From: a virus
Direction: 5' to 3' (one strand)
Length of the DNA stretch: 64,000 nucleotides
Virus record (IMG/VR): IMGVR_UViG_3300045988_179014
Location: 280,890 to 344,889 of that record
Part shown: positions 1 through 64,000 of the stretch, piece after piece
Position numbering within the stretch: the stretch's first letter is position 1
How the letters are laid out: the number at the start of each line of letters is the position of its first letter
Program-made: the position numbers and the translations under genes
Notes under the pieces: model-generated
Told to the model about the DNA's origin: nothing
What the model saw: only the letters and a program-made list of their open reading frames with translations
Database searches by the model: none

Positions 1-494
1 TGCTCCAGATGAATATAACGTGTACCAACTATCCGCTGATTCTGCAAAATCCCACTGATACTATGTTCGGCGGCCAAACTGCGACACATTCGTTCCAATA
101 CGGCTTGATACACATTGAGTGGTACTGTAGTGGACGTAACCAACTGTTTCCAATCTGACTTCCACATCAAAGGTGCCGAAACATCTGACTCCAGTAGTTG
201 TTCCATACGGTGGGTCAGGAGGGATAGTGCCACTGTTTGTTCAATCATGGTCATCATGTTGCTCTCCCTCCTCATACCCCTACTATTGCCATCTGTTTAA
301 CTGACAAAAACTTATGTTTTCAGTTTACATGATGAACTCCTGTTTGTATATAGTCCTGCCATGGATAAAATAGGGTAGTTGTTAAGAGAAACCATACTCA
401 TGTTGTGTTCGTCTCTTGTGGAAGTAAAAACTACTGAACTTGCCACATCTGGAACTAAACTATGGGTTTTATACTGTTAATTATTGTCGAATAG

Positions 495-1169
495 TTGATT
501 TTTGTGAAACTTGTTGTAGCGGAATGTTCAGCCATCTATAGTGGTCGGGGTGATACCACACTGGCACGCGGTCGCAGAGCCATCATGATTAAAGGTGATG
601 GTTCAGTCTCAATTCACAATGATGTGGGCAACAAACCGTTGAACTACATGAAACAACCCACTTTCTCTGAAACATTGAATTCTGACGGAGAAAGGGTATG
701 GACTTTTGATGCTCGTCATGAATCCTTATCCATCACACTTCATCAAGTTGTTTTGGAAACAGCAATGGATTTGATTGGTGAACATGACCCTGGTTTGGTA
801 CGTGATGGGACTGAAAACCAATTACAAGCATGGATTGCCGAACACCCTGAAGTACTTGGTGAAGGTTTTAGTCTGGTGAAACGTGAATACCCAACAGAAA
901 ACGGACCTGTGGATTTACTGGTTTTGGACAACATGGGTCTTCCTGTTGCTGTGGAGGTCAAACGTGTTGCTATGTTGGGTGCAGTTGACCAAGCCAGAAG
1001 ATACATGGATGCGCTGAAAAGCCAACCCTACAATCCTGAGCTGCCTTTTGATTTGACACGTACTCGGGCCATGATTGCAGCAGTTGACATCAGACCAAAA
1101 ACGATAGCTTTGGCGGAAAAACGAGGAATCGCGTTACGAACCATTCCTAGTGATTGGAAAACACTGTAA
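495..1169 (+). CDS. nucS: Mismatch-specific endonuclease NucS (EndoMS)
   Basis: The 224-aa ORF is collinear with mycobacterial NucS from start to end. It starts MIFVKLVVAECSAIYSGRG and carries the RecB-like C-terminal motifs GPVDLLVLD and VAVEVKRV. Confidence 0.8.
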   Translation: MIFVKLVVAECSAIYSGRGDTTLARGRRAIMIKGDGSVSIHNDVGNKPLNYMKQPTFSETLNSDGERVWTFDARHESLSITLHQVVLETAMDLIGEHDPGLVRDGTENQLQAWIAEHPEVLGEGFSLVKREYPTENGPVDLLVLDNMGLPVAVEVKRVAMLGAVDQARRYMDALKSQPYNPELPFDLTRTRAMIAAVDIRPKTIALAEKRGIALRTIPSDWKTL

Positions 1170-1339
1170 CAAACATTGACACAAAATATTTCACCAAACA
1201 GACTCTTCACATTAGCTGATACATACTGATTCAGTTCTTCAGACATGTTGAAAATTGAAAGCATTACATGTTCTCTTATGAATTAATTTCAGGGATTCAC
1301 CAATGTAGTCAGTTCAACATAAATCAACACTGATGCTTG

Positions 1340-1489
1340 CGTACCCAGAAGTGTTTTTAGCTTGGTTTTTGTGTTTCCTGATTAGGTATCACAAACTAGG
1401 ATTTCTAACAAAACCTCTTGAAAACATGAAAAATACCCCTGAATAAGCTAGGTAGAATCTAACCTATTCAAGGGGCGTTACAAAAAGCG
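1340..1489 (+). repeat. Copy 1 of a roughly 150-bp intergenic repeat family
   Basis: It reads cgtacccagaagtgttttt...ttcctgattaggtatcac...gaaaaatacccctgaataagctaggtagaatctaacctattcaaggggcgttacaaaaag. The other two copies (16661-16811, 55881-56010) are about 75% identical and in the same orientation. Confidence 0.75.
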
Positions 1490-1630
1490 ATTATGGCTTT
1501 GGAAGAAAACCCTCCAGCAACCAAAATATACATTGTGAACCATGCAATCGTCTTAGTCCTGCTAATAACAATATTTTGATTGTTTTACTTGTTGAATAAT
1601 GACAATCCTCTGTATCTTCTGTTTGTACAA

Positions 1631-2110
1631 TCAACCAATTGTTTTCCACATCACTTGTATGGTTGAATAAAGTGGGTCGTCTTCAATGTTGTCATATTCA
1701 CAGAAGAAAATCTTTTTGGAGCCCCATTCAGAAACAACAACACCCATGTCTTCCTGTCCTGTACAGTTTGTTTCAGTAGGTGGGAGCGAAACAGCAGTTG
1801 GTATTTTGCTATCACGCACGGCTTCTCGGTATTGCCCAACCAAATCCAAATCTACTGTAGCCCCCTTGGATGTACTACCGTCACTGTACAAAGCCACAGA
1901 TTCCTCATCACAATAGACAACATCACCTCGCATTTTGCAGGAACGTTTCATCAAAGTGGCAATGGTGTCCTCAGATGGTTTCGGAAATGATGATTCTGTC
2001 CCATATGATGGAGTTGGTTCAGGTGATGATGACTCTGCGCTGGAAGAACAACCACCCACTCCTATCAAACAACACAAACCAATCAATCCTGTCACAATTC
2101 GTTTCAGCAT
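1631..2110 (-). CDS. Hypothetical lipoprotein with Ser/Pro-rich linker
   Basis: It has an N-terminal signal peptide with lipobox LIGVGGCSS followed by a low-complexity S/P/E-rich segment. No enzymatic motif was recognised. Confidence 0.45.
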   Translation of the reverse strand: MLKRIVTGLIGLCCLIGVGGCSSSAESSSPEPTPSYGTESSFPKPSEDTIATLMKRSCKMRGDVVYCDEESVALYSDGSTSKGATVDLDLVGQYREAVRDSKIPTAVSLPPTETNCTGQEDMGVVVSEWGSKKIFFCEYDNIEDDPLYSTIQVMWKTIG

Positions 2111-2157
2111 AAAACATGTCCCCTTCTTTTCACATACGATTGTTCTAAATATGCAGA

Positions 2158-2544
2158 TTACAATGATGCTTCGGCTAGTAAACGAGAAACCGCTACTATA
2201 TCAAATCCACGACTAAATTCTAGGTGAACTTGTCCTACACTGCTGTACCATAAATCCACTTCACTGTCCAAATCGACTGTTCCTGCCGTTTCAATGGACC
2301 AAGCTTGCAGTTTTTTGTACGGTAATGACGCGAATGCTTTCTTGGTGCCCGTCATGCCTTGAACATTCACAACAATAACGCGACGATTGGTAAAAACCAC
2401 ATAATCTCTTATTCCTTTGGCAGCAATCATAATGGTTTCATGATTGACCAGCAAAGGTTGAATATTTGCTTGAACTTCAACAGGATTAACTGGACCAAGT
2501 TTTACCAATGAGGAGTTTTTGAAATCAATCATGGCTTTCTCCAT
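2158..2544 (-). CDS. Bacterial PH-domain (bPH-like) protein
   Basis: The 128-aa ORF shows a pattern like RDYVVFTNRRVIVV that is reminiscent of YdbT/bPH domains. This is a weak assignment. Confidence 0.35.
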   Translation of the reverse strand: MEKAMIDFKNSSLVKLGPVNPVEVQANIQPLLVNHETIMIAAKGIRDYVVFTNRRVIVVNVQGMTGTKKAFASLPYKKLQAWSIETAGTVDLDSEVDLWYSSVGQVHLEFSRGFDIVAVSRLLAEASL

Positions 2545-2735
2545 TTCCGTAAAAGTAACGAATTATAGTTAAATCTTTCAACACATAGATTTTCTGGCAT
2601 CAAGCAGAAGAACCACAAGTATTCAATATTGGTTTATGATGATTCGATAAATAGATTCATTTCATCATAAACAATTTGTCTTTAACATATCTTTTAAACC
2701 GCTTAAGGATATCCTACAATTTGTTGATTATCGGG

Positions 2736-3926
2736 TCATCGTCTTGAAGAACGCCAAGAACCAGTCAACTTCCTGGCGGTATCAGTAATGGTTGCAATTT
2801 GTTCCTGAGTCAATCCAAACATTTTGTACAATTGTGGTTCCAATGGGCGGTTCCAACGAATGTGTGGATTGTCGCTGGAATAATCACCCAAGTCCGGAAC
2901 AAAAACACCCCAACGAGCTGATTTTCCACCACGACTTTCCTCCAACAAATACCTTACAAAATCAGTGTCAATATAAGCTTTGTAATTGTTGGCTTCTTCC
3001 TTGGTCGCAAAAGTCCCCACCATGAGCCAAGAAGCACCAACAATATGCTCATTGTCAACAACACGATAACTGGAAGTGGCAGGACGTTTACTTATCTGCC
3101 CTTGAGAGGACAGAACTTTCCATGATTCCATCAACTGGGTTTTTTCTGAAGTCCAATCCAAGAGAGAACCATCAATCCAATACTCCTGAACCCGTTTCTG
3201 TTTACCTGGAATATTGTTCCCCAAGTAAGCACGAACTGGACGAATGAAACGACCAGACCCTTCATGTATATTTCTCACTGCATCAGGATTCTGCTCCACC
3301 CAATTAGTGGGAAGACCAAACGCATTCACTTTGCAACGTCGCATGCTCACACTGTTGTAACCTTGTGCAAAAATTGTTTCCACAATATTCACAGCATCCC
3401 GGCTCAATGGCAGAATCTCTTTGTTTTTTGGGCGATTGACAGCGATTCCGTTAAGTTCTAAATGATTTGGTGTTTCATTGTTATTGTTCACAGTGACAAC
3501 AGCGACCCCATCCGGAATCGCCACACCTGGAAACAATGGGACCACAGAGCTTTCTTCACCATGAGGAAACCAGTCAATACTGATAGCAGATGAAAAAATG
3601 CGATTGGCAACACCATCATATCCTTTAGCGCGCTGCATCCAACGCCCCCCAGGAATAATTACCGAACCATGAATGCCCACATCAGCCACCAAATCATAAA
3701 AACACGGGAAAACACTGACCACATTACTGTCCCGACCTGATGTTGTTGGGGTACCAGTTGAATACTGATACGGTGGGTTGCTCGCTACAAAAGTATAATC
3801 AATGCTGTTGTCATTTTCCATGAGTTTCAGAGCTTCTTCAATCTGCCCGTTCAGCAGTAGAGTAGCTTTCTCCTCAACCGTCAAAGTGTTCATACTGTAG
3901 CTCCTTGACTTGGTTTCAACACCCAT
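2736..3926 (-). CDS. N6-adenine DNA methyltransferase C-terminal portion (motif IV NPPY to motif VIII, then a presumptive target-recognition domain)
   Basis: The motif FVASNPPYQY lies about 50 aa from the listed N-terminus. It is followed by FYDLVADV...GSVIIPGGRWM, which matches motifs V-VIII of gamma-class (Eco57I/TaqI-like) methyltransferases. No AdoMet-binding motif I is present in this ORF. It overlaps the upstream helicase ORF by 37 nt in another frame. Confidence 0.6.
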   Translation of the reverse strand: MGVETKSRSYSMNTLTVEEKATLLLNGQIEEALKLMENDNSIDYTFVASNPPYQYSTGTPTTSGRDSNVVSVFPCFYDLVADVGIHGSVIIPGGRWMQRAKGYDGVANRIFSSAISIDWFPHGEESSVVPLFPGVAIPDGVAVVTVNNNNETPNHLELNGIAVNRPKNKEILPLSRDAVNIVETIFAQGYNSVSMRRCKVNAFGLPTNWVEQNPDAVRNIHEGSGRFIRPVRAYLGNNIPGKQKRVQEYWIDGSLLDWTSEKTQLMESWKVLSSQGQISKRPATSSYRVVDNEHIVGASWLMVGTFATKEEANNYKAYIDTDFVRYLLEESRGGKSARWGVFVPDLGDYSSDNPHIRWNRPLEPQLYKMFGLTQEQIATITDTARKLTGSWRSSRR

Positions 3927-6900
3927 GCCATCAAACGCCTCATTTCTTCTTCAGACAATTTGCGTTTAACACCTGTATTGGTTGACACTTCAGCACACCT
4001 CAATGAACGTTGAATCTCCACCATATCCACTACTGTAATATTCAAGTCATAATCTTTACACCCTGCCAATACACGTTGCGCTATGGCTCTACCCTGTTGA
4101 CTACGAGAATTCACGAAAACCCTGTTCTCAACAATTTGTTTCCAGAGTTTGCGTTGAGCAACAGAATCCATGTCACGAACTGTTTTACCTGATTTCTGAA
4201 TTTCATGCATAAACATGTTCAAGGCGGCATACAACGGATAAAGGCCGGTTTTGGAGCTTGGGTCAAAGAATGTGGTGCTGTCCTGTCCCCACAAAACATC
4301 GTATTCGTCATTCCCTGTATGATTCCATTGAGGTTCTGGTTTCAACACCCCTTGACTGGAAACCACATCATCCCAGGAGTGCGTATTACCATCAGAGCAG
4401 TACCAGTTGCCTGTATCATCAACGAACCGAATCCCGTTGAAAGCATTCCCCATGTGCCTGTTCACAACCGCCCATGGAGTCAGTACAGTTTCACGGTCAG
4501 GATTACGGAAACTGGTAAACAGCTGTGTCAAATGTGCCGCTCGTTCCAGTGGGTCACAAGCATCTAAATCCAACACCTGTTCTCTCATCTTCGCACAAGC
4601 CCCATTGAAAACATCAACATCAAAATATGCCTTCACCACATCCCACATGTTCCGAGTAAACCCCTGAGGCATGAACTCGTCCCATGAAGTATCATCAATA
4701 TGGGTAGCAAAATTGTCAACTGTAAGAGGTTCTTTAGCTTCACTGGCAAAAATGAGCAAAGGAAGCCGCGAAGCAACAGCACGCAGAGTTTCCAAAATCA
4801 ATTGCGCATTTTGCTGGTCTTTAGCTTTGCTCTCATATGCATTGTTCACATCTGCATTGGTAACAGATTCATCACCTTCCAACAGCAGAATCCGTTTTCC
4901 TTTACGTGTCAGTTTGGACGCTGCAATACTGATTTCTTTTTTGGAGCTGTTGATGTTCAATGCTTGACGAATATCCTCCAGCTCTTTTGCTTGGGCCTTA
5001 GTTATGTCATGAATATTCAGGTCAAACAGTTTCCGGTGTGTAAAACCAGAGGAAACAATTTCAGCAATGAATACACGACGTAGTTCTTGCAACAAACTGT
5101 CAACATCATGTTTCACAAATCGTGCACCGTCATAGGAAATGATGGGCATATATGTCAACATGTCACCCAACACAGATGATTCTCTGTCATCTTTGTTCCT
5201 GTTCTTCTGTGCAATACCACTGGCGGTTTTCTCCAACATTTTCAATGAACGGTCTGGTGCGAAGTCGAAAACATACCCAACCTCTTTCTGACGCCCATCA
5301 GCCAAACTACCAACTGATTTGACCCGGAAAATGGTCTGCATATACTGGAGAGGTGAAGCCATGTTGCTGAGCATGAAAACAGCCGTCCACTCAGGTACAG
5401 TGGTTCCAGTAGTCAGTTTTTGCGCGGACAATGTGATAGTGCGTTCATTTTTGCGAATCGCTTCTTTAACTGCCAACAACGCGTCTCCGCCATCATTGTC
5501 ACCTGTTGCATTCACCACTGCAAATTCTGGATGTTGTGCTGCCAACATTTCATGCAATGCCACACATGCATCCACCGATGGCAACATCCAAAACGTATGA
5601 GCAAAATCAACTTTCGAATTGTTCCGGCTGAAAGGGAACAATTTATGGTCATCTTCATACTCATCATTGTAGAATATGAGGTTCAATAATTTTGCCACAT
5701 CTCGTGGGTTCTTGAACGGAGAAAAACTGTCATATACTCGTCCTTGAACTGAACGATTTTTGTCTATTTCAAAAAACTTTGCAAAACTGAAGTTGATTTT
5801 GCCATTTTCGAACGCATCGGCTACATCTGGGTTTTTGAGAGTGTCCAGAATGTCGTAGTGTCGGATTTCAATTCGTGGCAGCATTCCATATGGATTAACT
5901 TCTCCCGGGTATGGAACAGGGGCATGTTCTCCCAGTTCGTCCCATTGTTTACGAGCCAATTCCCAACGCTCTGAGGCACGCTGTTCATCAATATAATCCC
6001 AGTTGAAAACTTTATCATCAAATTCGTCAATGATGTTGAAAGGCGTTCCTGATAAATACAACCAGTAACGCCCCTGTAAGTTGTTCGCCAAACGTTCCGC
6101 AATTGGAGTTTTTGTTCCCTCATGACCCTCGTCCACAATAATCAAATCAAATTGCGTTGAGAACAGTTGAGCATTCTTTTCAAAAACGTTCTCTATTTCA
6201 ACAGAATCCTTGTTTGCTTCATCATTGACTCCAAACGACCCTCGAAGGTCTTGGATAGATGCAAAATAGTAGAATGGTTTTTCGCGGTCCAGTGAATCCC
6301 ATGAAACCCCGTACAGATTTTGTTTAGCACCGAACTGCCAATCAGATTTAGCCCCATACATTTTACGGAAATCTTCACTCCATCCAGCTGCAACCACAGG
6401 ACGATGAGTGATGATGAGAACTTTGCTTACATCCGGCATGGATTGCACCAGACTGTAGGATGTAAGCGTCTTCCCAAAACGCATGATGGCATTCCACAGG
6501 AACTTTTTGGGGCGTTCTACCGTACCTGACCGAAATATTTGTAGTGTTTCCGCTACTGCTCGTTTTTGTTCTGGACGTAAAACGATTTGTAGGGGCTTCT
6601 CGTCCATGTTGTCAATGAATGATTTGCGACCCTGTACTGCTTTGAATGCTTCAATGGCATTGTTCAGAGAAACCTCAAACCACTCTCCCGCGTTCTTGTC
6701 TTGACGGATGAATCGTTTTGAAAACCCTGACCGCAACAAAACTTCATGCACTTGGTAATCCCTGAACGCTTCATAACGTCCTGGAACTGAACTGGAGCGA
6801 ATACTGAGTGCCGTAAAAAGCAGTTCATATTTGACGTCAGCCGTTTTTGTCTGCTCGTCAATACGTGCTCGGGCTGCGGATTCAATTTCAGGCGATGAAA

Positions 6901-7078
6901 TCAAATCCCCATCAACCACTGTGGCTTCAGCTCGAATCTCTTCCAATATTTTAGAAGTGTGGTAAGTCGCATCCCCAATCTTCAACCGTCCTTGATGGTC
7001 CTGGTCGTTGATTGTATATATGTATAAAACCTTATAACTACCTGGAGACAAAGCTGTGTCCAGAATCGTAGCCGTCAT
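3890..7078 (-). CDS. Fusion protein: T5orf172 (GIY-YIG-like) N-terminal domain + SF2 (ResIII/SNF2-like) helicase + N-terminal part of N6-adenine methyltransferase (motifs X and I)
   Basis: The N-terminus YKVLYIYTIND...GRLKIGDAT resembles the T5orf172 domain. Helicase motifs are I AIMRFGKTLTS, II LIIVDEGHEG and III YLSGTPF. Near the C-terminus, TPWAVVNRHM resembles methyltransferase motif X and FFDPSSKTGLY is a weak motif I. A good SD-less start faces the 300-bp intergenic region. Confidence 0.6.
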   Translation of the reverse strand: MTATILDTALSPGSYKVLYIYTINDQDHQGRLKIGDATYHTSKILEEIRAEATVVDGDLISSPEIESAARARIDEQTKTADVKYELLFTALSIRSSSVPGRYEAFRDYQVHEVLLRSGFSKRFIRQDKNAGEWFEVSLNNAIEAFKAVQGRKSFIDNMDEKPLQIVLRPEQKRAVAETLQIFRSGTVERPKKFLWNAIMRFGKTLTSYSLVQSMPDVSKVLIITHRPVVAAGWSEDFRKMYGAKSDWQFGAKQNLYGVSWDSLDREKPFYYFASIQDLRGSFGVNDEANKDSVEIENVFEKNAQLFSTQFDLIIVDEGHEGTKTPIAERLANNLQGRYWLYLSGTPFNIIDEFDDKVFNWDYIDEQRASERWELARKQWDELGEHAPVPYPGEVNPYGMLPRIEIRHYDILDTLKNPDVADAFENGKINFSFAKFFEIDKNRSVQGRVYDSFSPFKNPRDVAKLLNLIFYNDEYEDDHKLFPFSRNNSKVDFAHTFWMLPSVDACVALHEMLAAQHPEFAVVNATGDNDGGDALLAVKEAIRKNERTITLSAQKLTTGTTVPEWTAVFMLSNMASPLQYMQTIFRVKSVGSLADGRQKEVGYVFDFAPDRSLKMLEKTASGIAQKNRNKDDRESSVLGDMLTYMPIISYDGARFVKHDVDSLLQELRRVFIAEIVSSGFTHRKLFDLNIHDITKAQAKELEDIRQALNINSSKKEISIAASKLTRKGKRILLLEGDESVTNADVNNAYESKAKDQQNAQLILETLRAVASRLPLLIFASEAKEPLTVDNFATHIDDTSWDEFMPQGFTRNMWDVVKAYFDVDVFNGACAKMREQVLDLDACDPLERAAHLTQLFTSFRNPDRETVLTPWAVVNRHMGNAFNGIRFVDDTGNWYCSDGNTHSWDDVVSSQGVLKPEPQWNHTGNDEYDVLWGQDSTTFFDPSSKTGLYPLYAALNMFMHEIQKSGKTVRDMDSVAQRKLWKQIVENRVFVNSRSQQGRAIAQRVLAGCKDYDLNITVVDMVEIQRSLRCAEVSTNTGVKRKLSEEEMRRLMAWVLKPSQGATV

Positions 7079-7568
7079 AAGGTATTCTCCTCTTAGTTGG
7101 TTGCATATTTATGAGGAATCATAGAAACCTCAAAGTTACACTAGCAAACTCCATTTTATTTGTCAAATACATAGAACTATAAGTAATGACAAAACTGATG
7201 ATTTTACATAATGCTCATCATCGTTTTCATCCTGTTCAGACATCTTGTTTCACCATGTTGTGTTAAACTGTCATCATCCTTGAATGGCATTAACCACAAA
7301 TAATGAATGAAGATTCAATTGTCAACATTTCATCACCACAGCATCATATGATGACATTTTGACGCAATGGAATCAAAACCATGGACCAAACCTGTAACGA
7401 CACAACGAAAGCAAAACATACGTTGTTTCATACCAGCCAACTTATTTCAACTGCGAATCGTCGTCCCCTTGTATTCATGCAAGTTTGTTTTTGTGCTACA
7501 AGAAACATGAGAAAAAGAAAGAATCATTCCAGTTGTGATAATTGTTTGAATTTGTCACAACCCAACAG

Positions 7569-8024
7569 TCAAAGAATGAAAACGTCTGTATCCATTTCTG
7601 AAGTACCATTGTTTCCCACAATATAAGTCACAGGGCTGGTCATCAGTAAGAAGTCATCTGTTACTGTATTTCCCGGATGAGCAAACAACGCTTTTTCTCT
7701 TGTCTGCAAATTGACCAGTACCATGTTGACATATAGATGATACTGACCATTGGATTGCTCTTGTTGCACCACCCAATGATTGGATTCAGGTAAAGGACAT
7801 ATTGTATACACACTTTTACTGAGAGTTTCAAATCTCATGGATGGAGGAACAGGCGATGTTCTCTGCAAATCTTTCATCACAGACACCCCATAATTGTTCA
7901 TGATGATGCTGTCAGCTGCCATCAATGCCATCTCGTAATCATTGAATCGTTGGTATGAACCATTGTCCCCTGACCATGGAACTGGATGAATATGCCCATG
8001 AGGATGTAAAACATATTTACTCAT
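7569..8024 (-). CDS. Hypothetical protein
   Basis: This is a 151-aa ORF on the strand of all its neighbours. No motifs were recognised. Confidence 0.35.
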   Translation of the reverse strand: MSKYVLHPHGHIHPVPWSGDNGSYQRFNDYEMALMAADSIIMNNYGVSVMKDLQRTSPVPPSMRFETLSKSVYTICPLPESNHWVVQQEQSNGQYHLYVNMVLVNLQTREKALFAHPGNTVTDDFLLMTSPVTYIVGNNGTSEMDTDVFIL

Positions 8025-8189
8025 ATTGAAACCTCCTTGGTTGATTCAATTTGTCACATGTTTCACCTTGTCGTCTAACCAATATGTGTACCCAAGTCCT
8101 GTAAACATTGTATACAAATCAGTACAGGGCAGATGAGAACTGATTGAAGCCCCCGTCCGCCCTGTTTGTTAGGTTGTATGATTTTGGTT

Positions 8190-9653
8190 TTACTTCTTCT
8201 TAGGTTTGACCCAGAAAACTCGTGACAGAATTGTTTGGTCCTGTTCTTCGTAAGTGGAGTGTTTTTTGATGGTTGCAGATGAAATTGTGACATTTCCGTC
8301 TTCATCAGATGTTACAGGTTTTGGTGAGAAGTAAACAATTTGGTGCCCATCATCATCTACCATGGTTATACGGTATTTGATGATTTCGTAACCGCGATAA
8401 TCACGTGTTTGATATGGGGTACTATCCACTAGGTTGTATTTAGTACCTTTCGGAATCTTGTCTCCTACTTGCCCCACATAACCCGACTTGAACAATGCTG
8501 CACGTTCTTCTTTGGCTTTTTCACGTGCAGCTTTCTCCGCTTCTCGGCGTAGTCTGTTTTTCTCACGTTTGATGCTGGCAACACCTGAAACAAGCAAAGC
8601 AACTGTTTTAGGGGAAACATAGTCACTGGCTATCGCAGTTTTCAGATTGTTCACGTAATCATTTGAATCATCCATTTTGTTGATGAGTGATTTCAATGCA
8701 GCAACTTGCCCACTTTGGATATACCCTGCGGCTTTGTCGGCCATTTCATTTCGCCATTCTGAATCCACTTGTTTACCACCGAAAATTGCGTTGTCCACAT
8801 CATCCACAGTAGCCGACCCATAACCCCAGGAACGTGGAATGAAGTTGTCTCCACCATCAGAAACAGCCAACGCAAACGCCAAGGTCTGGTCCACGTTCCG
8901 AGCGCTATAAGGACCAAAACCTTCAGACTTTCCAGGGTTTTTGAGTTCGTCCAAATCGTCATACTCAAGTGCCCACAATCCTTTTGGTTTGAGTCCCAAG
9001 TATGCTTCTACACAAGTTGAACCAATTTGTTTACGGTTACCTTCTTCATCTTCAATGAGATAGGTTTTAGCACGAGACCGTTTCTGCCCACAATGCTCAC
9101 AATACATGGATTCAGGACGCCAACCACCCAATTCGACACCTTCAGCAGTACGTGTTATGAAACCACCCTGTTCCTTGTCCATTACAGCCAAGAATGTGTA
9201 TCCATTGTAAGAGATTTTTGGTTCGCTCAATTCAATGTCATAATAAACATCTGCCCATTCAACCAGAACCCCATCACGCATTTCAGAACGTGGTACAAAA
9301 CGTTCTTTAACAGCCATCTCGAATCGTTCATCAATGCCTGCTTTTTCAAGTCTACGGTTGGCTTGAGCAATTGATTTCTCAGCTTCTTCCAGTTTGTCAG
9401 CTGCAATACTGAAACGTGACCTTGTGTAAAAATCGTCAACTGTTTCATGTTTAGACAAGGCTGTTAAAGTCTGAGCATTCATTGAATCTTCATATGCAAC
9501 TTGCGCATCACCAAAACTGTTGTAATGTTCTCCACCAGTTTCTTTTGTTACTGGACAGTTTCCTGGTTGTGCTGTACATGGTTTGGGGCCATCATCTGTT
9601 ATGTGAAACTTGCCGCTCATGATACTCCTCCACACATAATGAGGTATTATCAC
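8190..9653 (-). CDS. Hypothetical protein with Cys-cluster (YCEHCGQ...GSTC) and C-terminal coiled coil
   Basis: This is a 487-aa ORF. It has a possible zinc-binding CxxC...C cluster and a basic/acidic heptad-like segment KREKNRLRREAEKAAREKAKEE. The family is unknown. Confidence 0.45.
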   Translation of the reverse strand: MIIPHYVWRSIMSGKFHITDDGPKPCTAQPGNCPVTKETGGEHYNSFGDAQVAYEDSMNAQTLTALSKHETVDDFYTRSRFSIAADKLEEAEKSIAQANRRLEKAGIDERFEMAVKERFVPRSEMRDGVLVEWADVYYDIELSEPKISYNGYTFLAVMDKEQGGFITRTAEGVELGGWRPESMYCEHCGQKRSRAKTYLIEDEEGNRKQIGSTCVEAYLGLKPKGLWALEYDDLDELKNPGKSEGFGPYSARNVDQTLAFALAVSDGGDNFIPRSWGYGSATVDDVDNAIFGGKQVDSEWRNEMADKAAGYIQSGQVAALKSLINKMDDSNDYVNNLKTAIASDYVSPKTVALLVSGVASIKREKNRLRREAEKAAREKAKEERAALFKSGYVGQVGDKIPKGTKYNLVDSTPYQTRDYRGYEIIKYRITMVDDDGHQIVYFSPKPVTSDEDGNVTISSATIKKHSTYEEQDQTILSRVFWVKPKKK

Positions 9654-9686
9654 TAATCTCTAAAAACAAACCAAGTATAATCGCAA

Positions 9687-10652
9687 TCATTTTTGAAGTA
9701 CGAATCGTGTGGCATCAATACCAGCTCGTGCCCCATCACCCACTGCAATGGCAACTTGACGATGTTCTGGTTTGGTAACATCCCCAGCTATAAAAAACCC
9801 AGGAACATTTGAACATTGAATGAATCCATCTGCAAACAAAGTTACATGAGGTTTTGCAATACTAGAATTCGGCTCCTGTCCAATAGCCACAAAAACCCCA
9901 GTAACCGATAGTTGCCGGCCATCATCAAGTTGTACTGATTCCACTGAGTCAATGCCATCAATAGAGACAATGGATGATTCCATGGATACTGTAATTCGAG
10001 GATGTGTCAACAGTTTTTGCACTGCGGGTTCAGTTGCTCGCCATTTTGAACTTCGCACCAACACATGAACTGATGACGCTACTTGTGCGAGGTATAGTGC
10101 ATCCTCTACAGCTGTTTCTCCACCTCCAACAACTGCTACATGCTCATCCTCAAAAAACAAACCATCACATGTGGCACAATAAGAAACACCATCAAGATGC
10201 TCCCCTGGTATGCCTAATTTCCGTGGGGTGGAGCCAGTAGCAAAAACAACTGATTTGGAAAACATTTTTTCACCAGAAACCAATTGAAGCATAAACCCAT
10301 TATTGTGTGTTTCAATGGTGTCAACTGTTTCGTGTAATAATTGTGCCCCAAATTTTTCTGCATGTGATAAAAACGCATCGGCCAGTGCACTTCCTGTATA
10401 ATCTGGCAGTCCAAGGTAATTGTCTATCTCCTCTGTGGAAAGCAATAAACCACCTTGTGTTTCCCCTGTCAGAACCACAGTTTTCAATCCCGCACGACTG
10501 GTGTATAATGCTGCGGACAAACCAGCAGGTCCAGAACCAACAATTATTGTGTCTATCACTCGTAATCCTCCATATGTTTCAGCAAGTATTTTAACGAAAC
10601 ACCACTGAAGCGAGATTGATGTTTTGTCTGAAGATGTCTTACACCCAATCAC
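9687..10652 (-). CDS. trxB: Thioredoxin-disulfide reductase
   Basis: It has an FAD motif IIVGSGPAGLSAA, a redox-active CATCDG and an NADPH motif VAVVGGGETA. The true start is probably downstream of the listed M, near VIDTIIVGSG. Confidence 0.85.
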   Translation of the reverse strand: MIGCKTSSDKTSISLQWCFVKILAETYGGLRVIDTIIVGSGPAGLSAALYTSRAGLKTVVLTGETQGGLLLSTEEIDNYLGLPDYTGSALADAFLSHAEKFGAQLLHETVDTIETHNNGFMLQLVSGEKMFSKSVVFATGSTPRKLGIPGEHLDGVSYCATCDGLFFEDEHVAVVGGGETAVEDALYLAQVASSVHVLVRSSKWRATEPAVQKLLTHPRITVSMESSIVSIDGIDSVESVQLDDGRQLSVTGVFVAIGQEPNSSIAKPHVTLFADGFIQCSNVPGFFIAGDVTKPEHRQVAIAVGDGARAGIDATRFVLQK

Positions 10653-11977
10653 AATTCATCATCTGGTGACGACACATCAAGACCTTCCATATGCATTAGT
10701 AAAGACAATGGCAGTTTTGTTTCACGGTACAATTCCAAAACCTCTTTAATCTCAGGTCCTGTGAACCTTTTGTAAGCATATAGTTGATTGTAGTGGTCCC
10801 CTTCAGCTGGGAGGACTTCCGGCAAATCTTTTAGCAATGCCTCAAAATCTTTCTCGTCCCATTCCAAAAACGCCTTATAAACGGGGAAAGAATTAAACAA
10901 CATCCAAGATATGTTAGAAGGATTGCGAATGTCCACTTTATCCACTATTTTATTTGCCAATGCTACTAATTGTTCCTGTTCAGAAGCAGTAGCAATACGT
11001 TCCACAACAGTGGAAAATAGTACATTATCAGTTGGTTTGGCTGGACGGATGCCTTTTCGCAATCTGCTCTCTAGAAACTCTCCCACTTCAATAGGGTCAT
11101 GTTCTTGGATGGTTTGGAACAAAATCAACGCATCCTCAATTGCCATGGGAGCCGCAGATAAACCAGGTACAGGAACATGTTTATTCCAGTTGTTGGCATC
11201 ATCCCACAGATAGATGGTCCAATTAACCACTAAATTTCTAATCTCTTCCCTCATCTCAGCCGAAAAACCGAGAAGTGAAGACAATGGCAGTTTTTGGCCA
11301 AATGCATTGGGAGCAGTTTTTCCATTTTCTCCATTGAAGAAAGCCACCAAAGTGTTCATCATCAAACGCTCTTCCCATATAAATGGGGAATTGGTGTCTC
11401 CTGCACGAATACCAGGACACAAGGGAAAAGTTGGAAACAAATACCCAAAAGCGGAGTCAAAATCCAATTGAGACACATTGGGTGCTATTGGATGAGTTTC
11501 AGCAGCTTCCAACACTAAATTCTTGGCATCATTGAAAACATTCTCCTTTGCTGACAGAAAACACAGGAAACTGGCAATAGCACACCATTTGGCGCCAGGT
11601 TCCAATGATTGTGAGAGTATCCACTCAATTGTTTCTTTGCAATCTGGAGAATGTGGATAATACTGAAGTTCCCTGTATGGGGTTTGGACCCGATGAGTTA
11701 CTCCCGGGTTTGGCATTCTAATTGTCCCCATAACATCAATGTATTCTAGTAATGCATCAATGATAGGTTCTAGCAAACCATCATCCTCCAACAAACCACC
11801 ATTGTGAATACTGAACAAGCGTACCAAGTCACTGGAATCTGTTTTCTTGTGAGCCCGGAAGCGGCGAGGGTGTTTTCCCATGTAAGCATAGATTACCGCT
11901 ACTCCAGTCCCCAGAATAATTCTGCGTATCAGCCCACGGTCACGGATTTCTACTGGGTTACGCATTGAACTAGACAT
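10649..11977 (-). CDS. Hypothetical protein (442 aa)
   Basis: This is a long ORF in the operon orientation. Its stop overlaps the start of trxB. No motifs were recognised. Confidence 0.45.
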   Translation of the reverse strand: MSSSMRNPVEIRDRGLIRRIILGTGVAVIYAYMGKHPRRFRAHKKTDSSDLVRLFSIHNGGLLEDDGLLEPIIDALLEYIDVMGTIRMPNPGVTHRVQTPYRELQYYPHSPDCKETIEWILSQSLEPGAKWCAIASFLCFLSAKENVFNDAKNLVLEAAETHPIAPNVSQLDFDSAFGYLFPTFPLCPGIRAGDTNSPFIWEERLMMNTLVAFFNGENGKTAPNAFGQKLPLSSLLGFSAEMREEIRNLVVNWTIYLWDDANNWNKHVPVPGLSAAPMAIEDALILFQTIQEHDPIEVGEFLESRLRKGIRPAKPTDNVLFSTVVERIATASEQEQLVALANKIVDKVDIRNPSNISWMLFNSFPVYKAFLEWDEKDFEALLKDLPEVLPAEGDHYNQLYAYKRFTGPEIKEVLELYRETKLPLSLLMHMEGLDVSSPDDEL

Positions 11978-12367
11978 ATGAAAGGCTACCTCTCTGAAGC
12001 AATATTGGTTTCATCATCAACAATAGCATACAATCTGTTCCTGAGCTACTCAGAACATCATAAAAACATAGCCTGTTCCAAAGATATTTCGCTATTCTGT
12101 ATCATAAAATCGTAGTATTGGGGAAACGAATTTGCATGACTCAGATTCTAAACGTCTATTGTTTTTGACAGTCCAACGATTTTAAGTATTCAATATATCA
12201 AGGATTGAAAAGGATATGTTTCCACTCATTGTAATCATTGTTTATTATTGACAACTGATTACACAACGGAAACATATCCTAATAACTTAATATACTACAT
12301 ATTTTTAACTGATGACTGAATCAGATGATGTTCTAAAAACTACTAATTAACTGTTAACGTGTTTTGT

Positions 12368-12718
12368 TCATGAGTCTAAAGAGTGCTCTAAACACATCAA
12401 GCTTACTGTGTCTCCATAACGTTCATAATTTTGGAGCCATTTGACTTGCCGGGACATCTGCAACAATGATAAATAATTCAAACCCTGACCGTTTCCACTT
12501 TGAATCAGCTGTTCAAGCGCTTTTTCCAAAGTGTTGGCCAGGGTTTTTGTTTTCGAACGTGCTGGATTCGTCCCGAGCACCCCAAGACGTTTGGCAATGC
12601 CTGCAATGGTTGCTCTCTCCCAGATTGATTGAATCGTAGCATCATTATAGTCATCATCAATGGTTGTTGAATCTTTGATGTCAGACTCACAAAGTGGATG
12701 GTCCAACAAAACACTCAT
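12368..12718 (-). CDS. Hypothetical protein (116 aa)
   Basis: The ORF is on the strand of its neighbours. The function is unknown. Confidence 0.35.
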   Translation of the reverse strand: MSVLLDHPLCESDIKDSTTIDDDYNDATIQSIWERATIAGIAKRLGVLGTNPARSKTKTLANTLEKALEQLIQSGNGQGLNYLSLLQMSRQVKWLQNYERYGDTVSLMCLEHSLDS

Positions 12719-12940
12719 AATCGGTCTCCTCTGAACTAGGAACTAATAACAAACATGTAGTTTCATCAGTTCGTGGCAGGTAGGCGAGACTGATTAAATT
12801 ATCTACAATCACCATAATAGACAACCGCGTCCAAACAAGTCAAATCATTCTTCAAAAATGTTTATGCTAAAATAACAACAATATTTAAAAACCATGAAAA
12901 CAGAAACCATAGTCTTACCAAAACGCCAGTAAAATCAATG

Positions 12941-13429
12941 TTATTGGTTTGTGGAAGCGATACCGGTCGAGTCTTTGTGTTCCCAGAGTTTCATCAAACC
13001 GTTACGAACTCTGTCCACGTCATCAGGGGTACCCAATAATTCAAATGAGTACAGTAGGGGAATTTGAAGTTTACGACTGATGATTTTACCAGCCAATCCA
13101 AAAGCGGTACCAAAGTTAACATTTCCAGCTGTAATCACACCCAAACAATGTGAACGATTGTCAACATCATTGAGAAACTTAATCACTTGTTTAGGAACTG
13201 CTCCTTTTACTTCCCCACCACCATAGGTAGGAACCACCAATACATATTCCTCATTAACATGCAGAAAAGGGTCTTTTGCCCTCAACGGGATTCTCTCACT
13301 TGGAAAACCCAATTTCTCCACAAACCGTTTAGTGTTTTCTGTGACGGATGAAAAATACACCAACTTGACCATTACATACCTTTCGTCTGAATCTCTCAGT
13401 AGTTTAACCAATGAAGGAACCAAGAGCAC
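12941..13429 (-). CDS. nrdI: NrdI flavodoxin-like protein
   Basis: The motifs [42 protein letters not shown] and [13 protein letters not shown] match NrdI. The likely start is MVKLVYFSS near 13369. No nrdE/nrdF gene is adjacent. Confidence 0.7.
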
Positions 13430-13540
13430 CAGAACACACCAACCACTTCATCCTGTTAACACTGTTCGTTTTGTTGGAGATAAAGTGACAGTGTTTCAAT
13501 TAAGAATCAAAGTATGTATCCATTGAGGTTGTTGTATATG

Positions 13541-14779
13541 TTACAGAACCCCTCTGAAAATGTTGGCAAGGTCCGAGATGATGATAAGACTCATGAAAAT
13601 CAGCACAGGAACGCCAGTAATAATTGACATGGCGCCCATCCCGCGTGGACCGATAGGACGATAGACACGACGAGTCAATTTACTGAAACCCATTTTCACA
13701 CTATCCAGCAACGCCATGAAAATGCGTCCACCATCCAACGGCATCAATGGAAGAAACAAGTTGATGAAACCCAATCCGATGTTCAACAATCCAGAATACA
13801 TGAGCATCATCTTGAATTTGTTACCATCAGTCAATCGTGTGGATGCAGTGGTGTCACCATATGTTTTCCCCACTGCCACAATAGACGATGGAGCTTCTGC
13901 ATCCCGTTCTGTTGTGCCCAGAATATTATTCACCAGGCCAGGAATTTTGGATGGTAGTTTTGCCAATGATTCCGTGTTGAGAACAAACAAGTTTTTCATG
14001 GCTTCAACAGATTCACCAAAAGTTGCTGTTCGTTCCACACTTGCAAGATTGATACCAATTTTTCCGTTGGTTACTGGTACTGTAAAAGTCTGTTGTGAAC
14101 CGTTACGTTCCACTACAACAGACACTTGGTTTTGATTTGCAAGTAGTGGACTGATTTGGCGACTGTTTTCCACAGGGGTCCCATTAATGCTAACAATGTT
14201 GTCCCCTGGTTGTAATCCTCCTCGTTCCGCACCACATGATTCCCCTGCTTTTATTTGTTCACAACTGTTTACTGTATCAATTCGATTACTGATGAAATTG
14301 CTGGGAAATGCCATCAATATGGTTATTAGGATTGCTGCACCCAGAATCAGGTTCACCACAGGCCCCGCCATGAAAACCAGAATACGTTTCCAAGGTGATA
14401 CATGAGACAACAAGTTCTTTCGAGCCTCGTAATCATCCAAGAGTTTTTGACGTTCCTTCTCTGTCTTTTCTCTTGTCTCATCATCAATGTTGGATTGAGC
14501 CAATATGTCATCATAAACAGATGTATCTGGTTTGGGTGTTTTGTCATCCTCAATCAACACGAATCCGCCCAATGGAACAGCTTTGACCCCATATTCTGTG
14601 CTTTTGTGTTTACGAGAGAATATTGTGGGGCCAAATCCGACGAAAAATTTTGGCACATGCAGTTTCACAGCTTTGGCAACAACCATATGACCTGCCTCAT
14701 GAAGACCAATGGATACAACCAATATGACCAAGAAAATAATCAAACCACATATCCAGGCCAAACTTTCCGTCAACTGCAT
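13541..14779 (-). CDS. rseP: RIP site-2 zinc metalloprotease RseP/Rip1
   Basis: It has HEAGHMVVAK (HExxH) in the first TM region, a PDZ-like middle region, and an LDG motif PLMPLDGGRIF. It has multiple TM segments. Confidence 0.85.
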   Translation of the reverse strand: MQLTESLAWICGLIIFLVILVVSIGLHEAGHMVVAKAVKLHVPKFFVGFGPTIFSRKHKSTEYGVKAVPLGGFVLIEDDKTPKPDTSVYDDILAQSNIDDETREKTEKERQKLLDDYEARKNLLSHVSPWKRILVFMAGPVVNLILGAAILITILMAFPSNFISNRIDTVNSCEQIKAGESCGAERGGLQPGDNIVSINGTPVENSRQISPLLANQNQVSVVVERNGSQQTFTVPVTNGKIGINLASVERTATFGESVEAMKNLFVLNTESLAKLPSKIPGLVNNILGTTERDAEAPSSIVAVGKTYGDTTASTRLTDGNKFKMMLMYSGLLNIGLGFINLFLPLMPLDGGRIFMALLDSVKMGFSKLTRRVYRPIGPRGMGAMSIITGVPVLIFMSLIIISDLANIFRGVL

Positions 14780-15016
14780 GATTCAGGCTCCTTTGTTAAT
14801 CGTTCAGTACTGAATATTACAGACCTGAATATTAGGACTGCTTTATCAATATCCCAGAATTATTCATTCCTACGCTATCAAATACGTTTCCAAAATCAAT
14901 CACAACTTTATACAGAATTTGTTTACATGATGAATGAAACCAACTGACCTCATTACAGCTCATTCCAAATACTTATGACAAACATACAGAAAACTGGCCG
15001 ATAATATTTTCTTACA

Positions 15017-15874
15017 CTATGGGGATTCAACCACTAGAAGAGCATTGCTTGAAGGCCAAATAACTGTTCCATCTGAAGACATGATACGTACTTTGGATTT
15101 CAGGTGTTCTATATAGCCTGATTGAACATACTGCTCATGATGCAATATGGTGAACTTGTGTTGTGACAACAATGCGAGATAATCCAGTTCAGTCAATATT
15201 CCATACATTTCCTGTACTTCACGGATTGCTGATTCTGGTCCCCATGTATATGTGTACACTATTTCCATTGCAGACCCCAGATTGCCAATCCAATTGTTTG
15301 GGCCGCTTTGCTGCAAGTTTACGGTCCATGAACTGAATGAATCAGACCAGAAGGGAGAATTGTCAGCATAGTAACACACAAAATCGTCTCCATCAGATTG
15401 CAGGAATTGCACCATTACTGAATCAGACCAATTGGAGGGTTTGATACCGTCACGTATGACAAGACGACCCCCTGGACGAAGTAATCGACGAAAACTAATC
15501 AATGCGTTGTTCACGTCAATCAAATCACCAGGAACATGAAATGCTTCCCCATATGAATACACTTCATGCATTATTGAGGAACACACAACATTGTCAAAAC
15601 TGTTTTCAGGAAACAATGAATCCAATTCAGCTACATGTCCCAATACCCCGTGAATATTGTCATATTGTTGGATACGCGTTTGTGATGATGGGGATGCATC
15701 CAAAGCATAGGTTTCATATCCATGATTTGCCATGATGTGTGACAGTTTGCCGCTACCTGCTCCAACATCCAGAACTGAACCAGGTACCAGCCAATCCAAA
15801 ATATGCTGTTTATCTCCTAATGATGCTTCCATCCGCTGAAAATATGTTGCATCATGACTATCAACCATCACCAT
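15017..15874 (-). CDS. Class I SAM-dependent methyltransferase
   Basis: Motif I is VLDVGAGSGKLS and motif II-like is TYALDAS. The substrate is unknown. Confidence 0.6.
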   Translation of the reverse strand: MVMVDSHDATYFQRMEASLGDKQHILDWLVPGSVLDVGAGSGKLSHIMANHGYETYALDASPSSQTRIQQYDNIHGVLGHVAELDSLFPENSFDNVVCSSIMHEVYSYGEAFHVPGDLIDVNNALISFRRLLRPGGRLVIRDGIKPSNWSDSVMVQFLQSDGDDFVCYYADNSPFWSDSFSSWTVNLQQSGPNNWIGNLGSAMEIVYTYTWGPESAIREVQEMYGILTELDYLALLSQHKFTILHHEQYVQSGYIEHLKSKVRIMSSDGTVIWPSSNALLVVESP

Positions 15875-16060
15875 GAATATGTTCTCTTCCTTTGTTTGTT
15901 TTTGGTAACAAGTATACTAAGCATACATTACACAATTGGAACATCATACTAGTAGTGGTTGAAGAAACAATAATGGTTCACATTCCATCACGCTCTTTAA
16001 AAGTGAATATTATGGAGTGTGAACCAACAGATTACCGCTAAACTTGTATAAGAATGCGTC

Positions 16061-16441
16061 TTAAGTATTATCTGGCCTTGGATATACTGTTTCTGCGTCA
16101 AACAACAGTCTTACTTGATATCCTGTACCAAAACCAATGGTAACAGGCCTGATAATTTCTGCTACCCCTGAAGTCACTAGACATTCCGTGACGCCTGCTC
16201 CTTCTCCATAATCTTTGATGAATACTTGATTTGGACCAATGTCAACATTAGGTAGCAGGTTGACACTAACAGAAGTTGGTATATATTCATCTTCCACGGC
16301 CAAGCCCAAATTACCATCCAGATATCTGAACACACTGACTTCTGCTGGTTCTCCATTATTGTATGGATAAGCTTCTGTTACAACGGGAATTGCCACACCA
16401 ACTGAACGATACGTGCTCACACTGCACCCTTTCCTCTCCAA
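16061..16441 (-). CDS. Hypothetical protein (126 aa)
   Basis: This is an ORF only. Its predicted start region is Cys/Val-rich. Confidence 0.3.
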   Translation of the reverse strand: MERKGCSVSTYRSVGVAIPVVTEAYPYNNGEPAEVSVFRYLDGNLGLAVEDEYIPTSVSVNLLPNVDIGPNQVFIKDYGEGAGVTECLVTSGVAEIIRPVTIGFGTGYQVRLLFDAETVYPRPDNT

Positions 16442-16660
16442 ATTTTGTTCATATACAGATTAGCGCAACACATACAAATAATCAACTATCAACAAGTGTT
16501 TACACATCACCTCAAGTAGTAGTGGTACATTGCATTAGGCTCTGCGTATCAAAGCGAAAGATGATAAGAACAATCAAGTAAACAACTATACGTGAAACTA
16601 ATGAAATTTGAAGTTGGGGTAATATTCAAGTTCTGTTTGCATTTACACATATATTCATGA

Positions 16661-16811
16661 CGTACCCAGACGTGTTTTGAGTTTAATTTTCTCGTTTCCT
16701 GATGCAAGTATCACGAAGAAGCATTTCGCGTAAAACTTCTTAAAAATATGAAAAACGTCCCCGAATCGGCTTGGTAGAATCTAGCCTATTCAAGGGACGT
16801 TACAGAAAGAG
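16661..16811 (+). repeat. Copy 2 of the roughly 150-bp intergenic repeat
   Basis: It reads cgtacccagacgtgttttgag...ttcctgatgcaagtatcac...gaaaaacgtccccgaatcggcttggtagaatctagcctattcaagggacgttacagaaag. Confidence 0.75.
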
Positions 16812-16946
16812 ATTTGCAGCACAATTTGACGTACCAAAATCCAACAATATTCAGGCCATAGTAATAGATTCTGACTCTAACATCTCAGAAGAGTATTCTT
16901 CATCTGTGTTGGTACGCAAGAATAGCCTCCACATGATAAATGGTTG

Positions 16947-17618
16947 TCATTGAAACCCCCAAAAGTGCTTCATGGTATCCAACTCAGCTCTGGAGATACC
17001 ATACCGATAATCTGGCTTCACCAACAACACATTCTCCCTAATAAAGGTGTTCTTCAAAGAATCATCAGTCTGAACCAAGGCAACATCCAATGCCTCATCA
17101 TCAGCCCATATTGCTTTGGCTGTGGGGCACAAATCAGACACCCCATAAAATGCATCATGAAAAGCTGTTCGTTTTTTCGCATGGTGCCAATCACGATTAT
17201 CCTCACCCCATGGAAGATAATACGCCTCATTGTGGAAACACAAACCCATACGTTGCATAACAGCACCCATATGCTCACGCCAAGTGGTCAACCACACCAC
17301 CAACGTATCAGCAGTAGACGCCATATCATTGACAGCAGACACCAGCTCTGCGGACCAAGCCAACTCATACGTTTTGGGCTCGTAATCCTCCCAATACCTT
17401 GCCTTCTTAACATAATACGGGTTTGGGTGTCGCTCATGATACGTTGGATTGAAGTACTGCTTTTTGAAAGTACCACGAGCGCTTGAATTGAACACCCCAT
17501 CATAGTCCAACACCAAAAATCGCGTTATCCCGTTTTGCAACAATGACTGAACAGGAGGTAACGGGGTCAAAGTGTGTTTTCCCATGAGTGTCCTCCCTAC
17601 GATGTCAGCAATAATCAA
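16947..17618 (-). CDS. Hypothetical protein, possibly HAD-like hydrolase
   Basis: Motifs FLVLDYDGV (DxD-like), VVWLTTW and IWADDEA loosely fit HAD motifs I, II and IV. This is a weak assignment. Confidence 0.35.
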   Translation of the reverse strand: MIIADIVGRTLMGKHTLTPLPPVQSLLQNGITRFLVLDYDGVFNSSARGTFKKQYFNPTYHERHPNPYYVKKARYWEDYEPKTYELAWSAELVSAVNDMASTADTLVVWLTTWREHMGAVMQRMGLCFHNEAYYLPWGEDNRDWHHAKKRTAFHDAFYGVSDLCPTAKAIWADDEALDVALVQTDDSLKNTFIRENVLLVKPDYRYGISRAELDTMKHFWGFQ

Positions 17619-17804
17619 TCATCCATTATAGCAGAACAACAACCAATCCACCATAGATTACAACCAACAAACAGAACACCAAACAAACAAAAGCTCAACT
17701 GATTCTTGATGTTTCTCAATCGTTGGGAAACCATGCCCCCTCAGTTTAAGAATCTGTAAGGAATATGTCCATTGAATAACATGTGTTTCAATGATTTCAG
17801 AGTT

Positions 17805-18389
17805 TTAGTTGTTGGCGCCAAAACGACGATTGAACTCATCAGGCGTCACATCCCAGAATTGAGAACCATCATGATTGAATTCCACCACAACTGCCGCAAA
17901 AGCAGTCAACCCATTCAGTCTAGCAGCTGCAAACCTATGGTTCCCATCAACAATATGTGGTATGTCATCCACAATAGCCACCAACGGGAAGCTCTCATGC
18001 GTATCTTTGAGTGTTTGCCGGAACAATGAACCAGCAAACGGATTCTTCTGTTGACGGTATTTTTCCAAGATATCCGGACAGATGAGTTTCTGGAGAGTAG
18101 TTAATGGCGCGCTCAAATCATACCCAGGGACAACATCCTGAGCGTCATATTCCTCCAACAAGTCTGCCATTTCGGCAAACCTGTGATACGATGCCCCATC
18201 TGGCGACGTTTCACAATACACACTTGGCAGATTGGGTTGGTGAAAAGGAATTCCAATTGAGTCCGTAGCAATTGTAAACTCAAATTCTTCCGGAACAACT
18301 ATTCTCTTCATCAAGAATAATCCCATCTTCCTGTGTGCGAGTTTTCGATTGGTTGTGTACAGCATACCATCATGAAACCAATAGTTCAA
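17805..18389 (-). CDS. ParB/Srx-like nuclease domain protein
   Basis: The motif IVDGNHRFAAARLNG matches the ParB N-terminal (DGxHR) fold signature. It is a standalone 194-aa protein. Confidence 0.5.
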   Translation of the reverse strand: MNYWFHDGMLYTTNRKLAHRKMGLFLMKRIVVPEEFEFTIATDSIGIPFHQPNLPSVYCETSPDGASYHRFAEMADLLEEYDAQDVVPGYDLSAPLTTLQKLICPDILEKYRQQKNPFAGSLFRQTLKDTHESFPLVAIVDDIPHIVDGNHRFAAARLNGLTAFAAVVVEFNHDGSQFWDVTPDEFNRRFGANN

Positions 18390-18603
18390 AACGCAACAAC
18401 ATCAGAGAACTCAAACAAAAACGTTCACAAAACCGTATCCAATACAAAAATGTCTCAATACGGTGTCAAAAAACCAACAATGTTTATTTTGAGGGTTTGT
18501 ATCTGGTTTTATTTCTCATGATTACAAACAACCATTGAAGAAAAACCCAATACCAATGGAAACAATTTATTGATTGATGGAAAACATGCCCAATACAAAA
18601 GTA

Positions 18604-20469
18604 TCAACGTGGGGAAGTTTTGATAATAGCCAGCAAAAACTGTAATAAACCCACAACCAGCATAACACTCAACACTAAAAGAAGTATTGGTCCATAAATG
18701 ATAGGGATAGGAACAAAACTCAACACTGTCTTACCTGGAGCTTCTTCTTTCTTCAAATGAGACAGGTTGGTATGTTTCGCTGTTTTTGCCCGGTCATGTA
18801 ATCCTGAAATCGCCAACACCATAGAGGCCAATGCGCCGGTTCCTGCACCAATCAATCCCCAAAAAACAAAAATCAGGTTTTGATACATGGGTTGTATGTA
18901 CGGGAGCACAAATTGTTGACCTATCAAAGGAACTACAACAATCATGGATACAGAAACCATAAACGCTGTAAGCAATCCCAAACCCAAAGCCCACGGAATG
19001 GCGATGTTTCTTGCAGGATGCCACCATGCTCGTGCAAAAGATGGAGTTTCCTCTGCCATACAGTGAAAAGCTAGTTTTGGATTATGTCTTAACAGGACTC
19101 GATATGGTGGACGTACACCCCATGAACCATCTGCATAATCCAACACCATCTTGCCCTTGATTTTCTTTGGATGTGATGGTGAAGAAGTTTTCGTTGCAGG
19201 CTGTGTACGAGGGGTTATAGGATTGGGAGACGACAACCCAGCCATATTGGGAATTTGTTTAGCAGATTTTGGAGAGCTAGACGAATTAGGAGAGGAAATA
19301 CGTTGAGGACTCTGTGAAGGAATATTTGGTAAAGCCCTAGGTGCCGGCCCAATTGATGATTCAGCATCCTGAAACTTCACTGAAGGTAGCTTCTTCTGGT
19401 CCGGTATTTTTGTTTTAGGCACTTCACGGGACCATGGGTCAAGATTACCAGCATCTTTGTGAACACACCAAGCACACTGTTTGTCTTTACTGTCAAACCA
19501 GTGCTGAGAAACTTTTGAACATTGAACCAACCTGGACAATACGTCATCCAGTAAAGAAATAAAGGTTTCAAGAGATGGCCGTTTTGTCGGGTCAGCTTGC
19601 AATGCTTTTACCATAGGGGTGTGAAGTATTGACGGGATAGCTCGTGTGGGTATACGAGGTACTGGTCGGAAATGCCGAGCTGACGAAGGATTCAAACCAG
19701 GAAGAATTGATTGACGAATTTTCTCAACCATAGAGGGGGGTTCGTTTTTCTCATCTGTAAAAATACCATCAGTGGGATGTGCACCACCAGTCAACATCTG
19801 AAACATGGCAACAACATATGCAAACGTGTCAGATGCTATGGTTCGTCGCTGGTCTTTGAGAGACCCATGTGTCAATTCTGCTGCTGTGTATTCCGGCTTA
19901 CCGACCATACACGGAAATACACGTCCATCTTTTGCAACAATCTGAGCTGAATCGGTATCAACAATGAAAACACTGGCATCGGTTCCCACGAAAATGTTGG
20001 ATTCATTGACATCACCAACACAATGCCCTGCTGTGTGAATGGCGTGTATTGCTACTGCCAGGTTACGGCTTGCGGTCAAAGCATACTGAACATCAAAACC
20101 ACTGGCAGTTCCTCTACGGTCGCGTGTATTGGACAATTCAGCCCATGAACGATAGTTCGATGAATCCAGTTTTACCATGAGATAGCCTTGAAACTTCCCA
20201 TGCTCCGCCAACAATGCCAACGGCCATGCCACAGAGTTCGAATCTGGGGGCATTGTTACCATGGCCACCAATTTTTGGGTTCTATCGCCTTCAGCAGGAT
20301 TGTGATAGATTTTGGCAACCAACATGGACGCGTCAGGAAGACCATCAAGTGAATGTGATTCAACATTGTAGACAGAACCTTCTCCACCTTTACCCAACGG
20401 TTCATCAGAAATAACCACTGAACCTTTATTTGTTGGGGTACGGCCTAGGAGTTTTCTACTCACATCCAT
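18604..20469 (-). CDS. Ser/Thr protein kinase with Pro-rich linker and C-terminal 4-TM anchor
   Basis: It has a Gly-loop LGKGGEGSVY, a Lys VAKIYH, a catalytic loop HCVGDVNESNIFV and DTDS (DFG-like). A P/S-rich segment runs about 370-430. Four hydrophobic helices lie in the last 170 aa. Confidence 0.7.
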   Translation of the reverse strand: MDVSRKLLGRTPTNKGSVVISDEPLGKGGEGSVYNVESHSLDGLPDASMLVAKIYHNPAEGDRTQKLVAMVTMPPDSNSVAWPLALLAEHGKFQGYLMVKLDSSNYRSWAELSNTRDRRGTASGFDVQYALTASRNLAVAIHAIHTAGHCVGDVNESNIFVGTDASVFIVDTDSAQIVAKDGRVFPCMVGKPEYTAAELTHGSLKDQRRTIASDTFAYVVAMFQMLTGGAHPTDGIFTDEKNEPPSMVEKIRQSILPGLNPSSARHFRPVPRIPTRAIPSILHTPMVKALQADPTKRPSLETFISLLDDVLSRLVQCSKVSQHWFDSKDKQCAWCVHKDAGNLDPWSREVPKTKIPDQKKLPSVKFQDAESSIGPAPRALPNIPSQSPQRISSPNSSSSPKSAKQIPNMAGLSSPNPITPRTQPATKTSSPSHPKKIKGKMVLDYADGSWGVRPPYRVLLRHNPKLAFHCMAEETPSFARAWWHPARNIAIPWALGLGLLTAFMVSVSMIVVVPLIGQQFVLPYIQPMYQNLIFVFWGLIGAGTGALASMVLAISGLHDRAKTAKHTNLSHLKKEEAPGKTVLSFVPIPIIYGPILLLVLSVMLVVGLLQFLLAIIKTSPR

Positions 20470-20525
20470 TCCTTCTGGTGTTTGTACATGATTACATCAA
20501 ATATCATCTACTTTATTCACCGAAG

Positions 20526-21443
20526 TTATGCTCCATGTTCTTTCAAAAACTTCATCGGGTCTTGGGAATGGTAAACATCTCCTGGTGTTGTTCCTTTCGG
20601 ATACCATTCAAAATGCAAGTGTGGACCAAAACTACGACCGGTATTACCAACAACTCCAAGTCTTTGTCCAGCTACCACTTTATCTCCTGGTTTGACTTCT
20701 ACATTGTTCAAATGGGCGTAAAGGAAAGCGTCCCCGTTTGCGATACGTAGAACCACATTGTTTCCAGCCCATCCGGAACTGATGGATGATTCAATAACAC
20801 CATCTGAAACTGCTTGAATTGGTGTTCCAAGTGGCGCTACCAAATCCTGCCCTGTATGATATGACGCCCAGTTGCCTCTAGCACCCCATTGAGCCCCTAA
20901 ACGATATGAACCAGCAGCTAAAGGGAACACTACTCGTGAAACGCTTTCAGAGGTTGTTGCTGCGGGTTCATGTCCCTGTGTAAATGTTTCAGCACGTTTC
21001 TGAGCTTCCTCGGTTTTACGTGCTTCTTCTGCTTTCTCTTCAGCTATGCGCTCATTTTCCCGTTTCTGGGCCAACTCTTCGTCCACTTTACGACGTTCCA
21101 GCATGTCTTGTTGTGCACGTTCGATAGAAGCCTGTACAGACAGCTCTTTTTCGCGTTGAGCTACTTGTTGTTTCAATGTTTCTGCTTCCACATCAAAAGA
21201 CTTATCATGTTTCTGCATCCATGATTGTTGTACTTGTTGTTGACCCGTGACTGAAGACTGCAAAGCTTCTTCACTGAGGTACGGTTTCGTCGTCCCCTTG
21301 ATTATGGATGTATCTGGAGACAAAGCATTTGCTGGGTAGGAAGGCATGGAAGCTGAACTCATGAACAACGGCAAAGCCCCAAGAAGAACATACCGTAACG
21401 TTTTGGGCATCTTTTTACGATTACTATTACTGTCAATACTCAT
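20526..21443 (-). CDS. Secreted M23 family metallopeptidase with coiled-coil N-region
   Basis: It has a signal peptide MPKTLRYVLLGALPLFMSSASMPSYPANA, a long E/K/Q-rich coiled coil, and an M23 signature GNTGRSFGPHLHFEW. Confidence 0.8.
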   Translation of the reverse strand: MSIDSNSNRKKMPKTLRYVLLGALPLFMSSASMPSYPANALSPDTSIIKGTTKPYLSEEALQSSVTGQQQVQQSWMQKHDKSFDVEAETLKQQVAQREKELSVQASIERAQQDMLERRKVDEELAQKRENERIAEEKAEEARKTEEAQKRAETFTQGHEPAATTSESVSRVVFPLAAGSYRLGAQWGARGNWASYHTGQDLVAPLGTPIQAVSDGVIESSISSGWAGNNVVLRIANGDAFLYAHLNNVEVKPGDKVVAGQRLGVVGNTGRSFGPHLHFEWYPKGTTPGDVYHSQDPMKFLKEHGA

Positions 21444-21519
21444 TTAAACAATTCTTTCAATCAACTCACAAAAAATGTGGAGTCATGTTGATACGGCATG
21501 ACTCCACACTGAGACGGTG

Positions 21520-22287
21520 CTAGCGATGAGCTATTACCAACGTTGTATCATCAACCACTTTCTCTTTATCATCCATATAATCTAGAAATGCTTGCACATC
21601 CATGCCATCATCTTCCAATGCTCTCTTCACAACAGGATTCCAAAACCCGGGGGAGGGAGCATTTTCAGCTATGGACACATTTTCCAACCCATCAGATGAC
21701 AATGAAATGGCAACAATAGGTTCATCACCTGAATAATACAATGGTTGGTAATTGTTGTTTCTACTTGTCAACAATGTGGTCAGATTCGCAAATTCGCCTA
21801 TTTTATCTGGTCGAATCAGAGTATGATGATTGTTTGCATATGACACAACCGCAAATGCGTCCCCAACCACTGCTACTGCCCATGTGTCACCACTGATAGC
21901 GGCAAGAGCAATCGTGCAACCTATTTCTTCATGGTCATCTCGGTCCAACAAGGCATGACGAGCGGCTTCCAAACCTTTTTGTACTGCACCCATTGTATCT
22001 ATGCCGTCATTGAGTGCATCCATGGTTTCTGCTACTGATGTGGATGCAGCGATAGAGGCTCCGATATCTGACAATCGCAAGCTCCCAGCACCATCAGCTA
22101 CCGCAACAACTGTATGTCCATTTTCCTGCAAACTGGCATATGCATCTTGGTTGTTTTTATTGTTTACTTTGTTATGGGGACCTGTTACAGTACCAGCATT
22201 GACAGTTACATTCAAGGAAGTCTCCCCTCTGTCGAGTACATCATGGGAGAAAATATCACTCCGAATATGAAAACCAGTCCAAATCAC
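21520..22287 (-). CDS. PP2C-family Ser/Thr phosphatase
   Basis: It has NQDA, VAVADGAGS, SGD, SSDGL and DDTTLV blocks in PP2C order. The start overlaps the last array gene by 32 nt. Confidence 0.65.
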   Translation of the reverse strand: MIWTGFHIRSDIFSHDVLDRGETSLNVTVNAGTVTGPHNKVNNKNNQDAYASLQENGHTVVAVADGAGSLRLSDIGASIAASTSVAETMDALNDGIDTMGAVQKGLEAARHALLDRDDHEEIGCTIALAAISGDTWAVAVVGDAFAVVSYANNHHTLIRPDKIGEFANLTTLLTSRNNNYQPLYYSGDEPIVAISLSSDGLENVSIAENAPSPGFWNPVVKRALEDDGMDVQAFLDYMDDKEKVVDDTTLVIAHR

Positions 22288-23401
22288 TAAGCTCCAATTT
22301 CAAAGATAATGGTAATTCTGGATTGGTTTCAGATAAGGAAACAATGTCTTCTTGCAGTTTGAGAGACTTGCACAATACTTGAACAACTAATTGTGGCGCT
22401 CCCTGAATATTGTTTTCTTCCAAATCTGACATGTGTTGCAACAAATCCTCAAAATCACTACTACCTAACTTGAGATAAAGGTAAACGAACGGACTAAGAG
22501 GGTTGTATCTACCATAGAAGACGGGAAGAGCCAATTGAGTTCTAGCTGTTATGGTATTGAAGTCATTGGTTTCTTCATATGTCATGGCACCTGATAAATA
22601 CGTCGGGTGAGGTTTTGGTGCACGATACTCATAGAAACCCATCATACAAGCTTTTTCACTGAAGTCGATAAGGAAATTTTGCCGTACTCGCGCTAAATGG
22701 AGTTTGGTATAGCGGTTATCCCATATATACCAGTTTGACTCCATTATTGCTTTGACTTGTTCCAGAGAATATGACAACATTTCTCGTTGTTCTTCAGGAG
22801 ACAAATACAAGAACATGGGAACAATTACACCCAGATAAATTTTTAAATCTGGATATGCTTTTGTCAGTAAGTATAAATTTTCAAGTGAGTACGGATTAGC
22901 TCGGTGTTGACAGGACTGGTTGTTGAAATATGGCATGTACCCGTCAAAATCAATTTGGGCTATGAATGGGTTTCTTAAATTATAGCGACTCTGCTGATGT
23001 CGCAAAAATGACCATTCAGTCAGGTGCTCTGATACATAGAAACCATGTTGCCATAGAATCAAAAGTTGCACCAGATGCCTTAACCGTTCTCGTTGATGTG
23101 GATAGTCGCAAATCAACGCCAAGACTCGCGAATCCTCATCATCAAGACGTAACTGTGGGTCATGAAAATGAGGGTTGAAATCTTCAGTAATTGGGCTCGT
23201 ATCTGGATTTTCTAGCAATGCAAAATCTTCACTCAACGTATTCAATTGTTGAAAGGACAAAGCGTCTTTGCTTATTATCAAACCACGAGTTGACATATCT
23301 GGAGTAAAATCACATACTTGACCATCTAAGGTAACAATGATTTCTTCAGAAGACAACGCCAACAATTGCTCTTGTGTTATAGGTTTGATTGAATGACTCA
23401 T
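22256..23401 (-). CDS. Tandem paralog family member 1 (381 aa), uncharacterised family
   Basis: It shares all family blocks: VTLDGQVCDF, LALICDYP, NPYSLENLYLL, LSPEEQREM, AMTYEETNDF, YLYLKLGSSDFEDLL and ELPLSLKLELSDLDW. An SD GAGGAAAAG precedes the ATG. Confidence 0.8.
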   Translation of the reverse strand: MSHSIKPITQEQLLALSSEEIIVTLDGQVCDFTPDMSTRGLIISKDALSFQQLNTLSEDFALLENPDTSPITEDFNPHFHDPQLRLDDEDSRVLALICDYPHQRERLRHLVQLLILWQHGFYVSEHLTEWSFLRHQQSRYNLRNPFIAQIDFDGYMPYFNNQSCQHRANPYSLENLYLLTKAYPDLKIYLGVIVPMFLYLSPEEQREMLSYSLEQVKAIMESNWYIWDNRYTKLHLARVRQNFLIDFSEKACMMGFYEYRAPKPHPTYLSGAMTYEETNDFNTITARTQLALPVFYGRYNPLSPFVYLYLKLGSSDFEDLLQHMSDLEENNIQGAPQLVVQVLCKSLKLQEDIVSLSETNPELPLSLKLELSDLDWFSYSE

Positions 23402-23466
23402 GTACTTTTCCTCTATTTAGACCAATCTTTACTGGGTTTCTTCCGAATAATGGTTTTACTCGGTTG

Positions 23467-24639
23467 TCATTTCTTGTAGGAGAACCAATCCAAGTCGCTT
23501 AGTTCCAGTTTCAATGACATTGGCAACTCAGGGTTTTCCTGTGATATGTCAACAATCAATTCTTGCAGTTCAAAAGAATCCAACAGTGTACTAATTACAG
23601 ATTCTTTCGTCCCAGAAACCTCATCCTGCTGATTTAACTCATACACGTATCGTATAAAAGCTTCAAAATCAGCACTACCCAATTTAAGGTACAGGTAAAT
23701 GAACAGTTCTGGTACTCCACGTTTGCTGGTGAGATACTCAATTGGAAACATCAACGGGAACCGAGATACAATTGAATTGAAATCATTGGCCTCATCAGGT
23801 GTCATTGAACCAGAGTTTTCGGTTTTGACTGATGATGCCCTATATGAGTCTATGAATGAGAAACAAGCTAAGCTACCAGTAGAAATAGGGTACTTGTTCC
23901 GTATTCGTTCCAGATGCAGTTGAACGTAGCGTTCATCATCCAGGTACCAATACGATGTTGCCAATATTTCCATTTGTGCTGGGGTGTAGGACATGATTTC
24001 TTCTTGCTCTTCTTGTGGTAAACACATGAAAAACTGTTCTAGTGTTTTAGGGTGGAAGAAGACATCAGGATACATGTTTCTCATCCTGTACAAGTTTTCC
24101 AAGAAGTAAGGATTGGCACGATGCTCGCAAGCTAATTCATGGAAACGGGTTATCAAGTTTGCATTAAACATGCGGACCATGGCGAAAGGGGCGAAACCTA
24201 AAACACGACTCTGGTATTTAGCCAACGAATGTTCCGTGACTGCTTCTGATACATAAACACCATGTTGCCAATGAACCATAAGTTGAAGTAAGCGCTCTAA
24301 CCGTTCTATCTCAAGTGGATGGCAACAAACTAACTTCAACACCCGTACCTGTTCATCATCAAGACATAGTTGTGGTGTATGAAAATGCTGAAAACTGTTA
24401 GCGGGCTTTTTCAACTTTGACATACTTTGAACAGTTGTCAGGTCGGAACTCAATTTTACCAGTTGTTGAACTGACAAACCATTATTGGGTATTACCAAAC
24501 CTTGAGTACTCGTGTCAATACTGGAATCAAAATCCAATATTTGGCCTTCTAGCGTAACCATGATGTATTCACTAGTTTCTGATAACCCCAAGGAATTCTG
24601 TTCCTCACAAACGCACATGATAGCATTCTTCCAACACAA
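23467..24639 (-). CDS. Tandem paralog family member 2 (390 aa)
   Basis: It shares the family blocks VTLEGQILDFDS, LVCCHP, NPYFLENLY, LPQEEQEEIMSYT, YLYLKLGSADFEAF and ELPMSLKLELSDLDWFSY. Confidence 0.8.
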   Translation of the reverse strand: MCWKNAIMCVCEEQNSLGLSETSEYIMVTLEGQILDFDSSIDTSTQGLVIPNNGLSVQQLVKLSSDLTTVQSMSKLKKPANSFQHFHTPQLCLDDEQVRVLKLVCCHPLEIERLERLLQLMVHWQHGVYVSEAVTEHSLAKYQSRVLGFAPFAMVRMFNANLITRFHELACEHRANPYFLENLYRMRNMYPDVFFHPKTLEQFFMCLPQEEQEEIMSYTPAQMEILATSYWYLDDERYVQLHLERIRNKYPISTGSLACFSFIDSYRASSVKTENSGSMTPDEANDFNSIVSRFPLMFPIEYLTSKRGVPELFIYLYLKLGSADFEAFIRYVYELNQQDEVSGTKESVISTLLDSFELQELIVDISQENPELPMSLKLELSDLDWFSYKK

Positions 24640-24660
24640 ATCCAGTTTTCAAAACAACCC

Positions 24661-25815
24661 TTAATAGGATTGCACTCGTCTCAAATAGTCACCCAAATCA
24701 AACAACTCCAATTTCAGAGATAGTGGCAGTTCTGCGTCATGGTTGGATATAGCAATAATCTCATCCTGCAATTCGAGAGAATCAGCTATAATATTTAGTG
24801 TATGCCCCTTTCTCTCGAAGAATGTTGCCATATCCTGTTTTTGCATATACTGCAACAAGTCCTCGAAGGCACTACTACCCAACTTGAGGTAAAGATACAT
24901 CAGCAGGTGTACGATATGTTCGTACAAGAAATCATCGTATTCCAAGTTTTCTATGATTCTTTGAAAATCTTTTGCCTCCTCAATGGTCATCGCATAGGAT
25001 GTACGTATTCTTCTATGCGGCATTGAGGTCTCAAACGTGAATAGAATCAGTGGTAGATTCTTTCTCACGCGTTCCAAATGCAATTGCAGATATCGTGTGT
25101 TATCAGCGCACCAATCCGAATCCATCATTGCCCGCACCTGATTCTCGGTATGAGAATGAACTAGCTCTTCCTGCTCCTCTTTTGAAAGATGCATAAACAC
25201 ATCCACCATATTGCGAGGAGGGAATCTGATATCAGGATACTTTTCCACCAATGAATACAAATTCTTCAATGAATGTGGGTCAGGAGAATGACTGTCAATC
25301 CATATATTGAACCAACACAAAAACCCATATCCGCAATCAGCCCTATCTATTTTCACCATGAACGGACTGACTTGATAGGAGTCATAGTGTTCATGAAAAC
25401 TTGCCAACGATTTGTTCAGCATCTTCTTAGACACATGTATGCCATGCTGCCTAAGGATAATAAACTGTTCCAAATGAGGCAATCGTTCTTTTTGAGGGGA
25501 ATGGTCACAAATCAATCTCAGGACTTTTGCATCTTTCCCCTCAAAATGCAACAATGGCGCGTGAAAGTGAAGCGCCTCCAGATACGATGATTCCCTAGCC
25601 CGAGCAATACGCTTTCTTATCCATTTGATGTCTTTGCTCAGTTTTTCTATCCTTTTTGATGAGAACATATTGCATGGAACTACTAATCCCACATCCTTTA
25701 CATGTGCTGACTCGAATTTACAAACATCTCCATCCAAAGTAATGAGGACTTTTTGAGAATTGGACTTTTCCATCATGACAGCACTCCTCTTGGGCGTCCT
25801 TTCTATGCGTTCCAA
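24661..25815 (-). CDS. Tandem paralog family member 3 (384 aa)
   Basis: It shares the family blocks ITLDGDVCKFES, LICDHSPQKER, LSKEEQEELVHSHT, YLYLKLGSSAFEDLLQY and ELPLSLKLELFDLGDY. Confidence 0.8.
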   Translation of the reverse strand: MERIERTPKRSAVMMEKSNSQKVLITLDGDVCKFESAHVKDVGLVVPCNMFSSKRIEKLSKDIKWIRKRIARARESSYLEALHFHAPLLHFEGKDAKVLRLICDHSPQKERLPHLEQFIILRQHGIHVSKKMLNKSLASFHEHYDSYQVSPFMVKIDRADCGYGFLCWFNIWIDSHSPDPHSLKNLYSLVEKYPDIRFPPRNMVDVFMHLSKEEQEELVHSHTENQVRAMMDSDWCADNTRYLQLHLERVRKNLPLILFTFETSMPHRRIRTSYAMTIEEAKDFQRIIENLEYDDFLYEHIVHLLMYLYLKLGSSAFEDLLQYMQKQDMATFFERKGHTLNIIADSLELQDEIIAISNHDAELPLSLKLELFDLGDYLRRVQSY

Positions 25816-26125
25816 TACAAATTTATTGGGGTTCTATACATAGAGAATACCAGCCAAGACCATTAAGTTCAAGCTTCAGTAGCATAAACACTGTAGAGCC
25901 AACCTTGATGCTGTACCAATCTTGTCCTGTAATTTTGGTTTTTTACAGGACACGCAGAAACGCTAATTTCGGATGTCCAAATTTTAGCACTTTGAGTGAA
26001 ATTCGATGATGAGCATTTTTCTCCATACGCTCTCGAACTGATTTTCCTGTTTTTAAGGACTTTAATCAGTTTTGTCTTATTATCCTTGACGGGAAAACCA
26101 TGCAGAAACACTAATCCTGAAACTT

Positions 26126-27379
26126 CTATAGATAGTAATTTTGAATCAAAATCCTATCCTGTCTGCTATATCGACCACTCATTAACCAGTTGTCATATGC
26201 TTTTTCTCCATATGCTTGAACGAGTCTTTCATTCTCAGTTTTCACATATGAATACCAATCCAAATCACTAAGTTCGAGTTTCAGCGACATGGGCAATGCG
26301 GAGTCAAGTTTTGATGCTGCAATAATTGCTTCCTGCAATTCAACCGAATGATACAAAATATGAACCATAGGGCTCTTGTCGTGTCTATCATTTCTATCAT
26401 TGTTTTGCATATATCTCAACAATTCCTCAAAATCGTTACCCCCGAGTCTGAGGTATAGATAAACAAGCAATCTTATGAATACTACTTGAGAAGCTACTTC
26501 ATAACAATGGGGAACAACAAATCCGAGTCGAGCTATAATGTCTTCAAACTCATTCATTTCGTCAAGATTTAGTGCACATATGCGCATTGGTTCATCACCA
26601 CAACATACTGGTACTTTAAGCGTCATGTCATAAGCATCAATGCCTTTCCTTATACGCGAGAAATGAATCTTTCGATAACGCGCATCAGAGAAATACCAAT
26701 CCCCTTGAAAAACAGTTGTTCTAAGACCTAAAGAACCCCCAAATACTGGGTACACTTCTTGATTCTTTTGAAACAAACAGAGAAGCGCTGGTAGTACCCA
26801 AATACCATGACCAAACATGCCTCTTCTGCGCTTCTTGGCAAACTCTTCCAGTAGCTCCAACACATGAGCATTAACAGGATGGTCACACACCCAGTCATTG
26901 AAGTCTGGTTTTTTAACCCACTCATCATAACTGATTTCAAACATTACGAATGGAATATTTTCTTTAATAACATTATCCAGTACTGAGAGTAGAACTGAAT
27001 CGCGCCAGGTTGACAATGACTGCTTCGCCAGACGTTCAGAAACATAAATATTATGTTGTCGAAACACTATGAATTGTTTCAAATGGGATAATCGTGCTTG
27101 TGAATCTGGCCAATCCAGAATCGCTCTCAGCACTTTTAAGTCTTCCCCTTCAAGACTTAACTGCGGTTTGTGAAAATGGGATTCGTCTTTAGAAGCAAAA
27201 GAATTTCCCAATTCGGCCATATCAGCAGCTAACACCTTCAGTTGTTTATTTGATAACCCTCTACGGGGTATCAACAACCCATATGTTTCATTTGCTGATT
27301 GCGCCCATCTATGTATTTTGCCATCTAATGAAACTAAGATGGGAGAAACAAACTTTCCTAAAAGGTGCTTAAACAACAC
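26126..27379 (-). CDS. Tandem paralog family member 4 (417 aa) with C-terminal extension
   Basis: It has the family blocks plus a roughly 35-aa extra tail after LSDLDWYSYV. The 310-bp spacer downstream contains degenerate copies of this tail. Confidence 0.75.
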   Translation of the reverse strand: MLFKHLLGKFVSPILVSLDGKIHRWAQSANETYGLLIPRRGLSNKQLKVLAADMAELGNSFASKDESHFHKPQLSLEGEDLKVLRAILDWPDSQARLSHLKQFIVFRQHNIYVSERLAKQSLSTWRDSVLLSVLDNVIKENIPFVMFEISYDEWVKKPDFNDWVCDHPVNAHVLELLEEFAKKRRRGMFGHGIWVLPALLCLFQKNQEVYPVFGGSLGLRTTVFQGDWYFSDARYRKIHFSRIRKGIDAYDMTLKVPVCCGDEPMRICALNLDEMNEFEDIIARLGFVVPHCYEVASQVVFIRLLVYLYLRLGGNDFEELLRYMQNNDRNDRHDKSPMVHILYHSVELQEAIIAASKLDSALPMSLKLELSDLDWYSYVKTENERLVQAYGEKAYDNWLMSGRYSRQDRILIQNYYL

Positions 27380-27455
27380 AAAGCTCCCCTATTTTATAGA
27401 CTAAATTGATAATCACAATTCTAGTCTCAGGGGAGCCACGTGTCAATTCTGGCTA

Positions 27456-28511
27456 TCAAAACACCAGCTGTACCAACTCTTCATTGGGGTCTTCCTCAGC
27501 CAACTGCTGAAGAAGCTTTTCAAACTTTTTGCTACCGAGTCTGAGGTAGCAATACAAAAACCTTGTAACAAAAACCTTACTGAGATAATAATATTTATTT
27601 GGAATTCTGAAACTGGTGCAGTCCAGAATTTCCTGAAGTTCAGCTGCCTCCTCTGCGGTCAGGACATGATTTGGCAGAAGAGTACAATCATCTTCCTTCT
27701 TGTACCATGCCCTTAGAACATTTTTCTTGATGGGAAGATTCTCTTCCTGCACTCGTTTTCTGTGAAGCTCCCGGTACTCAGGATTCGCGAAGTCCCAATC
27801 AGCTTCCAGAGTACGCTTGATATGGGATGGCTCCCAGAGACGAAGCTGCTGCTGTTGCTCATCTGTCAGCCCCACGAACCATTTAAAAGTAGTGAATTGA
27901 ATCTCTTGTACTTCTGGGGTTTTTTCAAGAAGAGCCCATAGATTCTCTAGGACATGTGGATTCACCTCATGAGAATCCAGGCAAAGTGACGTTATAGACC
28001 GTTTCGGAGGATTTTTAACATATGGCGCAAATGGTACGTTTTGACTCATTGTTTTCATATCCCAATACCTTGACATAGCGGCCAAGGATATTTTCGTCAG
28101 TTCGGTTGGCACATACACCCCGTTCTGCCGAAAAATCAAGAAGTCAATCAGGTGCGCTACGCGTACATATTTATGCGGTTGGTCACAAATCAGTTTCAAT
28201 GTTTCCAGGTCATCATCCTGGATATGTAGAGGATTGTTGAAATGACATCTTGATTCCAAAGGTTCCAAGGAATTTCTGTGATGGTTGCCCAAATCAGTTC
28301 TAAGAGTATTCAATTGGTCCTCAGTCAGAGCACCTTTGGACAACACAATACCAACCACTTTGGTCTTTTTACCAAGGTGAACAGTGCCATCTAGGCCAAC
28401 CGTAATGAAGTGAGTACCCCCACAAGCCGTAATGAACTTCTCAAACTGTCGTACAATGGCTTCCATTTCCGCGTTTCCCTTTCTGCGATTCGTATGAGAA
28501 CAGACTATCAC
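27456..28511 (-). CDS. Tandem paralog family member 5 (351 aa), divergent, lacks C-terminal LPLSL motif
   Basis: It has LKLICDQPHK, NPHVLENLWALL and FLYCYLRLGSKKFEKLLQQL. It ends early at EELVQLVF. It shares a 4-nt ATGA overlap with member 6. Confidence 0.7.
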   Translation of the reverse strand: MIVCSHTNRRKGNAEMEAIVRQFEKFITACGGTHFITVGLDGTVHLGKKTKVVGIVLSKGALTEDQLNTLRTDLGNHHRNSLEPLESRCHFNNPLHIQDDDLETLKLICDQPHKYVRVAHLIDFLIFRQNGVYVPTELTKISLAAMSRYWDMKTMSQNVPFAPYVKNPPKRSITSLCLDSHEVNPHVLENLWALLEKTPEVQEIQFTTFKWFVGLTDEQQQQLRLWEPSHIKRTLEADWDFANPEYRELHRKRVQEENLPIKKNVLRAWYKKEDDCTLLPNHVLTAEEAAELQEILDCTSFRIPNKYYYLSKVFVTRFLYCYLRLGSKKFEKLLQQLAEEDPNEELVQLVF

Positions 28512-29674
28512 ATGTGTGAAGACCTGTCAAAACCGCTGAGTTGGAATCTCAAGGAGAAAGGTAGTGCGGAGTCCAGCTTTGAGACTGCAATAATCGTTTT
28601 CTGTGCTTCAACAGCCCCATACAGTGCATTTGACAGAAGCTTCCAGTCTTCCTCGTTTTGTTGGCAATCACGTAAATATTGCAGAAACTCTTCAAAATCT
28701 TTACTACCAATTTTGAGGTACAGATAGATGAAAGATTTGAAGCTTCGATATCGCGAAAATGAATTGTCATATAGAGGGCCAAGTTCTGAACGTTCTATAA
28801 TTGCTTGAAAATCATTCGCTTCATTCTGTGTCATGGCACAAACAGACCATGTATCATCATATCGCCCTGATTTCACATTGAAGGAAAACTTTACAATTGG
28901 AAGGTTTTGTTTCAATCGGTCTAGGTGAAATGTCTTGTATTGTTCATCCCATATGTACCAATCTGATGCCATTAGTGCTCTAACATATTCTGAAGTGCAA
29001 GAACACAATGCTTTTTGTTCTTCTGATGACAAACACATAAAAACTCGCAACATGGGTTCATAACTAATTTTGACATCAGGGTGGCTTTTGGTCAACAAAT
29101 ACAGGTTTTCCAATGTATATGGATTACATGGGTGTTCGCATATCCAATTGTTGAAGTCTTGTGACAATTCCAGGCCATAACGAAAACTGTTGGTAATTTG
29201 AACCATGAATGGAACAGCGTTATATGTGCCATTGTTCCAATATATGTGCAAATCGGATAATGATTGTTTAGCAACCCATTCGGGGATATGAACACCATGT
29301 TGCAGAAGGGTCAGAAATTGACTCAGGTGTGCTTCCCTCTCCCCTTGTAATGGATGGTCACAAATCATTTTCAGTACGTCCACATTTTCACTGTCAAGAT
29401 GTAATTGAGATGTATGAAAATGCAATAATGACATCAACATGCTAGAACCAAATCCTGTTTCCAGCCGAGCAATGTCCTGTCTCAATGTTGTTAACTGCTG
29501 TGGGGACAAAACACCTTTGGGGAACACTACGCCTTGGACTGAAGACACCTTTGAATCCAAATCATACACTTGACCGTTTAGTGTGACTACGATTTTCTCA
29601 GTAGATTCACTGGTGTTTTCAACAGATTTGAAATACTCTTGCTGTGGTTTACTGCGTGAATGATGACTATGCAT
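28508..29674 (-). CDS. Tandem paralog family member 6 (388 aa)
   Basis: It has the family blocks VTLNGQVYDLDS, MICDHPLQGER, NPYTLENLYLL and YLYLKIGSKDFEEFLQYL. Its C-terminal variant is LPFSLRFQLSGFDRS. Confidence 0.8.
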   Translation of the reverse strand: MHSHHSRSKPQQEYFKSVENTSESTEKIVVTLNGQVYDLDSKVSSVQGVVFPKGVLSPQQLTTLRQDIARLETGFGSSMLMSLLHFHTSQLHLDSENVDVLKMICDHPLQGEREAHLSQFLTLLQHGVHIPEWVAKQSLSDLHIYWNNGTYNAVPFMVQITNSFRYGLELSQDFNNWICEHPCNPYTLENLYLLTKSHPDVKISYEPMLRVFMCLSSEEQKALCSCTSEYVRALMASDWYIWDEQYKTFHLDRLKQNLPIVKFSFNVKSGRYDDTWSVCAMTQNEANDFQAIIERSELGPLYDNSFSRYRSFKSFIYLYLKIGSKDFEEFLQYLRDCQQNEEDWKLLSNALYGAVEAQKTIIAVSKLDSALPFSLRFQLSGFDRSSHM

Positions 29675-29714
29675 TTTCCAGTTTCATTGATGTGAGTGTG
29701 TTTTCAGATTTCAC

Positions 29715-30863
29715 TCATATGGAGAACATGTCGTCTCTTGATGCATTCCAATCAAATCCGTTAAATTCCAGTTTTAGGGACAATGGCAAGGTGGCATCAA
29801 GTTTTGAAGCATCCACAATAGCTTTCTGGAGTACCAAAGATTTTTCCAGCTTGTATATGGTGTCTTCTTGCAGCATTGAGCCTCTCTTTTGTTGATGATG
29901 TTGCAAATATTGCAATAGTTCAATGAAATCTTTGTTACCCAATTCAAGATATAAATAAGCTAGTAGACCCAGAATCGCAGCTGGTGACATATAAACATCA
30001 TCGAAAATAGCAAACTTTGTTTCATCCAGAATTGCCTGAAAATCTTCTGCTTCAGCCTGTGTCATAACACGAGCATTCACTACAACTTTTCTATCTGCTG
30101 CCATACGTATCGTAAATGGAAACTCAATTATTGGATGATTTCTCTTCACACGTTCCAGGTGAAGTTTACGAAGCAATATATTACGTTTGTACCAGTTGTA
30201 ATCCATTAGAGCTTTAATTTGGTTCGAGGTATAGGAACGAACCATTTCTTCTTGTTCTTCGTCAGACAATGTCATGATGACGTTTTCAATAACATCGCAC
30301 TCAATTCCTATGTCTGGATGTTTCTGATTCAGAAGATACAAATTTTCCAGCAAATACCGATTTACTGGAGTATCCAAATCCAATAAGTAATTCAAATCCT
30401 CTGGAAAATGGTCTGCTGAAGAACCACTACCAAGTTTAACCATGAAGGGCCTAGCATGATATAAGCCATTGCTCAAACATGCATGCAAATCAGACAACGA
30501 TTTTTTGGTAACCCATTCAGAAACATAAATATTCCCCTGCTTGAAAAGCATAAATTGCCTCAAATGGGCTTTTCTTTCACGTTGGTACGGATGGTCACAA
30601 ATCAGCCTTAGAGACTTGATGTCTTCGTCATCAAAATATAATTGCGATACGCTAGGGAACCAGCCTTCATACGCTAAATCCCAAGTTGGTTCAATGTCTT
30701 GACTCAATCGTGCTAATTGTGTTTTGGACAATGCGTTCTTTCTCATGACTAGACCTGGGAGAGTGGGTTCTGAATCAAACTCTTTTATTTCGCCGTCCAA
30801 TGCAATGACAATATAGATTGAATCAGAACATTGCGCTGTAGTTTCCAATTGGTTATCATTCAT
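29715..30863 (-). CDS. Tandem paralog family member 7 (382 aa)
   Basis: It has the family blocks IALDGEIKEFDS, LICDHPYQRERKAHL, YLYLELGNKDFIELLQYL and LPLSLKLEFNGFDWN. Confidence 0.8.
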   Translation of the reverse strand: MNDNQLETTAQCSDSIYIVIALDGEIKEFDSEPTLPGLVMRKNALSKTQLARLSQDIEPTWDLAYEGWFPSVSQLYFDDEDIKSLRLICDHPYQRERKAHLRQFMLFKQGNIYVSEWVTKKSLSDLHACLSNGLYHARPFMVKLGSGSSADHFPEDLNYLLDLDTPVNRYLLENLYLLNQKHPDIGIECDVIENVIMTLSDEEQEEMVRSYTSNQIKALMDYNWYKRNILLRKLHLERVKRNHPIIEFPFTIRMAADRKVVVNARVMTQAEAEDFQAILDETKFAIFDDVYMSPAAILGLLAYLYLELGNKDFIELLQYLQHHQQKRGSMLQEDTIYKLEKSLVLQKAIVDASKLDATLPLSLKLEFNGFDWNASRDDMFSI

Positions 30864-30907
30864 AATATTTGTGCATCCTGATTGATGTAATTATTTAACA
30901 GTTAAAC

Positions 30908-32065
30908 TTATGATGACGTATCAATGTATGGCGCAAAATCCAAATCACTAAGCTCTAATCTCAAGGACAAAGGAAGTTCGCAGTCCTGTTTTGAGAGAGC
31001 AATGATTAACTCCTGTAATTTGGTAGAATCGCACAACGTCTTTACAATAGATTTTTTCTCGTGACTACCATTTTGACAATCTCTTAAATAAGACAAAAGC
31101 TCGCTGAAGTTCTCACTTCCCAATTTGAAATACAGATAAGCAAATATACCAAAAATTGGCAATACAGACCGTCCCATATGACGGCTATGAAGAATGACAA
31201 ACTGGGTTCGGTCAAGAATTGCTTGAAAATCTTCCGCCTCAGCCTGAGTCATAGCACAAATCAACTCGGATACAGTGAAAATTTCCCCGTTGTTTTCAAA
31301 TTTCATTACAAATTGGTATTCAACAAGAGGGACGTTTTTCTTAACCCGCTCCAAATGAAGCAAACGAAGGGATTCATGGGTCTTATACCAGTCACAATCC
31401 ATTATGGTCTTGATTTGATGGGATGTATAACCAATCATCTCTTGCTGTTCTTCATGCGACAAATGTATGAAAACACGCAAACCGGTTCTATAATCAATTC
31501 CTGTATTGACAGGGTGTTTTCGGGCTAGTAAGTGCAAGTTCTCCAATATATGGGGAGTTACCGGGTATTTGCATATGTAATATTTAAAATCTGGGCACAA
31601 CCACTCATATGACAAACCACTATCACTTTCAATCACATGTGCAGGGTGGCGTAATGATTGTTGTGTTACCCATTCAGGCACATATATATTGTGTTTTCTG
31701 AAATACAGGAAATTCTTCAAGTGATTTCGTCGTTTCTGTTTATGAGGATGGTCACAAATCAACCTCAAATTTTTTATATCTTCTTCAGTTTCAAACTGAG
31801 GTAGATGGGGATGACGACACAGCTCTTTATAGTTATCGTGAAACCGCAAAAAATTAAAGTCTTCTTTCAATGTATTTAATTGCTGTTCAGATAAAGCATC
31901 ATGTGGCAAAACCAAAAAACCTGGAAGTACGAAGCTTGAATCAAAATCGTATATTTCAGCGTTCCAAGTAATAGCGATTCGTTTTGAGTCGTTGGGAGAA
32001 TGAGGCGATTGTGCTACCAAAGGTGACATTGGATGCTGACAATTCATGAAGTACTTTCCTTGCAA
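30908..32065 (-). CDS. Tandem paralog family member 8 (385 aa)
   Basis: It has the family blocks LICDHPHKQKRRNHL, ICKYPVTPHILENLHLL, LSHEEQQEMIGYTSHQIK and ELPLSLRLELSDLDF. Confidence 0.8.
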   Translation of the reverse strand: MQGKYFMNCQHPMSPLVAQSPHSPNDSKRIAITWNAEIYDFDSSFVLPGFLVLPHDALSEQQLNTLKEDFNFLRFHDNYKELCRHPHLPQFETEEDIKNLRLICDHPHKQKRRNHLKNFLYFRKHNIYVPEWVTQQSLRHPAHVIESDSGLSYEWLCPDFKYYICKYPVTPHILENLHLLARKHPVNTGIDYRTGLRVFIHLSHEEQQEMIGYTSHQIKTIMDCDWYKTHESLRLLHLERVKKNVPLVEYQFVMKFENNGEIFTVSELICAMTQAEAEDFQAILDRTQFVILHSRHMGRSVLPIFGIFAYLYFKLGSENFSELLSYLRDCQNGSHEKKSIVKTLCDSTKLQELIIALSKQDCELPLSLRLELSDLDFAPYIDTSS

Positions 32066-32099
32066 CTAGGCCATTTACAGGATTGAAAAACGACATTAC

Positions 32100-33194
32100 T
32101 CACTTGGTACACAATTCTCCGTCCAAATCATAGAGTTCAAGCTTTAACGACAATGGTAGCTCACAATCCTGTTTCGAGAGCGTAATGATTGACTCCTGAA
32201 ACTTGGTAGAATTACACAACATTTTTACAATAGAGTCCCCGTTTTTACAACTACTGCTTGGGTAATCCCGCAAGTAGTACAGTAGCTCTTCGAAATTCGC
32301 AGCACCAAGTTGAAAATACAAATAAACGAATGGGCTAATTTGACCTGATGATATGTAGACATCCTCGGGAACAACGAATTGAGTTTTTTCAAAAATCCTC
32401 TGAAAACACTCTGCCTCATTCAGCGTCATTGAAGAAATTGTCATTGTTGCACTATATATTTTGCTGTCACATTCAAATTTTATAACAAGCGAATAATCTG
32501 AAATAGGCAGATTATTTCTCACCCGCTCCAAGTAAAGTGTCTGCCAATGTGGGTGAGCCTCATCCCAACCACATTCCATTACATTTTTGATTTGCTCAGG
32601 TGTGTAGGAATGAACTATCTCGCTTTGCTCTTCTTGCGACAGCCTCAGGAACGCCCCTCGTACAATATTGCTACGATACATCTTTATATTTAGATGCTCT
32701 TTTTTAGCGAGTAGATGCAAGTTTTCTAATGTGTGTGGATTGACTGTTTTTAAACGTACCAAGAAATTAAATTCCCTCAATAACCAATAGGCCAACGACT
32801 CATTCTCCATTTCAATCATGAAAGGAGCTTGGCACTCATTGGATGAGGACAAGGATTGTTTAGTCATCCATTCTGGTACGTAAATTCCATAGTGCCGCAA
32901 ATACAGGAATTGCTTTAAGTGGTCAAATTGTTCCCACGAATCATTATGGTCACAAATCAGTCTCAGCGACCTGACATCTTCGTCATTATCGAGACGCAAA
33001 TGAAACATACGTCCATGACTATAATGAAAATCCCGCAGCTCTGTCATAGAATCCGTCAAGATGTTAAGTTGTGTTTCTGACAAACCATCCTGCGGTAATA
33101 CTATCCCTTGATAGTTTGTGTCTTTAGCATCAAAATTCCGAACCTTGTCATCATAGAAAGGAATGAGGATTAAACTGGAACTAGGTGACAGCAA
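32100..33194 (-). CDS. Tandem paralog family member 9 (364 aa)
   Basis: It has the family blocks LICDHNDSWEQ, NPHTLENLHLL, LSQEEQSEIVHSYT and ELPLSLKLELYDLD. Confidence 0.8.
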   Translation of the reverse strand: MLSPSSSLILIPFYDDKVRNFDAKDTNYQGIVLPQDGLSETQLNILTDSMTELRDFHYSHGRMFHLRLDNDEDVRSLRLICDHNDSWEQFDHLKQFLYLRHYGIYVPEWMTKQSLSSSNECQAPFMIEMENESLAYWLLREFNFLVRLKTVNPHTLENLHLLAKKEHLNIKMYRSNIVRGAFLRLSQEEQSEIVHSYTPEQIKNVMECGWDEAHPHWQTLYLERVRNNLPISDYSLVIKFECDSKIYSATMTISSMTLNEAECFQRIFEKTQFVVPEDVYISSGQISPFVYLYFQLGAANFEELLYYLRDYPSSSCKNGDSIVKMLCNSTKFQESIITLSKQDCELPLSLKLELYDLDGELCTK

Positions 33195-33233
33195 AACACT
33201 ACTCCTTTACCCTATTGACTCAATGACATCAGC

Positions 33234-34385
33234 TCAAAACTCATACTGTAGAGCACAAGATTGCTCCATGTACGGGTTCCAGTCAAAACCGCTGAATGTC
33301 AACCTCAAAGACAATGGTAGCTCACAATGCTGCTTTGATGCAACAATGATTCGCTCTTGTGCTTCATAATAGTCATACAACACTTTGACAAGAGACCTTT
33401 TTCGCCTGTTGTTGCTTTCACAATCTTTCAAGTAATACAGTAGTTCTTCAAAATTTGTGCTACCCAGTTCAAGATATAGATAGACGAACAACCCAAAAAC
33501 TGATGATGTTGACATTGAATAATAACTATTAGGAACAACAAATTGGGTTCTGTCCAAAATTGTTTGGAAATTGTTTGCTTCATCTAACATCATTGCATGA
33601 GCCAGTTGTTGTATACTGGATATTTTCCCTTTGGATTCAAATTGCATTACGAATTGGTGCTCAACAAGTGGAAGGTTCTTCTTCACTCGTTCCAAATGAA
33701 GTGAAGATAAATTCGCATGGTGGATATACCAGTCACAATCCATTATGGCCTTGATTTGATGAGGTGTATAACCAATCATCTCTTTCTGTTCTTCATGTGA
33801 CAAATACATGAAGACATCACAAACAGCCATATGGCTAATTTCCACATTGGGGTGTCTTTTAGCTAGTAGGTGCAAGTTCTCCAATATATGAGGAACTACG
33901 GGGTATTCGCATATGTAATAATTAAAATCTGGCAGCAGTCCATATGGTAAATCGCTATCAGTTTTAATCATAAATGCGGCTTGGCGTGTAGCTAGTAATG
34001 ATTGTTGTGTCACCCATTCAGACACATATATACCATGTTGCCTGAAATACAGGAAATGCCTCAAATGCCGCAATCGTTTATCCTTGTAAGAGTGGTCACA
34101 AATCAATCTCAATACTTTGACGTCTTCTTCGGTGTCAAGACGTAGATGCGGTGTATGAAAATGTTCATCCTCGTACAACAAATCCTGTAACGCAGAAACA
34201 TCTTCTTTCAGCGTGGTCAATTGCTGTTCAGATAAAGCTCCATGTGGTATGACCAAACCTGGAAGTATGAAACTTGAATCGAAATCGTATATTTCAGCAT
34301 TCAAGGCCACAATGATTCGTTTTGGGCTACTGGTCGAACGAGATGGTTGTGATGCGAAAGGATGTATTAGATGTTTATTATACAT
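33234..34385 (-). CDS. Tandem paralog family member 10 (383 aa)
   Basis: It has the family blocks LICDHSYKDKRLRHL, ICEYPVVPHILENLHLL, YLYLELGSTNFEELLYYL and ELPLSLRLTFSGFDWN. Confidence 0.8.
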   Translation of the reverse strand: MYNKHLIHPFASQPSRSTSSPKRIIVALNAEIYDFDSSFILPGLVIPHGALSEQQLTTLKEDVSALQDLLYEDEHFHTPHLRLDTEEDVKVLRLICDHSYKDKRLRHLRHFLYFRQHGIYVSEWVTQQSLLATRQAAFMIKTDSDLPYGLLPDFNYYICEYPVVPHILENLHLLAKRHPNVEISHMAVCDVFMYLSHEEQKEMIGYTPHQIKAIMDCDWYIHHANLSSLHLERVKKNLPLVEHQFVMQFESKGKISSIQQLAHAMMLDEANNFQTILDRTQFVVPNSYYSMSTSSVFGLFVYLYLELGSTNFEELLYYLKDCESNNRRKRSLVKVLYDYYEAQERIIVASKQHCELPLSLRLTFSGFDWNPYMEQSCALQYEF

Positions 34386-34439
34386 GATGCTGTATTCTCA
34401 CTGCCGTTAAAAGATTCTTGAAATTAAAGCTGGCATTAT

Positions 34440-35534
34440 TCAACTTGGACATAATTCTTCATCCAACACGCTGAGTGCCAAACTCAGAGACAGAGGTAGT
34501 TCATAAGCCTGTTTCGAAAATGCAATAATTGACTCTTGCAACTCACGTGAATCACATAATGTTTTTACAGCAGACTTGTTTTCCTTAGCATCATTTTTGC
34601 AATCTCTCAAGTAATAAAGTAGTTCTTCGAAATTTGTACTACCAAGTTGAAAGTACAAATAAATGAATGAACTAATTCGGTCTGATGACATGTAGATATC
34701 CTCTGGGACAACAAATTCAGTTCGGTCTAGGATTGCTTGGAAGTTTTCTGCCTCGTCTAGTGTCATCGCACGAATTGGTATTGCGGTATTTTGGATTCTT
34801 CCGTTAAAATTATTTTTCACAATAAATGGGTACCTTACAATGGGAATGTTCTTCTTGACTCTCTCCAAGTGAAGAGATTGCAGACGTGTACGATGTGCAT
34901 ACCACCCATACTCCATTACTGCTTTAATTTGAGCTGCTGTGTAAGAACTGACCATTTCTTCTTGTTCTTCTTGAGACAAATAAACGAAGACCTGTAGGAT
35001 TCCGCCATAATCCAGGTCCATTTCTGGATATTCCGGATATTTGGAAACAAGGGCGTGCAGATTCATCAATGAATATGGATTAATTTGGCACCGACATATT
35101 GTGTAATTGAAGTCTTCCAAGAACGATTCCATCAAACTCTGGTTTCCAATTTTAGGCATAAATGGAGTTCGTTGTGTGGTAGCGAAGAGCAATGATTGCA
35201 GTGTCACCCATGCAGGAAGGTACACACCATGCTGTCGCAAATACAAAAACTGGTTTAAGTAATCCAATCGTTTTCTTGAATCACAATGGTCACAAATCAA
35301 CCTTAGAGACTTGATGTCTTCGTCATTATCAAGACGCAGCTGAGGAATATGACAGTGTCTATCATATAATAACCGTAATTCTGCCATAGAGTCTTTCAAA
35401 ACGGCAAGTTGTGATTCCGATAAAGCCCCATATGGTACTACTACCCCACAAATAGTTGAATCCTCGGACTCTAAACATCGAATTTCGTTATACAATGTGA
35501 CAAGGATTAGAGGAGGATTGGACAAATCCATCAT
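34440..35534 (-). CDS. Tandem paralog family member 11 (364 aa)
   Basis: It has the family blocks LICDHCDSRKR, NPYSLMNLHAL, LSQEEQEEMVSSYT and YELPLSLSLALSVLD. Confidence 0.8.
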   Translation of the reverse strand: MMDLSNPPLILVTLYNEIRCLESEDSTICGVVVPYGALSESQLAVLKDSMAELRLLYDRHCHIPQLRLDNDEDIKSLRLICDHCDSRKRLDYLNQFLYLRQHGVYLPAWVTLQSLLFATTQRTPFMPKIGNQSLMESFLEDFNYTICRCQINPYSLMNLHALVSKYPEYPEMDLDYGGILQVFVYLSQEEQEEMVSSYTAAQIKAVMEYGWYAHRTRLQSLHLERVKKNIPIVRYPFIVKNNFNGRIQNTAIPIRAMTLDEAENFQAILDRTEFVVPEDIYMSSDRISSFIYLYFQLGSTNFEELLYYLRDCKNDAKENKSAVKTLCDSRELQESIIAFSKQAYELPLSLSLALSVLDEELCPS

Positions 35535-35592
35535 AATGGTCTTTCGTCTTCATCAAGTTGATAGCATAATAATAGTACAGAGATAGAACTGA

Positions 35593-36717
35593 TTATTCCA
35601 CAGAATCCCAGTCCAAATCATAGAGTACCAATCTCAAAGACAGTGGTAACTCATCTTCTTGGTTTGGGGCAGGAACAATCAATTCTTGCAGTTGAGGGGA
35701 ATCATATAGTGTTTTCACAATAGACTCTTCCTTCTCGCTGTTATACTGGCAGTCTTGTAAATACTGTAGCAGTTCTTCAAAATCCGTGCTACCCAGTGTG
35801 AGGTAGAAGTAAACGAACAGCCCAAAAAGTTCATCAGAGAACATGTAAGAAATATTTGAGAAGATATATTTGGTTCGATTCAGGATTGCCTGAAAATCTT
35901 CTGACTCCTCCAATGTCATGGCACGAGCTGATTTTGATACATCAGATACTCCCCATATTGATGTGAATCGAAGAATAAAAGGATAGTTAACAATGGGAAG
36001 ATTCCGCTTCACCCGGTCAAAATGAAGTGACGACAGAAGCGCATGATGTATGTACCAATCACAATCCGTTATAGCTCTAACTTGGTCTGAAGTGTAAGAA
36101 TGCATGATTCTTTCTTGTTCACCCTCAGATAGTGTTGCAAACACCTTTAAAGCGCTAATGTAATTAATCTTTATGTTGGGGCGATTCTTGGCTAACCAGT
36201 GTATATTCTCCAATATGTTGGGACTAACAGAAGACTTGCACACTATATGATTAAAATTCATGCCAAACGAGTGTATTGAGCCAACATGACTGATTCCAAC
36301 CATAAACAGCTCCCAATCCACAGCCAACAAAGACTCTTGCGTGAGCTGCTCTGAGACACGGATTCCATGCTGTCTTAAATATAGAAACTGCTTTAGATGT
36401 TCCACCCTGTTTCGTGAACACTTATGGTCACAAATCAATCCCAGCACTTTTATGTCTTCTTCACCATCAAAACGCAGTTGAGGAATATGACAATGTTGGT
36501 TGTGTAAGGGACGTGATAACCAGACATCCTTTTTCAACACGGTTAATTGCCGTTTGGACAAAGCATTCTTCGGTATGACCAAACCGCGAATGACAGAGAC
36601 CTCAGAATCGAAGTCTACCACATCACCGTCCAATGTGACCATTATTGAACCAGAATTCAATATTTTCTTCATAATGCATATTCCCTTGTTTTCATTGATT
36701 GGATAGTTCAAGTTCAT
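35593..36717 (-). CDS. Tandem paralog family member 12 (374 aa)
   Basis: It has the family blocks VTLDGDVVDFDS, LICDHKCSRNR, LSEGEQERIMHSYT, YFYLTLGSTDFEELLQYL and ELPLSLRLVLYDLDW. Confidence 0.8.
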   Translation of the reverse strand: MNLNYPINENKGICIMKKILNSGSIMVTLDGDVVDFDSEVSVIRGLVIPKNALSKRQLTVLKKDVWLSRPLHNQHCHIPQLRFDGEEDIKVLGLICDHKCSRNRVEHLKQFLYLRQHGIRVSEQLTQESLLAVDWELFMVGISHVGSIHSFGMNFNHIVCKSSVSPNILENIHWLAKNRPNIKINYISALKVFATLSEGEQERIMHSYTSDQVRAITDCDWYIHHALLSSLHFDRVKRNLPIVNYPFILRFTSIWGVSDVSKSARAMTLEESEDFQAILNRTKYIFSNISYMFSDELFGLFVYFYLTLGSTDFEELLQYLQDCQYNSEKEESIVKTLYDSPQLQELIVPAPNQEDELPLSLRLVLYDLDWDSVE

Positions 36718-36733
36718 ACTATAGTACGAAAAC

Positions 36734-37832
36734 TATCCTATATATGAATCCCAGTCCAAATCATAGAGTTCAAGTTTCAACGACAATGGTAATTGAGGGT
36801 TCTCCTCTGAAATGGAAACAATCATTTCTTGTAGTTCGAAAGAATTGCACAATAAGCTCACAATAGCTCCTTGTTGATTACGAGAATAGTTTTGCAGGTA
36901 TTGCAGCAATTCTTCAAAATCTGTACTACCAAGTCTGAGATACCAATAAACCAGTGAACAAAAAGGTTATTGGATGTCCGATACATTTCATCTGTAACCA
37001 CGAACTTGGTTCTCTTCATAATCGCACAATAATCATGAATCTCGTTTGATGTCATGGCGCGAACCGACTTGTATACGTTAAATGCTCTTGTTGTAGATGT
37101 GAGCCTTATAACAAAAGTGTATACAACAATAGGAAGATTCTTCTTAACTCGCTCTAAATGAAGAGAACGAAGGGATTCATGACCTCTGTACCAATCACAG
37201 TTTAAGACGGCTTTAATTTGGTTTGATGTATAGGAGTACACCACTTCTTCTTGTTCTTCTTGTGACATCCATATGAAGATTTTCAGAATACCATCATAGT
37301 TGTTCTTTATGTTGAAATGTTTCTTACCTAGTAGATAGATGTTTGTCCAAGTGTGAGGATTTATGGAATGCACACAAATGTAGTAATTGAAACTCCCCAG
37401 AAAAGAACTCATTGATTCGTTGCCCCCAATTTTAAACATGAACGGGGTCTGGTGAGAATTTGACAATGACTCTCGTGCCAACCATTCTGGTACATGAATA
37501 CCATGTTGCCTAAAAATCAGAAATTGCTCTAAATGAGACACACGTTTTTGAGACTGAACATGGTCACAAATCAACTTCAAAACCTTTATCTCTTCTTCCG
37601 ATTCAAGGCATAGTTGAGATTTGCGTTGATGATGCATTTCATATTGAGTTCTTCTTAATTGGGCAACGTTGTCTCTCAGCGTTGACAACTGTTCTTCTGA
37701 CAAAACGTCTTTTGGTAGAACTATGCCACAGGGTATAACCTCAGAATCAAAATCCAAAACTTCACCGTCTAATGTGACAATAATTTGGTTTGAACAGGAA
37801 GACTTCAAGTTAGCATTAAGGTGATTACTCAT
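36734..37832 (-). pseudogene. Tandem paralog family member 13, disrupted by a frameshift at an A5/T5 run
   Basis: The N-terminal 290 aa are in the listed ORF 36858..37832. The conserved C-terminus (VYWYLRLGSTDFEELLQYL...LPLSLKLELYDLDWDSYIG) continues in another frame down to the stop at 36734-36736. The frame switch lies at the caaaaag run near 36950-36960. Confidence 0.7.
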
Positions 37833-38997
37833 AACTATTGGCCTTTAACACAGTTGAAATTCGACGCCTTCGGGAGAAAGAAGATGAGTCCCATTCCAGC
37901 CCACTGAGAACCAACCTCAAGGACAGTGGCAATTCACGATTCTGCTTTGAAACATCAATAATCGACTTTTTCATTTCTGAAGAATTGCACAACAGCGTTT
38001 TTATGAGAGTCTCCTTTTCGGAATGCTCGCAATTTTGTATATACTGAACCAATTCCTCAAAATCCGTACTGCCCAATTTCAGATAATAGTAAAACAACAC
38101 ACCAAATATTTCTTCAGGCGTTGTATCAATACTCTCCGGAACGGCAAATTCAGTTCGGTTTAGAATGGATTGGAAGTCATCTGCTTCATCCAACGTCATA
38201 GCCATAATAGAGATTTTAGCGTCGTACACCTTTCTTTTGGAGGAGTACCTTATAATAAATGAGGAACGAACAACTGGGGTATTTGCTCTGACTCGGTCCA
38301 GATGTAGATTTTTGAGAAGGGCGTCATCCAAGTACCATGAACTCCCCATTATTGCCATAATTTGGTCGAATGTATAGTAATTGATTATGGTCTCTTGTTC
38401 ATCTTGCGTCAAACAAAGAAACATTCGTAAAATAGCATCATAGTTTATCACCATATTCGGATATTTCTGTACCAACAAATATACGTTTTCCATAGAATAT
38501 GGATTTATTGACATATGGCATACCCAATCCTCAAAATTCTCTATAGGACTAGAACCTGTCGTACTGATTTACACTATGAATGGAACAATGGTGAATGCTC
38601 CTTGGTCCCAATAATAGTGAAAATCTGACAATGATTGTTTAGTCATTGTCTCAGATAAATATATGCCGTGTTGACGAAGATAAACAAAATATTCCAAATG
38701 AATAGCACACTCTACTAGGAATGGGTGGTCGCAAATCAGGCCTAAGACCTTTACGTCCTCATCGCTAAGTTTTAAATGACGAGTATGTATATGAATTGAC
38801 CGATGAAATGTACCAGGTAATAGTTTTAGGCATCTTGTCAACATAGACAGTTGAGTTTTGGAAAGAGCATTGTTTGGCAGTACTAGACCAGGAATCATCA
38901 GTTCCGAGTCAAAATCTAGGACCTCCCCATCTAACGTGACAATAATTTGACCCGAGCTAGAACTTTTTAACGCTATACTACTTGAATCATGACACAT
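37825..38997 (-). pseudogene. Tandem paralog family member 14, interrupted by an in-frame TAA
   Basis: ORFs 38569..38997 (N-terminal part, ...VPFIV*) and 37825..38514 (C-terminal part starting MSINPYSMENVYLLVQ) are in the same frame. They are separated by a TAA at 38566-38568. The neighbouring copy reads VPFIVDVSKNGS...DWVCDKAINPYSVENLYLL across that point. Confidence 0.7.
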
Positions 38998-39028
38998 AGT
39001 TACCTCTTAATGCAGTTCACAATTGTAT

Positions 39029-40180
39029 TCATAATGTTTGACAAGAAGGATACGAGTTCCAATCCAATCCATTGAGAGCAAATCTCAAGGATAATGGCAA
39101 TTCACGATTTTGATTCGCAGCCAACAAGATAGATTCTTGCAACTCAGAGGAATTACGTAATAGAGCTTTTATGAAGCCTTTTGCAGAATCATTTTGTGCA
39201 TACTGTATTAATTCTTTAAAATCTGTAGCACCCAATTTCAAGTAATAGTAAAATAATACATTGAAAATTCTCGGAGATGATACAAGAATGTTCTCTGGAA
39301 TGACGAACTGGGTTTGGTCCATAATATTTTGAAACACAGTGGCCTCATCCAACGTCATAGCCCGCAGGAAGCGCTTAGTTTTATGCATTTCGCCTTTTGA
39401 TGTATGTCTCATAATAAATGGAAAACGAACAATAGGTGTATTTGCTTTGACACGTTCCATATGAAAGGTCTTAATAAGTGCATCATCTAAATACCATGTA
39501 CTGCTCATTAGTGCCATAATTTGGTCGAGTGTATAATCATTGATGATGTTTTCTTGTTCCTCTCGTGACAAACACAGGAACATTTTTAAAACTACATCAT
39601 AATTTATTTTAATATTTGAAGACTTCTGTACCAGCAAATACAGATTTTCCACCGAGTACGGGTTTATTGCTTTATCACATACCCAATCTTTAAAGCTCCC
39701 TATTGACAAGGAGCCGTTCTTGCTAACATCAACTATGAATGGAACAGCACTAAAGAGCCCTTGTTCCCAATAATGGGGGAAATCGGACAAGGACCGCTTT
39801 GTCACCTCTTTTGACAGGTAAATATCATGCTGGCGGAAATAAACAAAATATTCCAAGTGAATCGCAGAATCCCATTTTGACGGATGTTCGCAAATCAATT
39901 TTAGAACCTCCACATCCTCATCATTGCAGTGTAAAGGATTAGTATGAAGATGCTCTGATTCGCGAAATGTCCATGGTAAAGACTTAAAGCATTTTGTTAA
40001 CATAAGCAATTGATTCTCAGAGAAAGCGTCACTGGGCAGGACCAAGCCTTTCTTCCCATCCAATGCAGGAGAAAACGAACTAACATCCCCATCTAATGAA
40101 ACAAAAATTCTAGACTGGTGACCTTGTTCAGTAGCCTGATGCATGCCTCTCCTCGTGCTATGTTGACATTTTGTTCTCAA
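39029..40180 (-). CDS. Tandem paralog family member 15 (383 aa), first full-length copy of the array
   Basis: It has the family blocks VSLDGDVSSFSP, LICEHPSKWD, NPYSVENLYLLVQ and ELPLSLRFALNGLDWN. A 300-bp AT-rich region upstream is the probable array promoter. Confidence 0.8.
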   Translation of the reverse strand: MRTKCQHSTRRGMHQATEQGHQSRIFVSLDGDVSSFSPALDGKKGLVLPSDAFSENQLLMLTKCFKSLPWTFRESEHLHTNPLHCNDEDVEVLKLICEHPSKWDSAIHLEYFVYFRQHDIYLSKEVTKRSLSDFPHYWEQGLFSAVPFIVDVSKNGSLSIGSFKDWVCDKAINPYSVENLYLLVQKSSNIKINYDVVLKMFLCLSREEQENIINDYTLDQIMALMSSTWYLDDALIKTFHMERVKANTPIVRFPFIMRHTSKGEMHKTKRFLRAMTLDEATVFQNIMDQTQFVIPENILVSSPRIFNVLFYYYLKLGATDFKELIQYAQNDSAKGFIKALLRNSSELQESILLAANQNRELPLSLRFALNGLDWNSYPSCQTL

Positions 40181-40481
40181 TTATAGCACTTGAGTATCAA
40201 ATACACCAGATATCCGACATACGAGCAACATTAAACAACAAGTGGAAGACCGTACAACAATACACCCATGGAGAATCCAAACACACTAACTCTATTATAA
40301 GAGCCATAGATAGAGTGAACAGTGCAGTAATCTTCAACTACTTAAGAGATTAGGTTCATTCTGTTTGATGCAGTTAAGTTAATTATAATTGTACAAACTA
40401 GTAGCCTAAGCAATACAATTAATTACAGGACCAATATGACATTGACGATTCTAGTGACACAATGGTTCACCAATTCAAAAG

Positions 40482-41186
40482 CTACTCAACAATGTCGTCT
40501 ATGAGATGCATGTTCAATGAGAACGCCAAGCTCCATGGAAGCCCTTCAGATGCTTGTTCAATCGCTTTGACCCGCTTCAATCCCTCTCCAGGTGCGAACA
40601 TCTGTTTTACAATGAGACCAGGATAGGTTTCTCCAGCATTTTCCACAGCAAGCATACCTTGGAAAAAGTCTTCCAACTGGTCGTATTCTATTCCAATATG
40701 CAACAAAACCAGAATGATTTCCTGAACATCAAACTGATTCGCCACTGGACAACAAGGCTTGTATCTTTGTGTCACATTGTGGATTATGTCTCGTTCCGTC
40801 TCTGTGAACACAGAACGCAACTGAACCTTTGTGGACGGCCTGAACGGTATTCTGAAGTACACTATAGTAGATTCATGATAAGGCATTAACCCTTGATTAA
40901 TTACTCTGTCAAAATGAATCTCAAACGCTTCTTGATTATTTTTCCACCAAGCGTTGTCCAATAATGCCATCAATTGTGTTGTTGACAATTCAGAACCCCA
41001 TTGTCTGTAATCAACCCAAGGAGAATCGCTCAACCGAAACGCCATTTCATGCATTCGATATAAGTTAATGGGCCTATCACACCGAGTCTTCAACCAATCA
41101 AAAGCCGCTTCTGCATCCAATAATTGTTGTAAATCGTTTACTCTACCTGAAACTTGGTTGTAATCAAAAGAATAATTCGTCAACAT
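40482..41186 (-). CDS. Short divergent family member (234 aa) corresponding to the C-terminal two-thirds of the paralog family
   Basis: It aligns block-wise from the NPY..ENLY region onward: RPINLYRMHEMA, LSTTQLMALLDNAWW, HFDRV and VLLHIGIEYDQLEDFF. Its C-terminal variant is EGLPWSLAFSLNMHLIDD. Confidence 0.6.
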   Translation of the reverse strand: MLTNYSFDYNQVSGRVNDLQQLLDAEAAFDWLKTRCDRPINLYRMHEMAFRLSDSPWVDYRQWGSELSTTQLMALLDNAWWKNNQEAFEIHFDRVINQGLMPYHESTIVYFRIPFRPSTKVQLRSVFTETERDIIHNVTQRYKPCCPVANQFDVQEIILVLLHIGIEYDQLEDFFQGMLAVENAGETYPGLIVKQMFAPGEGLKRVKAIEQASEGLPWSLAFSLNMHLIDDIVE

Positions 41187-41486
41187 GGTGGTCCTCTAAC
41201 CTTCCAAATTCATTCAACGGCTTGTAGAAATGGTTCTGACAATAGGTCATCCCACAACTGTTGCAGATTCTCTATCCCTCTGAGTAAATACATTCATATG
41301 TCAAGTATAACAACACCATGCTTGCACAACTAGAACGGTATTCACATCCATACAACCTGATGAGATTGACCTCACCAATTGCCACTGTTTCAATGTTTGC
41401 AACCCTGTCTGCTACAATTGAGTTGTATGATGTCAGGATGGGGCTTCTCGATACCTTCATAATCAAACTCTAGCATTGGAGACAAC

Positions 41487-41732
41487 ATGTACGTTTTGGC
41501 GGTTGACATTGACAGCATTGATGCCCAATCTCCACGTTATGAGGTAGATATGGACGCTGAACTAGCTTGTCCTGAAGATTACAAGGTGTTCCTGGAAGAA
41601 TTCTGGGTATCTCATGCTGGAACCGACCATGGCCCCTTCCATACCAAAAACGAAGTAGAACATTTCATCAAAGAAACACTAAAACAAGATGAGGTGCAAA
41701 TCTTCGTCAATACTGTGGTATGGAATGAGTAA
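41487..41732 (+). CDS. Small acidic hypothetical protein (81 aa)
   Basis: It is the only plus-strand ORF in a 42-kb minus-strand block. GGAGA lies 5 nt before the ATG. A 16-bp palindromic hairpin follows. Confidence 0.35.
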   Translation: MYVLAVDIDSIDAQSPRYEVDMDAELACPEDYKVFLEEFWVSHAGTDHGPFHTKNEVEHFIKETLKQDEVQIFVNTVVWNE

Positions 41733-41784
41733 AATACATCAACATGTTAAAAACAAACCATTGACATGAATATAGTGCATAGTG

Positions 41785-41830
41785 TGTGGCATCAAGTGGT
41801 GTGATAGATGAGTTACCACTTGATGCCACA
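41785..41830. terminator. 16-bp perfect inverted repeat hairpin
   Basis: The sequence is tgtggcatcaagtggt gtgatagatgagtt accacttgatgccaca. It lies just downstream of the DUF559-like gene (minus) and of the small plus-strand ORF. No clean U-tract follows. Confidence 0.4.
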
Positions 41831-41881
41831 ATTGTGTAATGGGGGGATTCGTGCAGTGACGAGCTAATTACCGCGCCCCAT

Positions 41882-42289
41882 TCAAGCAGCACGTTTTTCC
41901 CATGTCCACTTTTGGTCCCGTTCCAACCAACACTCATGTAACGCACGACCAATCACCCTATGCAAAACTGCCTCAACATCAGAACGTGAACTTCGCCAAT
42001 CAGACTCACTAATATGAAGCAATTGTATTCCTCGGTCAAAACAGCGATAGGTTTTCTTCCTATGGTATTCTTCAGCAGTCAATCCAGTATTCCATTTGAC
42101 CACTTTGTCAGAATGCCAATAATCACCATTGACTTCTATCCCGACACTCAAATTCGGCAAATAAATGTCAATCTCCATGGGAAAAATTGCGACATGCTCA
42201 TTTATTACAATGTCTAAACTCGTTGGAACAATAGTACGAACATATTGCAGAATTTCTTCTTCCAAACAACTTTTCACATCATGATTCAT
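41882..42289 (-). CDS. DUF559/Vsr-like (PD-(D/E)xK) endonuclease-like protein
   Basis: It has the pattern IDIYLPNLSVGIEVNGDYWHS...ISESDWRS typical of Vsr/DUF559 nuclease-fold domains. Its start overlaps the stop of the upstream zinc-ribbon gene by 4 nt. Confidence 0.5.
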   Translation of the reverse strand: MNHDVKSCLEEEILQYVRTIVPTSLDIVINEHVAIFPMEIDIYLPNLSVGIEVNGDYWHSDKVVKWNTGLTAEEYHRKKTYRCFDRGIQLLHISESDWRSSRSDVEAVLHRVIGRALHECWLERDQKWTWEKRAA

Positions 42290-43308
42290 TGTTTGTTATT
42301 CCTACCCCATGAAACAGTTATTTTAGGTCCTCTACGCCCGAATGAAACACCCAAAGACGCCAAAGCCCCATTCCTTCTGGTTCGGGTAAATTCAACAATG
42401 CCACCCAATGTTGACACTTTCTTGACTTCAGACAATGTATCCGCTGTAACATCCTGAAGTGAAGAAGACTCCATCACAGAATTCATTGTCCCCGTCTCTG
42501 ATTGTTCCATGATGTTGGAATCATTTGAAACTATTTTTTCATCGGCTGTATCAGAAGCGTATAGTTTACCATCCACAGCATCTAATATTCTGGTTGTGGT
42601 TTCAATGTTGGTAATGGACACATCATCGTCTGCAAGAACCTCATCTGTTACTACACGTAATTGCTTTATTCTATTACAGGTGGGACATTCTTGACTTTGC
42701 AAACGTTCCTGTAAAGACAATGTGTATGTATGTGATGCATTAGGACATATCCACACCAACTGTTGAGTATCATTCATTCGTAACTCTTTGGGATTCACAC
42801 CAGAAAGTTGTGCCTGCAATTCTTGAAGTAATTCTGGGTGTGCATCCATGACCAACGCTGTATCAGGAATAGAATCCAACAAAGATTTGGAATCAGTATT
42901 GTTTGCAGCACACTCAGGACATCTACCTGCACATGCTATCTGATTTTGAACCCGTCTCTGGTAGGTGTGTCCATTATCGCAGGTCCACAACAGGTTCTTC
43001 TTGCTACCATATGTGACTTCATCAGCCTGAAACGGGGAATTCACATCCACCAGTTTTGCCAATTCTGGATGTGTCAGACTCAGTGGTTTGGTTCCTTTGT
43101 ACTGACATGTCACAGAACAAAGTTTTGGGTTGGTTTTACGAATGACATGGCGAGGAGTTGATTGATACGTGTGTCCATTCTGACATTTGAACACCAATTT
43201 CACATTCGTACCATAAGTTACTTCTGATGGAGTAATAGGTGACTGACTGGACACCAATTTAGCAATGTCTGGATGAGTGACTGCTAAGGATTGTGGTTTG
43301 GATATCAT
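42286..43308 (-). CDS. Zinc-ribbon repeat protein (three or more CxxGH...C..C ribbons, DUF4379-like)
   Basis: It has repeated modules VTYGTNVKLVFKCQNGHTYQ, VTYGSKKNLLWTCDNGHTYQ...CPEC and LVWICPNASHTYT...CPTC. The C-terminal third is low-complexity and acidic. Confidence 0.5.
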   Translation of the reverse strand: MISKPQSLAVTHPDIAKLVSSQSPITPSEVTYGTNVKLVFKCQNGHTYQSTPRHVIRKTNPKLCSVTCQYKGTKPLSLTHPELAKLVDVNSPFQADEVTYGSKKNLLWTCDNGHTYQRRVQNQIACAGRCPECAANNTDSKSLLDSIPDTALVMDAHPELLQELQAQLSGVNPKELRMNDTQQLVWICPNASHTYTLSLQERLQSQECPTCNRIKQLRVVTDEVLADDDVSITNIETTTRILDAVDGKLYASDTADEKIVSNDSNIMEQSETGTMNSVMESSSLQDVTADTLSEVKKVSTLGGIVEFTRTRRNGALASLGVSFGRRGPKITVSWGRNNKQ

Positions 43309-43393
43309 GGTAGATTTCCTTCTGATAGCCTATTTTCTACCATGATACCCAAATCATAATATTGCACTGTTTCAAAAACTGCTCATTAATCCA

Positions 43394-44092
43394 TCAGAAT
43401 TCAGCCCAACCGGCGGGACTTGGTAGAGGAACACGGTCAGCTTCAGGAGAACTAGCGCTCACACTTGACATACTGGCTGACAACCACTCAAACAAAGGCC
43501 CAAACGACATACCCCGCAAAGAAACACTCTCTCGGTTTCCCAATGAATCCAATTCAGCCTTGTCAGTGCCATCACCCACGCCAATCGCGAAGAAAGACAG
43601 TTTCTTGCCAGCTTCCATTTCTTTTATTCGAGAAGATGCAGCTGCCATGTCCTCTTTGGAAGAAGTGGATAAACCATCGGTGAGGAAAATGACCATTGGT
43701 CGAGTATAAGGAATACCATTGCGTTTGTAGTCCTGTTTACGATTCTCCAAATGGTCCAAACCAACTTGAATGGCTTTTGCCGAATTGGTGATACCCATAG
43801 GAATCAAATGAGGCAAAACCACATCATCAACAGTGGCAAAAGGAGTGGGTTCAGCAGGGGTGGTTCCGAACATCAAAAATGACAATTCCACCCTAGCTTT
43901 GGCCAATGGGTCTTTACGAATTGATGCAATAAGTGTATCCAACCCACCACTCAATTCATCTAATGGACTACGCTGCTCCCCAGGCCAAATCTGACACATG
44001 GAATCCGAAGCATCGATGAGAACCAGACAAGCACTACGCTGACTGGGATTGTTAGCAAACTCAACTTCACCAAACCAATCTTGTTCTGTCAT
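43394..44092 (-). CDS. TerY-like von Willebrand factor A (vWA) domain protein
   Basis: It has a MIDAS motif LVLIDASDSM, then T at GITNSAKAI and an acidic loop VIFLTDGLSTSS, and then FFAIGVGDGTDKAEL. The 232-aa size and layout match TerY-type vWA. Confidence 0.65.
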   Translation of the reverse strand: MTEQDWFGEVEFANNPSQRSACLVLIDASDSMCQIWPGEQRSPLDELSGGLDTLIASIRKDPLAKARVELSFLMFGTTPAEPTPFATVDDVVLPHLIPMGITNSAKAIQVGLDHLENRKQDYKRNGIPYTRPMVIFLTDGLSTSSKEDMAAASSRIKEMEAGKKLSFFAIGVGDGTDKAELDSLGNRESVSLRGMSFGPLFEWLSASMSSVSASSPEADRVPLPSPAGWAEF

Positions 44093-44634
44093 TGATTCAT
44101 CCTTTCCCCATTTATATGGTTTTCACTCAACTTATATGACATGCACAAGTCACAATAACATTTCCCACAATTCAACGGGTTTTCACATGCATACACCTCA
44201 AAATATCTAATTCCTGAGAACATACCTTTGTTTTTGGTCAATCAACTCAACTTGTTTGAATCAACGACAATCCACTACTTACGCCAACAAGATTTCATGT
44301 CTCATGCTCTCGTCAGTTTCAGCTTGCATATGGATTTCGTTGCACGCACACATGTAAAATATGTCAAGGTTTACCAGCTTTACATCAAAACATTACAAGT
44401 TCCCGATGGTTTCTTCTTGTCATGAAAGCCATAGTTTTAATCAAACAATATGACACAAAACAATATGGCATATTCTGATACCTGCCTGGTTCAGTAAGGT
44501 TCAAAGCTACTCAAGTGGAACAACGCAAAATGCAAAAACTCTATTCACTCATTATTGGTTAAATAGTCAAGATGGCACGAACTAATTGACAATCAACATA
44601 CCGTCTATGTATGCTTCAACATTTGGTGTTTGAT

Positions 44635-45081
44635 TCACACCATATCCAATGTTGAAAGTTTGACATTGGATGTGAAAAACTCCAACGTTTTACGCCAAGC
44701 TATGGACACATCATCAGGAACTTGAGCAAACAATGAATTCTCATGCACGAATATTTCACCTTCTAAAGGAACGATGGTCGTGCGCTCATCAATAGTGTCA
44801 ACAATACTTTGGTTGTTTTTGTTTCTCTGAACCAAAGATGGGTACAAAGCAGTATTGAATCTTTCCAAGAGTTGACTACTACCAGTCACCATGCCATATG
44901 ATTTTTCCATGGTTTCTGGACGCCAAGGGATGAGAGGGTCAGAAGTCACCAATGTTCCATTCTTCCACGACCACCCATTGTGAAGAGCGAACAGTACATA
45001 TTTCAAAACTTCATTACCGTTACGAAACCGGTCAGGGTAAGCACGAAGACAACGCTGAATCAAGGTTTTAGGTCCCACCAT
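44635..45081 (-). CDS. Hypothetical protein (148 aa)
   Basis: This is an ORF in the operon orientation. No motifs were recognised. Confidence 0.35.
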   Translation of the reverse strand: MVGPKTLIQRCLRAYPDRFRNGNEVLKYVLFALHNGWSWKNGTLVTSDPLIPWRPETMEKSYGMVTGSSQLLERFNTALYPSLVQRNKNNQSIVDTIDERTTIVPLEGEIFVHENSLFAQVPDDVSIAWRKTLEFFTSNVKLSTLDMV

Positions 45082-45356
45082 ATTTCCTTCCGTACCCTAC
45101 AAACACATAATCAATGCAATTTTACCGATACCTGTAAAATACACAGTTTTCAACAATCACGCTGTTTCCTTCTCAGACATTGGAGTGTTATCAGGAATCA
45201 AGAAGAACTATGAAAACATTTGTATACAAACTAAAACCTACTTAAACAACAAATTCTTCAAAACCAAACAAGCCCACAAGTATTTAACTCATGGGCTTGT
45301 TCAAATTGATTGTTGCAATTCTGTGAAGGTGGATTCTGTTTCAATTGTTTATTCAA

Positions 45357-45980
45357 TTATGGGTTATAGTAATTCCTGTCATGACCCAAAACGTGGAGGT
45401 TCTGTGAAAGGTTGTACAGGTTGATTGGAAGCACTTGTAGTGGATTGAGACGAGGTTGGGTGCTCTGAGATGTAAATGATGTTCCAAAGCCGTCAGAACC
45501 TTGTTGGAACGGCTGTGATGATGCGTTTTGAGGTGAAACATAACCATTGGATGATGCATGATGGCTTTGCTGGGAGGCCTGCAAATATTCAGGTAGGACA
45601 GTCATGAAGAAGGTTACAAGAGCCACTACCCAGAACATGAACCAAATCAAAGAAGCTGATGCCAACACTAGTCCTGGTACCCAAGAAACAATCCATGGAA
45701 GAATAGTCCACAAGAACCCGGAAACACCTTGAACAATAATTACCACAGCCACCCAGAAAGCGCGTTTTGGCTTTGATGCCACAATATACGTAACGCTCAA
45801 CAGCACAGGAATCAACAATCCCAATATGGCAATCGCTAGACGAACCCCTGGAGACAATCTCCTTACACGTTTATCAAACTCTTCTGCTACAGCATATCCT
45901 TGTCTTACCCATTTCTGTGAATCATTCATCTGTTCTTCTCCTATTTTAAAATCCCCATCATGTATTTTATCGTGTTTCAT
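45357..45980 (-). CDS. Membrane protein with 3-4 TM helices and Q/S/P-rich C-terminus
   Basis: It has hydrophobic segments LAIAILGLLIPVLLSVTYIVA, AFWVAVVIIVQGVSGFLWTILPWIV and WFMFWVVALVTFF. Its tail is low-complexity. Confidence 0.45.
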   Translation of the reverse strand: MKHDKIHDGDFKIGEEQMNDSQKWVRQGYAVAEEFDKRVRRLSPGVRLAIAILGLLIPVLLSVTYIVASKPKRAFWVAVVIIVQGVSGFLWTILPWIVSWVPGLVLASASLIWFMFWVVALVTFFMTVLPEYLQASQQSHHASSNGYVSPQNASSQPFQQGSDGFGTSFTSQSTQPRLNPLQVLPINLYNLSQNLHVLGHDRNYYNP

Positions 45981-46246
45981 TAATCACTCTATATACATCC
46001 ACTCATCACGTAATTGTTGAACACTAAACAATCAAAACACATCCGAAACTATTAAGGTCTGATGCGTTAAGACAAGCTGCAAAACAAATAAAAACCAGCT
46101 GTGAACTACTTGGAGCTATGTTGTAATACGGCTTATCTGGTTATTACGGCTCATATAGTAGAATGTGTCGGTATCGTGGATGAATCTGTTCTCCTAAAAC
46201 CCATAATAATGCTCTGTGTTATTAAGACAAGCCCGAAGATGTCAGA

Positions 46247-46564
46247 TTAGGTGTTCATGATAGTGGTCGTATTTTTAGTATGGGTTCTCATAGAGAGTAT
46301 TATTCTTGTCAGTGGAAGAACGACCTGAGAAGAACATCCTTGACTTGTGAAGAATCCATCAGGTTGGGACGTTTCTATGTATACACAGTCATTATACTGA
46401 GCAATCGCCTCTTGTGAAACGACAAAACCTTTGAGATGGCGTTGAATCTCATTATACTCAGTGTCTAATGTTGTACAATTCATAAATACTGCAAAAACCG
46501 AATAAGTAACAAAGTAAATCATAACAAACCTACCCCATATTGGCAGGTCTTCGTAAACAATCAA
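46247..46564 (-). CDS. Small hypothetical membrane/lipoprotein-like protein
   Basis: It has an N-terminal hydrophobic stretch ending in Cys (VFAVFMNCTT). This is weak evidence. Confidence 0.3.
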   Translation of the reverse strand: MIVYEDLPIWGRFVMIYFVTYSVFAVFMNCTTLDTEYNEIQRHLKGFVVSQEAIAQYNDCVYIETSQPDGFFTSQGCSSQVVLPLTRIILSMRTHTKNTTTIMNT

Positions 46565-46763
46565 CTAGAAAGATTGAAAATACCTTATGTTGTGTTTTAT
46601 CTCCAATGACCAAATACCAAATGTTGAGTTATTGCAAGTATCAAATCAATGTTGCTCCAAGCCAAACACAATGAATTCTGCTAAAATCGAACACTGATTC
46701 AATATGATGGGTTTGTTGTTCTTATGAAAGTAGAATACAGTATTACCATGAAGTAAAGAAGGT

Positions 46764-47063
46764 TTGAAGATGTTCACAATACTGGTCATATTTATAGCAT
46801 GGGTAATAACAGGTTGTATCATTCTTGGTGGACTCAACAGTGGGATAACGAAGCAAGACGGGCTCTCTTTGACACGTGAAGAATCCATTGTGTTCGGGTT
46901 TTTTCACTTATGTGCAACTGGTTTCCTAAGTAACTGTATACTATGGGACAACAACTCGGTTCTGAACACAATTTTGCACATTATTATGGGTGGTGCAACG
47001 TGTTACTATTTTTACATTTACTGCGCCACAGACCAGAAAACGCATACGAACAAGCCACAATAA
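46764..47063 (+). CDS. Small putative lipoprotein
   Basis: The probable start is ATG 46770 with GAAGG 7 nt upstream. The signal peptide has lipobox WVITGC. Confidence 0.4.
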   Translation: MKMFTILVIFIAWVITGCIILGGLNSGITKQDGLSLTREESIVFGFFHLCATGFLSNCILWDNNSVLNTILHIIMGGATCYYFYIYCATDQKTHTNKPQ

Positions 47064-47183
47064 TAACTTAAAACTAGTTGGATGTTTCAAACATTCTCTA
47101 CTGTATTACCCTTATCAACTAAACCAAAATAGGGCAGAATTGCAAGTGTTAGATTTGCAATTCTGCCCACAATAATTGGTGCG

Positions 47184-47441
47184 CTACTTTTTACTGCGTG
47201 TTGTAACATCCAATAAAAATGTTGCCAAGATAATGATTATAAACAACTGGTATATCTTATAATTATCCCACCAAGCAACATTTATTAGAAAAATTGTCCA
47301 ACCCAGCTGCCTTAGTACGCCTGCGAATAGGCTTCTTTTAGGGTCTTTCAAAGCACCGTTTCGTGCTGCATCGATGATAATCCATAAAATATAAGCATTA
47401 CCAATCCACCCCACAGACAACACCAACAGCAGTACAACCAT
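47184..47441 (-). CDS. Small membrane protein (85 aa)
   Basis: It has two hydrophobic helices. It is the last gene before the ORF-free region. Confidence 0.3.
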   Translation of the reverse strand: MVVLLLVLSVGWIGNAYILWIIIDAARNGALKDPKRSLFAGVLRQLGWTIFLINVAWWDNYKIYQLFIIIILATFLLDVTTRSKK

Positions 47442-49426
47442 AAGATTCCTCGTTTCTGTTTCACAGTAGATGGAAACATTATAGCTTCATGTAGATGAAG
47501 AGTCAAAAGTTCCTGTGTTCCAAAAAGCAGGTTGAATCCAAAACCGTCTCAATAACGTATCTCAAACCGACTATGGTGTCATTTGCAAAAGTACTGACAC
47601 CGAACACAATCAAATAAGATTTCCTGGTTACGACCATCTAACCACTACAGTAGACTTTCATCTGTGTTGCATGTGTGAAAAGATTTGTTCAAAACACTGT
47701 ACACCTATCATGTATGAAGATGTTGCATTGAGTCGTCAAGCTGAAACGAAGCACAAGAAAAACTATCAAAAAATATACAATAAATCAGCCAATAACAGTT
47801 AAATTAATACTTGAATTTCGAATTATTCGAGTCCAACTAAACACACAATAGCAACACACCAAAACGTTCAAAATATATGCTAACCACAACCAGTACAGAT
47901 ACCAATAAATCAACAAAATCTCGACAAGAATAACTCAACAATAAACATCAAGAAATACACAAAATTGTTTCGGTAAAAATATATGGTTACCACCAACAAT
48001 GATTAACACCAAAAATCGGTCTTTCATCATGCAAAGTGGGTAATAACAACCAAGGCGCCAAATCAACGAACAAAGCACCTAATCGAAGTATTTGACGAAG
48101 CAGAACTGTACAAATCACTGGTATTACTAGTTTCAAATCCAAACCCCAACGAGATTAAGTCAACAATCAAACCAAACAACATGAATACACTCAATGATGA
48201 GACAAACAAACCATGAAAGGTAATTTCAGTTTTCAAGCTCTCCGTGACAAGTTTGATGTCTGTGATGGAGCAAACGTGGATACTTCTACGATTTACATTT
48301 CATCGCCATTACCACAGGAATTTGAACAAAGAAACAAGTGCTTGCAACCAAACCAAGAATTGAAACTACAACTCAACCCCATCATGTAAACAACCAATGT
48401 GTTGAACTTCTGCTGCTAAGACTTTATTTGACCACAACTCTGATTGCTGGAAACGGTGTTGACCACAAACCTACAGACGACGATTTGACAGGTTTTCAAG
48501 ACCATTAGCTAGAAACGGCTACACAACAAGACCCCAAAGCGCTGAGAATGGCACACAGAGCGTCTCAGGGGCATTGCAGGTTCAATGATGACCACCAATG
48601 GCCAAACACAATGGAGAAGTTGTTTCATCAGTCAAATCAATGAACCACGATTGTGAACGCCATCAAGAAGCGAATCCACTAGAATCCATTTAGAGCGCCT
48701 CAAAATGCTATACCCCTATCCGAGTCCACGTAAGACCCCTCAGGCTCTCAGAATGGCGTATAGGGCGTCTCAGGGGTATTGTAGGTGAATGTTGGGTTGT
48801 AAATTTTGCCCAACACTGAAGATTTTCGTACAGTTTGGAGTTGCAACAAAGTCAAGAACCAGACTCCAAGTGGAAGCAGATGATTGTTCTCAACCCTGAA
48901 TCGTTTGTGGGGTTGTGGTCATGAGAGCAATTTCTGAAGATGACCCAAGAAGCGAAACCAGTGAACCCATCGTCTGTGAAAAGTTGGTTTCCTGTTCCTG
49001 GGTTATGTATACAATAGCATACAAATGTTAGTAAGTTTTATTTCTTTCTTTCCCCCTCTCCCCCTCTGCACTCCCCCTATCACAAGTTTACTTTCCATGC
49101 GGTGTAAGATTTTTTGGAGTAGAGTTCTCCTGGGGTGATTTCGCCAGGATTTTCTAAACAATTTTTACACCGAGTAGAGCATCCTGTGCCAACACTTCAA
49201 CTGTACCAAGTTGGGTGGAAGCTGTTCATGCAACTCGTCAACCTTCACATCTTCAACAACACATTTTGATGCTGTTCATTGAAGGTTCATCCAACAAGAC
49301 GGAAGAACTGTGGGACACAAAACGTCACCAACTATGTGGAACAGTAACGAATTTCAGGAGAACAGGGGCTCTGGGTGGATTGTGAACGCATGAACCAGGT
49401 ACGATAGATACACTCCCCAACCAAGC
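47442..49426. other. 2-kb ORF-free region, strongly A+C-rich on the plus strand, located where gene orientation switches from minus to plus
   Basis: No ORF of 60 aa or longer occurs in any frame. Long runs such as caacaataaacatcaagaaatacacaaaattg are G/T-poor. It contains imperfect 55-bp direct repeats (48527-48581 and 48733-48787) and a CT-rich tract tttccccctctccccctctgcactccccct (49049-49078). Confidence 0.6.
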
Positions 49427-49861
49427 TTGTTACTCCAGATGGAGGTTCCCATGTTCCGGAATGTTCTTCATGAAACAGCGGCAACTCGTGCGCATGCTGC
49501 CATCATAAACATTCTTGAGGTGGAACGGACGTTATTGCGACATGAGCAGACGAATGCTCACAGTCGCGAACGATACCGGTTGTTCAGCATAGCCCACAGG
49601 GCATTTGTGGCGTCATGGAACAAACTCATGCCACAAACGGACCCATTGGGGTATGCATCAGCTTGGGATGCTCATGCTGGCAGTTCCCGGGCATTCTGGA
49701 GATTGGCCAAGGAAGTGGAACGATGCATGGTTCAGATTTTGAATGATGTTGCAGAAGACCTCTATTGGTTTCGTTCAGTCTCGTTTAGCCACGTACAAGC
49801 CAGTGAAGAAGCATTGCAAGATATTCTGGATTCACAGCACTCTCTGGTTTTGACATCCTGA
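49427..49861 (+). CDS. Hypothetical protein (144 aa)
   Basis: It is the first plus-strand ORF of the right-hand cluster. No motifs were recognised. Confidence 0.4.
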   Translation: MLLQMEVPMFRNVLHETAATRAHAAIINILEVERTLLRHEQTNAHSRERYRLFSIAHRAFVASWNKLMPQTDPLGYASAWDAHAGSSRAFWRLAKEVERCMVQILNDVAEDLYWFRSVSFSHVQASEEALQDILDSQHSLVLTS

Positions 49862-49883
49862 TTGCCAAACATGAAGAACCAGA

Positions 49884-50174
49884 GTGGAGCTGATACAACA
49901 CACATTGGCTCCATTGGAAGGTTTAATAATGGGATTCTGGCAAAAACTATTCTTTAATCATAAACAAAATAACACATCTGATTCCGCTTTAAACAATGAT
50001 GTAACCTCCAATTCTAACCAAGAACCAATAGGCGATGTGACCGCAAAATCAGATATCTCATTTGATGATTATTGGAAAAACACACCTGAAACAGAAAACA
50101 CGTTCCCAAATCCGTATTTGGAATATGACAATGAACTCAGTGATGAGGAACCATTGCCAGGTATCAATATGTAA
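49884..50174 (+). CDS. Hypothetical small protein (96 aa)
   Basis: It lies 22 nt after the previous gene. It has a hydrophobic N-terminus and an acidic tail. Confidence 0.35.
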   Translation: MELIQHTLAPLEGLIMGFWQKLFFNHKQNNTSDSALNNDVTSNSNQEPIGDVTAKSDISFDDYWKNTPETENTFPNPYLEYDNELSDEEPLPGINM

Positions 50175-50900
50175 ACACTCTACATGGAATCGACAGAGAA
50201 CAATTGGCAAAGATTATTTGTATATTGATGTAAAGTATTCAATGCGTTTATATCAAACTATAAAACATTAACAGCATAACAATATGGGTTGATATACCTG
50301 TCTGGCTCATTATTGATTGGTTTTGTATTTGTGGTATTGGATTGTTGCTATAACGGGTACAAATCTTGTTTTATACGCATTGTAATTTAATTGTTCACAG
50401 CTATTTTTCAAGAGCTGATAACGTGTCCATATTGATTAGATTAAATTTAAATGTATTTTGTTTTTAAAGCAGGTAAAAATCGCTTCTGTTCAGTGTAAAG
50501 ATACGAATGACGCCCTGAAACGATTCTATATATCTCGCTTTTCGGCTAACTCGATAAACTTTTTAAAATTCAATATTTACATTTACCGCATAAAACAATT
50601 TCTTTTGGACATTAACGAATCCCTCCCACAGAGAATCTTGTCTGCCATGACGTTTTCATACTTATTGTTTATTGGGGTTATTATTGGGTCTTAGTATGAT
50701 TACAGTTTTTCAACACACGAGAGAACGCAATACGAACAACAACAGAGTAATGAAGCTTGTAGTTGTATTTTGACACATTACAACAGTTGATGCGGATTGT
50801 GACATCGTTTGCTTTTCGCATGTAAGCAATTCCTCTGCTCCAACTATAATAGCTAATGGGTCAGAGTACTGAAATCACTGGATGAAGACAAACACCTTGA

Positions 50901-52067
50901 TTGATTCCAATTGAACATTCATGTATTATAGGTGGGAAGCGTACTAGGAGGATGGACTTGCAGAAGCAGAAGCAACTGATAGCAACCAATAAAGGAAACT
51001 TCGAGGTTGTGTTATCCCACATTGACAACTCATTTGTTATTAGTGTGGATAGTCTGACACATGCATCTTACAACATCCTCACCGGGTTGTTGATTGACGA
51101 AACCGACATCCAGAAGGTTTATGGTTGGATAACATCTGGTGACAGTTATGTACTGTCTCGTCAACGTCTCAATGCTCATGATTGGAGTCACATAGACCAT
51201 CAACATGTCTGTTTGGCTGAACAACTCATTGATTGCGATGTGCCTGAGGATATCGCCATTTTTCTAGGACATCTTCTGGGCGATTCACTTGACATAAAAT
51301 TTTTTCATGAGCTTCGTGCAACTGGAGCCATGATTCAACTGGACCCAGAAACCAAAGAAACAACACTGGAATTGTTTGGGCGCATGGCAATGGCGACCAG
51401 CATGGAATTTGCCAAACACATGTTCAAACAATTACGACATCTTACAGAACAGAAACAGCATCTTCAGACCGCATTGTTTCTTCCACCTGAGGCCATCGAT
51501 GCATTGCTTTCGGTAGCTGGGGAATCGTTTGAGGCATCATTAAGATTGCTGAACGAACTACCAAAAGACCCCAACATTATACAAGCAGTAGCAGAGATGT
51601 GTTCCCAAGTCCCCTCACATAGTTGGGCACGAATTTGGGAAACGGCCACTGCATTGGAGTATATGTCAAAGGATGTGTTAACCAAACTGTTTCCAAACCA
51701 ATCTGAAGTGATTGCAGATTGGAAACAAGTTAACGTATCATTGAAAACATTTCCTGAACCGCAAGACGCATACCATCACGCCAATATTCACTGGATGTTG
51801 GCAGCAATGGGAATGGAACTCTATGGGCCAAAAGCATTAGTCGCTGCTAGCAAGACGCTGGACAGTCACCTATTGCACAGGTTCCCCATTCGAACTGTGC
51901 TGGGAGACAAAGCCCCAACAGAACAGCAGATTCAAGACCACTATGCAATGCAGCTGTTCCGTAAATCCCTAATGCACATTTTGGCTCTGGCGCAGTTTTC
52001 AGAAGAAGTGGAAGACATGGATGTGTCATTGAGTCTATCCATTGCTGGTTTTGATTTCTGTGACTGA
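50901..52067 (+). CDS. Hypothetical protein (about 370 aa) whose C-terminus (DVSLSLSIAGFDFCD) resembles the paralog-family C-terminal motif
   Basis: The real start is probably MDLQKQKQ at 50952. Its C-terminal (V/L)SLSL.I.GFD resembles LPLSLRLTFSGFDW of the array members. Confidence 0.5.
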   Translation: MIPIEHSCIIGGKRTRRMDLQKQKQLIATNKGNFEVVLSHIDNSFVISVDSLTHASYNILTGLLIDETDIQKVYGWITSGDSYVLSRQRLNAHDWSHIDHQHVCLAEQLIDCDVPEDIAIFLGHLLGDSLDIKFFHELRATGAMIQLDPETKETTLELFGRMAMATSMEFAKHMFKQLRHLTEQKQHLQTALFLPPEAIDALLSVAGESFEASLRLLNELPKDPNIIQAVAEMCSQVPSHSWARIWETATALEYMSKDVLTKLFPNQSEVIADWKQVNVSLKTFPEPQDAYHHANIHWMLAAMGMELYGPKALVAASKTLDSHLLHRFPIRTVLGDKAPTEQQIQDHYAMQLFRKSLMHILALAQFSEEVEDMDVSLSLSIAGFDFCD

Positions 52068-52170
52068 TGGACTAATTATCGTTAATAGAGCTATGCTTGA
52101 AAACAATAGATGAGATATTGAATAAACACCAGCAAAGGTTCTGGTGTTTGTATAAAGGAAAGGAAAAACT

Positions 52171-52485
52171 GTGCGTATTGCGACTTTGGAAGAAGCACAG
52201 AAACTTTATGATGTTCTTGATAACACAATTGGAGTGTTTCGAGAGAAGAACATGCCTTCAGCAGGAATCAAATTTTACAGCAAAAAGAAACAGGACTTCC
52301 TTGAACAGTTCATGAGAGAGATTCCAGTTACATATTGGTTCCAAGGTGGAGGATGCGCCAGTCTTACACTTAATTTCGATTCCACTGGCTTCCATGTGAC
52401 CAGTGACCGTGATGATACGCGAACCGCCAATGCACTGGAAAAGGTGAACACAGCATTGAGGAAACTAAAACTTACGTATCTCTAA
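52171..52485 (+). CDS. Hypothetical protein (104 aa)
   Basis: It has a GTG start with SD AAGGAAAGGA 8 nt upstream. Confidence 0.45.
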   Translation: MRIATLEEAQKLYDVLDNTIGVFREKNMPSAGIKFYSKKKQDFLEQFMREIPVTYWFQGGGCASLTLNFDSTGFHVTSDRDDTRTANALEKVNTALRKLKLTYL

Positions 52486-52535
52486 ATGCCCATTTGGTAG
52501 TAGTTTGAATCCTGATACAACCTGAAAGGAAAATC

Positions 52536-53204
52536 ATGGTAATCACTGGTCATCCGGACAAGCCAGGAGTTGTACCCTGTACGCTAAACATTGTTGTGGA
52601 AGACACTCATGATTTCACTGAACCAGAATTGGCTTCTGCGGTCGCCAAAGCTGTTGCCATGTTTGTTCCATTCCCGTGGAAAATAACACCAGAAACCAAC
52701 TGGGACACATGGTATTCAGCTCGTTTTCGGAAGATTCTGAAACGTATGAAAAGCAAGGATTTTGAGAAACTCCGTAACAGTATTTCAGGGTATTGTTACC
52801 AAGAAGGTAAAGTCAATTTGTTTTTGATGCCACCAATTCCATGCAATATAAAACCAGCATTTCTGAAACGCGCACAGGTGTCTGGATTGGTTGTTCAAGA
52901 ATCAGTTTTGCCTCATACACGACTATTCGGGAAACCTCTGGTAACTGTGAATGATGATGTTGTGATGAGTCCTGCGAAAACTGCTGTAGCTGCTGCACAT
53001 GCACTACAGCTGTTACGGGACAAAATAGCGGTTGAAAAACCAAATGAGTTCAACATGTGGAAAAACCAAGGTTACCCAATAAATCTCCGATGGGGCGCAT
53101 GTCCAGAAACCGATGACATAGTAATTCATGATGCAGGTTTAACTGAAGTAGAACCAGGCACTATTACTGCAAGTGCATCATGGAACAATCCACTATTACG
53201 CTAA
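52536..53204 (+). CDS. PTH2-like (peptidyl-tRNA hydrolase 2 fold) domain protein with about 120-aa N-terminal extension
   Basis: The C-terminal half has VVMSPAKTAVAAAHA (the Pth2 MSxGKxxAQxxHAA block) and HDAGLTEVEPGTITASA (the Pth2 DAGxTxhxPGxxT block). SD GAAAGGAAAA precedes the ATG. Confidence 0.45.
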   Translation: MVITGHPDKPGVVPCTLNIVVEDTHDFTEPELASAVAKAVAMFVPFPWKITPETNWDTWYSARFRKILKRMKSKDFEKLRNSISGYCYQEGKVNLFLMPPIPCNIKPAFLKRAQVSGLVVQESVLPHTRLFGKPLVTVNDDVVMSPAKTAVAAAHALQLLRDKIAVEKPNEFNMWKNQGYPINLRWGACPETDDIVIHDAGLTEVEPGTITASASWNNPLLR

Positions 53205-53638
53205 TTCGTCCACAAATGTTATGACGACCCATAGAGCAATATTTTATGTAAAGTTGTAGCTTCAAACAAAAATACTTGTGTTTTATACAGATGCGGCACA
53301 AAGGCTTTTTGGTAAAACAGCAGTACGAGATAAGTGTAGAAAGGATGACCATGAACTTGAGACATAATGGTGTCAATACGGAACTGGGAAGAGACGTGCC
53401 TTTGACGCCCGAAGAGGAAGAAGAACTAATGCCTCATGATGACACAAAACCGTCAGAGAAGGACATTCAAGATTATCTCCAAGGTAACCTTTATCCAACT
53501 CCACCAACGCATCACTCTTGAAACAGTTCACTATCCTGCGATAAGAGTCTCTTCAATAAGAACTATAAAATACAAAATAGCACCATACTGTAAGTTCCGA
53601 GTCAGTATAGTGCTATTTTATTGTTCAGGTGCTTGTGT

Positions 53639-54589
53639 TTACATATATTCATCCAAATCCGGGAATCGTTGTTGGGTTTGAGCCATAATCAGTTCGTGGA
53701 AGACATCAGCAAGGTCTTCCTCCAACAATTCCATATCCCAATCATCATCATCAAGTTGTTGACAATCTGGAATTTCCTTCCCTTGTAATTTTGCTAATGC
53801 ATCCAAAAACGAGGCTTGTTCACAGGGAGTATATTGTTGCAGGAATTGTTCAGTGAATGTCTCTTGCACATGAGGTTCCAAAACATCAAAAATCATTTCT
53901 GCTTTGGCATTCCCCATATCCGGGTCAATGAACGCACGACGAAGTTTCTTCAATGCGAGCAACCCGTGTTTGTAGGTTTCACCAAGTTCTTTCCAAGTAT
54001 GATTCCAAATTGCATTGTTTTGTAATGGTGCATAAATACCATCCAATACGGGAATGGTATTCAATGCTTCTGCAAACAAATCTTCTGGTTTCGTTTCTTT
54101 GACTAGTTGGTCTACTCTTTCTTGTTCCATACGAAGAGTTTCATACCAGTCAGGCATCATGTCATCAGAACGAGGATAACGTTTTAAATCTTGTAACAAA
54201 CTGTGTCGGTCGGGCCAAACCTCGTCGTCCCCCTCATCATATACCCAATCCTCCGCCAACACATTGAAACGACGATTGTAGTTGAATGTGAAACTGACCT
54301 CTTCTGTCAAACAATCCAATACCGCTTGACCGCTGAGCCATGTTCCCCGTGATGGTTCCGCCATAGCATCACGCAGTTCCAATAAACTTGTCAAGGTGAG
54401 ATGTTCCATCAATAATGAGCTGGCTTCCAACCCATCAATAAACTGTGAGGATGTAACAGCCAACTCAATGTCAGGCCCAAAAGCCATAAATCTTACTGTT
54501 ATTGTGCCGTCATCAAAAGTATCAAACACACACAACATAGCAGATTCAATCGTGGCAAGGATATCGCTGGTCTTCACCTTGTCTCTCAT
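53639..54589 (-). CDS. Acidic hypothetical protein (316 aa)
   Basis: It is a long ORF, D/E-rich with Trp-rich blocks. No motifs were recognised. Confidence 0.45.
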   Translation of the reverse strand: MRDKVKTSDILATIESAMLCVFDTFDDGTITVRFMAFGPDIELAVTSSQFIDGLEASSLLMEHLTLTSLLELRDAMAEPSRGTWLSGQAVLDCLTEEVSFTFNYNRRFNVLAEDWVYDEGDDEVWPDRHSLLQDLKRYPRSDDMMPDWYETLRMEQERVDQLVKETKPEDLFAEALNTIPVLDGIYAPLQNNAIWNHTWKELGETYKHGLLALKKLRRAFIDPDMGNAKAEMIFDVLEPHVQETFTEQFLQQYTPCEQASFLDALAKLQGKEIPDCQQLDDDDWDMELLEEDLADVFHELIMAQTQQRFPDLDEYM

Positions 54590-54757
54590 AAAAACACCCT
54601 TTCTAGGGGCACCGTGTTATCAGTTAGTTATATTCAAAATATCACCATAAAACTGACAGAATCCGCCAACACAAAGTCAAACCAATACTATGGAACATGT
54701 AAAACATAAAAGCGAATAACATGAATTTACATTGTCATTAAAATGTGAGCAAATTAT

Positions 54758-55660
54758 TCACACTAACTGATAACTCAATTTCACTCCCAACCCATCAGCA
54801 TATCGTTGTAGATTCTTCAAAGATGGTTCAGAATCAGGAAAAATCTCCACCGTGCGATATGTGGTTTTAATGGTGCGCGCAAATGTTGCAATTGGGATGT
54901 TCTGGTTTTGGCGTTCCAAGTCCAACATTTTAGGAACATCATGCATTCCAACAATCCTGTCCCCAATATGAACAATGATGGTTTTCCCCAAAACTTCAGC
55001 GACCTTGGCAGCCGTAGACAGTAAAGCTTGGTTCCTCTCCACTTGCGATACAGATGCATGGGTTATTCCCGCTCCACATGACACAGCCGCTTTACTAAGC
55101 CCTTGCTCTAATCGTACTGTCATAAGTTCTTTCCCCAATGATGTATTCACAGTCGTTTTGTCATCAAACAATACTGAATCCAATACATCTTGAAGCTGTC
55201 GAATTGCATCTTTGGGAAGGATTTGTGTGGGAACAACAGGTTTATTTCGATACATAACACGAATTTTCACCGGGACTCGTAACATGCGAACATAACGCCC
55301 AATCGAATGAACCTGAGGACGTTGCGCATTGACAAAAACTTTAACACTTGTATAGGGCACTCCAACTGTTTCAGCCATTTCAGCTATGTTCATGTTCTTG
55401 TGAAGACAATAATCCATAATGGCCTGTTGAATGTTTTGCGTTATGGCTCCATTGACACAAACCTCAATAGAAGCTCCTAGTAGAGAAGCAACTTTTTGTA
55501 GAGTCGTCCATGAACCCTTGGCATCTTCTGCTTTTTGGTAACAGATGTGGGTCATGTTTCGTCCACGTATTTGAGCGATACTTTGGTTCCGTGATAGTCG
55601 AAGGGCCTTCAGTCGTAGTCCAATTTCCTCAACATTGGTGAACCACTCTTCTGACAGCAT
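54758..55660 (-). CDS. Transcriptional regulator with four tandem Xre-type helix-turn-helix domains
   Basis: It has four repeats of roughly 65 aa each. They contain HTH-like cores (LSRNQSIAQIRG, MNIAEMAETVGVPYTSV, GLSKAAVSCGAGITHASVSQVE, IPIATFARTIKTTYRTV) and each ends in an L..LG pattern. Confidence 0.5.
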   Translation of the reverse strand: MLSEEWFTNVEEIGLRLKALRLSRNQSIAQIRGRNMTHICYQKAEDAKGSWTTLQKVASLLGASIEVCVNGAITQNIQQAIMDYCLHKNMNIAEMAETVGVPYTSVKVFVNAQRPQVHSIGRYVRMLRVPVKIRVMYRNKPVVPTQILPKDAIRQLQDVLDSVLFDDKTTVNTSLGKELMTVRLEQGLSKAAVSCGAGITHASVSQVERNQALLSTAAKVAEVLGKTIIVHIGDRIVGMHDVPKMLDLERQNQNIPIATFARTIKTTYRTVEIFPDSEPSLKNLQRYADGLGVKLSYQLV

Positions 55661-55880
55661 ATTGTTCCACCTTTCCGGTTAGTCGTCCCCACCAAAGCAC
55701 TTATCTTCATGATAGTGTAAACTGATTTCATTTTCAAACTGTTGACACTATTGATTCCATTGTCCTAGATGTCAACAACAAAGACAAAGATTGTGCATTC
55801 TTCAATTTAAACCAAGATAGTATGAATCAGCAGAGTCAGCATTCGTATATGTCAACATGCATGAAGCCCCGATTCGTTAA

Positions 55881-56010
55881 CGTACCCAAAGCCGTTTTGA
55901 GCGTGATTTTTGTACTTCCTGATGTAGGTATCACAAACAAGAATTTCTCACAAAACCCCTCAAAAGTACGAAAATTACCCCTGAATAAACTAGGTAGAAT
56001 CACTCTTATT
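55881..56010 (+). repeat. Copy 3 of the roughly 150-bp intergenic repeat (3-prime end diverged)
   Basis: It reads cgtacccaaagccgttttgag...ttcctgatgtaggtatcac...gaaaattacccctgaataaactaggtagaatcactc. It lies inside the listed ORF 55822..56184, which I regard as spurious. Confidence 0.7.
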
Positions 56011-56557
56011 TGGGTGACGTATCAGGATGCATTTTTAAACGCTTGCGACCGCTGTTGTTTTGACTCGATTGTTCGCTTTCCAGATGAACTTGCAAATTTT
56101 GGTGGCACCTTTGCAACAAGGATTTTCTCCGTTACTCATGTTGTTAGTATTTTTACATGGAAACCAGTGTTTGAGGAAAGATAATTAAAAATGATGTCAA
56201 CAGTAGGTAATGAATCTCGTATAGGATTTGTTCCGTCAGATTCAACTTAACACTACTGATAAGACGAGTGCGAAGCAGGAAGCACGAAAGGGTTAAGGTC
56301 TTACAAATCCAGCGCTTGTTTTAAATCAACAAAGCTCCTTCTTATTCGTGTGTTTGAGTTCTGGGAATTAGATGAATTGAATAAATAAAGGCAACATATA
56401 TTCAGATACATTAATCGTCGTCCCCCGTATCGCCATCATATTGTTGTCATAACCTTACTGTAAACGCACGTTACAAATGACAGCACCACCTTCAACATCA
56501 GCCTGAGAACACGGTACATATCTTATGAAGTAGTAGAGTATACCTTATGTTGACAAT

Positions 56558-57418
56558 GTGATGAACAGCCGTGTTGCATGTTTGGGTACTGGGTTTGGGT
56601 ATTTTCTGTTTGTGTTGTATTGTAAAGACATGGCCAGCTACAAGAAAACTCTCCGCCACCCTACTGCGCTTCAGAGGGTTAAACGGATTGTTCGTGTGGT
56701 CATGGTGGGCCTACTCGTGTTGGGCTTTCTCAAAGTTCAGTTTGATGTTGCTGGTCGACCGAGAGCTTTTGATGGGCAGACTAGGAGCAACCCTATCACC
56801 GAACTTGTTGATGGGTTGACAAAAACGGCAGGCGACTTGGGGGATTGGATTCGCGGGAAGGTCAATTCGCCCAATTCCACCACCAACTCCACTGATAAAC
56901 CTGTAACGGGCAACGACGTTCGTATTGGTGAAGCAGAAAACCAATACTACAATCGTAAAGAACAATACGGTAATGGTTGGGTTGATACTGACCACAATGG
57001 TTGTGACACCCGTAATGATGTGTTGCAACGTCATGGGCAGAACGTCAAATTGCACAAAAACGGATGTATTGTTCTATCAAGTACTATTCATGATGTCTAC
57101 AATGGTGTGGATATCCAACAAACCCATAAAGGTGGGCAAATAGAGATTGACCACATTGTTCCACTGAGCTATGCACACCAACACGGCGCTGCTCACTGGA
57201 CACAAGAAAAACGTGTCAAGTTTGCCAACGATGTGGAGAATCTGCTGCCAGTCTCATCAAAGGACAACAGCAGTAAGGGCGATAAAGGCCCTGCTGATTG
57301 GCGACCAGCTGACACTTCCTACAGTTGCCAATATGGGAAATCGTTTCTTCATATTATTGAAAAATATGATTTGACGATTTCTCAAACCGATTATACAGCT
57401 ATTCAAGGATTTTGCTGA
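56558..57418 (+). CDS. Membrane-anchored DUF1524/GmrSD-C-like His-Me finger (HNH) nuclease
   Basis: Its TM is VRVVMVGLLVLGFL. The N-terminal part has the DUF1524 pattern GNGWVDTDHNGCDTRNDVLQR. The nuclease core is IEIDHIVPLSYAH...NDVENLLPVSSKDNSSKGDKGPADW. The likely start is MASYKK at 56633. Confidence 0.6.
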   Translation: MMNSRVACLGTGFGYFLFVLYCKDMASYKKTLRHPTALQRVKRIVRVVMVGLLVLGFLKVQFDVAGRPRAFDGQTRSNPITELVDGLTKTAGDLGDWIRGKVNSPNSTTNSTDKPVTGNDVRIGEAENQYYNRKEQYGNGWVDTDHNGCDTRNDVLQRHGQNVKLHKNGCIVLSSTIHDVYNGVDIQQTHKGGQIEIDHIVPLSYAHQHGAAHWTQEKRVKFANDVENLLPVSSKDNSSKGDKGPADWRPADTSYSCQYGKSFLHIIEKYDLTISQTDYTAIQGFC

Positions 57419-57617
57419 CATCAATAGCTGGTTCAGAACTCTGACTAATGGTTTCAGGTTATTGGAGAGAAAATAGCGCTACACAATGCGTTTCTCTCAT
57501 AGTATCTATTGTGTATGGCGTAGTGTTGTTCAAATCACACAATGAGCTACTTGTCATACGTATAATTCATTCTGACCAAAGAACAACGATGTTCAGAACA
57601 AGTCACGGGATTTAACA

Positions 57618-58184
57618 TTAATCATCGAATTGGCCTAGACGGTTTTCGCCATAAACACCAATACGCGGAATCCATACCAATGCTCCGGCCAACATGCAGA
57701 ACATAACTGCGACTGAAGGCCAATTTTCAAACATGAAAAAGCTGGGGAAGCCCGAATCCTGTATCCACTGAATTATTTGTGTGGTCATCCAAGCATTGAG
57801 AAACAAAAGCACAATGTTGACGGTTGCTGCAAGAACAATCGTTACTAAATCAGATTGGGCAAATTTGAAAACAAAACTGATGGTACGAGTTATATAGCTG
57901 GTGAGTAATCTTATAACACCTAATATGGACAATACCACCAAAATAGCAAACACCCAAACAGGAACCGATTGTGGGTTAATCCATTCAGGAGCATCTTTAC
58001 CAGAACTTGCTACAGTAATGAGGAACCCTGCTAGATGGTAAACTCCAAACGCCAGTACAGCCATGAACAACAGTAGCAAAACTATGAGTGTTCCAGTAGC
58101 CTTCGGACTGAGCCTTTTCCACCTAGATGTGTTACTGTCCTCCATAGGAACCGGGGTAGGTTGTATAGACAATGGTATCTCCAT
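57618..58184 (-). CDS. Integral membrane protein (5 TM)
   Basis: It has five hydrophobic helices. No motifs were recognised. Confidence 0.45.
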   Translation of the reverse strand: MEIPLSIQPTPVPMEDSNTSRWKRLSPKATGTLIVLLLLFMAVLAFGVYHLAGFLITVASSGKDAPEWINPQSVPVWVFAILVVLSILGVIRLLTSYITRTISFVFKFAQSDLVTIVLAATVNIVLLFLNAWMTTQIIQWIQDSGFPSFFMFENWPSVAVMFCMLAGALVWIPRIGVYGENRLGQFDD

Positions 58185-59085
58185 CCACTGAGTTTTTATG
58201 GTTCAAATATCACTGGAAATAACCGAACAATTACCAATATGGGTTTAATATTTCAGTTTCAGTTGCAATCATTTCCGGTCTCATGGTGTTTTATTTGTCA
58301 ACAGGATTCAAGAACCAACCAGTCGTTCTGGAGTTTGCTCATAAGAGAAGTTTTCGTCGTCCCTATAAACTAATGAGGAACGAGTGATGTGAGACGACTG
58401 AGAACAGGTGTCTTTCTTAACGAGATGTTTTGTTCATAGGTGATAGTGGTTAAATCATGACAGTATTTGTAGATTCGCTCCAAGATACGGTTGGGAGGAC
58501 ACGGAATGAGAGCCGTTTCCAATCCAGCTTAAATAATGGATAGAAGCTAAAACACAAACTGACGGTACTCAACCTTTTGTGTCAAGTACCGTCAGTTCTA
58601 TAATGAGGGTTATTACTTTTTGTTCTGACCGCTCTTGTTACGCCAAAAAGCCCAACCAAACAATCCCAGAATGACAATAATCAAAATAATGTAGCCCCAT
58701 ACCGGAATATCCATGTTTTCTCCTGTCATTGGTAATCGCTTCAACAAATATCAGAGTTTATTTACTACAACAACGATTTCAGTTTTGAACAATCAGCATC
58801 CATGACTTGTGTGGTGTATTTGGTCTTGGAGTAGGATTGTGCAAATGGGATGCAGAGTGTTTGACTGGGTTATCAATGTCGAGAAAGAGAACCATGTTGT
58901 TTGTAGATGAATACAGCAAGCAATACGAAAAACGGGTGGAGATGATACCAAACTATTCCAATCAATGTTGAGATGGTTTATAGGATGACTGCTGAACAAT
59001 TTTGTGCTAACTTGGATTGAATCATGCATTCTTACTGAAAGATGTTAGTATGAATGTACCGAACTGAGATGGAAGGAACAAAAAA

Positions 59086-59457
59086 ATGACAGCTGTTTCT
59101 GGTGATGGTACAGAACTGGTTAACTACACTTCGAATGTACTTATTGTATTGAGCCCGGAAATCTACGAGTTTCTTTATGCCATTCCCTCGTCTGGGATAG
59201 CACGAATCGAGGAACCTGAAACCATTATGGCCTCTTCTATCATGGGAATTCCTGTTGTTCAGATTGCGAGTGGGAAGGTTGTTGGACTACCCAATCCTGA
59301 AGAAGGGATTTTTTATATCGTTGAATATGATGTGGCGACAAAGCTGCGAGAAGCAGGGCGCACTGACGACATCCTATTCCCAAATGCTGTTGTCAGAAAC
59401 GACAAGGGAGAACTAATTGGCGTCACAGGTTGGGGAACATTCGCATCCAAATCCTGA
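59086..59457 (+). CDS. Hypothetical protein (123 aa)
   Basis: It is an ORF with AGGAAC...AAAAAATG context. Confidence 0.4.
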   Translation: MTAVSGDGTELVNYTSNVLIVLSPEIYEFLYAIPSSGIARIEEPETIMASSIMGIPVVQIASGKVVGLPNPEEGIFYIVEYDVATKLREAGRTDDILFPNAVVRNDKGELIGVTGWGTFASKS

Positions 59458-59649
59458 CCTAAACCAACCTAGAGGTAAAGAGGTTGCGCTCTTGGCTCCT
59501 GTTTGTTGTCAGACATATTGAATGGTTGTATTGTACTAAAAATGCATGATATAGGATGCATTAAGCCAAACACTCTAATTATTGCTACTGTCAACAAATT
59601 GTATAGTAGCATATCATTCACGAATCAAAAATTCTACTATTGAGGAAAA

Positions 59650-59967
59650 ATGCGTTTTTATACTGAATTCAAGGTTAATGGGGTACCTCAAGGTGGCAAT
59701 CATCATCCTGGTATCCATCATGTTTTGCGGTCCCTTGGTTGGGAATATGCAGAAGTGGCTGATGGTATAGTTATTACCGTCCCAGATGACAATATTTCTG
59801 AAATAGATATGGGGCACATTTTACGACAAGCGATTTATCGAACTTGTCTCCCTCCGCAATTGGTTTGGCTGTCCCCTGTTAACATGAGTCGTCCACAAAA
59901 TTGGATGCCTCCTGAAACCGCACGAAGATTCTCTGCCGCAAAAACAGAAGTTGACAATTGGCCGTGA
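59650..59967 (+). CDS. Hypothetical protein (105 aa)
   Basis: It has an SD-like GAGGAAAAATG. Confidence 0.35.
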   Translation: MRFYTEFKVNGVPQGGNHHPGIHHVLRSLGWEYAEVADGIVITVPDDNISEIDMGHILRQAIYRTCLPPQLVWLSPVNMSRPQNWMPPETARRFSAAKTEVDNWP

Positions 59968-60008
59968 TGCGATTCAATAACTACTGAACTTCATGTGTTG
60001 GTTGACAA

Positions 60009-60443
60009 GTGTTTGTACTGGTGCTATGCTTGTATTACATCAACAGAGAAAGGGATGTAAACATGAAGTATGCAGTTGATGTCAACCAAGCCTATAGCCG
60101 CGCGTTTCTTGCGCTTCTCCATAAAAAGCAGAGAAGGTGGTCACTAAAACGTGGTTATCAGCAGTTTCGGCATGACGTTGAATTCTTCTTGGCTGCGGGA
60201 GCAGTCATCAACAAGTGTGCAGCCTCTCCGGAACATGAAAAATTTGCCGCGCTTGAGATGGTGAGGGCAAAACGAGCGAACATGCTCTTCCTCGCAAAAA
60301 AGTATCTGGATGACGAAAAGTACCGTAACTTTGATGAAGTCATCGATTCAATGCTGAAGGGGCTCTGTGATGCTGTTATTGTAGACAGCCTTATAACAGA
60401 GTTGAGAGAAACTGATTTCGTTCACAACTATTCATCTATCTGA
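60009..60443 (+). CDS. Hypothetical protein (144 aa)
   Basis: The probable start is MKYAVDV at 60063, with SD AGAGAAAGGGATG upstream. It is followed by two hairpins. Confidence 0.45.
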   Translation: MFVLVLCLYYINRERDVNMKYAVDVNQAYSRAFLALLHKKQRRWSLKRGYQQFRHDVEFFLAAGAVINKCAASPEHEKFAALEMVRAKRANMLFLAKKYLDDEKYRNFDEVIDSMLKGLCDAVIVDSLITELRETDFVHNYSSI

Positions 60444-60455
60444 TGAATAGCAAAC

Positions 60456-60490
60456 GAAAGTGCCGCCTATCTTGGATAGGCGGCACTTTC
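60456..60490. terminator. Perfect 16-bp stem/3-nt loop hairpin between convergent genes (bidirectional terminator candidate)
   Basis: The sequence is gaaagtgccgcctatc ttg gataggcggcactttc. A T6 run begins 14 nt downstream. A second 9-bp hairpin ctattcatc/gatgaatag at 60428-60450 overlaps the stop codon of the upstream gene. Confidence 0.55.
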
Positions 60491-60540
60491 GCATCTCATT
60501 GTGATTTTTTACACAGCAATCAACAAATAATCAATTTCAA

Positions 60541-60921
60541 TCAAACTTTCGTTGTATGAATCCTTTCATCCTGAACTTGTCCATCTTTCCACCAGTAACG
60601 AGCGCCTAACACTTGACAATCATTCATCAAATACCAGGATGCATGCAAATCCATCAATGTTAATCCAAATGCTTGAACCAATGACTGGACTTTTTCCATA
60701 GTGGTTTTGTTCAGAATGTTTTCAGGGTGCAAAAAATCCGCCCCAGTTTTTACATCTTGGACTTCAATCGATTCATGAACCAATTTGCAAGTCCCATTAT
60801 GACTTGATTTCACCAGCGAAAACGGGATAGCCAACATATCAGACAATTGTTTCTGTAATGTGGTCATATTGTTAACATCATCACACACTTCAACAATCAA
60901 TTCTTTTATTACCGTAGTCAT
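60541..60921 (-). CDS. Hypothetical protein (126 aa)
   Basis: It is convergent with the plus-strand cluster. No motifs were recognised. Confidence 0.4.
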   Translation of the reverse strand: MTTVIKELIVEVCDDVNNMTTLQKQLSDMLAIPFSLVKSSHNGTCKLVHESIEVQDVKTGADFLHPENILNKTTMEKVQSLVQAFGLTLMDLHASWYLMNDCQVLGARYWWKDGQVQDERIHTTKV

Positions 60922-61171
60922 ACTTTTGAATTCTCCTCAAATTTCAAAATATTACACTATCAACTACATTCTATAGTTTTGTTAAGGACATTCTACACAT
61001 TTGTGAACACAATCACTGGTTCCTCCCACGTCATTTAATCAAACATATGGTTGAAATTACTTGGTTTTTGATAGATGGCATTAAATCAACATACGATACA
61101 GGCCCATCTGGTGTTGTAATTGTTGTCTGTGGTCGGATTCTACGCTATCCTAGACAGTAATATAACCATTA

Positions 61172-63334
61172 TTGTGTCCAGAATTGAGGCCCATCATGAA
61201 AACTGCTGCCACATCTGAAAACATCATCAAAACGAACCTTACTGGCCGTGTGGTGGACAGTAAAATCGCCACAGACAAAGTAGATGTGTTGATGGGATTA
61301 CTAATCAAAAACTACAACAACGCACCAATGGCGGTGTTGCGTGAATACGTGTCCAATGCATGGGACTCACACAAACTCGCGGGACAGAAACGTCCAGTTG
61401 AAGTTACCCTGCCCACAGAATTCAACCCAGTACTGAAAGTGCAGGATTGGGGAACCGGAATGTCACTGGAAGACATCCTAAATGTGTTTGTAAACTTGGC
61501 TGCATCCACAAAGTCTCATGATAACCAGCATATTGGCGGGTTCGGAATCGGTTCAAAATCAGCCCTAGCGATTGGTGAACAGTTCACTGTACGAACTGTG
61601 AAAAACAAGCTTCTAAATATCCTTGTTATGAATCGGTCTGTTGAAGGGATACAGTCTCAATTTGCTGTTGAGAACCAATTTGTGAATGAACCCAATGGGG
61701 CGACAATCACGATTCCTGTCGATAATCCCCAATCATTTCAATCTAATAAAATCACATCTGTAATAACTGGATGGTCCAAGAAAGATGTGATTTTTCTTGG
61801 AGCTGAACAGAATAACGAACATCTGGATTCTCGTATTGTGGATACATGGGTCGAATTGCCCCATGGCTACGTCAATCCTAAACTGTTTGGTGCAGTAGGT
61901 GATTTTGCCTCATTAGTGGGACATTCTGGAACAGCTTTGGTGGGTCCTGTTGCCTATCCGGTTGCATTGAATTGCAACACCAGTGTTTGGCTGAGACACA
62001 ATATGGCACTCGCACTTCCGATTGGCTCCATCGGTTTTCCGTCTTCACGTGAATTCATCGCATTGAGTGACCCACAGAATGCCAAAGTAGTTGATGAGTA
62101 TGCAGATGCTCTCATTCAGGAAATTGAATCATATTTCAATGATTTGGTACACAATGTTTCCACATTGAAAGAAGCGTTTCAACTACAATGCTCACTAGCT
62201 GCTCGATTGTTCAGAACTAATGTGCAATTGGATGGACGGATTATCCCCTCCATTGTTCCTATTGGTTCTGATGCCAGCAAAGACGTAGTTTTTAGAATGA
62301 AACATGATGCCTCTGGTCGTTCGCGCTCTAAACTACGTCTTGAAACCGATAAACGTTCTGTTGATGCAGAATCATTACTGCGAACTGGATTCAATCTCGT
62401 TGTCAATGACACAGGTACGAATCATGACAAAGTGCGGGAATTAATTCATGAAACAAAGATTTACGCCCCCAACGATAGCCTGAATTTCAATAAACCCTTG
62501 GTGGTAGTTGCTGAGAATCCGTCAGAATATGTACGCGCATTGGCTACTGATGTGCACAAGCTAAGCGATTTGATTCAAACAGTGAAACAGGCAAAAGCTA
62601 CTGTACCCAAAAACACGGCTTCTCGCTCTAAAACTCAATCTCTGGGAATGGATGCTCGTAAAGTCAAAATTCGCGGGAAGGGTATTCGTCGTGATGAGGC
62701 GCCATTGTCGGAGATTGCGTCCATTTTGACAGAACACAATGCTTTGAATGACATTGTTGTTTTGCATGATGGGGACGACGATGACGCTCACTTCTACCAC
62801 CATTGGAAAATTCTGTCACAATTTTTCAAAACAGCTCCTATAGTCATAATTGTCCCCAAACGTGCCAAAACGATTGACAAGTACGTTGAGTATTTCCCTG
62901 GTGCGAAAACAGCGGCCACATTTGGGAATGAAGGTTTGATTGGTTTGGTGGTGGAACATTTCAACAAGATGGACGAGGAGTCCAAAATCATGTTGAAAAC
63001 CATACTACGTCTACCAATTACAGTGATTATGTCTCTTAGAAACCTTGTAGAATACCACGCTTTTGCCAAACATGTGACCAATAAAGAGTTGCTGGAACGT
63101 TTCAAAAAAGTGTACAGCCAACATAGTGCTTTCATTCATTTGATTTCTCATGCATTCTGGTTTGAACTGCTACGCAACAAATTGCAGATTGGACCTTTTG
63201 TACGAGTTTTTGGCATGCTGAGTTTGATTAACACATGGGAGATGAGACAACCCTATAATATGTCTGTTATAGCTGATTATTTCAACAGTGAAGCAGACAA
63301 AATCATGCCACTGTTTGAAGAACCTGAATCATGA
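61172..63334 (+). CDS. GHKL/Bergerat-fold ATPase (HSP90/MORC-like) large protein
   Basis: Bergerat motifs I LREYVSNAWDSH (E..NA.D), II VQDWGTGMS (D.G.GM) and III GGFGIGSKSA (G.G.G) lie in the N-terminal 130 aa. The remaining roughly 550 aa is unassigned. The likely start is MKTAATSE at 61196. Confidence 0.6.
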   Translation: MCPELRPIMKTAATSENIIKTNLTGRVVDSKIATDKVDVLMGLLIKNYNNAPMAVLREYVSNAWDSHKLAGQKRPVEVTLPTEFNPVLKVQDWGTGMSLEDILNVFVNLAASTKSHDNQHIGGFGIGSKSALAIGEQFTVRTVKNKLLNILVMNRSVEGIQSQFAVENQFVNEPNGATITIPVDNPQSFQSNKITSVITGWSKKDVIFLGAEQNNEHLDSRIVDTWVELPHGYVNPKLFGAVGDFASLVGHSGTALVGPVAYPVALNCNTSVWLRHNMALALPIGSIGFPSSREFIALSDPQNAKVVDEYADALIQEIESYFNDLVHNVSTLKEAFQLQCSLAARLFRTNVQLDGRIIPSIVPIGSDASKDVVFRMKHDASGRSRSKLRLETDKRSVDAESLLRTGFNLVVNDTGTNHDKVRELIHETKIYAPNDSLNFNKPLVVVAENPSEYVRALATDVHKLSDLIQTVKQAKATVPKNTASRSKTQSLGMDARKVKIRGKGIRRDEAPLSEIASILTEHNALNDIVVLHDGDDDDAHFYHHWKILSQFFKTAPIVIIVPKRAKTIDKYVEYFPGAKTAATFGNEGLIGLVVEHFNKMDEESKIMLKTILRLPITVIMSLRNLVEYHAFAKHVTNKELLERFKKVYSQHSAFIHLISHAFWFELLRNKLQIGPFVRVFGMLSLINTWEMRQPYNMSVIADYFNSEADKIMPLFEEPES

Positions 63335-63534
63335 CACAAATCAGAAAATCATGTTTGATAAGCATGTTTTATCAACATGGAATAAAGATGTTCTGATTTC
63401 ATGACGAAGAATGGTGTCAGTTTCACAGGGGCAATGTGCAGGTCATGATTGTTGAACCTAGCGTGTGTGAAGCAGCTGACCCATTAGATAGAATGACAAC
63501 ACCCCCTTAAACGAGAGACGAAAAGAGCTTCATC

Positions 63535-63702
63535 ATGGAAAATCAAGAATGCCCAGTGTGTCACAATCCTGCTTTGTTCACTGTGGATGGTGCTTGTAAT
63601 CGGCCTTGTGGTCTTTGCACCTCAGAGAATGACCACACAACCGTCAAAACAACTGATACAACCCCTCATGTCAACACTGCGTTTTTAGTGCCTCTTGTGT
63701 AA
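63535..63702 (+). CDS. Small zinc-ribbon ORF (55 aa)
   Basis: It is not in the ORF track because it is under 60 aa. It starts MENQECPVCHNPALFTVDGACNRPCGLC, with two CxxC-like pairs. Confidence 0.3.
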   Translation: MENQECPVCHNPALFTVDGACNRPCGLCTSENDHTTVKTTDTTPHVNTAFLVPLV

Positions 63703-63816
63703 TTTGGTTCAGTAACAACATTGAGCATGATGTATTCACAAAACATGTATACATTGGGAATAAATTTGACTTCTGGTAAATTACACTCTTCCGTTGTAGA
63801 GAGAGGAGCGGGGTAA

Positions 63817-63969
63817 TGGCATTCAAGAAAGTTTTTGCAGGGAACGTATCTGATTATCCTGGTGACGAATGGGACATAGAGTATTGGCATCCCTCAAATA
63901 CCAAGAACAGACTAATCCAACTTCCTGATTATTTTAATAACAGCTATGAATTTGTCAGAATTGGCTGAT
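63817..63969 (+). CDS. Small hypothetical ORF (50 aa)
   Basis: It has a strong SD GAGAGGAG 7 nt upstream of the ATG. It begins MAFKKVFAGNVSDYPGDEWDIEYWHP. Confidence 0.35.
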
Positions 63970-64000
63970 AGGGGGCAGGATTTTCGAGTATGGGGTTTTC

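Follow-up and report, generated by a model that had tools for sequence, protein, structure and literature searches.

Three copies of a short intergenic element lie within the 64-kb stretch of DNA analysed here (the window), and the question they raise is whether they are small RNA genes, regulatory sites, mobile repeats or something else, and which of the two strands carries the function. A preliminary description gave them as same-orientation copies of roughly 150 bp, about 75% identical, each enclosing a near-palindrome. A profile search (nhmmer) recovered all three in one orientation where they had been placed, at positions 1336-1498 (copy A), 16657-16820 (copy B) and 55877-56033 (copy C), with E values from 5e-52 to 7e-49; neither the profile, to a threshold of E = 0.01, nor a covariance model (R1) detected a fourth copy in the window. 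Extending the profile to 15 sequences widened the copies to 1332-1501, 16655-16820 and 55874-56039. Two of the pairwise identities (75.9% and 73.3%) agree with the earlier figure and the third is lower (67.9%). The sequence blocks quoted earlier (cgtacccaRa, gttttgag, ttcctgat..aRgtatcac and gaaaa..cccctgaata..ggtagaatc..tattcaagggg.cgttaca) were all found. The element is about 165 nt long (150-170 bp) with a GC content of about 40%, and homology between the copies ends sharply on both sides, the flanks failing to align. All three copies are intergenic. The ORF at 55822-56184, in which copy C lies, is spurious, as had been suggested, since in two orthologous contigs this frame is broken by stop codons; a 12-codon frame in one part of the element (the tail, see below) is lost in copies B and C, and the alignment shows no reading frame conserved across the copies. 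Coding potential was accordingly rejected.

The window has a GC content of 41%, with most genes on the minus strand up to about 46 kb, and encodes NucS, a thioredoxin-reductase-like protein, an M50 protease, a Ser/Thr kinase, an M23 peptidase and many unassigned ORFs; no tRNA or tmRNA gene was found in it, and matches to PHROGs were limited to helicases and families of unknown function. The contigs most closely related to it come from human oral metagenomes; one of them, an ENA contig of 345 kb, is approximately 95% identical where the two overlap. NucS, GyrA and SbcC have more distant homologues on contigs of 0.67-0.74 Mb, and GC content among the loci retrieved from relatives runs from 36 to 65%. 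The giant oral elements known as Inocles were rejected as a source, their GC content being 24-32% against 41% in the window. A giant phage was likewise rejected: a 189-kb IMG/VR contig labelled as viral encodes recA, gyrA and radA next to two copies of the element, and related contigs carry type IV pilus genes and a sigma factor. Because copies of the element adjoin recA, gyrA and radA on the 189-kb contig, this DNA is bacterial chromosome.

The structure of the element is best seen on the minus strand, where the principal feature is a hairpin (H2) of 17-20 bp with a predicted free energy of -19 to -26 kcal/mol and z scores of -3.8 to -6.3 relative to shuffled sequences, those being the folding tool's own shuffles; the copies at the copy C locus are exceptions. 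A T tract reading TTTTT(C) directly follows H2 in 15 of 15 copies folded, with five or six T in the first 9 nt; in the copy next to recA it is UUUUUUG, and in the contig L127 it occupies 8212-8218 on the plus strand of that contig. None of the 15 copies has a T tract after the hairpin on the plus strand. The 7-nt loop of H2 and its closing pair, GAUUCUACC, are nearly invariant. The near-palindrome noted earlier, AGGTAGAATCTAACCT, is genuine and forms the apex of H2 in copy A, the hairpin as a whole being much longer. Further helices (H1, H3 and H4), described below, complete the fold. The features within the window are as follows.

1332-1501, minus strand (the inferred functional strand): copy A, whole extent (nhmmer; R1 123 bits)
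1435-1476, minus strand: H2 of copy A, 16-17 pairs with the 7-nt loop AGAUUCU, dG -23.5 kcal/mol (terminator scan and folding, z = -6.0)
1428-1434, minus strand: U tract of copy A, UAUUUUUC, directly 3' of H2, 6 T in the first 9 nt
1389-1429, minus strand: H3/H4 of copy A, UCRUG..CAAGA-GUUUU-NNNN-GAAAU-CUUG..UGUGA, imperfect, in the U-rich tail (RNAalifold, pair counts)
1376-1380, minus strand: 3' strand of H1 of copy A, CAGGA, inside the nearly invariant AUCAGGAA, pairing with 1481-1485 (UUUUG/CCUGU; 95.7% of alignment cells paired)
16655-16820, minus strand: copy B, whole extent (nhmmer; R1 127 bits)
16757-16798, minus strand: H2 of copy B, dG -19.6 kcal/mol, with its T tract at 16750-16756
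16711-16751, minus strand: H3/H4 of copy B, with H1 formed by 16697-16701 and 16803-16807
16821-16946, minus strand: remnant of a 165-aa gene preceding copy B (blastn and sequence comparison)
55874-56039, minus strand: copy C, whole extent (nhmmer; R1 114.5 bits)
55977-56018, minus strand: H2 of copy C, degenerate (dG -7 kcal/mol), with its T tract at 55970-55976
55931-55971, minus strand: H3/H4 of copy C, with H1 formed by 55917-55921 and 56023-56027

In its anatomy, H2 with its T tract on the minus strand corresponds to a classical intrinsic (Rho-independent) terminator, and termination of transcription is what this anatomy would predict. Within positions 1-20000 of the window H2 of copy A was the top terminator-like site in a scan that gave 9 such sites, fewer than expected from shuffled sequence (15.1). 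An unrelated, ordinary terminator of the same genome (L132:3150-3200) shares the base of the stem and the T tract, AAACGCCC...GGGCGTTTC. The strand assignment follows from several comparisons. The consensus fold (RNAalifold) has an energy of -13.2 kcal/mol on the minus strand as against -4.5 kcal/mol on the plus strand, where the hairpin has more mismatches and the consensus fold is weak; on the minus strand 95-99% of cells are paired, 123 of them as G.U, and the same H2-H4 pairs reach 59-73% on the plus strand. Hairpin energy alone argues only moderately for the minus over the plus strand, the hairpin being more stable on the plus strand in five of the 15 copies (the second contig with copy B, the copy beside recN in contig L121 and all three at the copy C locus). 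Alignment of the copies, which the preliminary description had proposed as a covariation check, yielded a four-helix minus-strand fold in which variation is nearly all one-sided (G-C/G-U/A-U) and covariation does not exceed that in shuffled alignments, so that the structural evidence consists of strand asymmetry and stability, not of covariation. The stem in RNA proposed earlier is therefore real and lies on the opposite strand, as a minus-strand hairpin with a T tract; the suggestion that the palindrome itself is an operator found no support.

On the functional strand the element begins with CCUGUAACG, and the first of the four helices, H1, is formed by CCUG(U) near this end and CAGGA about 100 nt away, closing the whole as a domain. 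The terminator is followed by a tail of about 100 nt, 42-49% U when measured on the 55 nt after H2, which contains a second, weaker and imperfect hairpin (H3/H4, CAAGA-GUUUU-NNNN-GAAAU-CUUG, with a variable tetraloop) and two invariant blocks, GUGAUAC and AUCAGGAA, the latter pairing back with the 5' CCUG to form H1. Conservation along the element is blocky: the alignment has invariant blocks of 5-9 nt and shorter ones (GGTAGAATC, GTATC, TTTC, AAAA, GAAAA, GAAT, TATT and CGT) between hypervariable stretches. No terminal inverted repeats were found, the ends ACGTACCCAGA and GGCGTTACAGG having only weak, gapped similarity, and no consistent direct repeat flanks the copies as a target-site duplication would; a single 8-nt flanking repeat, GACGTACC, is present at copy B and in its orthologue and was not seen at other sites. 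Inspection of the alignment gave no conserved sigma-70 promoter in the tail, elsewhere inside the element or on the plus strand, and nothing is conserved upstream of either end.

Several known classes were considered and set aside. Rfam returned no match in the window at gathering score, and at permissive E values the best hits for two copies (0.57 and 1.3) were to unrelated families and scored well under the gathering thresholds of these; copy A had no blastn match in phage and plasmid collections. A CRISPR repeat or tracrRNA, suggested by GTTTTGAGCT..., was rejected since the copies are solitary, the stretch in question is the most variable part and there is no array. Hypervariable stretches as guide segments were rejected too, only chance 11-14-mers matching elsewhere. 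The attC sites of integrons have the consensus RYYYAAC ... GTTRRRY (R''/R' core sites) flanking an imperfect palindrome, and the corresponding positions here, GAAAAAC and GTTACAG, do not fit it.

Beyond the window, pattern scans and look-ups brought in further copies, which were sorted into sites by comparison of their flanks. The family comprises at least nine distinct sites (A-I) with unrelated flanks and at least 16 sequences, all from one uncultured bacterial lineage in human oral metagenomes; full copies score 110-134 bits with R1 and are 68-90% identical over 165 nt. It is thus a genuine multi-copy intergenic family and not a product of chance, and it shows no similarity to an insertion sequence end or a decayed gene. 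A scan of 596 Gb of genome contigs with a 17-nt pattern gave 120 loci, none of which holds the element, the pattern being short enough to match by chance; a further candidate, on another IMG/VR contig labelled as viral (L140), was a chance 19-mer match in coding DNA. The sites are listed below with the contigs that represent them and the gene that faces the tail.

Site A: window copy A, L133 and L121; 3' end of nucS, 162 nt from the tail
Site B: window copy B and L130; a gene without recognizable family, 213 nt
Site C: window copy C, L126 and L129; start of an XRE-type multi-HTH gene, 213 nt
Site D: L121:4338-4504, 6.5 kb beyond the window's left edge; 3' end of recN (TIGR00634, 460 bits), 136 nt
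Site E: L125, L134 and L136; end of an operon of recX and a 152-aa gene, approximately 409 nt
Site F: L127 and L128; start of sbcC, 35 nt
Site G: L131; a gene without recognizable family, 47 nt
Site H: L132
Site I: L141; start of recA (TIGR02012, 333 bits), approximately 105 nt

The RecN and RecA scores both exceed the NCBIfam cut-offs. Six of the eight sites at which the hairpin side can be read (A, B as represented by L130, D, F, G and H; at site I the contig ends on that side) have a gene on the terminator strand ending 13-129 nt before the hairpin, a count which is not statistically significant alone, about 50% being expected. Copy A lies between two gene ends, its tail (at the lower coordinates) facing the 3' end of nucS (495-1169, plus strand) and its hairpin facing the 3' end of a gene for a 159-aa protein (1631-2110, minus strand). 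Copy B has on its tail side the start of a 126-aa gene (16061-16441, minus strand). On its hairpin side the orthologous locus in L130 has an intact 165-aa gene ending 31 nt before the element; the remnant of this gene in the window has an internal deletion of about 392 nt relative to L130. Site C, with the XRE-type gene (54758-55660, minus strand) starting on its tail side, has no terminator-strand gene that ends next to the hairpin, and H2 is degenerate in each of the three strains, having decayed to about -7 kcal/mol. The element at site E shares its strand with all its neighbours, the recX operon and, beyond the hairpin side, gyrA-ydjM-...-radA, so that the terminator strand has no gene to end. 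Sites between convergent genes make up two of the nine, compared with four of 46 intergenic gaps in the window, a trend towards that context on very small numbers.

Five of the nine sites adjoin core DNA-repair genes (recA, recN, sbcC, nucS and recX/gyrA), always on the tail side, with the terminator placed against transcription heading to them; sites B, G and H have no recognizable repair gene. If some 4-5% of genes are repair genes, a rough assumption, this adjacency is unlikely to have arisen by chance, although it was noticed post hoc and on few sites. The likely core promoters of sbcC, recA and gyrA (TAAAAT, GAGAAT or TAGAAT near the ATG) lie outside the element.

Our favoured explanation, to which we would give a probability of roughly 60%, is that the element is a conserved terminator/insulator module with its functional strand opposite to that read in the preliminary description. 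H2 and its U tract would stop RNA polymerase coming from the hairpin side and so end transcription of the gene there. The U-rich, hairpin-bearing tail could serve as a fail-safe zone of pausing and termination, as a platform for protein binding, or as both. As a whole the module would insulate the gene on the tail side by blocking transcription that heads towards it, and in this way might shield repair genes that are normally under tight control; recombination would keep the copies alike. A tie to a DNA-damage regulon is possible. Among the points that weigh against the module, besides the one-sided covariation, the plus-strand hairpin energies, the modest orientation count and the post hoc nature of the repair-gene adjacency, are that the case for termination is drawn from sequence and that the orientation at site E is the 'wrong' one, yet that site is one of the two conserved in a distant relative.

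The homogenization of the copies can be followed in detail. Identity between orthologous copies is 80-92%, lower than the 94-100% of their flanks, and the differences form a mosaic across sites: the 3' segment of the site A copy in L133 is 100% identical to that at site G in L131, the corresponding segment in L121 is 100% identical to that at site F in L128, and the middle segment of the site C copy in L129 is closer to site E in L134 than to its own orthologues. Copies that are less alike than their flanks, together with identical segments shared between different sites from different samples, show that the copies exchange segments by gene conversion, which keeps them alike within a genome.

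The same comparison was extended to a relative of 64% GC (sample SRR22098413), which has the element at two orthologous places flanked by genes whose proteins are 56-71% identical. Upstream of sbcC in that relative (L139; SbcC 56% identical) the element lies in the same orientation in a gap of 215 nt, compared with 216 nt in L127, and retains H1, H2 (dG -22 kcal/mol), a GUUUUC tract and the loop GAUUCCACC, scoring 32.5 bits with R1 (E ~1e-5). The copy upstream of gyrA (L135) is more diverged; it shares CGCAYCAGRAG, CTGAATA and GGCGTTMCAGG, and has a rebuilt hairpin and a decayed T tract, either strand folding into successive hairpins (z = -4.3 for each). Two copies have thus kept their position and orientation since the split from this relative. 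Their tails read GCTTCCGCTGRTGCC, as against GCTTGTTTGTGATAC in the window lineage, and are closer to each other than to those of their orthologues, a further case of concerted evolution. Elsewhere the element is missing: the 64% GC relative has none after nucS (L123), and in relatives further away (L137 and L138, GyrA 60-65% identical) the place of site E is a gap of 86-133 nt that does not contain it. Among strains with approximately 95% identity in the flanks no presence/absence polymorphism was seen, all orthologous sites sampled (two or three strains each) being occupied. Occupation of two sites in a relative as distant as this, with its 56-71% protein identity, indicates that the element is old and under selection.

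A plain terminator leaves a number of features unexplained, namely the invariant loop, the closing helix H1, the conserved 100-nt tail beyond the stop point, site E and the repair-gene neighbours, and these keep alive the idea of a cis-regulatory cassette that belongs to a DNA-damage or repair regulon and is read by a dedicated protein through the tail blocks, the invariant loop or motifs at the ends, with the terminator as one part. This explanation overlaps the terminator/insulator module, and we regard it as possible at rather low odds. It takes up the shared regulatory cassette of the preliminary description, made more attractive by the repair genes that the tail faces at five of nine sites, by the gene for an XRE-type HTH protein at a sixth and by gyrA-ydjM-radA on the other side of site E. 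Candidate recognition sequences are available in GTGATAC, ATCAGGAA, the phased GTTTT/GAAAAC repeats and CTCCTGG-like motifs at both ends; the blocky conservation would suit such a role, as would the co-evolution of paralogues within each genome seen in their tails. Against it, the position of the element is inconsistent, 35-105 nt upstream of the starts of sbcC and recA as against 136-162 nt downstream of the stops of recN and nucS, the likely sbcC, recA and gyrA promoters are not part of it, and three sites have no recognizable repair gene. In addition, a TGAT-N6-ATCA dyad is lost in the 64% GC relative, and no LexA box, RecA-NDp/PafBC motif or RDRM-like motif was recognized in the element on comparison by eye with the consensus sequences. 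Known DNA-damage operators, the LexA SOS boxes, the actinobacterial RecA-NDp/PafBC motif and the Deinococcus RDRM bound by DdrO, are likewise shared sequences beside recA, recN, sbcC and gyrA, and an XRE-type regulator gene adjoins one copy here, but those operators are motifs of 14-20 bp at promoters and the element, at 165 bp, is a module that can lie at the start or at the end of a gene.

On a bolder reading, which we hold to be unlikely, the element would be a conditional terminator/insulator that defines a DNA-repair regulon, with a factor reading the loop GAUUCYACC or the H1-closed tail and thereby switching read-through or local promoter activity at recA, sbcC, recN, nucS and gyrA/radA after DNA damage. 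The clade concerned is a little-known one of bacteria with small genomes (relatives on contigs of 0.67-0.74 Mb, GC 36 to 65%).

It is also unlikely, and a little more so, that the copies are a selfish, non-autonomous mobile repeat, comparable to a MITE or to SPRITE (a pneumococcal repeat described below), that bears a terminator-like hairpin and persists, without host function, at places where the damage is slight. The copies are dispersed among unrelated flanks and are shorter than 200 bp, the short gaps at site E in L137 and L138 and the absence of site A after nucS in L123 indicate gain or loss at sites, and the convergent-gene context of two of the nine is the one most enriched for SPRITE. 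This architecture fits the miniature repeat element proposed earlier; the terminal inverted repeats and target-site duplications such an element might show were not found. Nor was insertion polymorphism seen among closely related strains, or the end of a partner transposase in the DNA examined. Moreover, two sites are kept in the 64% GC relative, at a distance over which neutral intergenic DNA would be expected to diverge beyond recognition, and this conservation of position across a 23-point shift in GC content weakens a purely selfish reading.

A gene for a small trans-acting or structured RNA, or a plus-strand promoter formed by the loop (as GGTAGAAT it makes a good -10 hexamer, and transcription would run outwards, away from the hairpin), could account for the four helices closed by H1 and the invariant loop, for the loop-like TAGAAT or TAAAAT hexamers just upstream of sbcC and gyrA in the clade and for a site E that points towards gyrA, but is very improbable: no promoter sequence is conserved in or upstream of the element, the minus-strand terminator lies at the 5' and not the 3' end of the conserved region, the plus-strand hairpin has no U tract, no Rfam family matched, the -10 hexamer is not conserved (TGGAAT in L139, replaced in L135, GATAAAACC in the recA copy) and transcription from such a promoter would, at six of nine sites, run antisense into a gene end. 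The small RNA gene family of the preliminary description thus found no support.

The terminator/insulator module can be set beside described systems. SPRITE, of Streptococcus pneumoniae, is a dispersed intergenic repeat of less than 200 bp in which an 18-bp duplex precedes an extended tract with a U content of about 48%, duplex and tract each exceeding in length those of ordinary terminators; it is found near gene 3' ends, is over-represented where genes converge and numbers 30 per genome, low compared with other repeats (2011, PMC3049150). It has a GC content of 28% and AAAA/TTTT ends, no target duplication or insertion sequence partner was found for it, and it is considered to be mostly a parasite, restricted to S. 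pneumoniae and S. mitis (PMC3049150). The present element resembles it in the length of its duplex (17-20 bp), in the U content of its tail (42-49%), in its size of less than 200 bp and in the lack of target duplications and of an insertion sequence partner. It differs in GC content (about 40%), in its ends (CCTGTAACG and CTGGGTACG-like), in being kept in position in a very divergent relative and in having an invariant loop, a closing helix and repair genes as neighbours. Judged by architecture, SPRITE is the closest described system, and the element is best placed as what would be a new family, separate from SPRITE, among terminator-bearing dispersed intergenic repeats.

Ordinary Rho-independent terminators have in common with the element a GC-based hairpin and, directly after it, a U tract, both on the strand that encodes the upstream gene; they are not homologous to each other, have stems of about 10 bp and lack a conserved loop or a 100-nt tail. 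Small structured intergenic repeats with possible effects on the transcription of adjacent genes are also represented by BOX and RUP in pneumococcus, the Correia elements of Neisseria, and ERIC and REP/BIME in enterobacteria, and Correia elements and BIMEs can end transcription or bind host proteins. What marks these families, either clear terminal inverted repeats, target duplications or both, or else an arrangement in boxA-B-C modules, was not found in the element; a possible resemblance of its 5' part, GTGTTTTGAGC...GCTTCCT, to the boxB/boxC junction is a lead and not a result.

If the terminator/insulator module is the right reading, the element would join, as a candidate of curated quality, a short list of terminator-bearing dispersed repeats, with at least 16 sequences, a consensus structure and a covariance model to describe it. 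It would then be, unlike SPRITE, a repeat held by selection across a change from 41% to 64% GC, which favours a host function over parasitism. Should the conditional regulon exist, its logic would differ from that of the LexA, PafBC and DdrO operators. In annotation the element would mark the ends of operons, and it accounts for the spurious ORF call at 55822-56184. Its place beside recA, recN, sbcC, nucS and gyrA would offer a handle on how repair genes are insulated or regulated in this oral lineage.

The form of the element, an intergenic repeat of about 165 nt with a terminator-like hairpin (H2), a U tract and a conserved tail of about 100 nt, differs among its copies. In the copy upstream of gyrA in a GC-rich relative (L135:9840-9880), the H2 loop has been exchanged for a sequence perfectly complementary to one arm (GCCACCTAAT-GT-ATTAGGTGGC). 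A new hairpin results, in competition with the original, and the replacement looks like templated palindrome repair. Since 23 extra nucleotides (ATCAACACTGATGCTTGCGTACC) past the end of the tail are common to sites A and H, two of the places that the element occupies in the lineage (window 1313-1335 and L132:93-115), some copies may be longer than the consensus. Beside copy B, a 165-aa gene that precedes this copy in another strain (L130:7223-7720) has undergone an internal deletion of approximately 392 nt in the window, where a frameshifted remnant is left at 16821-16946. A pair of shorter repeats partly resembles the element:

Window 48532-48581 and 48737-48786: two copies of a 50-nt repeat, 78% identical.

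Their 3' end, TCTCAGGGGCATTGCAGGT, is similar to TTCAAGGGGCGTTACAGGA of the element, and both copies escape detection by the HMM and by the covariance model built from the element. The 50-nt repeats may be distant relatives of the element, or the resemblance may be due to chance.

Both copies lie within a stretch of around 4 kb (window 46600-50900) in which the sole ORF of more than 100 aa is one of 144 aa. Gene orientation changes from the minus to the plus strand here, the cumulative GC skew flattens nearby as it approaches its minimum of -2.16 (near 54-56 kb), and DnaA-box matches are not enriched; the stretch may be an origin of replication, or a region that has decayed. Elsewhere, the window carries a large lineage-specific expansion of one gene family:

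Window 22256-40180, minus strand: a tandem array of fourteen paralogous genes, products of 324-417 aa, mutual identity 30-58%.

No match to Pfam or PHROG was obtained for any of the fourteen. Separately, a 1062-aa protein encoded on the minus strand at window 3890-7078 contains a weak T5orf172 domain and a ResIII helicase domain, and is adjoined by a 396-aa ORF that was assigned to no family.

Motifs close to start codons were found in several of the loci from relatives. An apparent -10 hexamer (TAAAAT or TAGAAT) lies just 9 nt upstream of the sbcC ATG in both genomes compared (L127:8325-8347 and L139:5985-6003), and GAGAAT is located 10 nt upstream of recA. The proximity of these putative hexamers to the two genes suggests that mRNAs are leaderless or near-leaderless in the clade of L127 and L139. 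The 9-mer CACCAGAGC, which is similar to the terminal CACCAGA(A/G) of the element, occurs some 21-26 nt upstream of the recA and gyrA start codons alike (L141:236-244 and L125:5788-5796), and may be a promoter-proximal motif common to the two genes or a coincidence.

The contig that holds these recA and gyrA loci, IMGVR_UViG_3300045988_187329 (188,933 bp), is classed as viral in IMG/VR. It encodes recA, gyrA, radA, a recX-like gene and a PD-(D/E)XK nuclease and is collinear with bacterial contigs; probably it is a misclassified chromosomal fragment, or a prophage is present elsewhere on the contig. Gene order is held in common by the window and L123, L135, L137, L138 and L139, with NucS, GyrA and SbcC protein identities of 56-72%, and these relatives differ in GC content by almost 30 points. 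With values of 65% in L123, 64% in L135, 41% in the window and 36-39% in L137 and L138, the compositional spread inside this one clade is unusually wide.

Follow-up and report, generated by a model that had tools for sequence, protein, structure and literature searches.

Organization of the Locus

The 64,000-nucleotide stretch of viral DNA analysed here (the window) carries two neighboring open reading frames on its minus strand, whose features are collected in Table 1. An earlier note, made from the sequence by itself, had described ORFs of 1062 and 396 aa overlapping by 37 nt. Both ORFs are present, but the overlap shrinks to 4 nt once the small ORF is begun at its second ATG (3893), which is likely the true start and gives a product of 385 aa. 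This ATG lies 7 nt downstream of an AAGGAG site, is the start chosen by the gene callers in three sources and, within the sequence ATGA, overlaps the TGA of the large gene.

Table 1. Features of the two-gene locus (SD, Shine-Dalgarno; MTase, methyltransferase; TRD, target-recognition domain)
Feature	Position (nt)	Strand	Residues	Content or basis
Putative large subunit gene	3890..7078	(-)	1062 aa	ORF and translation; T5orf172 head, SF2 ATPase, linker, predicted cofactor-binding MTase N-half
Small ORF as first read	2736..3926	(-)	396 aa	
Putative small subunit gene	2736..3893	(-)	385 aa + stop	Linker helices, NPPY catalytic half, TRD
T5orf172 (GIY-YIG-related) nuclease-like domain	6635..7024	(-)	19-148	YKVLYIY, KIGDAT, GEWF; Pfam PF10544
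SF2 helicase-like ATPase core	5159..6595	(-)	~162-640	Pfam ResIII, PADLOC, family HMM match
Walker A MRFGKT	6467-6484	(-)		SF2 motif
DEGHEG	6116-6133	(-)		SF2 motif
SGTP	6041-6052	(-)		SF2 motif
QTIFRVKS	5315-5338	(-)		SF2 motif
Linker in "coupler" position, ATPase to MTase	4712..5158	(-)	~641-789	Conserved in family alignment A1
MTase N-half	3893..4711	(-)	790-1062	Helical lead-in, then motifs, start of long linker
Motif X TPWAVVNRHM	4451-4480	(-)	867-876	
Motif-I-like segment FFDPSSKTGLYPLY	4229-4270	(-)	937-950	
beta2 VFVNSR	4103-4120	(-)		
beta3 ITVVD	4025-4039	(-)		
Junction	3890..3906	(-)		Sequence; SD AAGGAG 3901-3906, ATGA 3890-3893
MTase C-half	3453..3806	(-)	~30-147 (small ORF)	
beta4 and NPPYQ	3765-3779	(-)		C-half motif
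VIIPGGRW	3639-3662	(-)		C-half motif
FPGVAIPDGVAVV	3495-3533	(-)		C-half motif
Predicted TaqI-like TRD, ending in LYKMFGLTQEQI (2796-2831)	2739..3452	(-)	~148-385 (small ORF)	Fold matches

Nuclease-Like Head and Motor of the Large ORF

Pfam bore out both the T5orf172 head and the SF2 helicase core that the earlier note had proposed. Against a gathering cut-off of 20 bits, PF10544 scored 20.8 bits when the whole protein was searched and 26.2 bits with the N-terminus (aa 1-173) in isolation, the match covering profile positions 2-100 of 101. The same family was the best one for nine of ten relatives' N-termini, and the T5orf172 residues Y19, K33, G35, R72, E132 and W133 are invariant in 42 sequences. 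A Pfam search of the large-ORF N-terminus found no Mrr or PD-(D/E)xK match.

The motor was matched by ResIII (E = 4.7e-17) and, over aa 338-642, by the PADLOC model REase_MTase_IIG (PDLC03626, E = 9e-17); its Walker A, DExH, motif III and motif VI residues coincide with invariant columns of the family. For the linker that follows, no assignment was found in Pfam or the PDB. Overall, the large ORF is collinear with residues 1 to ~1100 of fused relatives of 1444-1531 aa, at 45-48% identity.

A Methyltransferase Cut in Two

Direct HMMER searches against Pfam did not find a methyltransferase in the C-terminus of the large ORF; its N-half, with motifs X and I, was seen by transitive mapping and by fold. 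In compact relatives the full Eco57I profile (PF07669, 171 positions) maps to joined residues 985-1183, and the junction at 1062 therefore cuts the methyltransferase. The small ORF alone scored 12.6 bits against this profile (cut-off 25.3) and the joined sequence gave no match at E ≤ 0.1; the profile was passed by 15 of 16 family members, the best at 1e-32. Eight of the nine stand-alone relatives of the small ORF that were scanned also pass (P0174 scored 23.3 bits), matching at positions ~57-165 only, which implies that the small ORF is not a complete methyltransferase with a motif I of its own. The cut, placed by the earlier note between motifs I and IV, lies between motifs I-III and IV, so that one gamma-class N6-adenine methyltransferase fold is shared across both ORFs, followed by the TRD. 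The corresponding activity would be a SAM-dependent N6-adenine methylation.

The segment that had been called a weak motif I does exist, but its apparent weakness is the family consensus (D-[IP]-[NS]-S-K-T-[AG]-L-Y-P, with K, L, Y and P invariant) rather than a local defect. The window reads D-P-S-S-K-T-G-L-Y-P, with SKT where GxG is usual, and its motif II (VFVNSR) has no acidic residue. Because of these two features, cofactor binding is uncertain across the whole family, split or fused. The aspartate of motif III and the NPPY of motif IV are present, and all five residues of NPPYQ (N39, P40, P41, Y42 and Q43 of the 385-aa form) are invariant.

An AlphaFold model of the small ORF (pLDDT 87) matched CamA, PglX, MmeI and M.TaqI in Foldseek, and the fold matches of its C-terminal part cover the TRDs of CamA, M.TaqI and M.BseCI, suggesting that the small ORF comprises a catalytic half and a TaqI-like TRD. 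The joined methyltransferase region (pLDDT 83, pTM 0.80), which was folded as one chain and so says nothing on the docking of two, is predicted to fold like CamA, HsdM, LlaBIII and PglX. It also matches minimal complete class I methyltransferases with 169 of 196 residues aligned, a match that needs both halves. The break falls in a disordered linker, in a loop of pLDDT <50 (model residues 275-279). The TRD is 45% identical to the C-terminal module of the fused relative P0040 but only ~24% identical to the C-terminal modules of the relatives nearest in the N-part, indicative of module shuffling.

Fused Relatives and Recurrence of the Split

When joined, the two ORFs (1447 aa) align end to end with 41 fused relatives at 31-48% identity, collinearly and with nothing lost or duplicated at the junction; every invariant residue of the family alignment is retained. 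The order nuclease-helicase-methyltransferase-TRD given in the earlier note was confirmed by Pfam, by this alignment and by structure prediction, and its summed length of about 1460 aa agrees with the about 1450 aa found. Judged by homology over all modules, the pair belongs to a single-chain T5orf172-ResIII-Eco57I family, which PADLOC covers with the Type IIG model PDLC03626. More than 3349 proteins were matched; nearly all members are single chains of 1310-1550 aa, and thousands are collinear with the joined ORFs. In a scan of species-representative genomes, a relative was encoded in 592 of the first 600 pattern matches checked; the taxa include Bacteroidales, Clostridia, Akkermansia, Treponema and Saccharibacteria, among others. 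Our literature search found no paper characterizing this family; Morgan et al. 2009 (PMC2731913) merely remark that large polypeptides in which an endonuclease is combined with a helicase, a methyltransferase and a TRD "have received little attention".

At least 15 strain variants, drawn from independent oral metagenomes, have the identical junction; it was seen in strains L091 and L093 and in independent ENA, JGI and Logan assemblies, and is shared by three strain lineages at dS 0.11-0.21. Between strains, the large gene shows a dN/dS of 0.08-0.09 and the small gene one of 0.17-0.18. The large protein has 17 distinct variants, and 14 of the 15 listed measure 1059-1062 aa, the other being a 289-aa fragment on a 917-nt contig; the small protein has 20, and all 15 listed measure 385 aa. 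Since both ORFs are under purifying selection and many strains share the junction, the split does not represent decay.

Comparable splits recur in the family. Other relatives (P0018, P0021, P0028, P0029, P0032, P0036 and P0045) stop elsewhere in the same motif III-IV linker, which is 68-135 aa long in the window's clade as against 38-42 aa in a compact clade, and in a neighbor-joining tree the split forms are scattered among fused ones. Locus L009 has genes for 1150 and 385 aa with a 4-nt overlap. Locus L010 has a gene for 1113 aa and two small genes, with overlaps and SD sites; its two small subunits have their first 28 residues in common at the protein level although synonymous sites differ, the pattern that a shared docking element would be expected to leave. 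Three loci (L096, L097 and L103) have the small gene in front of a large gene of 1084-1117 aa that stops after the N-half, an order that a frameshift in a fused gene could not produce. At least six loci show translational coupling of small to large genes, with cases of either gene coming first.

Stand-Alone Small Genes

Unexpectedly, the gene for half a methyltransferase and a recognition domain is a member of a large family whose genes stand alone, often in arrays, and are likewise under purifying selection. Such genes form the majority (79) of the best 150 representatives, with NPPY at a median position of 18. Arrays of three with no large gene nearby occur in L002, L003, L007 and L008, with dN/dS of 0.10-0.21. 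Close homologues of the small gene also occur where no large gene lies within 5-10 kb. One such place is a sister species' syntenic locus (L001, L007), which has the small gene but neither the large one nor a remnant of it. The purifying selection on such orphans implies that the small protein may not strictly need the large partner. The contigs bearing orphan arrays are short, however, so a partner may be encoded elsewhere in the genome, and in L104 and L006 the small genes reside in genomes that carry the enzyme. Some fused enzymes likewise have extra small genes nearby, which a simple heterodimer model does not account for.

A Probable Two-Subunit Enzyme and Its Alternatives

We consider it probable that each ORF encodes one subunit of a single ATP-dependent, Type ISP-like restriction-modification-type enzyme. 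The large chain would contribute the T5orf172 head, the SF2 translocase-type ATPase, the linker and strands beta1-beta3, where motif X lies together with motifs I-III on the cofactor side. Its smaller partner, presumably made by translational coupling through the AAGGAG site and the ATGA overlap, would provide a pair of linker helices, strands beta4-beta7, which include the NPPY adenine pocket, and the TaqI-like recognition domain; in effect it would be a "specificity + catalytic loop" subunit that can be detached. Only the docking of both chains at the beta1/beta4 seam of the Rossmann sheet would complete the catalytic site. In the fashion of Type ISP enzymes, the assembled protein would recognize an asymmetric site and methylate one adenine on host DNA; on unmodified DNA it would translocate, driven by ATP, and then cut with its N-terminal nuclease, possibly in a defence role.

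The earlier note had considered an inactivated or misread gene, expression by frameshifting and a genuine two-chain variant, and the last is favored by the selection on both ORFs, the recurrent linker breaks, the reversed gene order and the lack of a frameshift-prone site. That most relatives are single-chain, that one base would restore the frame, and that 5 of 80 representative genomes have genes interrupted at scattered places by nonsense codons or frameshifts (which shows that decay does occur in the family) would all suit a pseudogene or an assembly error. Against this stand the junction shared by independent assemblies, the distinct variants that, bar one fragment, are full length where listed, the low dN/dS maintained since the split (0.08-0.18), the perfect SD site with its stop/start overlap, and the independent breaks elsewhere, which fall within one and the same ~60-aa linker although the protein spans ~1450 aa (a chance of roughly 0.002 for two further events). 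These observations largely refute a broken gene, which we regard as very improbable. Programmed ribosomal frameshifting into a single fused protein seems similarly improbable. The ORFs do overlap, the frame of the small ORF stays open over the 57 nt that precede its start codon, and SD-like sequences can stimulate frameshifting in some genes. However, the overlap contains no slippery heptamer X XXY YYZ and no homopolymer of at least 5; a -1 shift would be needed, as the frame change at 3890-3893 is -1, yet the first ORF ends in GTA TGA, without a slippery P-site codon. Moreover, the other split lineages differ in junction sequence, with overlaps of 4 or 11 nt, and frameshifting could not rescue the permuted gene order.

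A more serious alternative, albeit still an unlikely one, is that both proteins are functional but form no joint methyltransferase. The large protein would then be a methyltransferase-less nuclease/translocase, and the small one a member of an autonomous NPPY + TRD family, whose proteins could act alone or alongside a different partner, perhaps as pseudo-enzymes that bind DNA or flip bases. The predominance of stand-alone small genes, the selected arrays of three, the sister-species locus with the small gene only and the non-canonical motif I all point this way. On the other hand, a four-stranded half Rossmann fold with its beta4 edge exposed is unlikely to be stable or catalytic alone, small genes are coupled to large ones in either order, and the N-half in the large protein is kept under strong purifying selection; the shortness of the orphan-array contigs and the co-occurrence of enzyme and small genes in L104 and L006 also weaken this explanation.

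Comparison with Known Systems

As a probable two-subunit enzyme, the system departs from nearly all of its T5orf172-ResIII-Eco57I relatives in being divided in the motif III-IV linker, where their frame is continuous. The resemblance to Type ISP enzymes (LlaGI/LlaBIII) claimed in the earlier note is fair as an analogy: both have an SF2 helicase-like ATPase with intact motifs and a gamma-class N6-adenine methyltransferase followed by a TRD. Membership did not hold up. Type ISP enzymes are one polypeptide with an Mrr-type PD-(D/E)xK nuclease head, whereas the window has a T5orf172 head, two ORFs in different frames and a motif I without GxG. Type ISP enzymes also translocate from an asymmetric site, powered by ATP, and cleave when two of them collide, a behavior that would have to be shared biochemically. 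Searches by phmmer with both ORFs and by hmmsearch with a 42-sequence profile gave no match to LlaGI or LlaBIII at E ≤ 1 (E ≤ 10 for the small ORF), and neither phmmer nor the profile matched any PDB chain. Given the different nuclease, the lack of detectable sequence homology and the non-canonical motif I, the enzyme is not a strict Type ISP member.

The three-gene DnmA(YeeA)-YeeB-YeeC cluster of Bacillus subtilis and Vibrio combines an MmeI-like methyltransferase/TRD with an SF2 helicase and a protein of the T5orf172/GIY-YIG type (PMC2731913, PMC9973331), a component set that, judged from published domain content, is shared with the window. In that cluster, however, a single chain holds the entire methyltransferase, with nuclease and helicase on proteins of their own, whereas the window fuses nuclease, helicase and half the methyltransferase, leaving the other half separate. 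In the naturally heterodimeric M.AquI and M.EcoHK31I, adjacent or overlapping genes specify two polypeptides that together make up one methyltransferase fold (PMC3404938, PMC2836561), and the likeness would lie in a heterodimeric methyltransferase from neighboring genes. Both of these act on cytosine at C5 and are divided within the variable region or at motif IX, while the gamma-class N6-adenine fold of the window is cut between motifs III and IV, in the center of the Rossmann sheet, and its small chain also bears the whole TRD.

An exchangeable recognition module, as seen here, is also a feature of separate specificity subunits (Type I HsdS, BcgI S) and of the invertible or silent C-terminal cassettes of Type IIG, BREX PglX and Eco57I-domain genes. 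Eco57I-domain genes are enriched among the targets of programmed inversion (PMC9881135). Extra copies of the small gene lie beside the enzyme gene in L006, L010, L098 (one inverted) and L104; in contrast to invertible or silent cassettes, they are mostly in direct orientation and form complete ORFs, each equipped with a start codon and an SD site. They also differ from HsdS, which has no catalytic part, in holding half the catalytic domain.

The gene pair and its setting

The two overlapping open reading frames (ORFs) that the earlier note had described in different frames are both present. The start assumed there for the small ORF has to be moved: a second ATG, at 3893, forms ATGA with the TGA of the large ORF, lies 7 nt downstream of AAGGAG, and is chosen by gene callers in three public sources, giving a small protein of 385 aa.

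Features of the gene pair, of the remainder of the window and of compared loci
Feature	Position	Strand	Remarks
Large ORF	3890..7078	-	1062 aa
Small ORF, maximal	2736..3926	-	at most 396 aa; overlaps the end of the large ORF in a different frame
T5orf172 domain	large protein, aa 19-148		Pfam 20.8 bits in the whole protein, 26.2 bits isolated (cut-off 20)
SF2 ATPase core (ResIII)	large protein		E=5e-17
Linker, no assignment	large protein, after the ATPase		about 150 residues
C-terminal part	large protein		about 270 residues; contains TPWAVVNRHM, FFDPSSKTGLYPLY, VFVNSR and ITVVD
NPPYQ	small protein, aa 39-43		
Tract shared with strain L091	about 2736-4078		last ~190 nt of the large gene and the whole small gene
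NucS gene	495-1169	+	both domains, E=1e-16 to 1e-20
Tandem array	22256-40180	-	about 14 paralogous genes, 350-417 aa
Array fragments	36858-38997		
Array flanks	18604-22287 and 42286-44092		
324-aa ORF of locus L006	4684-5658		
Fused enzyme and two small modules of locus L098	2059-8198		
Three small modules of locus L008	1320-4545 and downstream		

T5orf172 was the top Pfam family in nine of ten N-termini from the family, and Walker A, DExH, motif III and motif VI of the ATPase were all invariant in a 42-sequence alignment. The PADLOC Type IIG model PDLC03626 matched the large protein (E=9e-17). The AlphaFold model of the small protein (pLDDT 87) matched CamA, BrxX/PglX, MmeI, M.TaqI and M.BseCI.

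The DNA of the window, with a GC content of only ~42%, is chromosomal, the neighbours of the pair being NucS, a bacterial PH-domain protein, a thioredoxin-reductase-like gene, NrdI and RseP. Proteins identical or near-identical to the pair were found in metagenomes only, human oral where labelled, the longest contigs measuring ~345 kb in several independent assemblies; a scan of a species-representative genome collection returned distant relatives only. A mobile-element origin was rejected, as megablast of 2000-8000 against phage and plasmid collections gave no match. We also rejected the upstream 151-aa and 487-aa genes as parts of the system, since the 487-aa and trxB-like genes are syntenic in a sister species without the large gene. 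Promoter and terminator counts over 2400-7700 did not exceed the shuffled expectation, which neither supports nor opposes an internal promoter.

The window also contains a tandem array whose products have in common an N-terminal motif resembling 'IVTLDGEVxDFDS...GLVLP..ALS..QL' without a Pfam match. Its flanking genes encode proteins of five kinds: vWA, DUF4379 zinc-finger, PP2C phosphatase, M23 peptidase and Ser/Thr kinase. Considered as a source of extra small modules, the array was discarded (blastp E>1, different N-terminal motif, no Pfam match); it is unrelated to the split enzyme.

A methyltransferase domain cut by the ORF boundary

The large-ORF protein had more than 3349 matches, mostly single-chain proteins of 1310-1550 aa that carry both a ResIII and an Eco57I domain. 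It aligns to residues 1-~1100 of these fused relatives at 45-48% identity, and the small ORF is collinear with their C-termini. Homology is continuous over the junction, where WVLKPSQGATV is followed by MNTLTVEEKATLLL in the window, as compared with WVFNGKGTNVDGSTLTPEDKAAMLL in the fused relative P0009. Compact fused relatives match the Eco57I Pfam profile over its full length (positions 1-171), and this match corresponds to residues 985-1183 of the two ORFs joined end to end, so that the ORF boundary, at 1062, cuts the domain. The two ORFs are two pieces of one family architecture.

Searches with phmmer (each ORF) and with a 42-sequence profile retrieved no relevant solved structure, making a fold comparison necessary. 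For this we used an AlphaFold model of large-ORF aa 786-1062 plus the small ORF, folded as one chain (pLDDT 83, pTM 0.80). The large ORF contributed strands beta1-beta3 and the small ORF the strands from beta4 on, with the junction in a loop of pLDDT <50. The joined model scored 17.5 against CamA, 16.0 against Type I HsdM, 15.3 against LlaBIII, 15.1 against PglX, 13.9 against MmeI and 12.9 against TaqI. A minimal class I methyltransferase aligned to it over 169 of 196 residues, and both halves were required.

Pfam, collinearity and the fold of the joined model thus bear out the anatomy proposed in the earlier note: a nuclease-like head, a helicase, a methyltransferase cut between motifs I and IV, and a target-recognition domain (TRD). 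By profile mapping and by its beta1-beta3 fold, the C-terminus of the large ORF does contain methyltransferase; the small ORF is not a complete one, its stand-alone relatives matching only positions ~57-165 of the Eco57I profile. Motif I of the family reads D-[IP]-[NS]-S-K-T-[AG]-L-Y-P, with an invariant lysine in place of GxG, and motif II has no acidic residue. For the whole family, split or fused, these two motifs call for caution over the putative methyl-transfer activity.

Splits in other lineages

Other lineages are cut at different points of the same linker. The relatives P0018, P0021, P0028, P0029, P0032 and P0036 (1069-1179 aa) and P0045 (1113 aa) all stop just short of NPPY, the methyltransferase motif IV. 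At locus L009, the end of a 1150-aa gene overlaps by 4 nt a 385-aa gene with an Eco57I domain; at L010 a 1113-aa gene precedes two small genes, with overlaps of 11 and 4 nt and good ribosome sites. Split forms are scattered among fused ones in a neighbor-joining tree of the N-parts, calculated without support values. The linker from motif III to NPPY measures 68-135 aa in the clade with splits versus 38-42 aa in the compact clade. Among 80 representative genomes of the compact clade, 5 contain disrupted genes, with nonsense codons or frameshifts at scattered positions, and these have the appearance of true pseudogenes. Two candidate domain-border fissions, L038 and L072, were rejected because their breaks are in-frame TAA codons; with the frameshifted L035, L066 and L070, they are probable pseudogenes. 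At L096, L097 and L103 the small gene stands ahead of a 1084-1117 aa gene that encodes T5orf172, the helicase and an N-half with TPKAVVKHMV and DLYMKSGLY. A frameshift in a fused gene could not create this order.

A probable two-chain enzyme

The earlier note had left three readings of the pair. According to one, a single-chain enzyme has been inactivated by a frameshift, or the break is a sequencing error. The junction, however, is identical in three strain lineages (the window and two other strains with the gene pair, L091 and L093), which differ at synonymous sites by 0.16-0.21 in the large gene and, where the small genes differ, by 0.11 in the small one, with dN/dS values of 0.08-0.09 and 0.17-0.18, respectively. 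Clusters at 90% identity held 17 distinct large-protein sequences, 14 of the 15 listed being 1059-1062 aa long and the other a 289-aa fragment on a 917-nt contig, and 20 distinct small-protein sequences, with 385 aa in 15 of the 15 listed. Since large- and small-protein variants were drawn from independent assemblies, these data exclude an assembly error and argue strongly against decay; we regard a pseudogene as very improbable. Expression of a fused product by programmed frameshifting appears equally remote, because the overlap lacks both an X XXY YYZ heptamer and any homopolymer run of at least five, which also makes slippage-based phase variation unlikely. The third reading, a genuine two-chain enzyme, is favored by the strain data, the junction sequence, the splits in other lineages, the linker length and the reversed gene order, and we consider it likely that the two proteins are the chains of one enzyme.

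Between the window and L091, the first ~3000 nt of the large gene differ by ~5% and the whole 7.1-kb alignment by ~3.5%; the shared tract, ~1340 nt long, has 1 mismatch. The pattern suggests recent inter-strain recombination carrying the junction together with the small subunit.

In such a two-chain enzyme, the break between beta3 and beta4 would divide the Rossmann sheet into a cofactor-side half and a target-side half, the latter bearing the adenine pocket (NPPY) and the recognition domain, and an active site would be present only in the complex. By analogy with Type ISP enzymes (PMC4666363, PMC3553950), we infer that the complex may recognize its site, hemi-methylate one strand, translocate on unmodified DNA at the expense of ATP, and cleave with its N-terminal nuclease.

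Small genes as a stand-alone family

The small gene belongs to a large family of stand-alone genes (325-400 aa) starting 2-40 residues before NPPY. An exhaustive profile search with the small module gave 1388 matches, the best 150 including 79 stand-alone small proteins and 27 fused enzymes of at least 1000 aa. Small genes follow split large genes, precede large genes, or adjoin fused enzymes that have their own module, as at L006 (two further copies and a fragment), L098 (one direct, one inverted) and L104. Three-gene arrays, on short contigs, occur without a large gene within 5-10 kb at L002, L003, L007 and L008. No large-gene remnants were detected at the orphan loci L001-L005, nor further small-module copies within the window by tblastn. 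Over their first 40 residues the two L010 small subunits share 62% identity, and beyond these about 20%. Their genes differ at synonymous sites within the conserved stretch, a pattern consistent with a shared docking element under selection rather than with recent gene conversion.

We tentatively propose that the small ORF represents a large, undescribed class of detachable subunits, each a half-methyltransferase plus recognition domain, that might dock in trans on the cofactor-binding half of a motor subunit. In multi-copy genomes (two copies after the split gene of L010, the three-gene arrays, the extras beside fused enzymes) one motor could then use several interchangeable specificities. 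The stand-alone genes and arrays support such exchange, but the same facts keep alive the idea that small proteins act without a large subunit. Indeed, the region of a lower-GC sister species that is syntenic with the window has an orphan array and no large-gene remnant; the paralogues of this array show dN/dS of 0.10-0.21. We rate this idea as unlikely, if clearly less so than decay or frameshifting.

Some loci showed further features. The L098 layout, in which a fused 1306-aa enzyme precedes a direct and an opposite-strand module, would permit inversion to switch specificity, a mechanism reported for Eco57I-domain genes (PMC9881135). At L006, an ORF between the fused enzyme and the extra modules combines a GIY-YIG-like N-terminus (YTYKLS...YYLGVR) with some ten Cys-rich repeats of the form CxxC...H...C; the adjoining 84-aa ORF is a fragment of a small-module C-terminus. 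The three modules in a row at L008 neighbor DUF3841, a YqaJ exonuclease, an HNH protein, a SAM synthetase and a fused gyrase-like gene, a context that looks phage-like or mobile-element-like.

Implications and comparison with known systems

Protein engineers split methyltransferases artificially. If the chains of the pair assemble, they would be a natural counterpart, the cofactor and target halves of a Rossmann-fold DNA methyltransferase being separate, re-associating proteins with all sequence specificity on the target half. Docking in trans, if true, would mean that restriction-modification specificity diversifies by subunit exchange across a split catalytic fold. The restriction enzymes of this family, motor-driven and abundant but unstudied, occur in gut and oral Bacteroidales, Clostridia, Akkermansia and Saccharibacteria; assembly of the chains would explain how their specificity changes and would offer a natural scaffold for programmable methylation. 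For annotation, a split restriction-modification gene is not automatically a pseudogene, and hundreds of ~350-aa 'Eco57I-domain' or 'hypothetical' genes starting at NPPY are probably subunits, not fragments.

Type ISP enzymes, to which the pair had been likened, are the closest mechanistic analogue in module order, size and methyltransferase-TRD fold; the likeness does not extend to the single chain, the Mrr nuclease or detectable sequence homology. The true family is the widespread, uncharacterized single-chain T5orf172-ResIII-Eco57I group, whose members are annotated only as Eco57I-domain, helicase or hypothetical proteins and placed by PADLOC under Type IIG. Such enzymes are mentioned only in passing by Morgan et al. 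(PMC2731913) and Smith et al. (PMC3553950). In the open-access literature we found no description of a natural N6-adenine methyltransferase of the gamma class divided at the beta3/beta4 seam, and no natural two-chain methyltransferases other than C5 enzymes such as M.AquI and M.EcoHK31I (PMC3404938). The same three components as in the window do occur in the DnmA-YeeB-YeeC cluster of B. subtilis, where each is on a separate gene (PMC9973331).

Follow-up and report, generated by a model that had tools for sequence, protein, structure and literature searches.

A predicted TerY-P-type vWA, PP2C and Ser/Thr kinase module, derived in its split arrangement, around a clade-restricted paralogue array in a large phage-like genome

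The window analysed here, a 64-kb stretch of DNA, is part of a phage-like genome of about 337–347 kb. It carries genes for a vWA protein, a PP2C phosphatase and a Ser/Thr kinase, all on the minus strand where the first-pass annotation had placed them, together with an array of paralogues, two endonuclease-related ORFs and a peptidase gene. The features, from the highest coordinate down and with the evidence for each in brackets, are:

45272-45296, minus strand: upstream terminator-like hairpin, -14.0 kcal/mol
43394-44092, minus strand: TerY/YegL-type vWA protein, 232 aa, triad gene 1 (Pfam VWA, phrog_28389, YegL identity)
42286-43308, minus strand: DNA-binding half of a putative endonuclease, three DUF4379 treble-clef zinc fingers and a low-complexity tail (Pfam, PHROG)
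41882-42289, minus strand: nuclease half of the same putative endonuclease, 135 aa (phrog_3339, phrog_559, PADLOC, PDB 3r3p)
41487-41732, plus strand: small acidic ORF, 81 aa (ORF list; gene called at the same place in relatives L001 and L097)
40482-41186, minus strand: shortest array member and the furthest diverged, 234 aa (array HMM 3e-50, alignment, identity matrix)
39029-40180, minus strand: array member 15, 383 aa (alignment, array HMM)
37825-38997, minus strand: array member 14, broken into two ORFs, 38569-38997 (N-terminal part) and 37825-38514 (C-terminal part)
36736-37832, minus strand: array member 13, with a frameshift close to the C-terminal end (ORF 36858-37832; C-terminal part in a different frame, 36736-36966)
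22256-36717, minus strand: twelve array members (12 to 1), all intact, 351-417 aa (alignment, identity matrix)
21520-22215, minus strand: PP2C phosphatase, triad gene 2, probable TTG start (PP2C_2, homologue in L015, Shine-Dalgarno)
21475-21509, minus strand: intrinsic-terminator-like hairpin directly behind the stop codon of PP2C (perfectly paired 13-14 bp stem, 9-nt loop, UUUUUU)
20526-21443, minus strand: M23 metallopeptidase, probably secreted, between the PP2C and kinase genes (Peptidase_M23, NCBIfam, PHROG)
18604-20469, minus strand: YegI-type Ser/Thr kinase, triad gene 3 (Pkinase, phrog_37888, YegI identity, alignment, hydropathy)
16756-16799, minus strand: downstream terminator-like hairpin, -19.6 kcal/mol

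The vWA protein matched Pfam VWA (5.6e-7) and phrog_28389 (1.9e-40) and aligned over its full length with E. coli YegL at 38% identity (E 3e-41). Matches to the vWA domain of the ter-plasmid TerY-C protein (27% identity, E 2e-7) and to YegL-like vWA proteins on plasmids were also obtained, and a complete MIDAS of the form DxSxS...T...D is readable in the protein as DASDS, T and D. The vWA proteins of two relatives are labelled "YegL" by JGI.

The phosphatase matched PP2C_2 (1.4e-28) and PP2C (8.9e-7) in Pfam, is 25% identical to E. coli PphC over 213 aligned residues and 47% identical to the PP2C of the related locus L015, and contains the acidic metal-binding motifs NQD, ADGAGS, SSDG and DDTT. 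Its longest ORF (21520-22287) begins at a GTG at 22287, and the 32-nt overlap with the last array gene reported earlier depends on that codon. A strong Shine-Dalgarno sequence, AGAGGGGAG, is located 6 nt ahead of a TTG at 22215, and PP2C homologues, that of L015 included, start at the equivalent residue. The gene therefore likely starts 40 nt past the stop codon of the array gene, and the overlap is probably an artefact of longest-ORF calling.

The kinase matched Pkinase (4.2e-8, Pfam), phrog_37888 (1.5e-33) and YegI (31% identity, E 5e-38), the last in an alignment that extends through the C..H..CxxC zinc knuckle. Its kinase domain is followed by a C-x5-H-x8-C-x2-C knuckle, a Pro/Ser/Gln-rich linker, a conserved KGK..YADGS..VRP module and 3–5 TM helices, and residues K53, D153, D171, D173, C317, H323, C332 and C335 are invariant in an alignment of 26 sequences. 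Four C-terminal TM helices had been proposed and had been regarded as unusual. The C-terminal membrane anchor itself was recovered, but the count was not, as hydropathy gives three hydrophobic stretches (residues 489-523, 532-557 and 580-620) that are compatible with 3–5 helices. Nor is anchoring exceptional: it is kept in 23 of 23 phage-type relatives, and experiments have demonstrated it for E. coli YegI, a proven kinase and two-pass membrane protein (bioRxiv 10.1101/819920). The anchor is typical for this kinase family, YegI included.

These matches establish the identity of the parts of the locus. Both the domain calls and the TerY-P assignment of the first-pass annotation held up: by HMM search the three proteins are VWA, PP2C and Pkinase family members, the vWA protein groups with YegL/TerY and not with non-TerY families, the kinase is of YegI type with a C-terminal zinc element, and related genomes show linkage among the three genes. 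TerY-P is defined by a TerY-like vWA protein, a PP2C and a Ser/Thr kinase with a C-terminal zinc ribbon fusion (PMC11090510), a triad credited to Anantharaman et al. (2012) in the summaries given in PMC11090510 and PMC4978471. The window holds the same three components, and its vWA protein detects the TerY-C protein of the ter-plasmid TerY3-PP2C-kinase arrangement, whose gene precedes the PP2C and kinase genes. It differs in that no ter genes (TerD/TerZ/TerW) are found near the triad or elsewhere in the window, in the absence of a TerY-C domain, in a phage setting as opposed to a chromosomal or plasmid stress or defence island, and in gene spacing. The canonical order vWA>PP2C>kinase is kept on one strand, with catalytic and metal-binding motifs all intact and all three genes within 25 kb, but the genes are not contiguous as in the TerY-P operon: about 21 kb separates vWA from PP2C and 0.9 kb separates PP2C from the kinase. 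The latter junction holds the terminator-like hairpin and the M23 gene, which is the only gene there, so that the kinase is not two genes further on as had been described.

All three products also match those of E. coli yegL-pphC-yegI (38%, 25% and 31% identity), which have the same order. YegI shares both the zinc element after the kinase domain and the membrane anchor, and E. coli K-12 too has an unrelated gene, yegJ, between the PP2C and kinase genes. The window's module differs in being phage-borne, and the C-terminus of its kinase (low-complexity linker, KGK..YADGS..VRP module and 3–5 TM helices) has no counterpart in the C-terminal half of YegI. The phage carries a real three-gene module of the TerY-P/YegL-PphC-YegI kind, predicted to act in phospho-signalling.

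The 21 kb between vWA and PP2C is largely occupied by the array, which comprises 16 units, two of them disrupted. Pairwise identity among members 12 to 1 is 25–58% and spacers are mostly 21–76 nt, while the shortest member corresponds to the C-terminal two thirds only and is 14–22% identical to the others. Different copies are broken in different strains; members 13 and 14, the disrupted ones here, are both intact in L096 and L097 (member 14 with 390 aa). The array genes are under purifying selection (dN/dS 0.12–0.33 against L011), and their alignment shows near-invariant S46, S122, T268 and S362 and a conserved acidic C-terminal motif. Searches of Pfam, NCBIfam, PHROG, PADLOC and structures assigned no known family, domain or fold, and a confident AlphaFold2 model (pLDDT 82.4, pTM 0.79) had no match in the PDB or among viral structure models. 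The array profile gave 13 matches at E <= 1e-10 among 1.84 billion representative proteins, all of similar length and architecture, and the array HMM found no member in compact-triad loci. The array is an orphan family restricted to this one phage clade, and its linkage to the triad consequently carries no comparative weight. It resembles the tandem paralogue expansions of large phages and giant viruses in having 16 co-directional copies of 25–58% identity at one locus, strain-specific pseudogenes and no homologues outside the clade. It differs from them in its lack of an assignable family or fold and of recent duplicates, and in a copy number that is stable across the strains seen.

The two ORFs between vWA and the array had been described as a zinc-ribbon/DUF559 nuclease pair. 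Both ORFs are present, but that identity was dropped as they cover consecutive parts of one phage endonuclease family, phrog_559. The zinc-finger ORF matches Pfam DUF4379 in three stretches (1.7e-27), positions 146-305 of the phrog_559 "HNH endonuclease" profile and also phrog_681, an endonuclease. The nuclease ORF covers positions 307-416 of phrog_559, directly after that portion, and matches phrog_3339 "homing endonuclease" (1.6e-25), the PADLOC HEase model (5.7e-5) and, weakly (E 0.61), the "mobile intron protein" of PDB 3r3p; its first 4 nt are shared with the upstream ORF. There are free-standing phage homing endonucleases that combine zinc-finger DNA-binding modules with a PD-(D/E)xK-type nuclease domain, and a homing-endonuclease family nuclease domain and a DNA-binding module are both present in the pair. 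Judged by these profiles, the pair is best described as a split free-standing homing endonuclease and a candidate mobile element. It resembles the zinc-finger and nuclease segments of the single-chain phage families (phrog_3339, phrog_559; I-Bth0305I-like, 3r3p) and, like phage homing endonucleases, sits at an intergenic junction of a conserved operon and is missing in relatives. It differs in being divided over two ORFs that overlap by 4 nt and in its weak PDB match. The pair is present in every clade member examined and missing in the compact-triad relatives, which also lack the array. Between endonuclease and array is a 695-nt gap, which holds the oppositely oriented 81-aa ORF.

The M23 protein matches Peptidase_M23 at 1.4e-25 (profile positions 2-92 of 96) and an NCBIfam MepM/ShyA-like family, and contains HxxxD (HTGQD) and HxH (HLH) motifs; a signal-peptide-like N-terminus is followed by a coiled-coil region. 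Secreted M23 peptidases are a common kind of phage lysis or virion enzyme. The earlier description of an exported M23 peptidase thus agrees with the gene found, but not the view that it is unusual, as its best PHROG matches are endolysin and metallo-endopeptidase families. The gene is absent from L015, L005 and L007.

The hairpin at the end of PP2C has a calculated energy of -19.7 kcal/mol, and the surrounding 91-nt stretch a minimum free energy of -24.3 kcal/mol (z -2.6). No strong terminator was found between the vWA gene and the PP2C end. Possible transcription units can be predicted from these hairpins: those at 45272-45296 and 21475-21509 could bound a unit of a 148-aa gene, vWA, the endonuclease, the array and PP2C, and the hairpin at 16756-16799 could end a unit of M23, the kinase, a 194-aa gene and a HAD_SAK_2 gene. 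Since the only strong terminator lies just 3' of PP2C, vWA, array and PP2C may be on one transcript.

Comparison with relatives places the split. In L015, vWA (5764-6447), PP2C (6536-7222) and kinase (7262-9133) are adjacent, and the order 3' of the kinase (HAD_SAK_2, methyltransferase, M50 peptidase, NrdI-like flavodoxin) is shared with the window. The triad is compact in L005/L006, L007 and L002 too, and neither the array nor the nuclease pair nor M23 is found in any of these loci. Among 75 assessable cellular loci, 62 are compact with the same order and strand, and an insert between vWA and PP2C, as in the window, occurs in none. The split of the triad is therefore derived, an insertion state, and as the compact relatives have the contiguous operon, the window holds a disrupted derivative of it. 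The array does not always travel with the vWA and kinase genes in related genomes, as the same compact loci show. In all clade members examined (L011, L096, L097, L098) the vWA...array...PP2C-M23-kinase arrangement is fixed.

We favour, at a probability of about 0.68, the explanation that an inherited TerY-P module had both of its internal junctions colonised, with the triad acting in trans and the array independent of it. The triad would be one orthologous TerY-P module of the YegL/PphC/YegI branch, inherited in a large uncultivated phage lineage whose normal state would be the compact vWA>PP2C>kinase operon. For the window's own clade of ~345-kb genomes, in an order of events that we infer, the vWA|PP2C junction would have gained a free-standing homing endonuclease gene, since split into zinc-finger and nuclease ORFs, and a lineage-specific orphan gene that grew to 16 copies by tandem duplication; the PP2C|kinase junction would have gained the terminator hairpin and the secreted M23 peptidase gene. 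As these later insertions pulled the triad apart, its bracketing of the array is most likely an insertion scar. The triad nevertheless looks functional and able to act in trans, since the MIDAS, the PP2C aspartates and the Lys/Asp and zinc knuckle of the kinase are intact and purifying selection is seen (dN/dS 0.09–0.15 for the PP2C, M23 and kinase genes).

The functions we infer for the locus follow the analogy with E. coli YegI/PphC and the TerY-P proposal. The kinase would be anchored in the host membrane, its kinase domain facing the cytoplasm, and, once triggered, would autophosphorylate and phosphorylate targets; the PP2C would reset the signal, and the vWA protein would gate the switch by binding a ligand or partner at its metal site. 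The phage would most likely use this to sense the state of the membrane or of infection, either to exclude superinfecting phages or to take over the host. The array proteins would most likely be independent, individually dispensable host-interaction proteins that use the transcription of the locus and are no obligate parts of the switch. A TerY-P-like stand-alone anti-phage system with a kinase fused to an OB fold (Gao et al. 2020, in the account given in PMC11090510) follows the same three-domain logic, the window's kinase having a zinc knuckle, linker and TM helices in place of the OB fold; as related there, it offers an experimental precedent for such a triad in phage-phage or phage-host conflict.

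A possible but unlikely alternative, close to the earlier proposal that array, nuclease pair and M23 form a larger triad-controlled system, is that the TerY-P switch has recruited the array proteins, perhaps with M23, as its effectors or substrates. One transcript would then cover vWA, array and PP2C, and kinase and PP2C would set the phosphorylation of a diversified array panel. With co-directional genes, short spacers and no strong terminator from vWA to the PP2C end, expression of the array may indeed be shared with two triad genes, as expected of a functional module, yet the kinase is separated from them by the terminator after PP2C and by an unrelated gene. All clade members examined share the arrangement and the array genes are under purifying selection with near-invariant Ser/Thr residues and an acidic motif, but single strains lose individual copies. 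TerY-like vWA genes flank cargo in CoCoNuT systems (PMC11090510), and two further phage lineages (L013, L003) likewise show rearrangement at the 3' junction of vWA, a position to which cargo could have been recruited for a reason. Against this, other relatives keep a complete, compact and conserved triad without any array, the array family provides no independent co-occurrence as it is found nowhere else, and the same junction is occupied by the putative homing endonuclease. Homing endonucleases are selfish elements. No evidence for control of the array by the triad was found, and the proposal of a larger system was not retained.

It is improbable that the stretch comes from a bacterial chromosome or megaplasmid rather than a phage genome, as a defence island in which a host TerY-P system carries nuclease cargo. 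TerY-P triads are typically cellular and defence-associated (PMC11090510, PMC4978471), nucleases are nearby (the homing endonuclease, GmrSD_C-like, NucS) and the neighbours in L007 look bacterial (FtsH, SsgA, PBP). However, the window has an RIIA-like protein, a T5orf172-helicase, many PHROG-only matches and very low Pfam coverage; ribonucleotide reductase, dCMP deaminase and ART-PolyVal genes follow beyond it, no tRNA or rRNA occurs in the 64 kb, and several independent assemblies measure 337–347 kb. It is this gene content that points to a phage, no capsid or terminase gene having been found in the sequence examined. In species-representative genomes no kinase exceeds 37% identity, whereas metagenomic relatives reach 40–52% over full length. 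Of the PADLOC models, only generic kinase and PP2C ones matched, with no specific match for the vWA protein and none of TerY-P type.

That the three signalling genes are unrelated and fall within 25 kb by coincidence is scarcely credible despite their 21-kb and 0.9-kb separations and generic Pfam VWA and Pkinase scores barely above threshold, since the same families are compact in the same order and on the same strand in phage relatives and in 62 of 75 cellular loci, each gene has its best relatives in such operons, all three match the E. coli products, and L015 has the same flanking gene order.

At this locus a TerY-P triad of the YegL/PphC/YegI branch, carried by a phage and split by insertions, stands beside an orphan paralogue family that is new. 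Nearly all open reading frames (ORFs) of at least 100 aa between 18.6 and 44.1 kb were found on the minus strand, and Pfam searches bore out the domains that the first-pass annotation had assigned there (VWA, PP2C, Pkinase, M23 and, for its zinc ribbon, DUF4379). The features are as follows.

43394–44092, minus: vWA protein, 232 aa (Pfam VWA, 5.6e-7)
42286–43308, minus: zinc-finger protein, 340 aa, three treble-clef fingers (Pfam DUF4379, 1.7e-27)
41882–42289, minus: 135-aa protein, overlapping the zinc-finger ORF by 4 nt
41487–41732, plus: small ORF on the opposite strand inside a 695-nt gap
40482–41186, then 39029 down to 22256, minus: array of sixteen related genes
21520–22287, minus: PP2C phosphatase (PP2C_2, 1.4e-28)
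20526–21443, minus: M23 peptidase (Peptidase_M23, 1.4e-25)
18604–20469, minus: protein kinase, 621 aa (Pkinase, 4.2e-8)

The annotated ATG of the kinase is followed two codons on by a GTG that is a possible alternative start (20463–20469, minus), with a 6-nt spacer to AGGA and in agreement with the N-termini of relatives.

TerY-P systems are defined by a TerY-like vWA protein, a PP2C-like enzyme and a Ser/Thr kinase with a C-terminal zinc ribbon (PMC11090510; PMC4978471). E. coli K-12 has such a set, yegL-pphC-[yegJ]-yegI. The window vWA protein was 38% identical to YegL end to end (E 3e-41), the kinase matched YegI at 31% identity along 339 residues through the CxxC motif (E 5e-38) and the PP2C aligned with PphC at 25% identity (E 3e-7). 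YegL-like proteins of plasmids matched the vWA protein at 37–43% identity, and the vWA domain in the ter-plasmid "TerY-C metal binding domain" protein, the gene of which is followed by PP2C and kinase genes, was 27% identical to it. Catalytic Lys53, Asp153, Asp171 and Asp173 as well as the zinc ligands C317/H323/C332/C335 were invariant in an alignment of 26 kinase sequences, and the vWA MIDAS residues and PP2C acidic motifs are intact in the window. Compared with a 97%-identical relative genome, the PP2C, M23 peptidase and kinase genes had dN/dS ratios of 0.09, 0.14 and 0.15, respectively. The earlier call of a TerY-P triad was upheld both by composition and by orthology to YegL, PphC and YegI.

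The kinase had been described as anchored, unusually, by four C-terminal TM helices. The anchor is indeed there, hydropathy giving three hydrophobic stretches with room for 3–5 helices in place of a count of four, but it is not unusual. The same layout, running from the kinase domain through a zinc knuckle, a low-complexity linker and a conserved KGK..YADGS..VRP block to TM helices, recurs in each of the 23 aligned phage-type relatives, and YegI is an experimentally demonstrated two-pass membrane kinase (10.1101/819920). Membrane anchoring is accordingly a family trait and no peculiarity of the window locus. More than 100 clusters of relatives were 39–57% identical to the window kinase, nearly all of them at 39–52% over almost its full length. 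The C-terminal module was found at 40–52% identity only in metagenomic relatives, mostly in phage-like contexts, and a search of species-representative bacterial genomes returned no kinase above 37% identity, the best of these genomes reaching 31–37% over the kinase and zinc part only. A tblastn search of GenBank phages with the vWA protein and the kinase returned two short unannotated faecal contigs each and nothing else; one of these contigs, MT836238, has a compact triad, with the three genes adjacent, in bacterial-looking surroundings. No relatives were found in an IMG/VR scan with vWA peptide patterns, and megablast of the region against plasmids gave no match.

Gene order was inspected in the closest relatives outside the clade of ~345-kb genomes to which the window belongs (vWA ~50% identity; kinase 40–52% over its full length). 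In locus L005/L006 the vWA, PP2C and kinase genes are adjacent and have RecA, DnaB and MoxR-like genes as neighbours. They are adjacent in locus L015 as well, at 5764–6447, 6536–7222 and 7262–9133, and the triad is also compact in L007 and in the faecal contig L002. The L015 kinase is followed by HAD_SAK_2, methyltransferase, M50 peptidase and NrdI-like flavodoxin genes, the window homologues of which occur in the same order (16947–17618, 15017–15874, 13541–14779 and 12941–13429). As these downstream homologues keep their order, L015 shares the window backbone but has none of the array, the zinc-finger/nuclease pair or the M23 gene. Compactness of the triad in all of these relatives means that the split in the window is a derived state, and the locus thereby offers a before-and-after pair, the compact operon of L015-type genomes versus the split operon of the clade.

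Other rearrangements were observed at the 3' side of the vWA gene in two phage-type relatives. On a 697-kb contig (L013) the gene is inverted and an unrelated 393-aa gene is inserted at this side; the insert was rejected as an array relative (hhalign probability 0.2%). On a 59.9-kb contig (L003) the vWA gene is followed at 2916–5020 by two genes, one FtsK-like and one for an IS605-type TnpB (Cas12f-like) on the opposite strand, PP2C and kinase being absent within 10 kb of the vWA gene, which makes this a third kind of rearrangement at the junction.

A scan of cellular genomes, one per prokaryotic species, gave 80 loci, 75 of them with enough flanking sequence. The triad was compact in 62 of the 75, an insert of 2.4–4 kb between PP2C and kinase was found in six, all from the cyanobacterium Microcoleus (L070, L075, L080, L088, L090 and L093), and an insert between vWA and PP2C was found in none of the 75. 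The L080 insert (1971–5661), which may be genuine triad cargo, holds genes for a membrane protein, a Uma2-family nuclease and a protein with an RNase III domain. In E. coli B strains the PP2C and kinase genes meet in an ATGA overlap, and in K-12 yegJ lies between them (10.1101/819920). On the basis of these comparisons, the PP2C–kinase disruption of the window is known in kind, and the vWA–PP2C disruption is exceptional and very large.

The zinc-finger ORF and the 135-aa ORF match consecutive parts of phrog_559 (positions 146–305 and 307–416, respectively). The 135-aa ORF furthermore matches the homing-endonuclease family phrog_3339 (1.6e-25) and, more weakly, the PADLOC "HEase" model and the mobile-intron protein of PDB 3r3p. 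Judged by these matches, the pair is a putative free-standing homing endonuclease split into two ORFs; the first-pass annotation had seen a zinc-ribbon/DUF559 nuclease pair, and the phrog_559 and phrog_3339 matches point to a selfish element, not to a partner nuclease. Both zinc motifs are present in the M23 protein, which begins with a signal-peptide-like stretch and contains a coiled-coil region; among PHROGs it matches endolysins and metallo-endopeptidases best.

Units of the array are 25–58% identical among themselves, with the exception of the short unit at 40482–41186 that shares just 14–22% with the others. Their number and order are identical across the strains examined. Unit 14 is split and unit 13 frameshifted in the window (36736–38997), both being intact in the relatives L096 and L097; two other units are split instead in L097, and none of the 14 visible array genes is broken in L096. 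Since different copies are broken in different strains, single copies are dispensable. Between the window and the clade member L011, dN/dS was 0.12–0.33 for array genes and 0.04–0.26 for flanking genes. Array members are real genes under constraint; diversifying selection was rejected at this level of divergence, the ratios lying near those of flanking genes. Searched with an array profile, 1.84 billion representative proteins yielded 13 matches at E <= 1e-10, all of one length class. The AlphaFold2 model was confident (pLDDT 82.4, pTM 0.79) and predicted a small beta unit at the N-terminus and a body that is mostly helical, with a beta-hairpin at its centre. The array is a new 16-member family with a confidently predicted structure that has no detectable relative.

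A 32-nt overlap reported between the last array gene and the PP2C gene comes from taking the longest ORF. TTG 22215 is preceded by a strong Shine-Dalgarno sequence, and the L015 homologue starts at the equivalent residue, so that the PP2C gene probably begins at this codon, 40 nt past the stop of the array gene. A perfect 13–14 bp hairpin followed by U6 lies directly 3' of the PP2C stop. Consensus promoter and terminator scans gave counts not above those of shuffled sequence, and the PP2C terminator was missed by the consensus scan on account of its 9-nt loop; it was found by eye and by a custom hairpin scan (minus strand, 12–47 kb), in which only three strong intergenic terminator-like hairpins were detected (45296–45272, 21509–21475 and 16799–16756). 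One reading of these signals would be two transcription units, the first comprising a 148-aa gene, the vWA, endonuclease, array and PP2C genes, and the second the M23, kinase, 194-aa and HAD_SAK_2 genes. On this reading the array could be expressed together with two of the triad genes, and the kinase would belong to another unit.

The array, the endonuclease and the M23 gene are most likely secondary insertions that made use of permissive junctions and local transcription, and the split is most likely only an insertion scar. The triad itself would be a phage-inherited TerY-P switch functioning as a unit in trans, in which the membrane-anchored kinase would be activated by autophosphorylation or oligomerisation, as demonstrated for YegI, the PP2C would reset the kinase signal and the vWA metal site would bind a ligand or partner. 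That the array is instead cargo regulated by the switch is unlikely. Three points speak for it: the arrangement is fixed within the clade, the vWA, array and PP2C genes could be co-transcribed, and rearrangement at the 3' junction of the vWA gene recurs in phage relatives but occurs in none of the 75 cellular loci; an HMM search of every fetched locus, however, found the array family in the window's clade only. The neighbourhood comparison proposed in the first-pass annotation linked the three triad genes to one another in relatives but showed no array travelling with them outside the clade, and of the interpretation offered there the triad was supported and control of the array was not. Also unlikely is a dedicated cargo slot at the vWA–PP2C junction of phage TerY-P modules, filled here with 16 co-transcribed, diversified orphan proteins; in this proposal kinase and PP2C would set the activity of the panel and the vWA metal site would recognise it. 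If true, this would be a phosphorylation-gated, phage-encoded multi-effector system without described counterpart. If the split is a mere insertion scar, it cautions that bracketing by parts of a known system is no evidence for membership of the bracketed genes.

To our knowledge, TerY-P triads have so far been described solely from cells, as modules of stress response or defence. Conservation in the lineage of very large phages, the phage-specific membrane module and the lack of a close kinase in species-representative bacterial genomes suggest that phages use the switch themselves, for competitor exclusion or host control. By analogy with the cellular literature (PMC11090510), plausible roles would be sensing of membrane or infection state leading to superinfection exclusion, or modification of host proteins. 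More modestly, very large phages with contigs from 345 kb to ~700 kb may form a wide, undescribed group in which the phage-specific triad is conserved as a module. L013/L014 is a 697,643-bp contig (JGI 3300031088 Ga0308157_10000025) with a phage-type triad; the 18 kb of L013 that were read show sparse Pfam coverage and share homologues of window 52156–52482 and 8190–9653. The kinase matches P0158, P0160, P0166 and P0172 lie on contigs of 573–828 kb. Such very long triad-bearing contigs may be related megaphages or small-genome cells.

The window lies within a 337,400-bp metagenomic contig, close relatives of which are contigs of 343–347 kb from other samples. An RIIA-like protein (phrog_612, 2.7e-62; no record on exact look-up) serves as phage marker, and phage-pointing content further includes many PHROG-only or matchless proteins, a helicase of T5orf172-ResIII type and a flavodoxin paired with a thioredoxin reductase. 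Ribonucleotide reductase small subunit, dCMP deaminase and an ART-PolyVal protein are encoded just outside the window. The sequence that was read showed no structural gene, and no tRNA genes or Rfam matches were found in the 64-kb window. The genome was treated as that of a jumbo phage on account of the RIIA-like protein, the PHROG-only and nucleotide-metabolism genes and the absence of tRNA and Rfam matches. A complete NucS/EndoMS mismatch endonuclease is encoded at 495–1169 on the plus strand (NucS_N 6e-16, NucS_C 2.9e-20). NucS is typical of Actinobacteria and Archaea, and together with the DUF4379 fingers, an Lsr2-like gene in L013 and SsgA in L007 it hints at an actinobacterial host.

Several further genes were noted. 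The T5orf172 (GIY-YIG-like) domain and a ResIII/SNF2-type helicase are fused in a 1062-aa protein (3890–7078, minus). A PDZ-containing site-2 protease of family M50 (13541–14779, minus; 1.2e-41) is kept with its neighbours in L015 and L011, which places an intramembrane protease a few genes away from a membrane kinase in a phage genome. The 194-aa protein 3' of the kinase (17805–18389, minus) had no significant match in the libraries searched and shows by eye a ParB/sulfiredoxin-like "DGNHR" motif; two unrelated 185-aa paralogues occupy its position in L015. On the plus strand, a 222-aa protein (52536–53204) weakly matches PTH2, peptidyl-tRNA hydrolase 2 (2.2e-7), and a type IV restriction-like nuclease with GmrSD_C (4.6e-14) and HNH_4 domains is encoded at 56558–57418.

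Follow-up and report, generated by a model that had tools for sequence, protein, structure and literature searches.

What is a tandem array of paralogous genes from an unplaced family doing amid the kinase and phosphatase genes of a huge phage? The question arises from a 64-kb stretch of viral DNA (the window), in which a reading of the sequence alone had described 16 head-to-tail genes that it could not place. The rIIA gene of the window matches phrog_612 (E 2.7e-62), and further PHROG matches include a helicase, phrog_2319 and an NrdI-type flavodoxin. The rIIA of an IMG/VR UViG, whose source is a human-faecal co-assembly, is 95% identical to that of the window. From rIIA, the PHROG matches and the IMG/VR relative, the window belongs to a huge phage of the human gut (~340 kb) and not to a cellular genome. 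The 64-kb neighbourhood is non-structural, with rIIA, helicase, nucleotide-metabolism genes and signalling enzymes, and no structural-gene match was found among the window ORFs scanned.

The array and its orphan family

An ORF scan bore out the head-to-tail arrangement: 17 minus-strand ORFs run in one orientation from 41186 to 22256 and make up 16 loci, namely 15 full-length slots and one short upstream relative (Table 1). Thirteen of the slots are intact, one is frameshifted and one is split by a nonsense codon. The family HMM matched each full copy with an E value of 1e-113 to 1e-166, and the fixed block order described earlier is visible in alignment A1. Pairwise within the array, paralogues are 25-58% identical in protein, as against an initial estimate of 35-60%, and at most 70% identical in DNA. 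The identity matrix agrees with the earlier view that the family is diversified and no recent amplification; it is an old family. Most spacers measure 21-76 bp, much as first described (20-76 bp), but three gaps are of 140, 301 and 310 bp. The overlap described as ATGA, at 28508-28511, reads GTGA under the longest-ORF rule, and the gene caller starts the copy at 27456-28511 from a downstream ATG at 28466 instead. Each copy has its own start codon, and SD-like sequences precede several.

Table 1. Features of the array and its surroundings in the window
Feature	Position	Strand	Basis and remarks
Orphan-family tandem array	22256..40180	-	ORFs, alignment A1, HMM, identity matrix; intact copies 351-417 aa
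Intact copies, set 1	22256-23401, 23467-24639, 24661-25815, 26126-27379, 27456-28511	-	ORF scan
Intact copies, set 2	28508-29674, 29715-30863, 30908-32065, 32100-33194, 33234-34385	-	ORF scan
Intact copies, set 3	34440-35534, 35593-36717, 39029-40180	-	ORF scan
Frameshifted copy	36736..37832	-	1-nt deletion, TTTTTGG to TTTTTG
Nonsense-split copy	37825..38997	-	ORFs 38569-38997 and 37825-38514; in-frame stop at codon 143
Short copy without ELPLSL tail	27456..28511	-	HMM positions 338-385 missing
Upstream C-terminal-half relative	40482..41186	-	234 aa, ends ...GLPWSLAFSLN
Possible carrier of family C-terminal module	10649..11977	-	442-aa lineage-specific ORFan, last ~100 aa
vWA (TerY-like), triad gene 1	43394..44092	-	Pfam VWA E 5.6e-7; phrog_28389 E 1.9e-40
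PP2C_2 phosphatase, triad gene 2	21520..22287	-	Pfam PP2C_2 E 1.4e-28
Ser/Thr kinase, triad gene 3	18604..20469	-	Pfam Pkinase; phrog_37888 E 1.5e-33
M23 metallo-endopeptidase	20526..21443	-	Pfam E 1.4e-25; PHROG endolysin and metallo-endopeptidase families
Split homing endonuclease	41882..43308	-	340-aa and 135-aa ORFs, 4-nt overlap; Pfam DUF4379 E 1.7e-27

The frameshifted copy retains a main ORF at 36858-37832, with its C-terminal block out of frame at 36736-36966; the same slot is unbroken (366 aa) in strains L001, L003 and L085. Similarly, codon 143 of the nonsense-split slot encodes Glu in other strains, and the slot is unbroken (390 aa) in L003 and L085. The tail-less copy is short by nature: its slot is short in the other strains examined too (336-362 aa, varying with the start codon called). 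The 234-aa upstream gene, previously taken for a divergent member, is indeed related, but through its C-terminal half only (hhalign probability 80%, E 1.3e-5); it scores 26.2 bits, a value reached by 0 of 2000 shuffles (maximum 7.4), and is 98.7% conserved relative to L003. More tentatively, the C-terminus of the 442-aa ORFan (...KDFEALL...KLPLSLLMHMEGLD) may share the family's C-terminal module: hhalign gave an E of 0.004 but a probability of 8%, and its 11.5 bits compare with a maximum of 9.8 in 2000 shuffles, for a candidate chosen post hoc as the top non-family six-frame match.

At ~380 aa, the family proteins appear to be compact and soluble, of alpha/beta type and acidic to neutral. All but one of the 14 aligned copies have a pI of 4.8-6.5 (the frameshift-truncated ORF has 8.0), every one has a negative GRAVY, and no signal peptide or membrane segment was seen. 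The conserved scaffold consists of the LRLICDHP...FRQHGIYVSEWVT helices, YLYLKLGSxDFEELL and an L-P-x-S-L C-terminal tail, invariant where present (the copy at 27456-28511 lacks it); most of the variation falls in the N-terminus, two loops and a beta-hairpin. The proposal that invariant Cys and His residues form a catalytic dyad or metal site did not survive the alignment. In the LICDHP block, C is present in 13 of 14 copies, D in 12 and H in 11, and in the second Cys/His block the counts fall to 10 (C) and 7 (H); the residues that are invariant are few and scattered (L59, L92, L108, S129, Q200, W219, R233, E269, I276 and G308 in A1). No conserved catalytic constellation was seen in the family proteins and, because the Cys and His are not invariant, the family is unlikely to be an enzyme.

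We found no match to the family in Pfam, NCBIfam, PADLOC, PHROGs or PDB sequences. HMMER over all 1.84e9 representatives returned only 12 matches, all with E < 1e-90, with no distant tail and from this lineage alone, and among 5.8e9 proteins there were only 38 family clusters, all with E < 1e-67. INPHARED held no match, and single-copy peptide-pattern scans of IMG/VR and of GTDB representatives, which detect close relatives only, found nothing. An AlphaFold model built from paralogue covariation alone is confident (pLDDT 84) and shows a single coherent fold, for which neither PDB nor BFVD offers a match. In sequence and predicted fold alike, this orphan family resembles nothing known. Collinear arrays of 92-94.5% DNA identity occur in Logan SRR13363919 and in ENA ERZ26867809, ERZ28664413, ERZ27262876 and ERZ1757551; that of ERZ27262748 is 100% identical to the window, and array-carrying contigs in several assemblies are 337-347 kb long. 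With at least six independent metagenome assemblies recovering it, the array is no assembly artefact.

The array within a vWA-PP2C-kinase triad

The signalling context was confirmed, in that vWA, PP2C and kinase genes flank the array. The vWA is 45-49% identical to those of the related huge phages L090, L091 and L093, the PP2C is 46-48% identical to its relatives, and the kinase has more than 400 homologues, many over the full length. By eye, the kinase translation shows a kinase domain followed by a CX5H...CXXC knuckle and a linker rich in S and P; in its C-terminal part are hydrophobic segments resembling 3-4 transmembrane helices. In L090, L093 and MT836238 the three genes are contiguous, whereas in the window vWA and PP2C are parted by ~21 kb that contain the split homing endonuclease and the array. 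The three relatives lack the array, the 234-aa copy, the endonuclease and M23; downstream synteny (HAD-like, methyltransferase, M50, NrdI flavodoxin) is common to them and the window. The array is thus an insertion specific to this lineage, breaking up a conserved triad that is contiguous elsewhere, and M23, which lies between PP2C and kinase and is absent from L090, L091 and L093, is a second. The endonuclease, also absent from those three phages, sits at the vWA/array junction; its 340-aa ORF carries three DUF4379 treble-clef zinc fingers and its 135-aa ORF the nuclease domain, and the two match phrog_559 at positions 146-305 and then 307-416; phrog_3339 is matched as well (E 1.6e-25). At the same junction L091 carries an unrelated 393-aa gene, and the vWA/PP2C junction looks like a general insertion hotspot. 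Since the array is an insertion into a contiguous triad, the signalling context may reflect such a hotspot as much as a functional link, and the array may lie next to the kinase module by chance.

The sequence-only reading had also extended the array's transcription unit into the PP2C, M23 and kinase genes. All are co-oriented, PP2C and the last array copy share 32 nt, and no terminator-like site was found in the inter-copy spacers, the overall terminator count equalling the shuffle expectation; a single transcript is therefore plausible.

The flanking genes resemble the TerY-P triad of a TerY-like vWA, a PP2C and a zinc-ribbon Ser/Thr kinase (Anantharaman et al. 2012, Gao et al. 2020, summarised in PMC11090510) in domain composition and order, in the kinase knuckle and in the contiguity of the triad in related phages. 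Unlike TerY-P, the window triad is phage-encoded, conserved across a huge-phage clade and split by 21 kb, and its kinase appears to end in transmembrane helices. In PADLOC, no TerY-P-type model matched the window vWA, and PP2C and kinase matched generic or other-system models only. The array is no component of any described TerY-P system.

Selection and turnover among strains

Between strains, dN/dS is 0.15-0.38 for each array copy, compared with 0.13-0.20 in the flanks, and 0.17-0.34 in each structural region of the protein. Each copy is under purifying selection, and the array is maintained. Nothing in the strain comparison pointed to positive selection: even the variable hairpin has a dN/dS below 0.4, so that no live arms race can be seen among orthologous copies. 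In L001 and L003 one slot pair is swapped for a single non-orthologous copy, in L085 and L086 other slots are broken, and L087 has fewer slots. Between neighbouring genes dS differs 40-fold, and mosaicism extends to the flanks (M23 dS 0.15, PP2C dS 0.017). The pseudogene lesions in the window are point mutations (a 1-nt deletion and a nonsense codon), not tract slippage. Because pseudogenes occur, individual copies are dispensable; dispensability of single copies fits any accessory role.

Together, these data describe a real, maintained and fast-turning-over family, lineage-specific to a human-gut huge phage and located at the vWA/PP2C junction of a conserved phage operon, beside a homing-endonuclease gene. 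It arose or was acquired after the split from related huge phages (backbone proteins 43-52% identical), expanded to ~15 slots by tandem and segmental duplication, and is still evolving by birth and death: copies are lost, cassettes are replaced by non-orthologous ones, point mutations create pseudogenes, and strains are mosaic.

Candidate roles of the family

We tentatively favour the possibility that the array supplies soluble binding proteins for interaction with the host, an accessory repertoire expressed together with the kinase module. The copies would be non-enzymatic binding or adaptor proteins, produced in the infected cell along with the products of the kinase/phosphatase operon. All would use the conserved scaffold and tail to dock to a single common partner, and the variable elements would direct each copy to its own target, for instance a variant of a host factor or of host defence proteins. 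Tandem host-range or counter-defence families include the ankyrin/BTB/F-box arrays of poxviruses and giant viruses and the hyperplastic T4 internal-protein (ip) locus, which have recognisable repeat or adaptor folds or encode small basic packaged proteins. The array is like them in being tandem, diversified, lineage-specific, individually dispensable and subject to birth-and-death turnover, and unlike them in its unrecognised fold. Immunity arrays of polymorphic toxins in bacteria are likewise head-to-tail diverged paralogues of unknown fold; here, however, there is no adjacent toxin gene or toxin domain, copies of ~380 aa far exceed the usual size of immunity proteins, the genes belong to a huge phage of lytic type, and neither PADLOC nor the Pfam immunity families matched the copies.

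The main rival to a binding repertoire, which we consider doubtful, is a virion-packaged family, whose members would lie inside the head or be ejected, at low to moderate abundance, in the manner of SPN3US family B or the inner-body families of phiKZ; the C-terminal tail would then be an incorporation signal and the neighbouring M23 a virion-associated wall hydrolase. SPN3US family B has 20 members (gp83, gp138-154, gp161 and gp237, with gp138-154 in tandem), all head proteins of unknown function (PMC5694885), and related giant-phage virion families include phiKZ gp93/94/95/162/163 (pfam12699). Its layout closely resembles that of the array: in both cases a giant phage carries 15-20 members, largely in tandem, in one orientation and with small spacers, that encode proteins of 300-500 aa (275-498 aa in family B). 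Identity is low between its copies, which are 13-41% identical to the first sequence of alignment A2. Moreover, besides endolysins, the PHROG families matched by M23 domains include tape-measure and minor-head proteins, and a tail module that the family perhaps shares with two otherwise different ORFs would suit a targeting signal. Family B, however, shows no sequence or profile similarity to the array (hhalign probability 0.05%), and neither PHROGs nor BFVD gave a match to the array proteins. Its members have been shown to be in the head; the array lies inside a signalling operon in 64 kb of non-structural surroundings. The family proteins are acidic, not basic, and their variable N-termini, inspected by eye in the alignment, show no recurrent protease-type motif.

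It is unlikely that the paralogues are dedicated parts of the vWA-PP2C-kinase switch, serving it as alternative substrates or as adaptors. In such a scheme the acidic LPLSL...D-L-D tail would bring them in, for instance to the metal-ion site of vWA, and kinase and phosphatase would toggle them by phosphorylation, each copy linking the switch to a different output. Such a role would suit the co-oriented position within the triad, the 32-nt overlap of the last copy with PP2C, the nearly invariant or invariant Ser52 and Ser129, and the CoCoNuT type III-A precedent of cassettes between TerY-like vWA genes and the remaining operon (PMC11090510). Yet the triad is conserved and contiguous without such a partner in related phages and several hundred homologous contexts, and therefore does not need the family; the junction, moreover, looks like a hotspot for insertions, with a homing endonuclease as its mark. 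Cassette replacement and the 40-fold dS range point to frequent recombination, and copy number varies between strains, as might be expected of a reservoir in which one or few copies are expressed and the others act as gene-conversion donors, as in antigenic variation. We regard this as very improbable: contingency or silent-cassette behaviour is unlikely because each copy has a start codon, several with SD-like sequences, and shows purifying selection along its entire length. In addition, DNA identity of at most 70% makes a poor gene-conversion substrate, the lesions are random point mutations, and mosaicism reaches the flanks. Finally, two pseudogene copies in the window and others broken elsewhere could suggest an assembly artefact or a neutral, decaying, functionless 'gene accordion'. 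This reading is effectively refuted by recurrence across assemblies, by paralogues too diverged to be assembly duplicates and by dN/dS values that indicate constraint; the coherent fold obtained from paralogue covariation also speaks against it.

A binding repertoire has its own difficulties: the family has no homologue of known function or structural analogue, no sign of positive selection was seen between strains, the junction looks like an insertion hotspot in which proximity to the kinase is perhaps incidental, and large tandem paralogue families of another giant phage have proved to be head proteins (PMC5694885), which favours packaging in the virion. If the copies are nevertheless binding proteins of this kind, the array would be an accessory host-range or counter-defence repertoire.

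Composition of the array and its orphan family

A mechanical ORF scan recovered an unbroken series of co-oriented minus-strand ORFs running from 41186 down to 22256, of which 14 are long and can be aligned end to end. This alignment reproduces the block order proposed in the sequence-only reading. The N-terminal block, (I/V)xVTLDGxVxDFDS...GLVxPxxALSxxQL, is followed by HFHxPQLxLDDEDxKVLRLICDHP....RxxHLxQFLxFRQHGIYVSEWVT, by a looser third block, xC(D/E)(H/Y)PxNP(H/Y)xLENLxLL, and then by LSxEEQEE...YTxxQIKAxMxxDWY...LHLERVKxNLP, AMTxxEAxDFQxI, YLYLxLGSxDFEELLQYL and the C-terminal block ELPLSLKLELSDLDW. A family HMM matches each full copy with E values of 1e-113 to 1e-166. Three short ORFs were resolved by a six-frame HMM scan combined with alignment to other strains, and the array thus comprises 15 full-length slots: 13 intact, one frameshifted and one split by a nonsense mutation. 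The additional short ORF that precedes them scores 26.2 bits (maximum 7.4 among 2000 shuffles). Pairwise, the copies share 25-58% protein identity and at most 70% DNA identity, and they are separated by spacers of mostly 21-76 bp, with three longer ones of 140, 301 and 310 bp.

Two properties ascribed to all copies on first inspection did not survive alignment. The supposedly invariant cysteine and histidine vary: block 2 has its C in 13/14 copies, its D in 12/14 and its H in 11/14, and for block 3 the counts are 10/14 for C and 7/14 for H. Since the would-be catalytic or ligand residues differ among copies, a Cys/His hydrolase or metal-binding enzyme is not supported. The C-terminal tail, in turn, is missing from the copy at 27456-28511; its L-P-x-S-L core is the same in all 12 tail-bearing copies. 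Two further candidates were set aside. An internal duplication of two 'xCDHP' units received an hhalign probability of 7.8% over only 15 residues, and a wHTH/AsnC-like reading of LDxEDxKVLRLI...GIYVS, made by eye, was dropped because no HTH profile or fold match supports it.

Scans for sigma-70 promoters and intrinsic terminators returned counts equal to shuffle expectation, and the spacers share neither a common motif nor sequence conservation. The array's lone near-consensus sigma-70-like site (27418-27446, minus strand; TTGACA, 17 nt, TAGAAT; 11/12 matches) falls within the 76-bp spacer that precedes the copy at 26126-27379 and may be an internal promoter.

The family could not be placed from sequence alone, and profile searches of curated families likewise gave no significant match: the best Pfam-A matches had E values of 0.03-0.24, under the cut-offs, and searches of NCBIfam, PADLOC, PHROGs and PDB sequences with members and the alignment found nothing. 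Neither did tblastn against all INPHARED phages, nor single-protein scans of GTDB and IMG/VR, a method that sees close relatives only. A word-indexed search of 5.8 billion clusters returned 38 clusters, all with E <1e-67, unnamed and none from NCBI. Similarly, an exhaustive HMMER search of 1.84 billion representatives gave 12 matches, all with E <1e-90 and no weak tail. In both exhaustive searches, the matches were confined to the array-bearing phage lineage. Structure prediction, proposed earlier as a check, pointed the same way: with the 14 paralogues as sole alignment, AlphaFold2 produced a compact, confident model (pLDDT 84.3, pTM 0.79) of three short N-terminal strands and a long helix, a helical middle, a long beta-hairpin at 241-265 and a helical C-terminal part, and this model has no significant fold similarity to entries in the PDB or BFVD. 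Since about 15 billion proteins include no relative and the model matches no fold, the family is a candidate for a new fold and for a new mode of phage-host interaction. What is new, as far as sequence comparison and the model can tell, is a family that appears to have no sequence or fold relative anywhere.

One possible echo of the family lies elsewhere in the window, in a 442-aa ORFan chosen post hoc as the top non-family match of a six-frame scan. Its C-terminus (KDFEALL...KLPLSLLMHMEGLD) resembles the C-terminal module of the array: its end, ...KDFEALLKDL...KLPLSLLMHMEGLDVS, and DFEELL...ELPLSLKLELSDLD of the family are collinear. The scores (hhalign E 0.004, probability 8%; 11.5 bits against the module HMM, maximum 9.8 among 2000 shuffles) are only suggestive that the ORFan may carry this module. 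If it does, the module would be common to different bodies, a pattern that would speak for a role in docking or targeting.

Features of the array, its flanks and the rest of the window
Feature	Position	Strand	Details
vWA gene	43394-44092	-	upstream of array; VWA E 5.6e-7
Homing endonuclease, split	41882-43308	-	340-aa ORF with three DUF4379 zinc fingers, and 135-aa nuclease ORF; 4-nt overlap
Short relative	40482-41186	-	C-terminal half only; terminates GLPWSLAFSLN; hhalign 80% probability, E 1.3e-5
Nonsense-split copy	38569-38997 and 37825-38514	-	one in-frame stop; Glu there in other strains
Frameshifted copy	36858-37832	-	1-nt deletion, TTTTTGG to TTTTTG; C-terminal block out of frame at 36736-36966
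PP2C_2	21520-22287	-	32-nt overlap with last copy; E 1.4e-28
M23 peptidase	20526-21443	-	downstream of PP2C_2
Ser/Thr kinase, 621 aa	18604-20469	-	last of three downstream genes; Pkinase E 4.2e-8
M50 (site-2 protease / RseP-like) intramembrane protease with PDZ domain	13541-14779	-	44-46% identity in L090 and L093, related huge phages in which its synteny is the same
NrdI-type flavodoxin	12941-13429	-	sequence match
442-aa ORFan	10649-11977	-	restricted to window's phage lineage
TrxB-like pyridine-nucleotide disulphide oxidoreductase	9687-10652	-	best ~40% identity to any GTDB species representative
T5orf172-ResIII protein, 1062 aa	3890-7078	-	T5orf172 domain and ResIII helicase; phrog_16 DNA helicase
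rIIA	61172-63334	+	phrog_612, E 2.7e-62; <=34% identity to any cultured phage

The array as an insertion in a huge-phage triad

The sequence-only reading had assumed a cellular genome; the phage-type genes and an IMG/VR viral contig point instead to a huge phage. The window encodes rIIA, a phrog_2319 protein (E 1.7e-51), the T5orf172-ResIII helicase and the NrdI-type flavodoxin. Its vWA gene matches the phage family phrog_28389 (E 1.9e-40), and its kinase gene another, phrog_37888 (E 1.5e-33). A 95%-identical rIIA occurs on a 189-kb IMG/VR viral contig that stops shortly before the expected start of the array. The metagenome of that contig, 3300045988, is described as a human-faecal co-assembly (bioRxiv 10.1101/2023.07.31.550844), which places the window in a gut huge phage of ~340 kb. 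In several assemblies, contigs carrying the family measure 337-347 kb, which suggests a near-complete replicon. No close relative of the family or of the TrxB-like gene was found in 185,579 species-representative genomes. The 64-kb window contains no capsid or terminase gene, so phage identity rests on rIIA, the PHROG matches, the IMG/VR contig, the carrier contigs and this lack of close species-representative relatives. From these sequence comparisons, we conclude that the window derives from an uncultured human-gut huge phage of ~340 kb. Host placement through the TrxB-like gene was uninformative, its matches of at best ~40% identity coming mostly from Clostridia MAGs; together with the NrdI-type flavodoxin, this oxidoreductase probably forms a phage nucleotide-reduction accessory module. 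The M50/PDZ protease is an unusual gene for a phage. Searches of the window turned up no Rfam family or tRNA, and a 2.4-kb stretch (47064-49426) that is devoid of ORFs >=90 aa, and of Rfam matches even at E 0.1, contains a 50-nt direct repeat at 48532 and 48737 (78% identity, 205-nt spacing).

The array separates genes that are neighbours in other phages. In the related huge phages L090 and L093, the vWA, PP2C and Ser/Thr kinase genes are contiguous, and the genes after them are those found in the window: HAD-like, methyltransferase, M50-protease and NrdI genes with 43-52% identity. MT836238, a human-faecal phage fragment, likewise has a contiguous triad. The array, the 234-aa short copy, the endonuclease and the M23 gene are absent from all three of these relatives. 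Remote kinship of the relatives' unplaced ORFs near the triad to the family was rejected (probabilities <=1.1%). Precisely at the vWA/array junction is the split endonuclease, which is missing from related phages; between it and the array come a small opposite-strand ORF and then the 234-aa relative. The two endonuclease ORFs align to successive stretches of phrog_559, and for the nuclease ORF there is also a match to phrog_3339 (E 1.6e-25). In another relative, L091 (697.6-kb contig), the vWA gene is inverted and an unrelated 393-aa gene, one of the ORFs tested above, occupies the vWA/PP2C junction, which suggests that this junction is a recurrent insertion site. The same triad lies at 6996-11917 of L091/L092, from this 697,643-bp contig (JGI 3300031088), which possibly represents a huge-phage genome near 700 kb. 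The array-free, contiguous triad of the relatives and the different insert in L091 together mark the array as an insertion specific to its lineage, at a junction that has repeatedly taken foreign DNA. Functional coupling of the array to the triad is possible and is not implied by the insertion.

The flanking triad is already known as a module: TerY-P triads consist of vWA, PP2C and STK (PMC11090510). As in TerY-P, the window encodes a TerY-like vWA protein, a PP2C phosphatase and a Ser/Thr kinase together, and these are contiguous in the three relatives. The TerY-P kinase carries a C-terminal zinc ribbon, or an OB fold where the system acts as a stand-alone defence. In the window's protein, the kinase domain is followed by a CX5H-X10-CXXC knuckle, a linker rich in S and P, and C-terminal hydrophobic segments that, in the translation inspected by eye, resemble 3-4 transmembrane helices; zinc-ribbon and OB profiles gave no match. 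More than 400 homologues of this kinase occur in metagenomes, many full-length and some on 570-830 kb contigs. PADLOC models gave no match to the vWA protein, only the generic PP2C model for the phosphatase (E 5.5e-4), and mad6 and PD-T4-6 as best matches for the kinase. Unlike a recurrent TerY-P component, the array family is missing from all triad-carrying relatives examined and, among 1.84 billion representatives, from everything outside its own lineage. Also new is the array's placement: it belongs to a 21-kb insertion, associated with a homing endonuclease, by which a conserved TerY-P-like operon of phages is split.

Recurrence and turnover of the array among strains

An assembly artefact had been raised as a possible explanation of the copies and is now excluded, as the array recurs in independent assemblies. 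ENA ERZ27262748 (337.4-kb contig) is 100% identical to the window across 21 kb, Logan SRR13363919 and ENA ERZ26867809 carry collinear arrays at 92-94.5% DNA identity, and the array is also present in ERZ28664413, ERZ27262876 and ERZ1757551. Moreover, with paralogue DNA identities of <=70%, an assembler could neither make nor merge such copies.

Comparison of the window with strain L003 gave dN/dS values of 0.15-0.38 for every copy, alongside 0.20 for PP2C and 0.13 for M23. Pooling 35 orthologous pairs from four strains, we found dN/dS <=0.34 in all structural regions, with the variable N-terminus, first strands, hairpin and residues 321-350 slightly above the core (0.17-0.19), and no region showed positive selection. 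Between the window and L003, dS ranges from 0.014 to 0.54 among adjacent genes, a spread that shows the strains to be mosaics arising from recombination. They differ in gene content as well: in strains L001 and L003, one non-orthologous copy, 52-58% identical, replaces slots 32100-33194 and 30908-32065; in L085 and L086, other slots are broken (136+198 aa; 79+295 aa) and a 15-nt tandem duplication is present; and L087 has fewer slots. In the identity matrix, copy 34440 is 49% identical to 32100 and copy 33234 is 57% identical to 30908, values that suggest a possible two-gene segmental duplication; the upstream half of the array also looks younger than the downstream half. The picture is one of birth-and-death evolution, in which genes are dispensable singly and maintained collectively. 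Such turnover among co-circulating gut strains is documented here as new.

Possible roles of the array proteins

The array proteins are predicted to be soluble: GRAVY is negative, and pI is 4.8-6.5 in 13/14 aligned copies (8.0 in the frameshift-truncated ORF). By inspection, the copies lack signal peptides and membrane segments, and no conserved catalytic constellation spans the alignment. Scaffold and tail are conserved, and variation falls mainly in the N-terminus, residues 61-75, 131-155 and 181-190, the hairpin at 241-260 and residues 321-330. The neighbourhood is non-structural and early-type, co-oriented with the signalling enzymes. We tentatively favour a reading in which the copies, produced inside infected cells, form a repertoire of binders or adaptors without enzymatic activity. 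Through the conserved scaffold and LPLSL tail, they would all contact one partner, while differing target specificities would come from the variable elements; the proteins would act in manipulating the host, in host range or in counter-defence.

SPN3US and phiKZ offer precedents for large tandem paralogue families in giant phages, and the organisation of the array is strikingly like that of SPN3US paralogue family B, the giant-phage head proteins that include gp138-154 (PMC5694885). A virion-packaged family of this kind, the foremost rival to our reading, seems less likely; homology to family B was rejected (hhalign probability 0.05%, E 0.85). It is doubtful, too, that the proteins serve the vWA-PP2C-kinase switch as its dedicated substrates or adaptors; they are encoded beside it, and the relatives carry it in their absence. 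A recombination or contingency reservoir, for which one might cite the mosaic strains, is very improbable alongside constraint on every copy, and artefact or neutral decay is scarcely credible given that constraint and the independent assemblies. The remaining probability belongs to something else.

A bolder version of the adaptor repertoire, which we regard as a long shot, would have a new fold, possibly arisen de novo in the phage, expanded to ~15 specificity variants, each neutralising or redirecting a different host factor or defence system, with delivery or regulation through a shared LPLSL docking tail and the membrane-anchored, eukaryote-like kinase/phosphatase switch. If true, the array would amount to a modular 'adaptor repertoire' of a virus, without a cellular counterpart. 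As an object, the array is strange and well supported; an active arms race is not supported by the evidence.

To our knowledge, human-gut huge phages are almost wholly uncharacterised, and we know of paralogues in only a minority of phage genomes. Against that background, devoting 19 kb, or about 5-6% of the genome, to a single orphan family kept by purifying selection is a heavy investment. The family's 13 intact, diverged and well-modelled proteins could be put straight into expression for partner screens. The comparative series, comprising relatives with an intact triad, the lineage with the endonuclease and 15 copies, and strains with differing losses, is a clean natural experiment that informs the birth and turnover of phage multigene families and bears on whether kinase/phosphatase modules of phages take on accessory partners.
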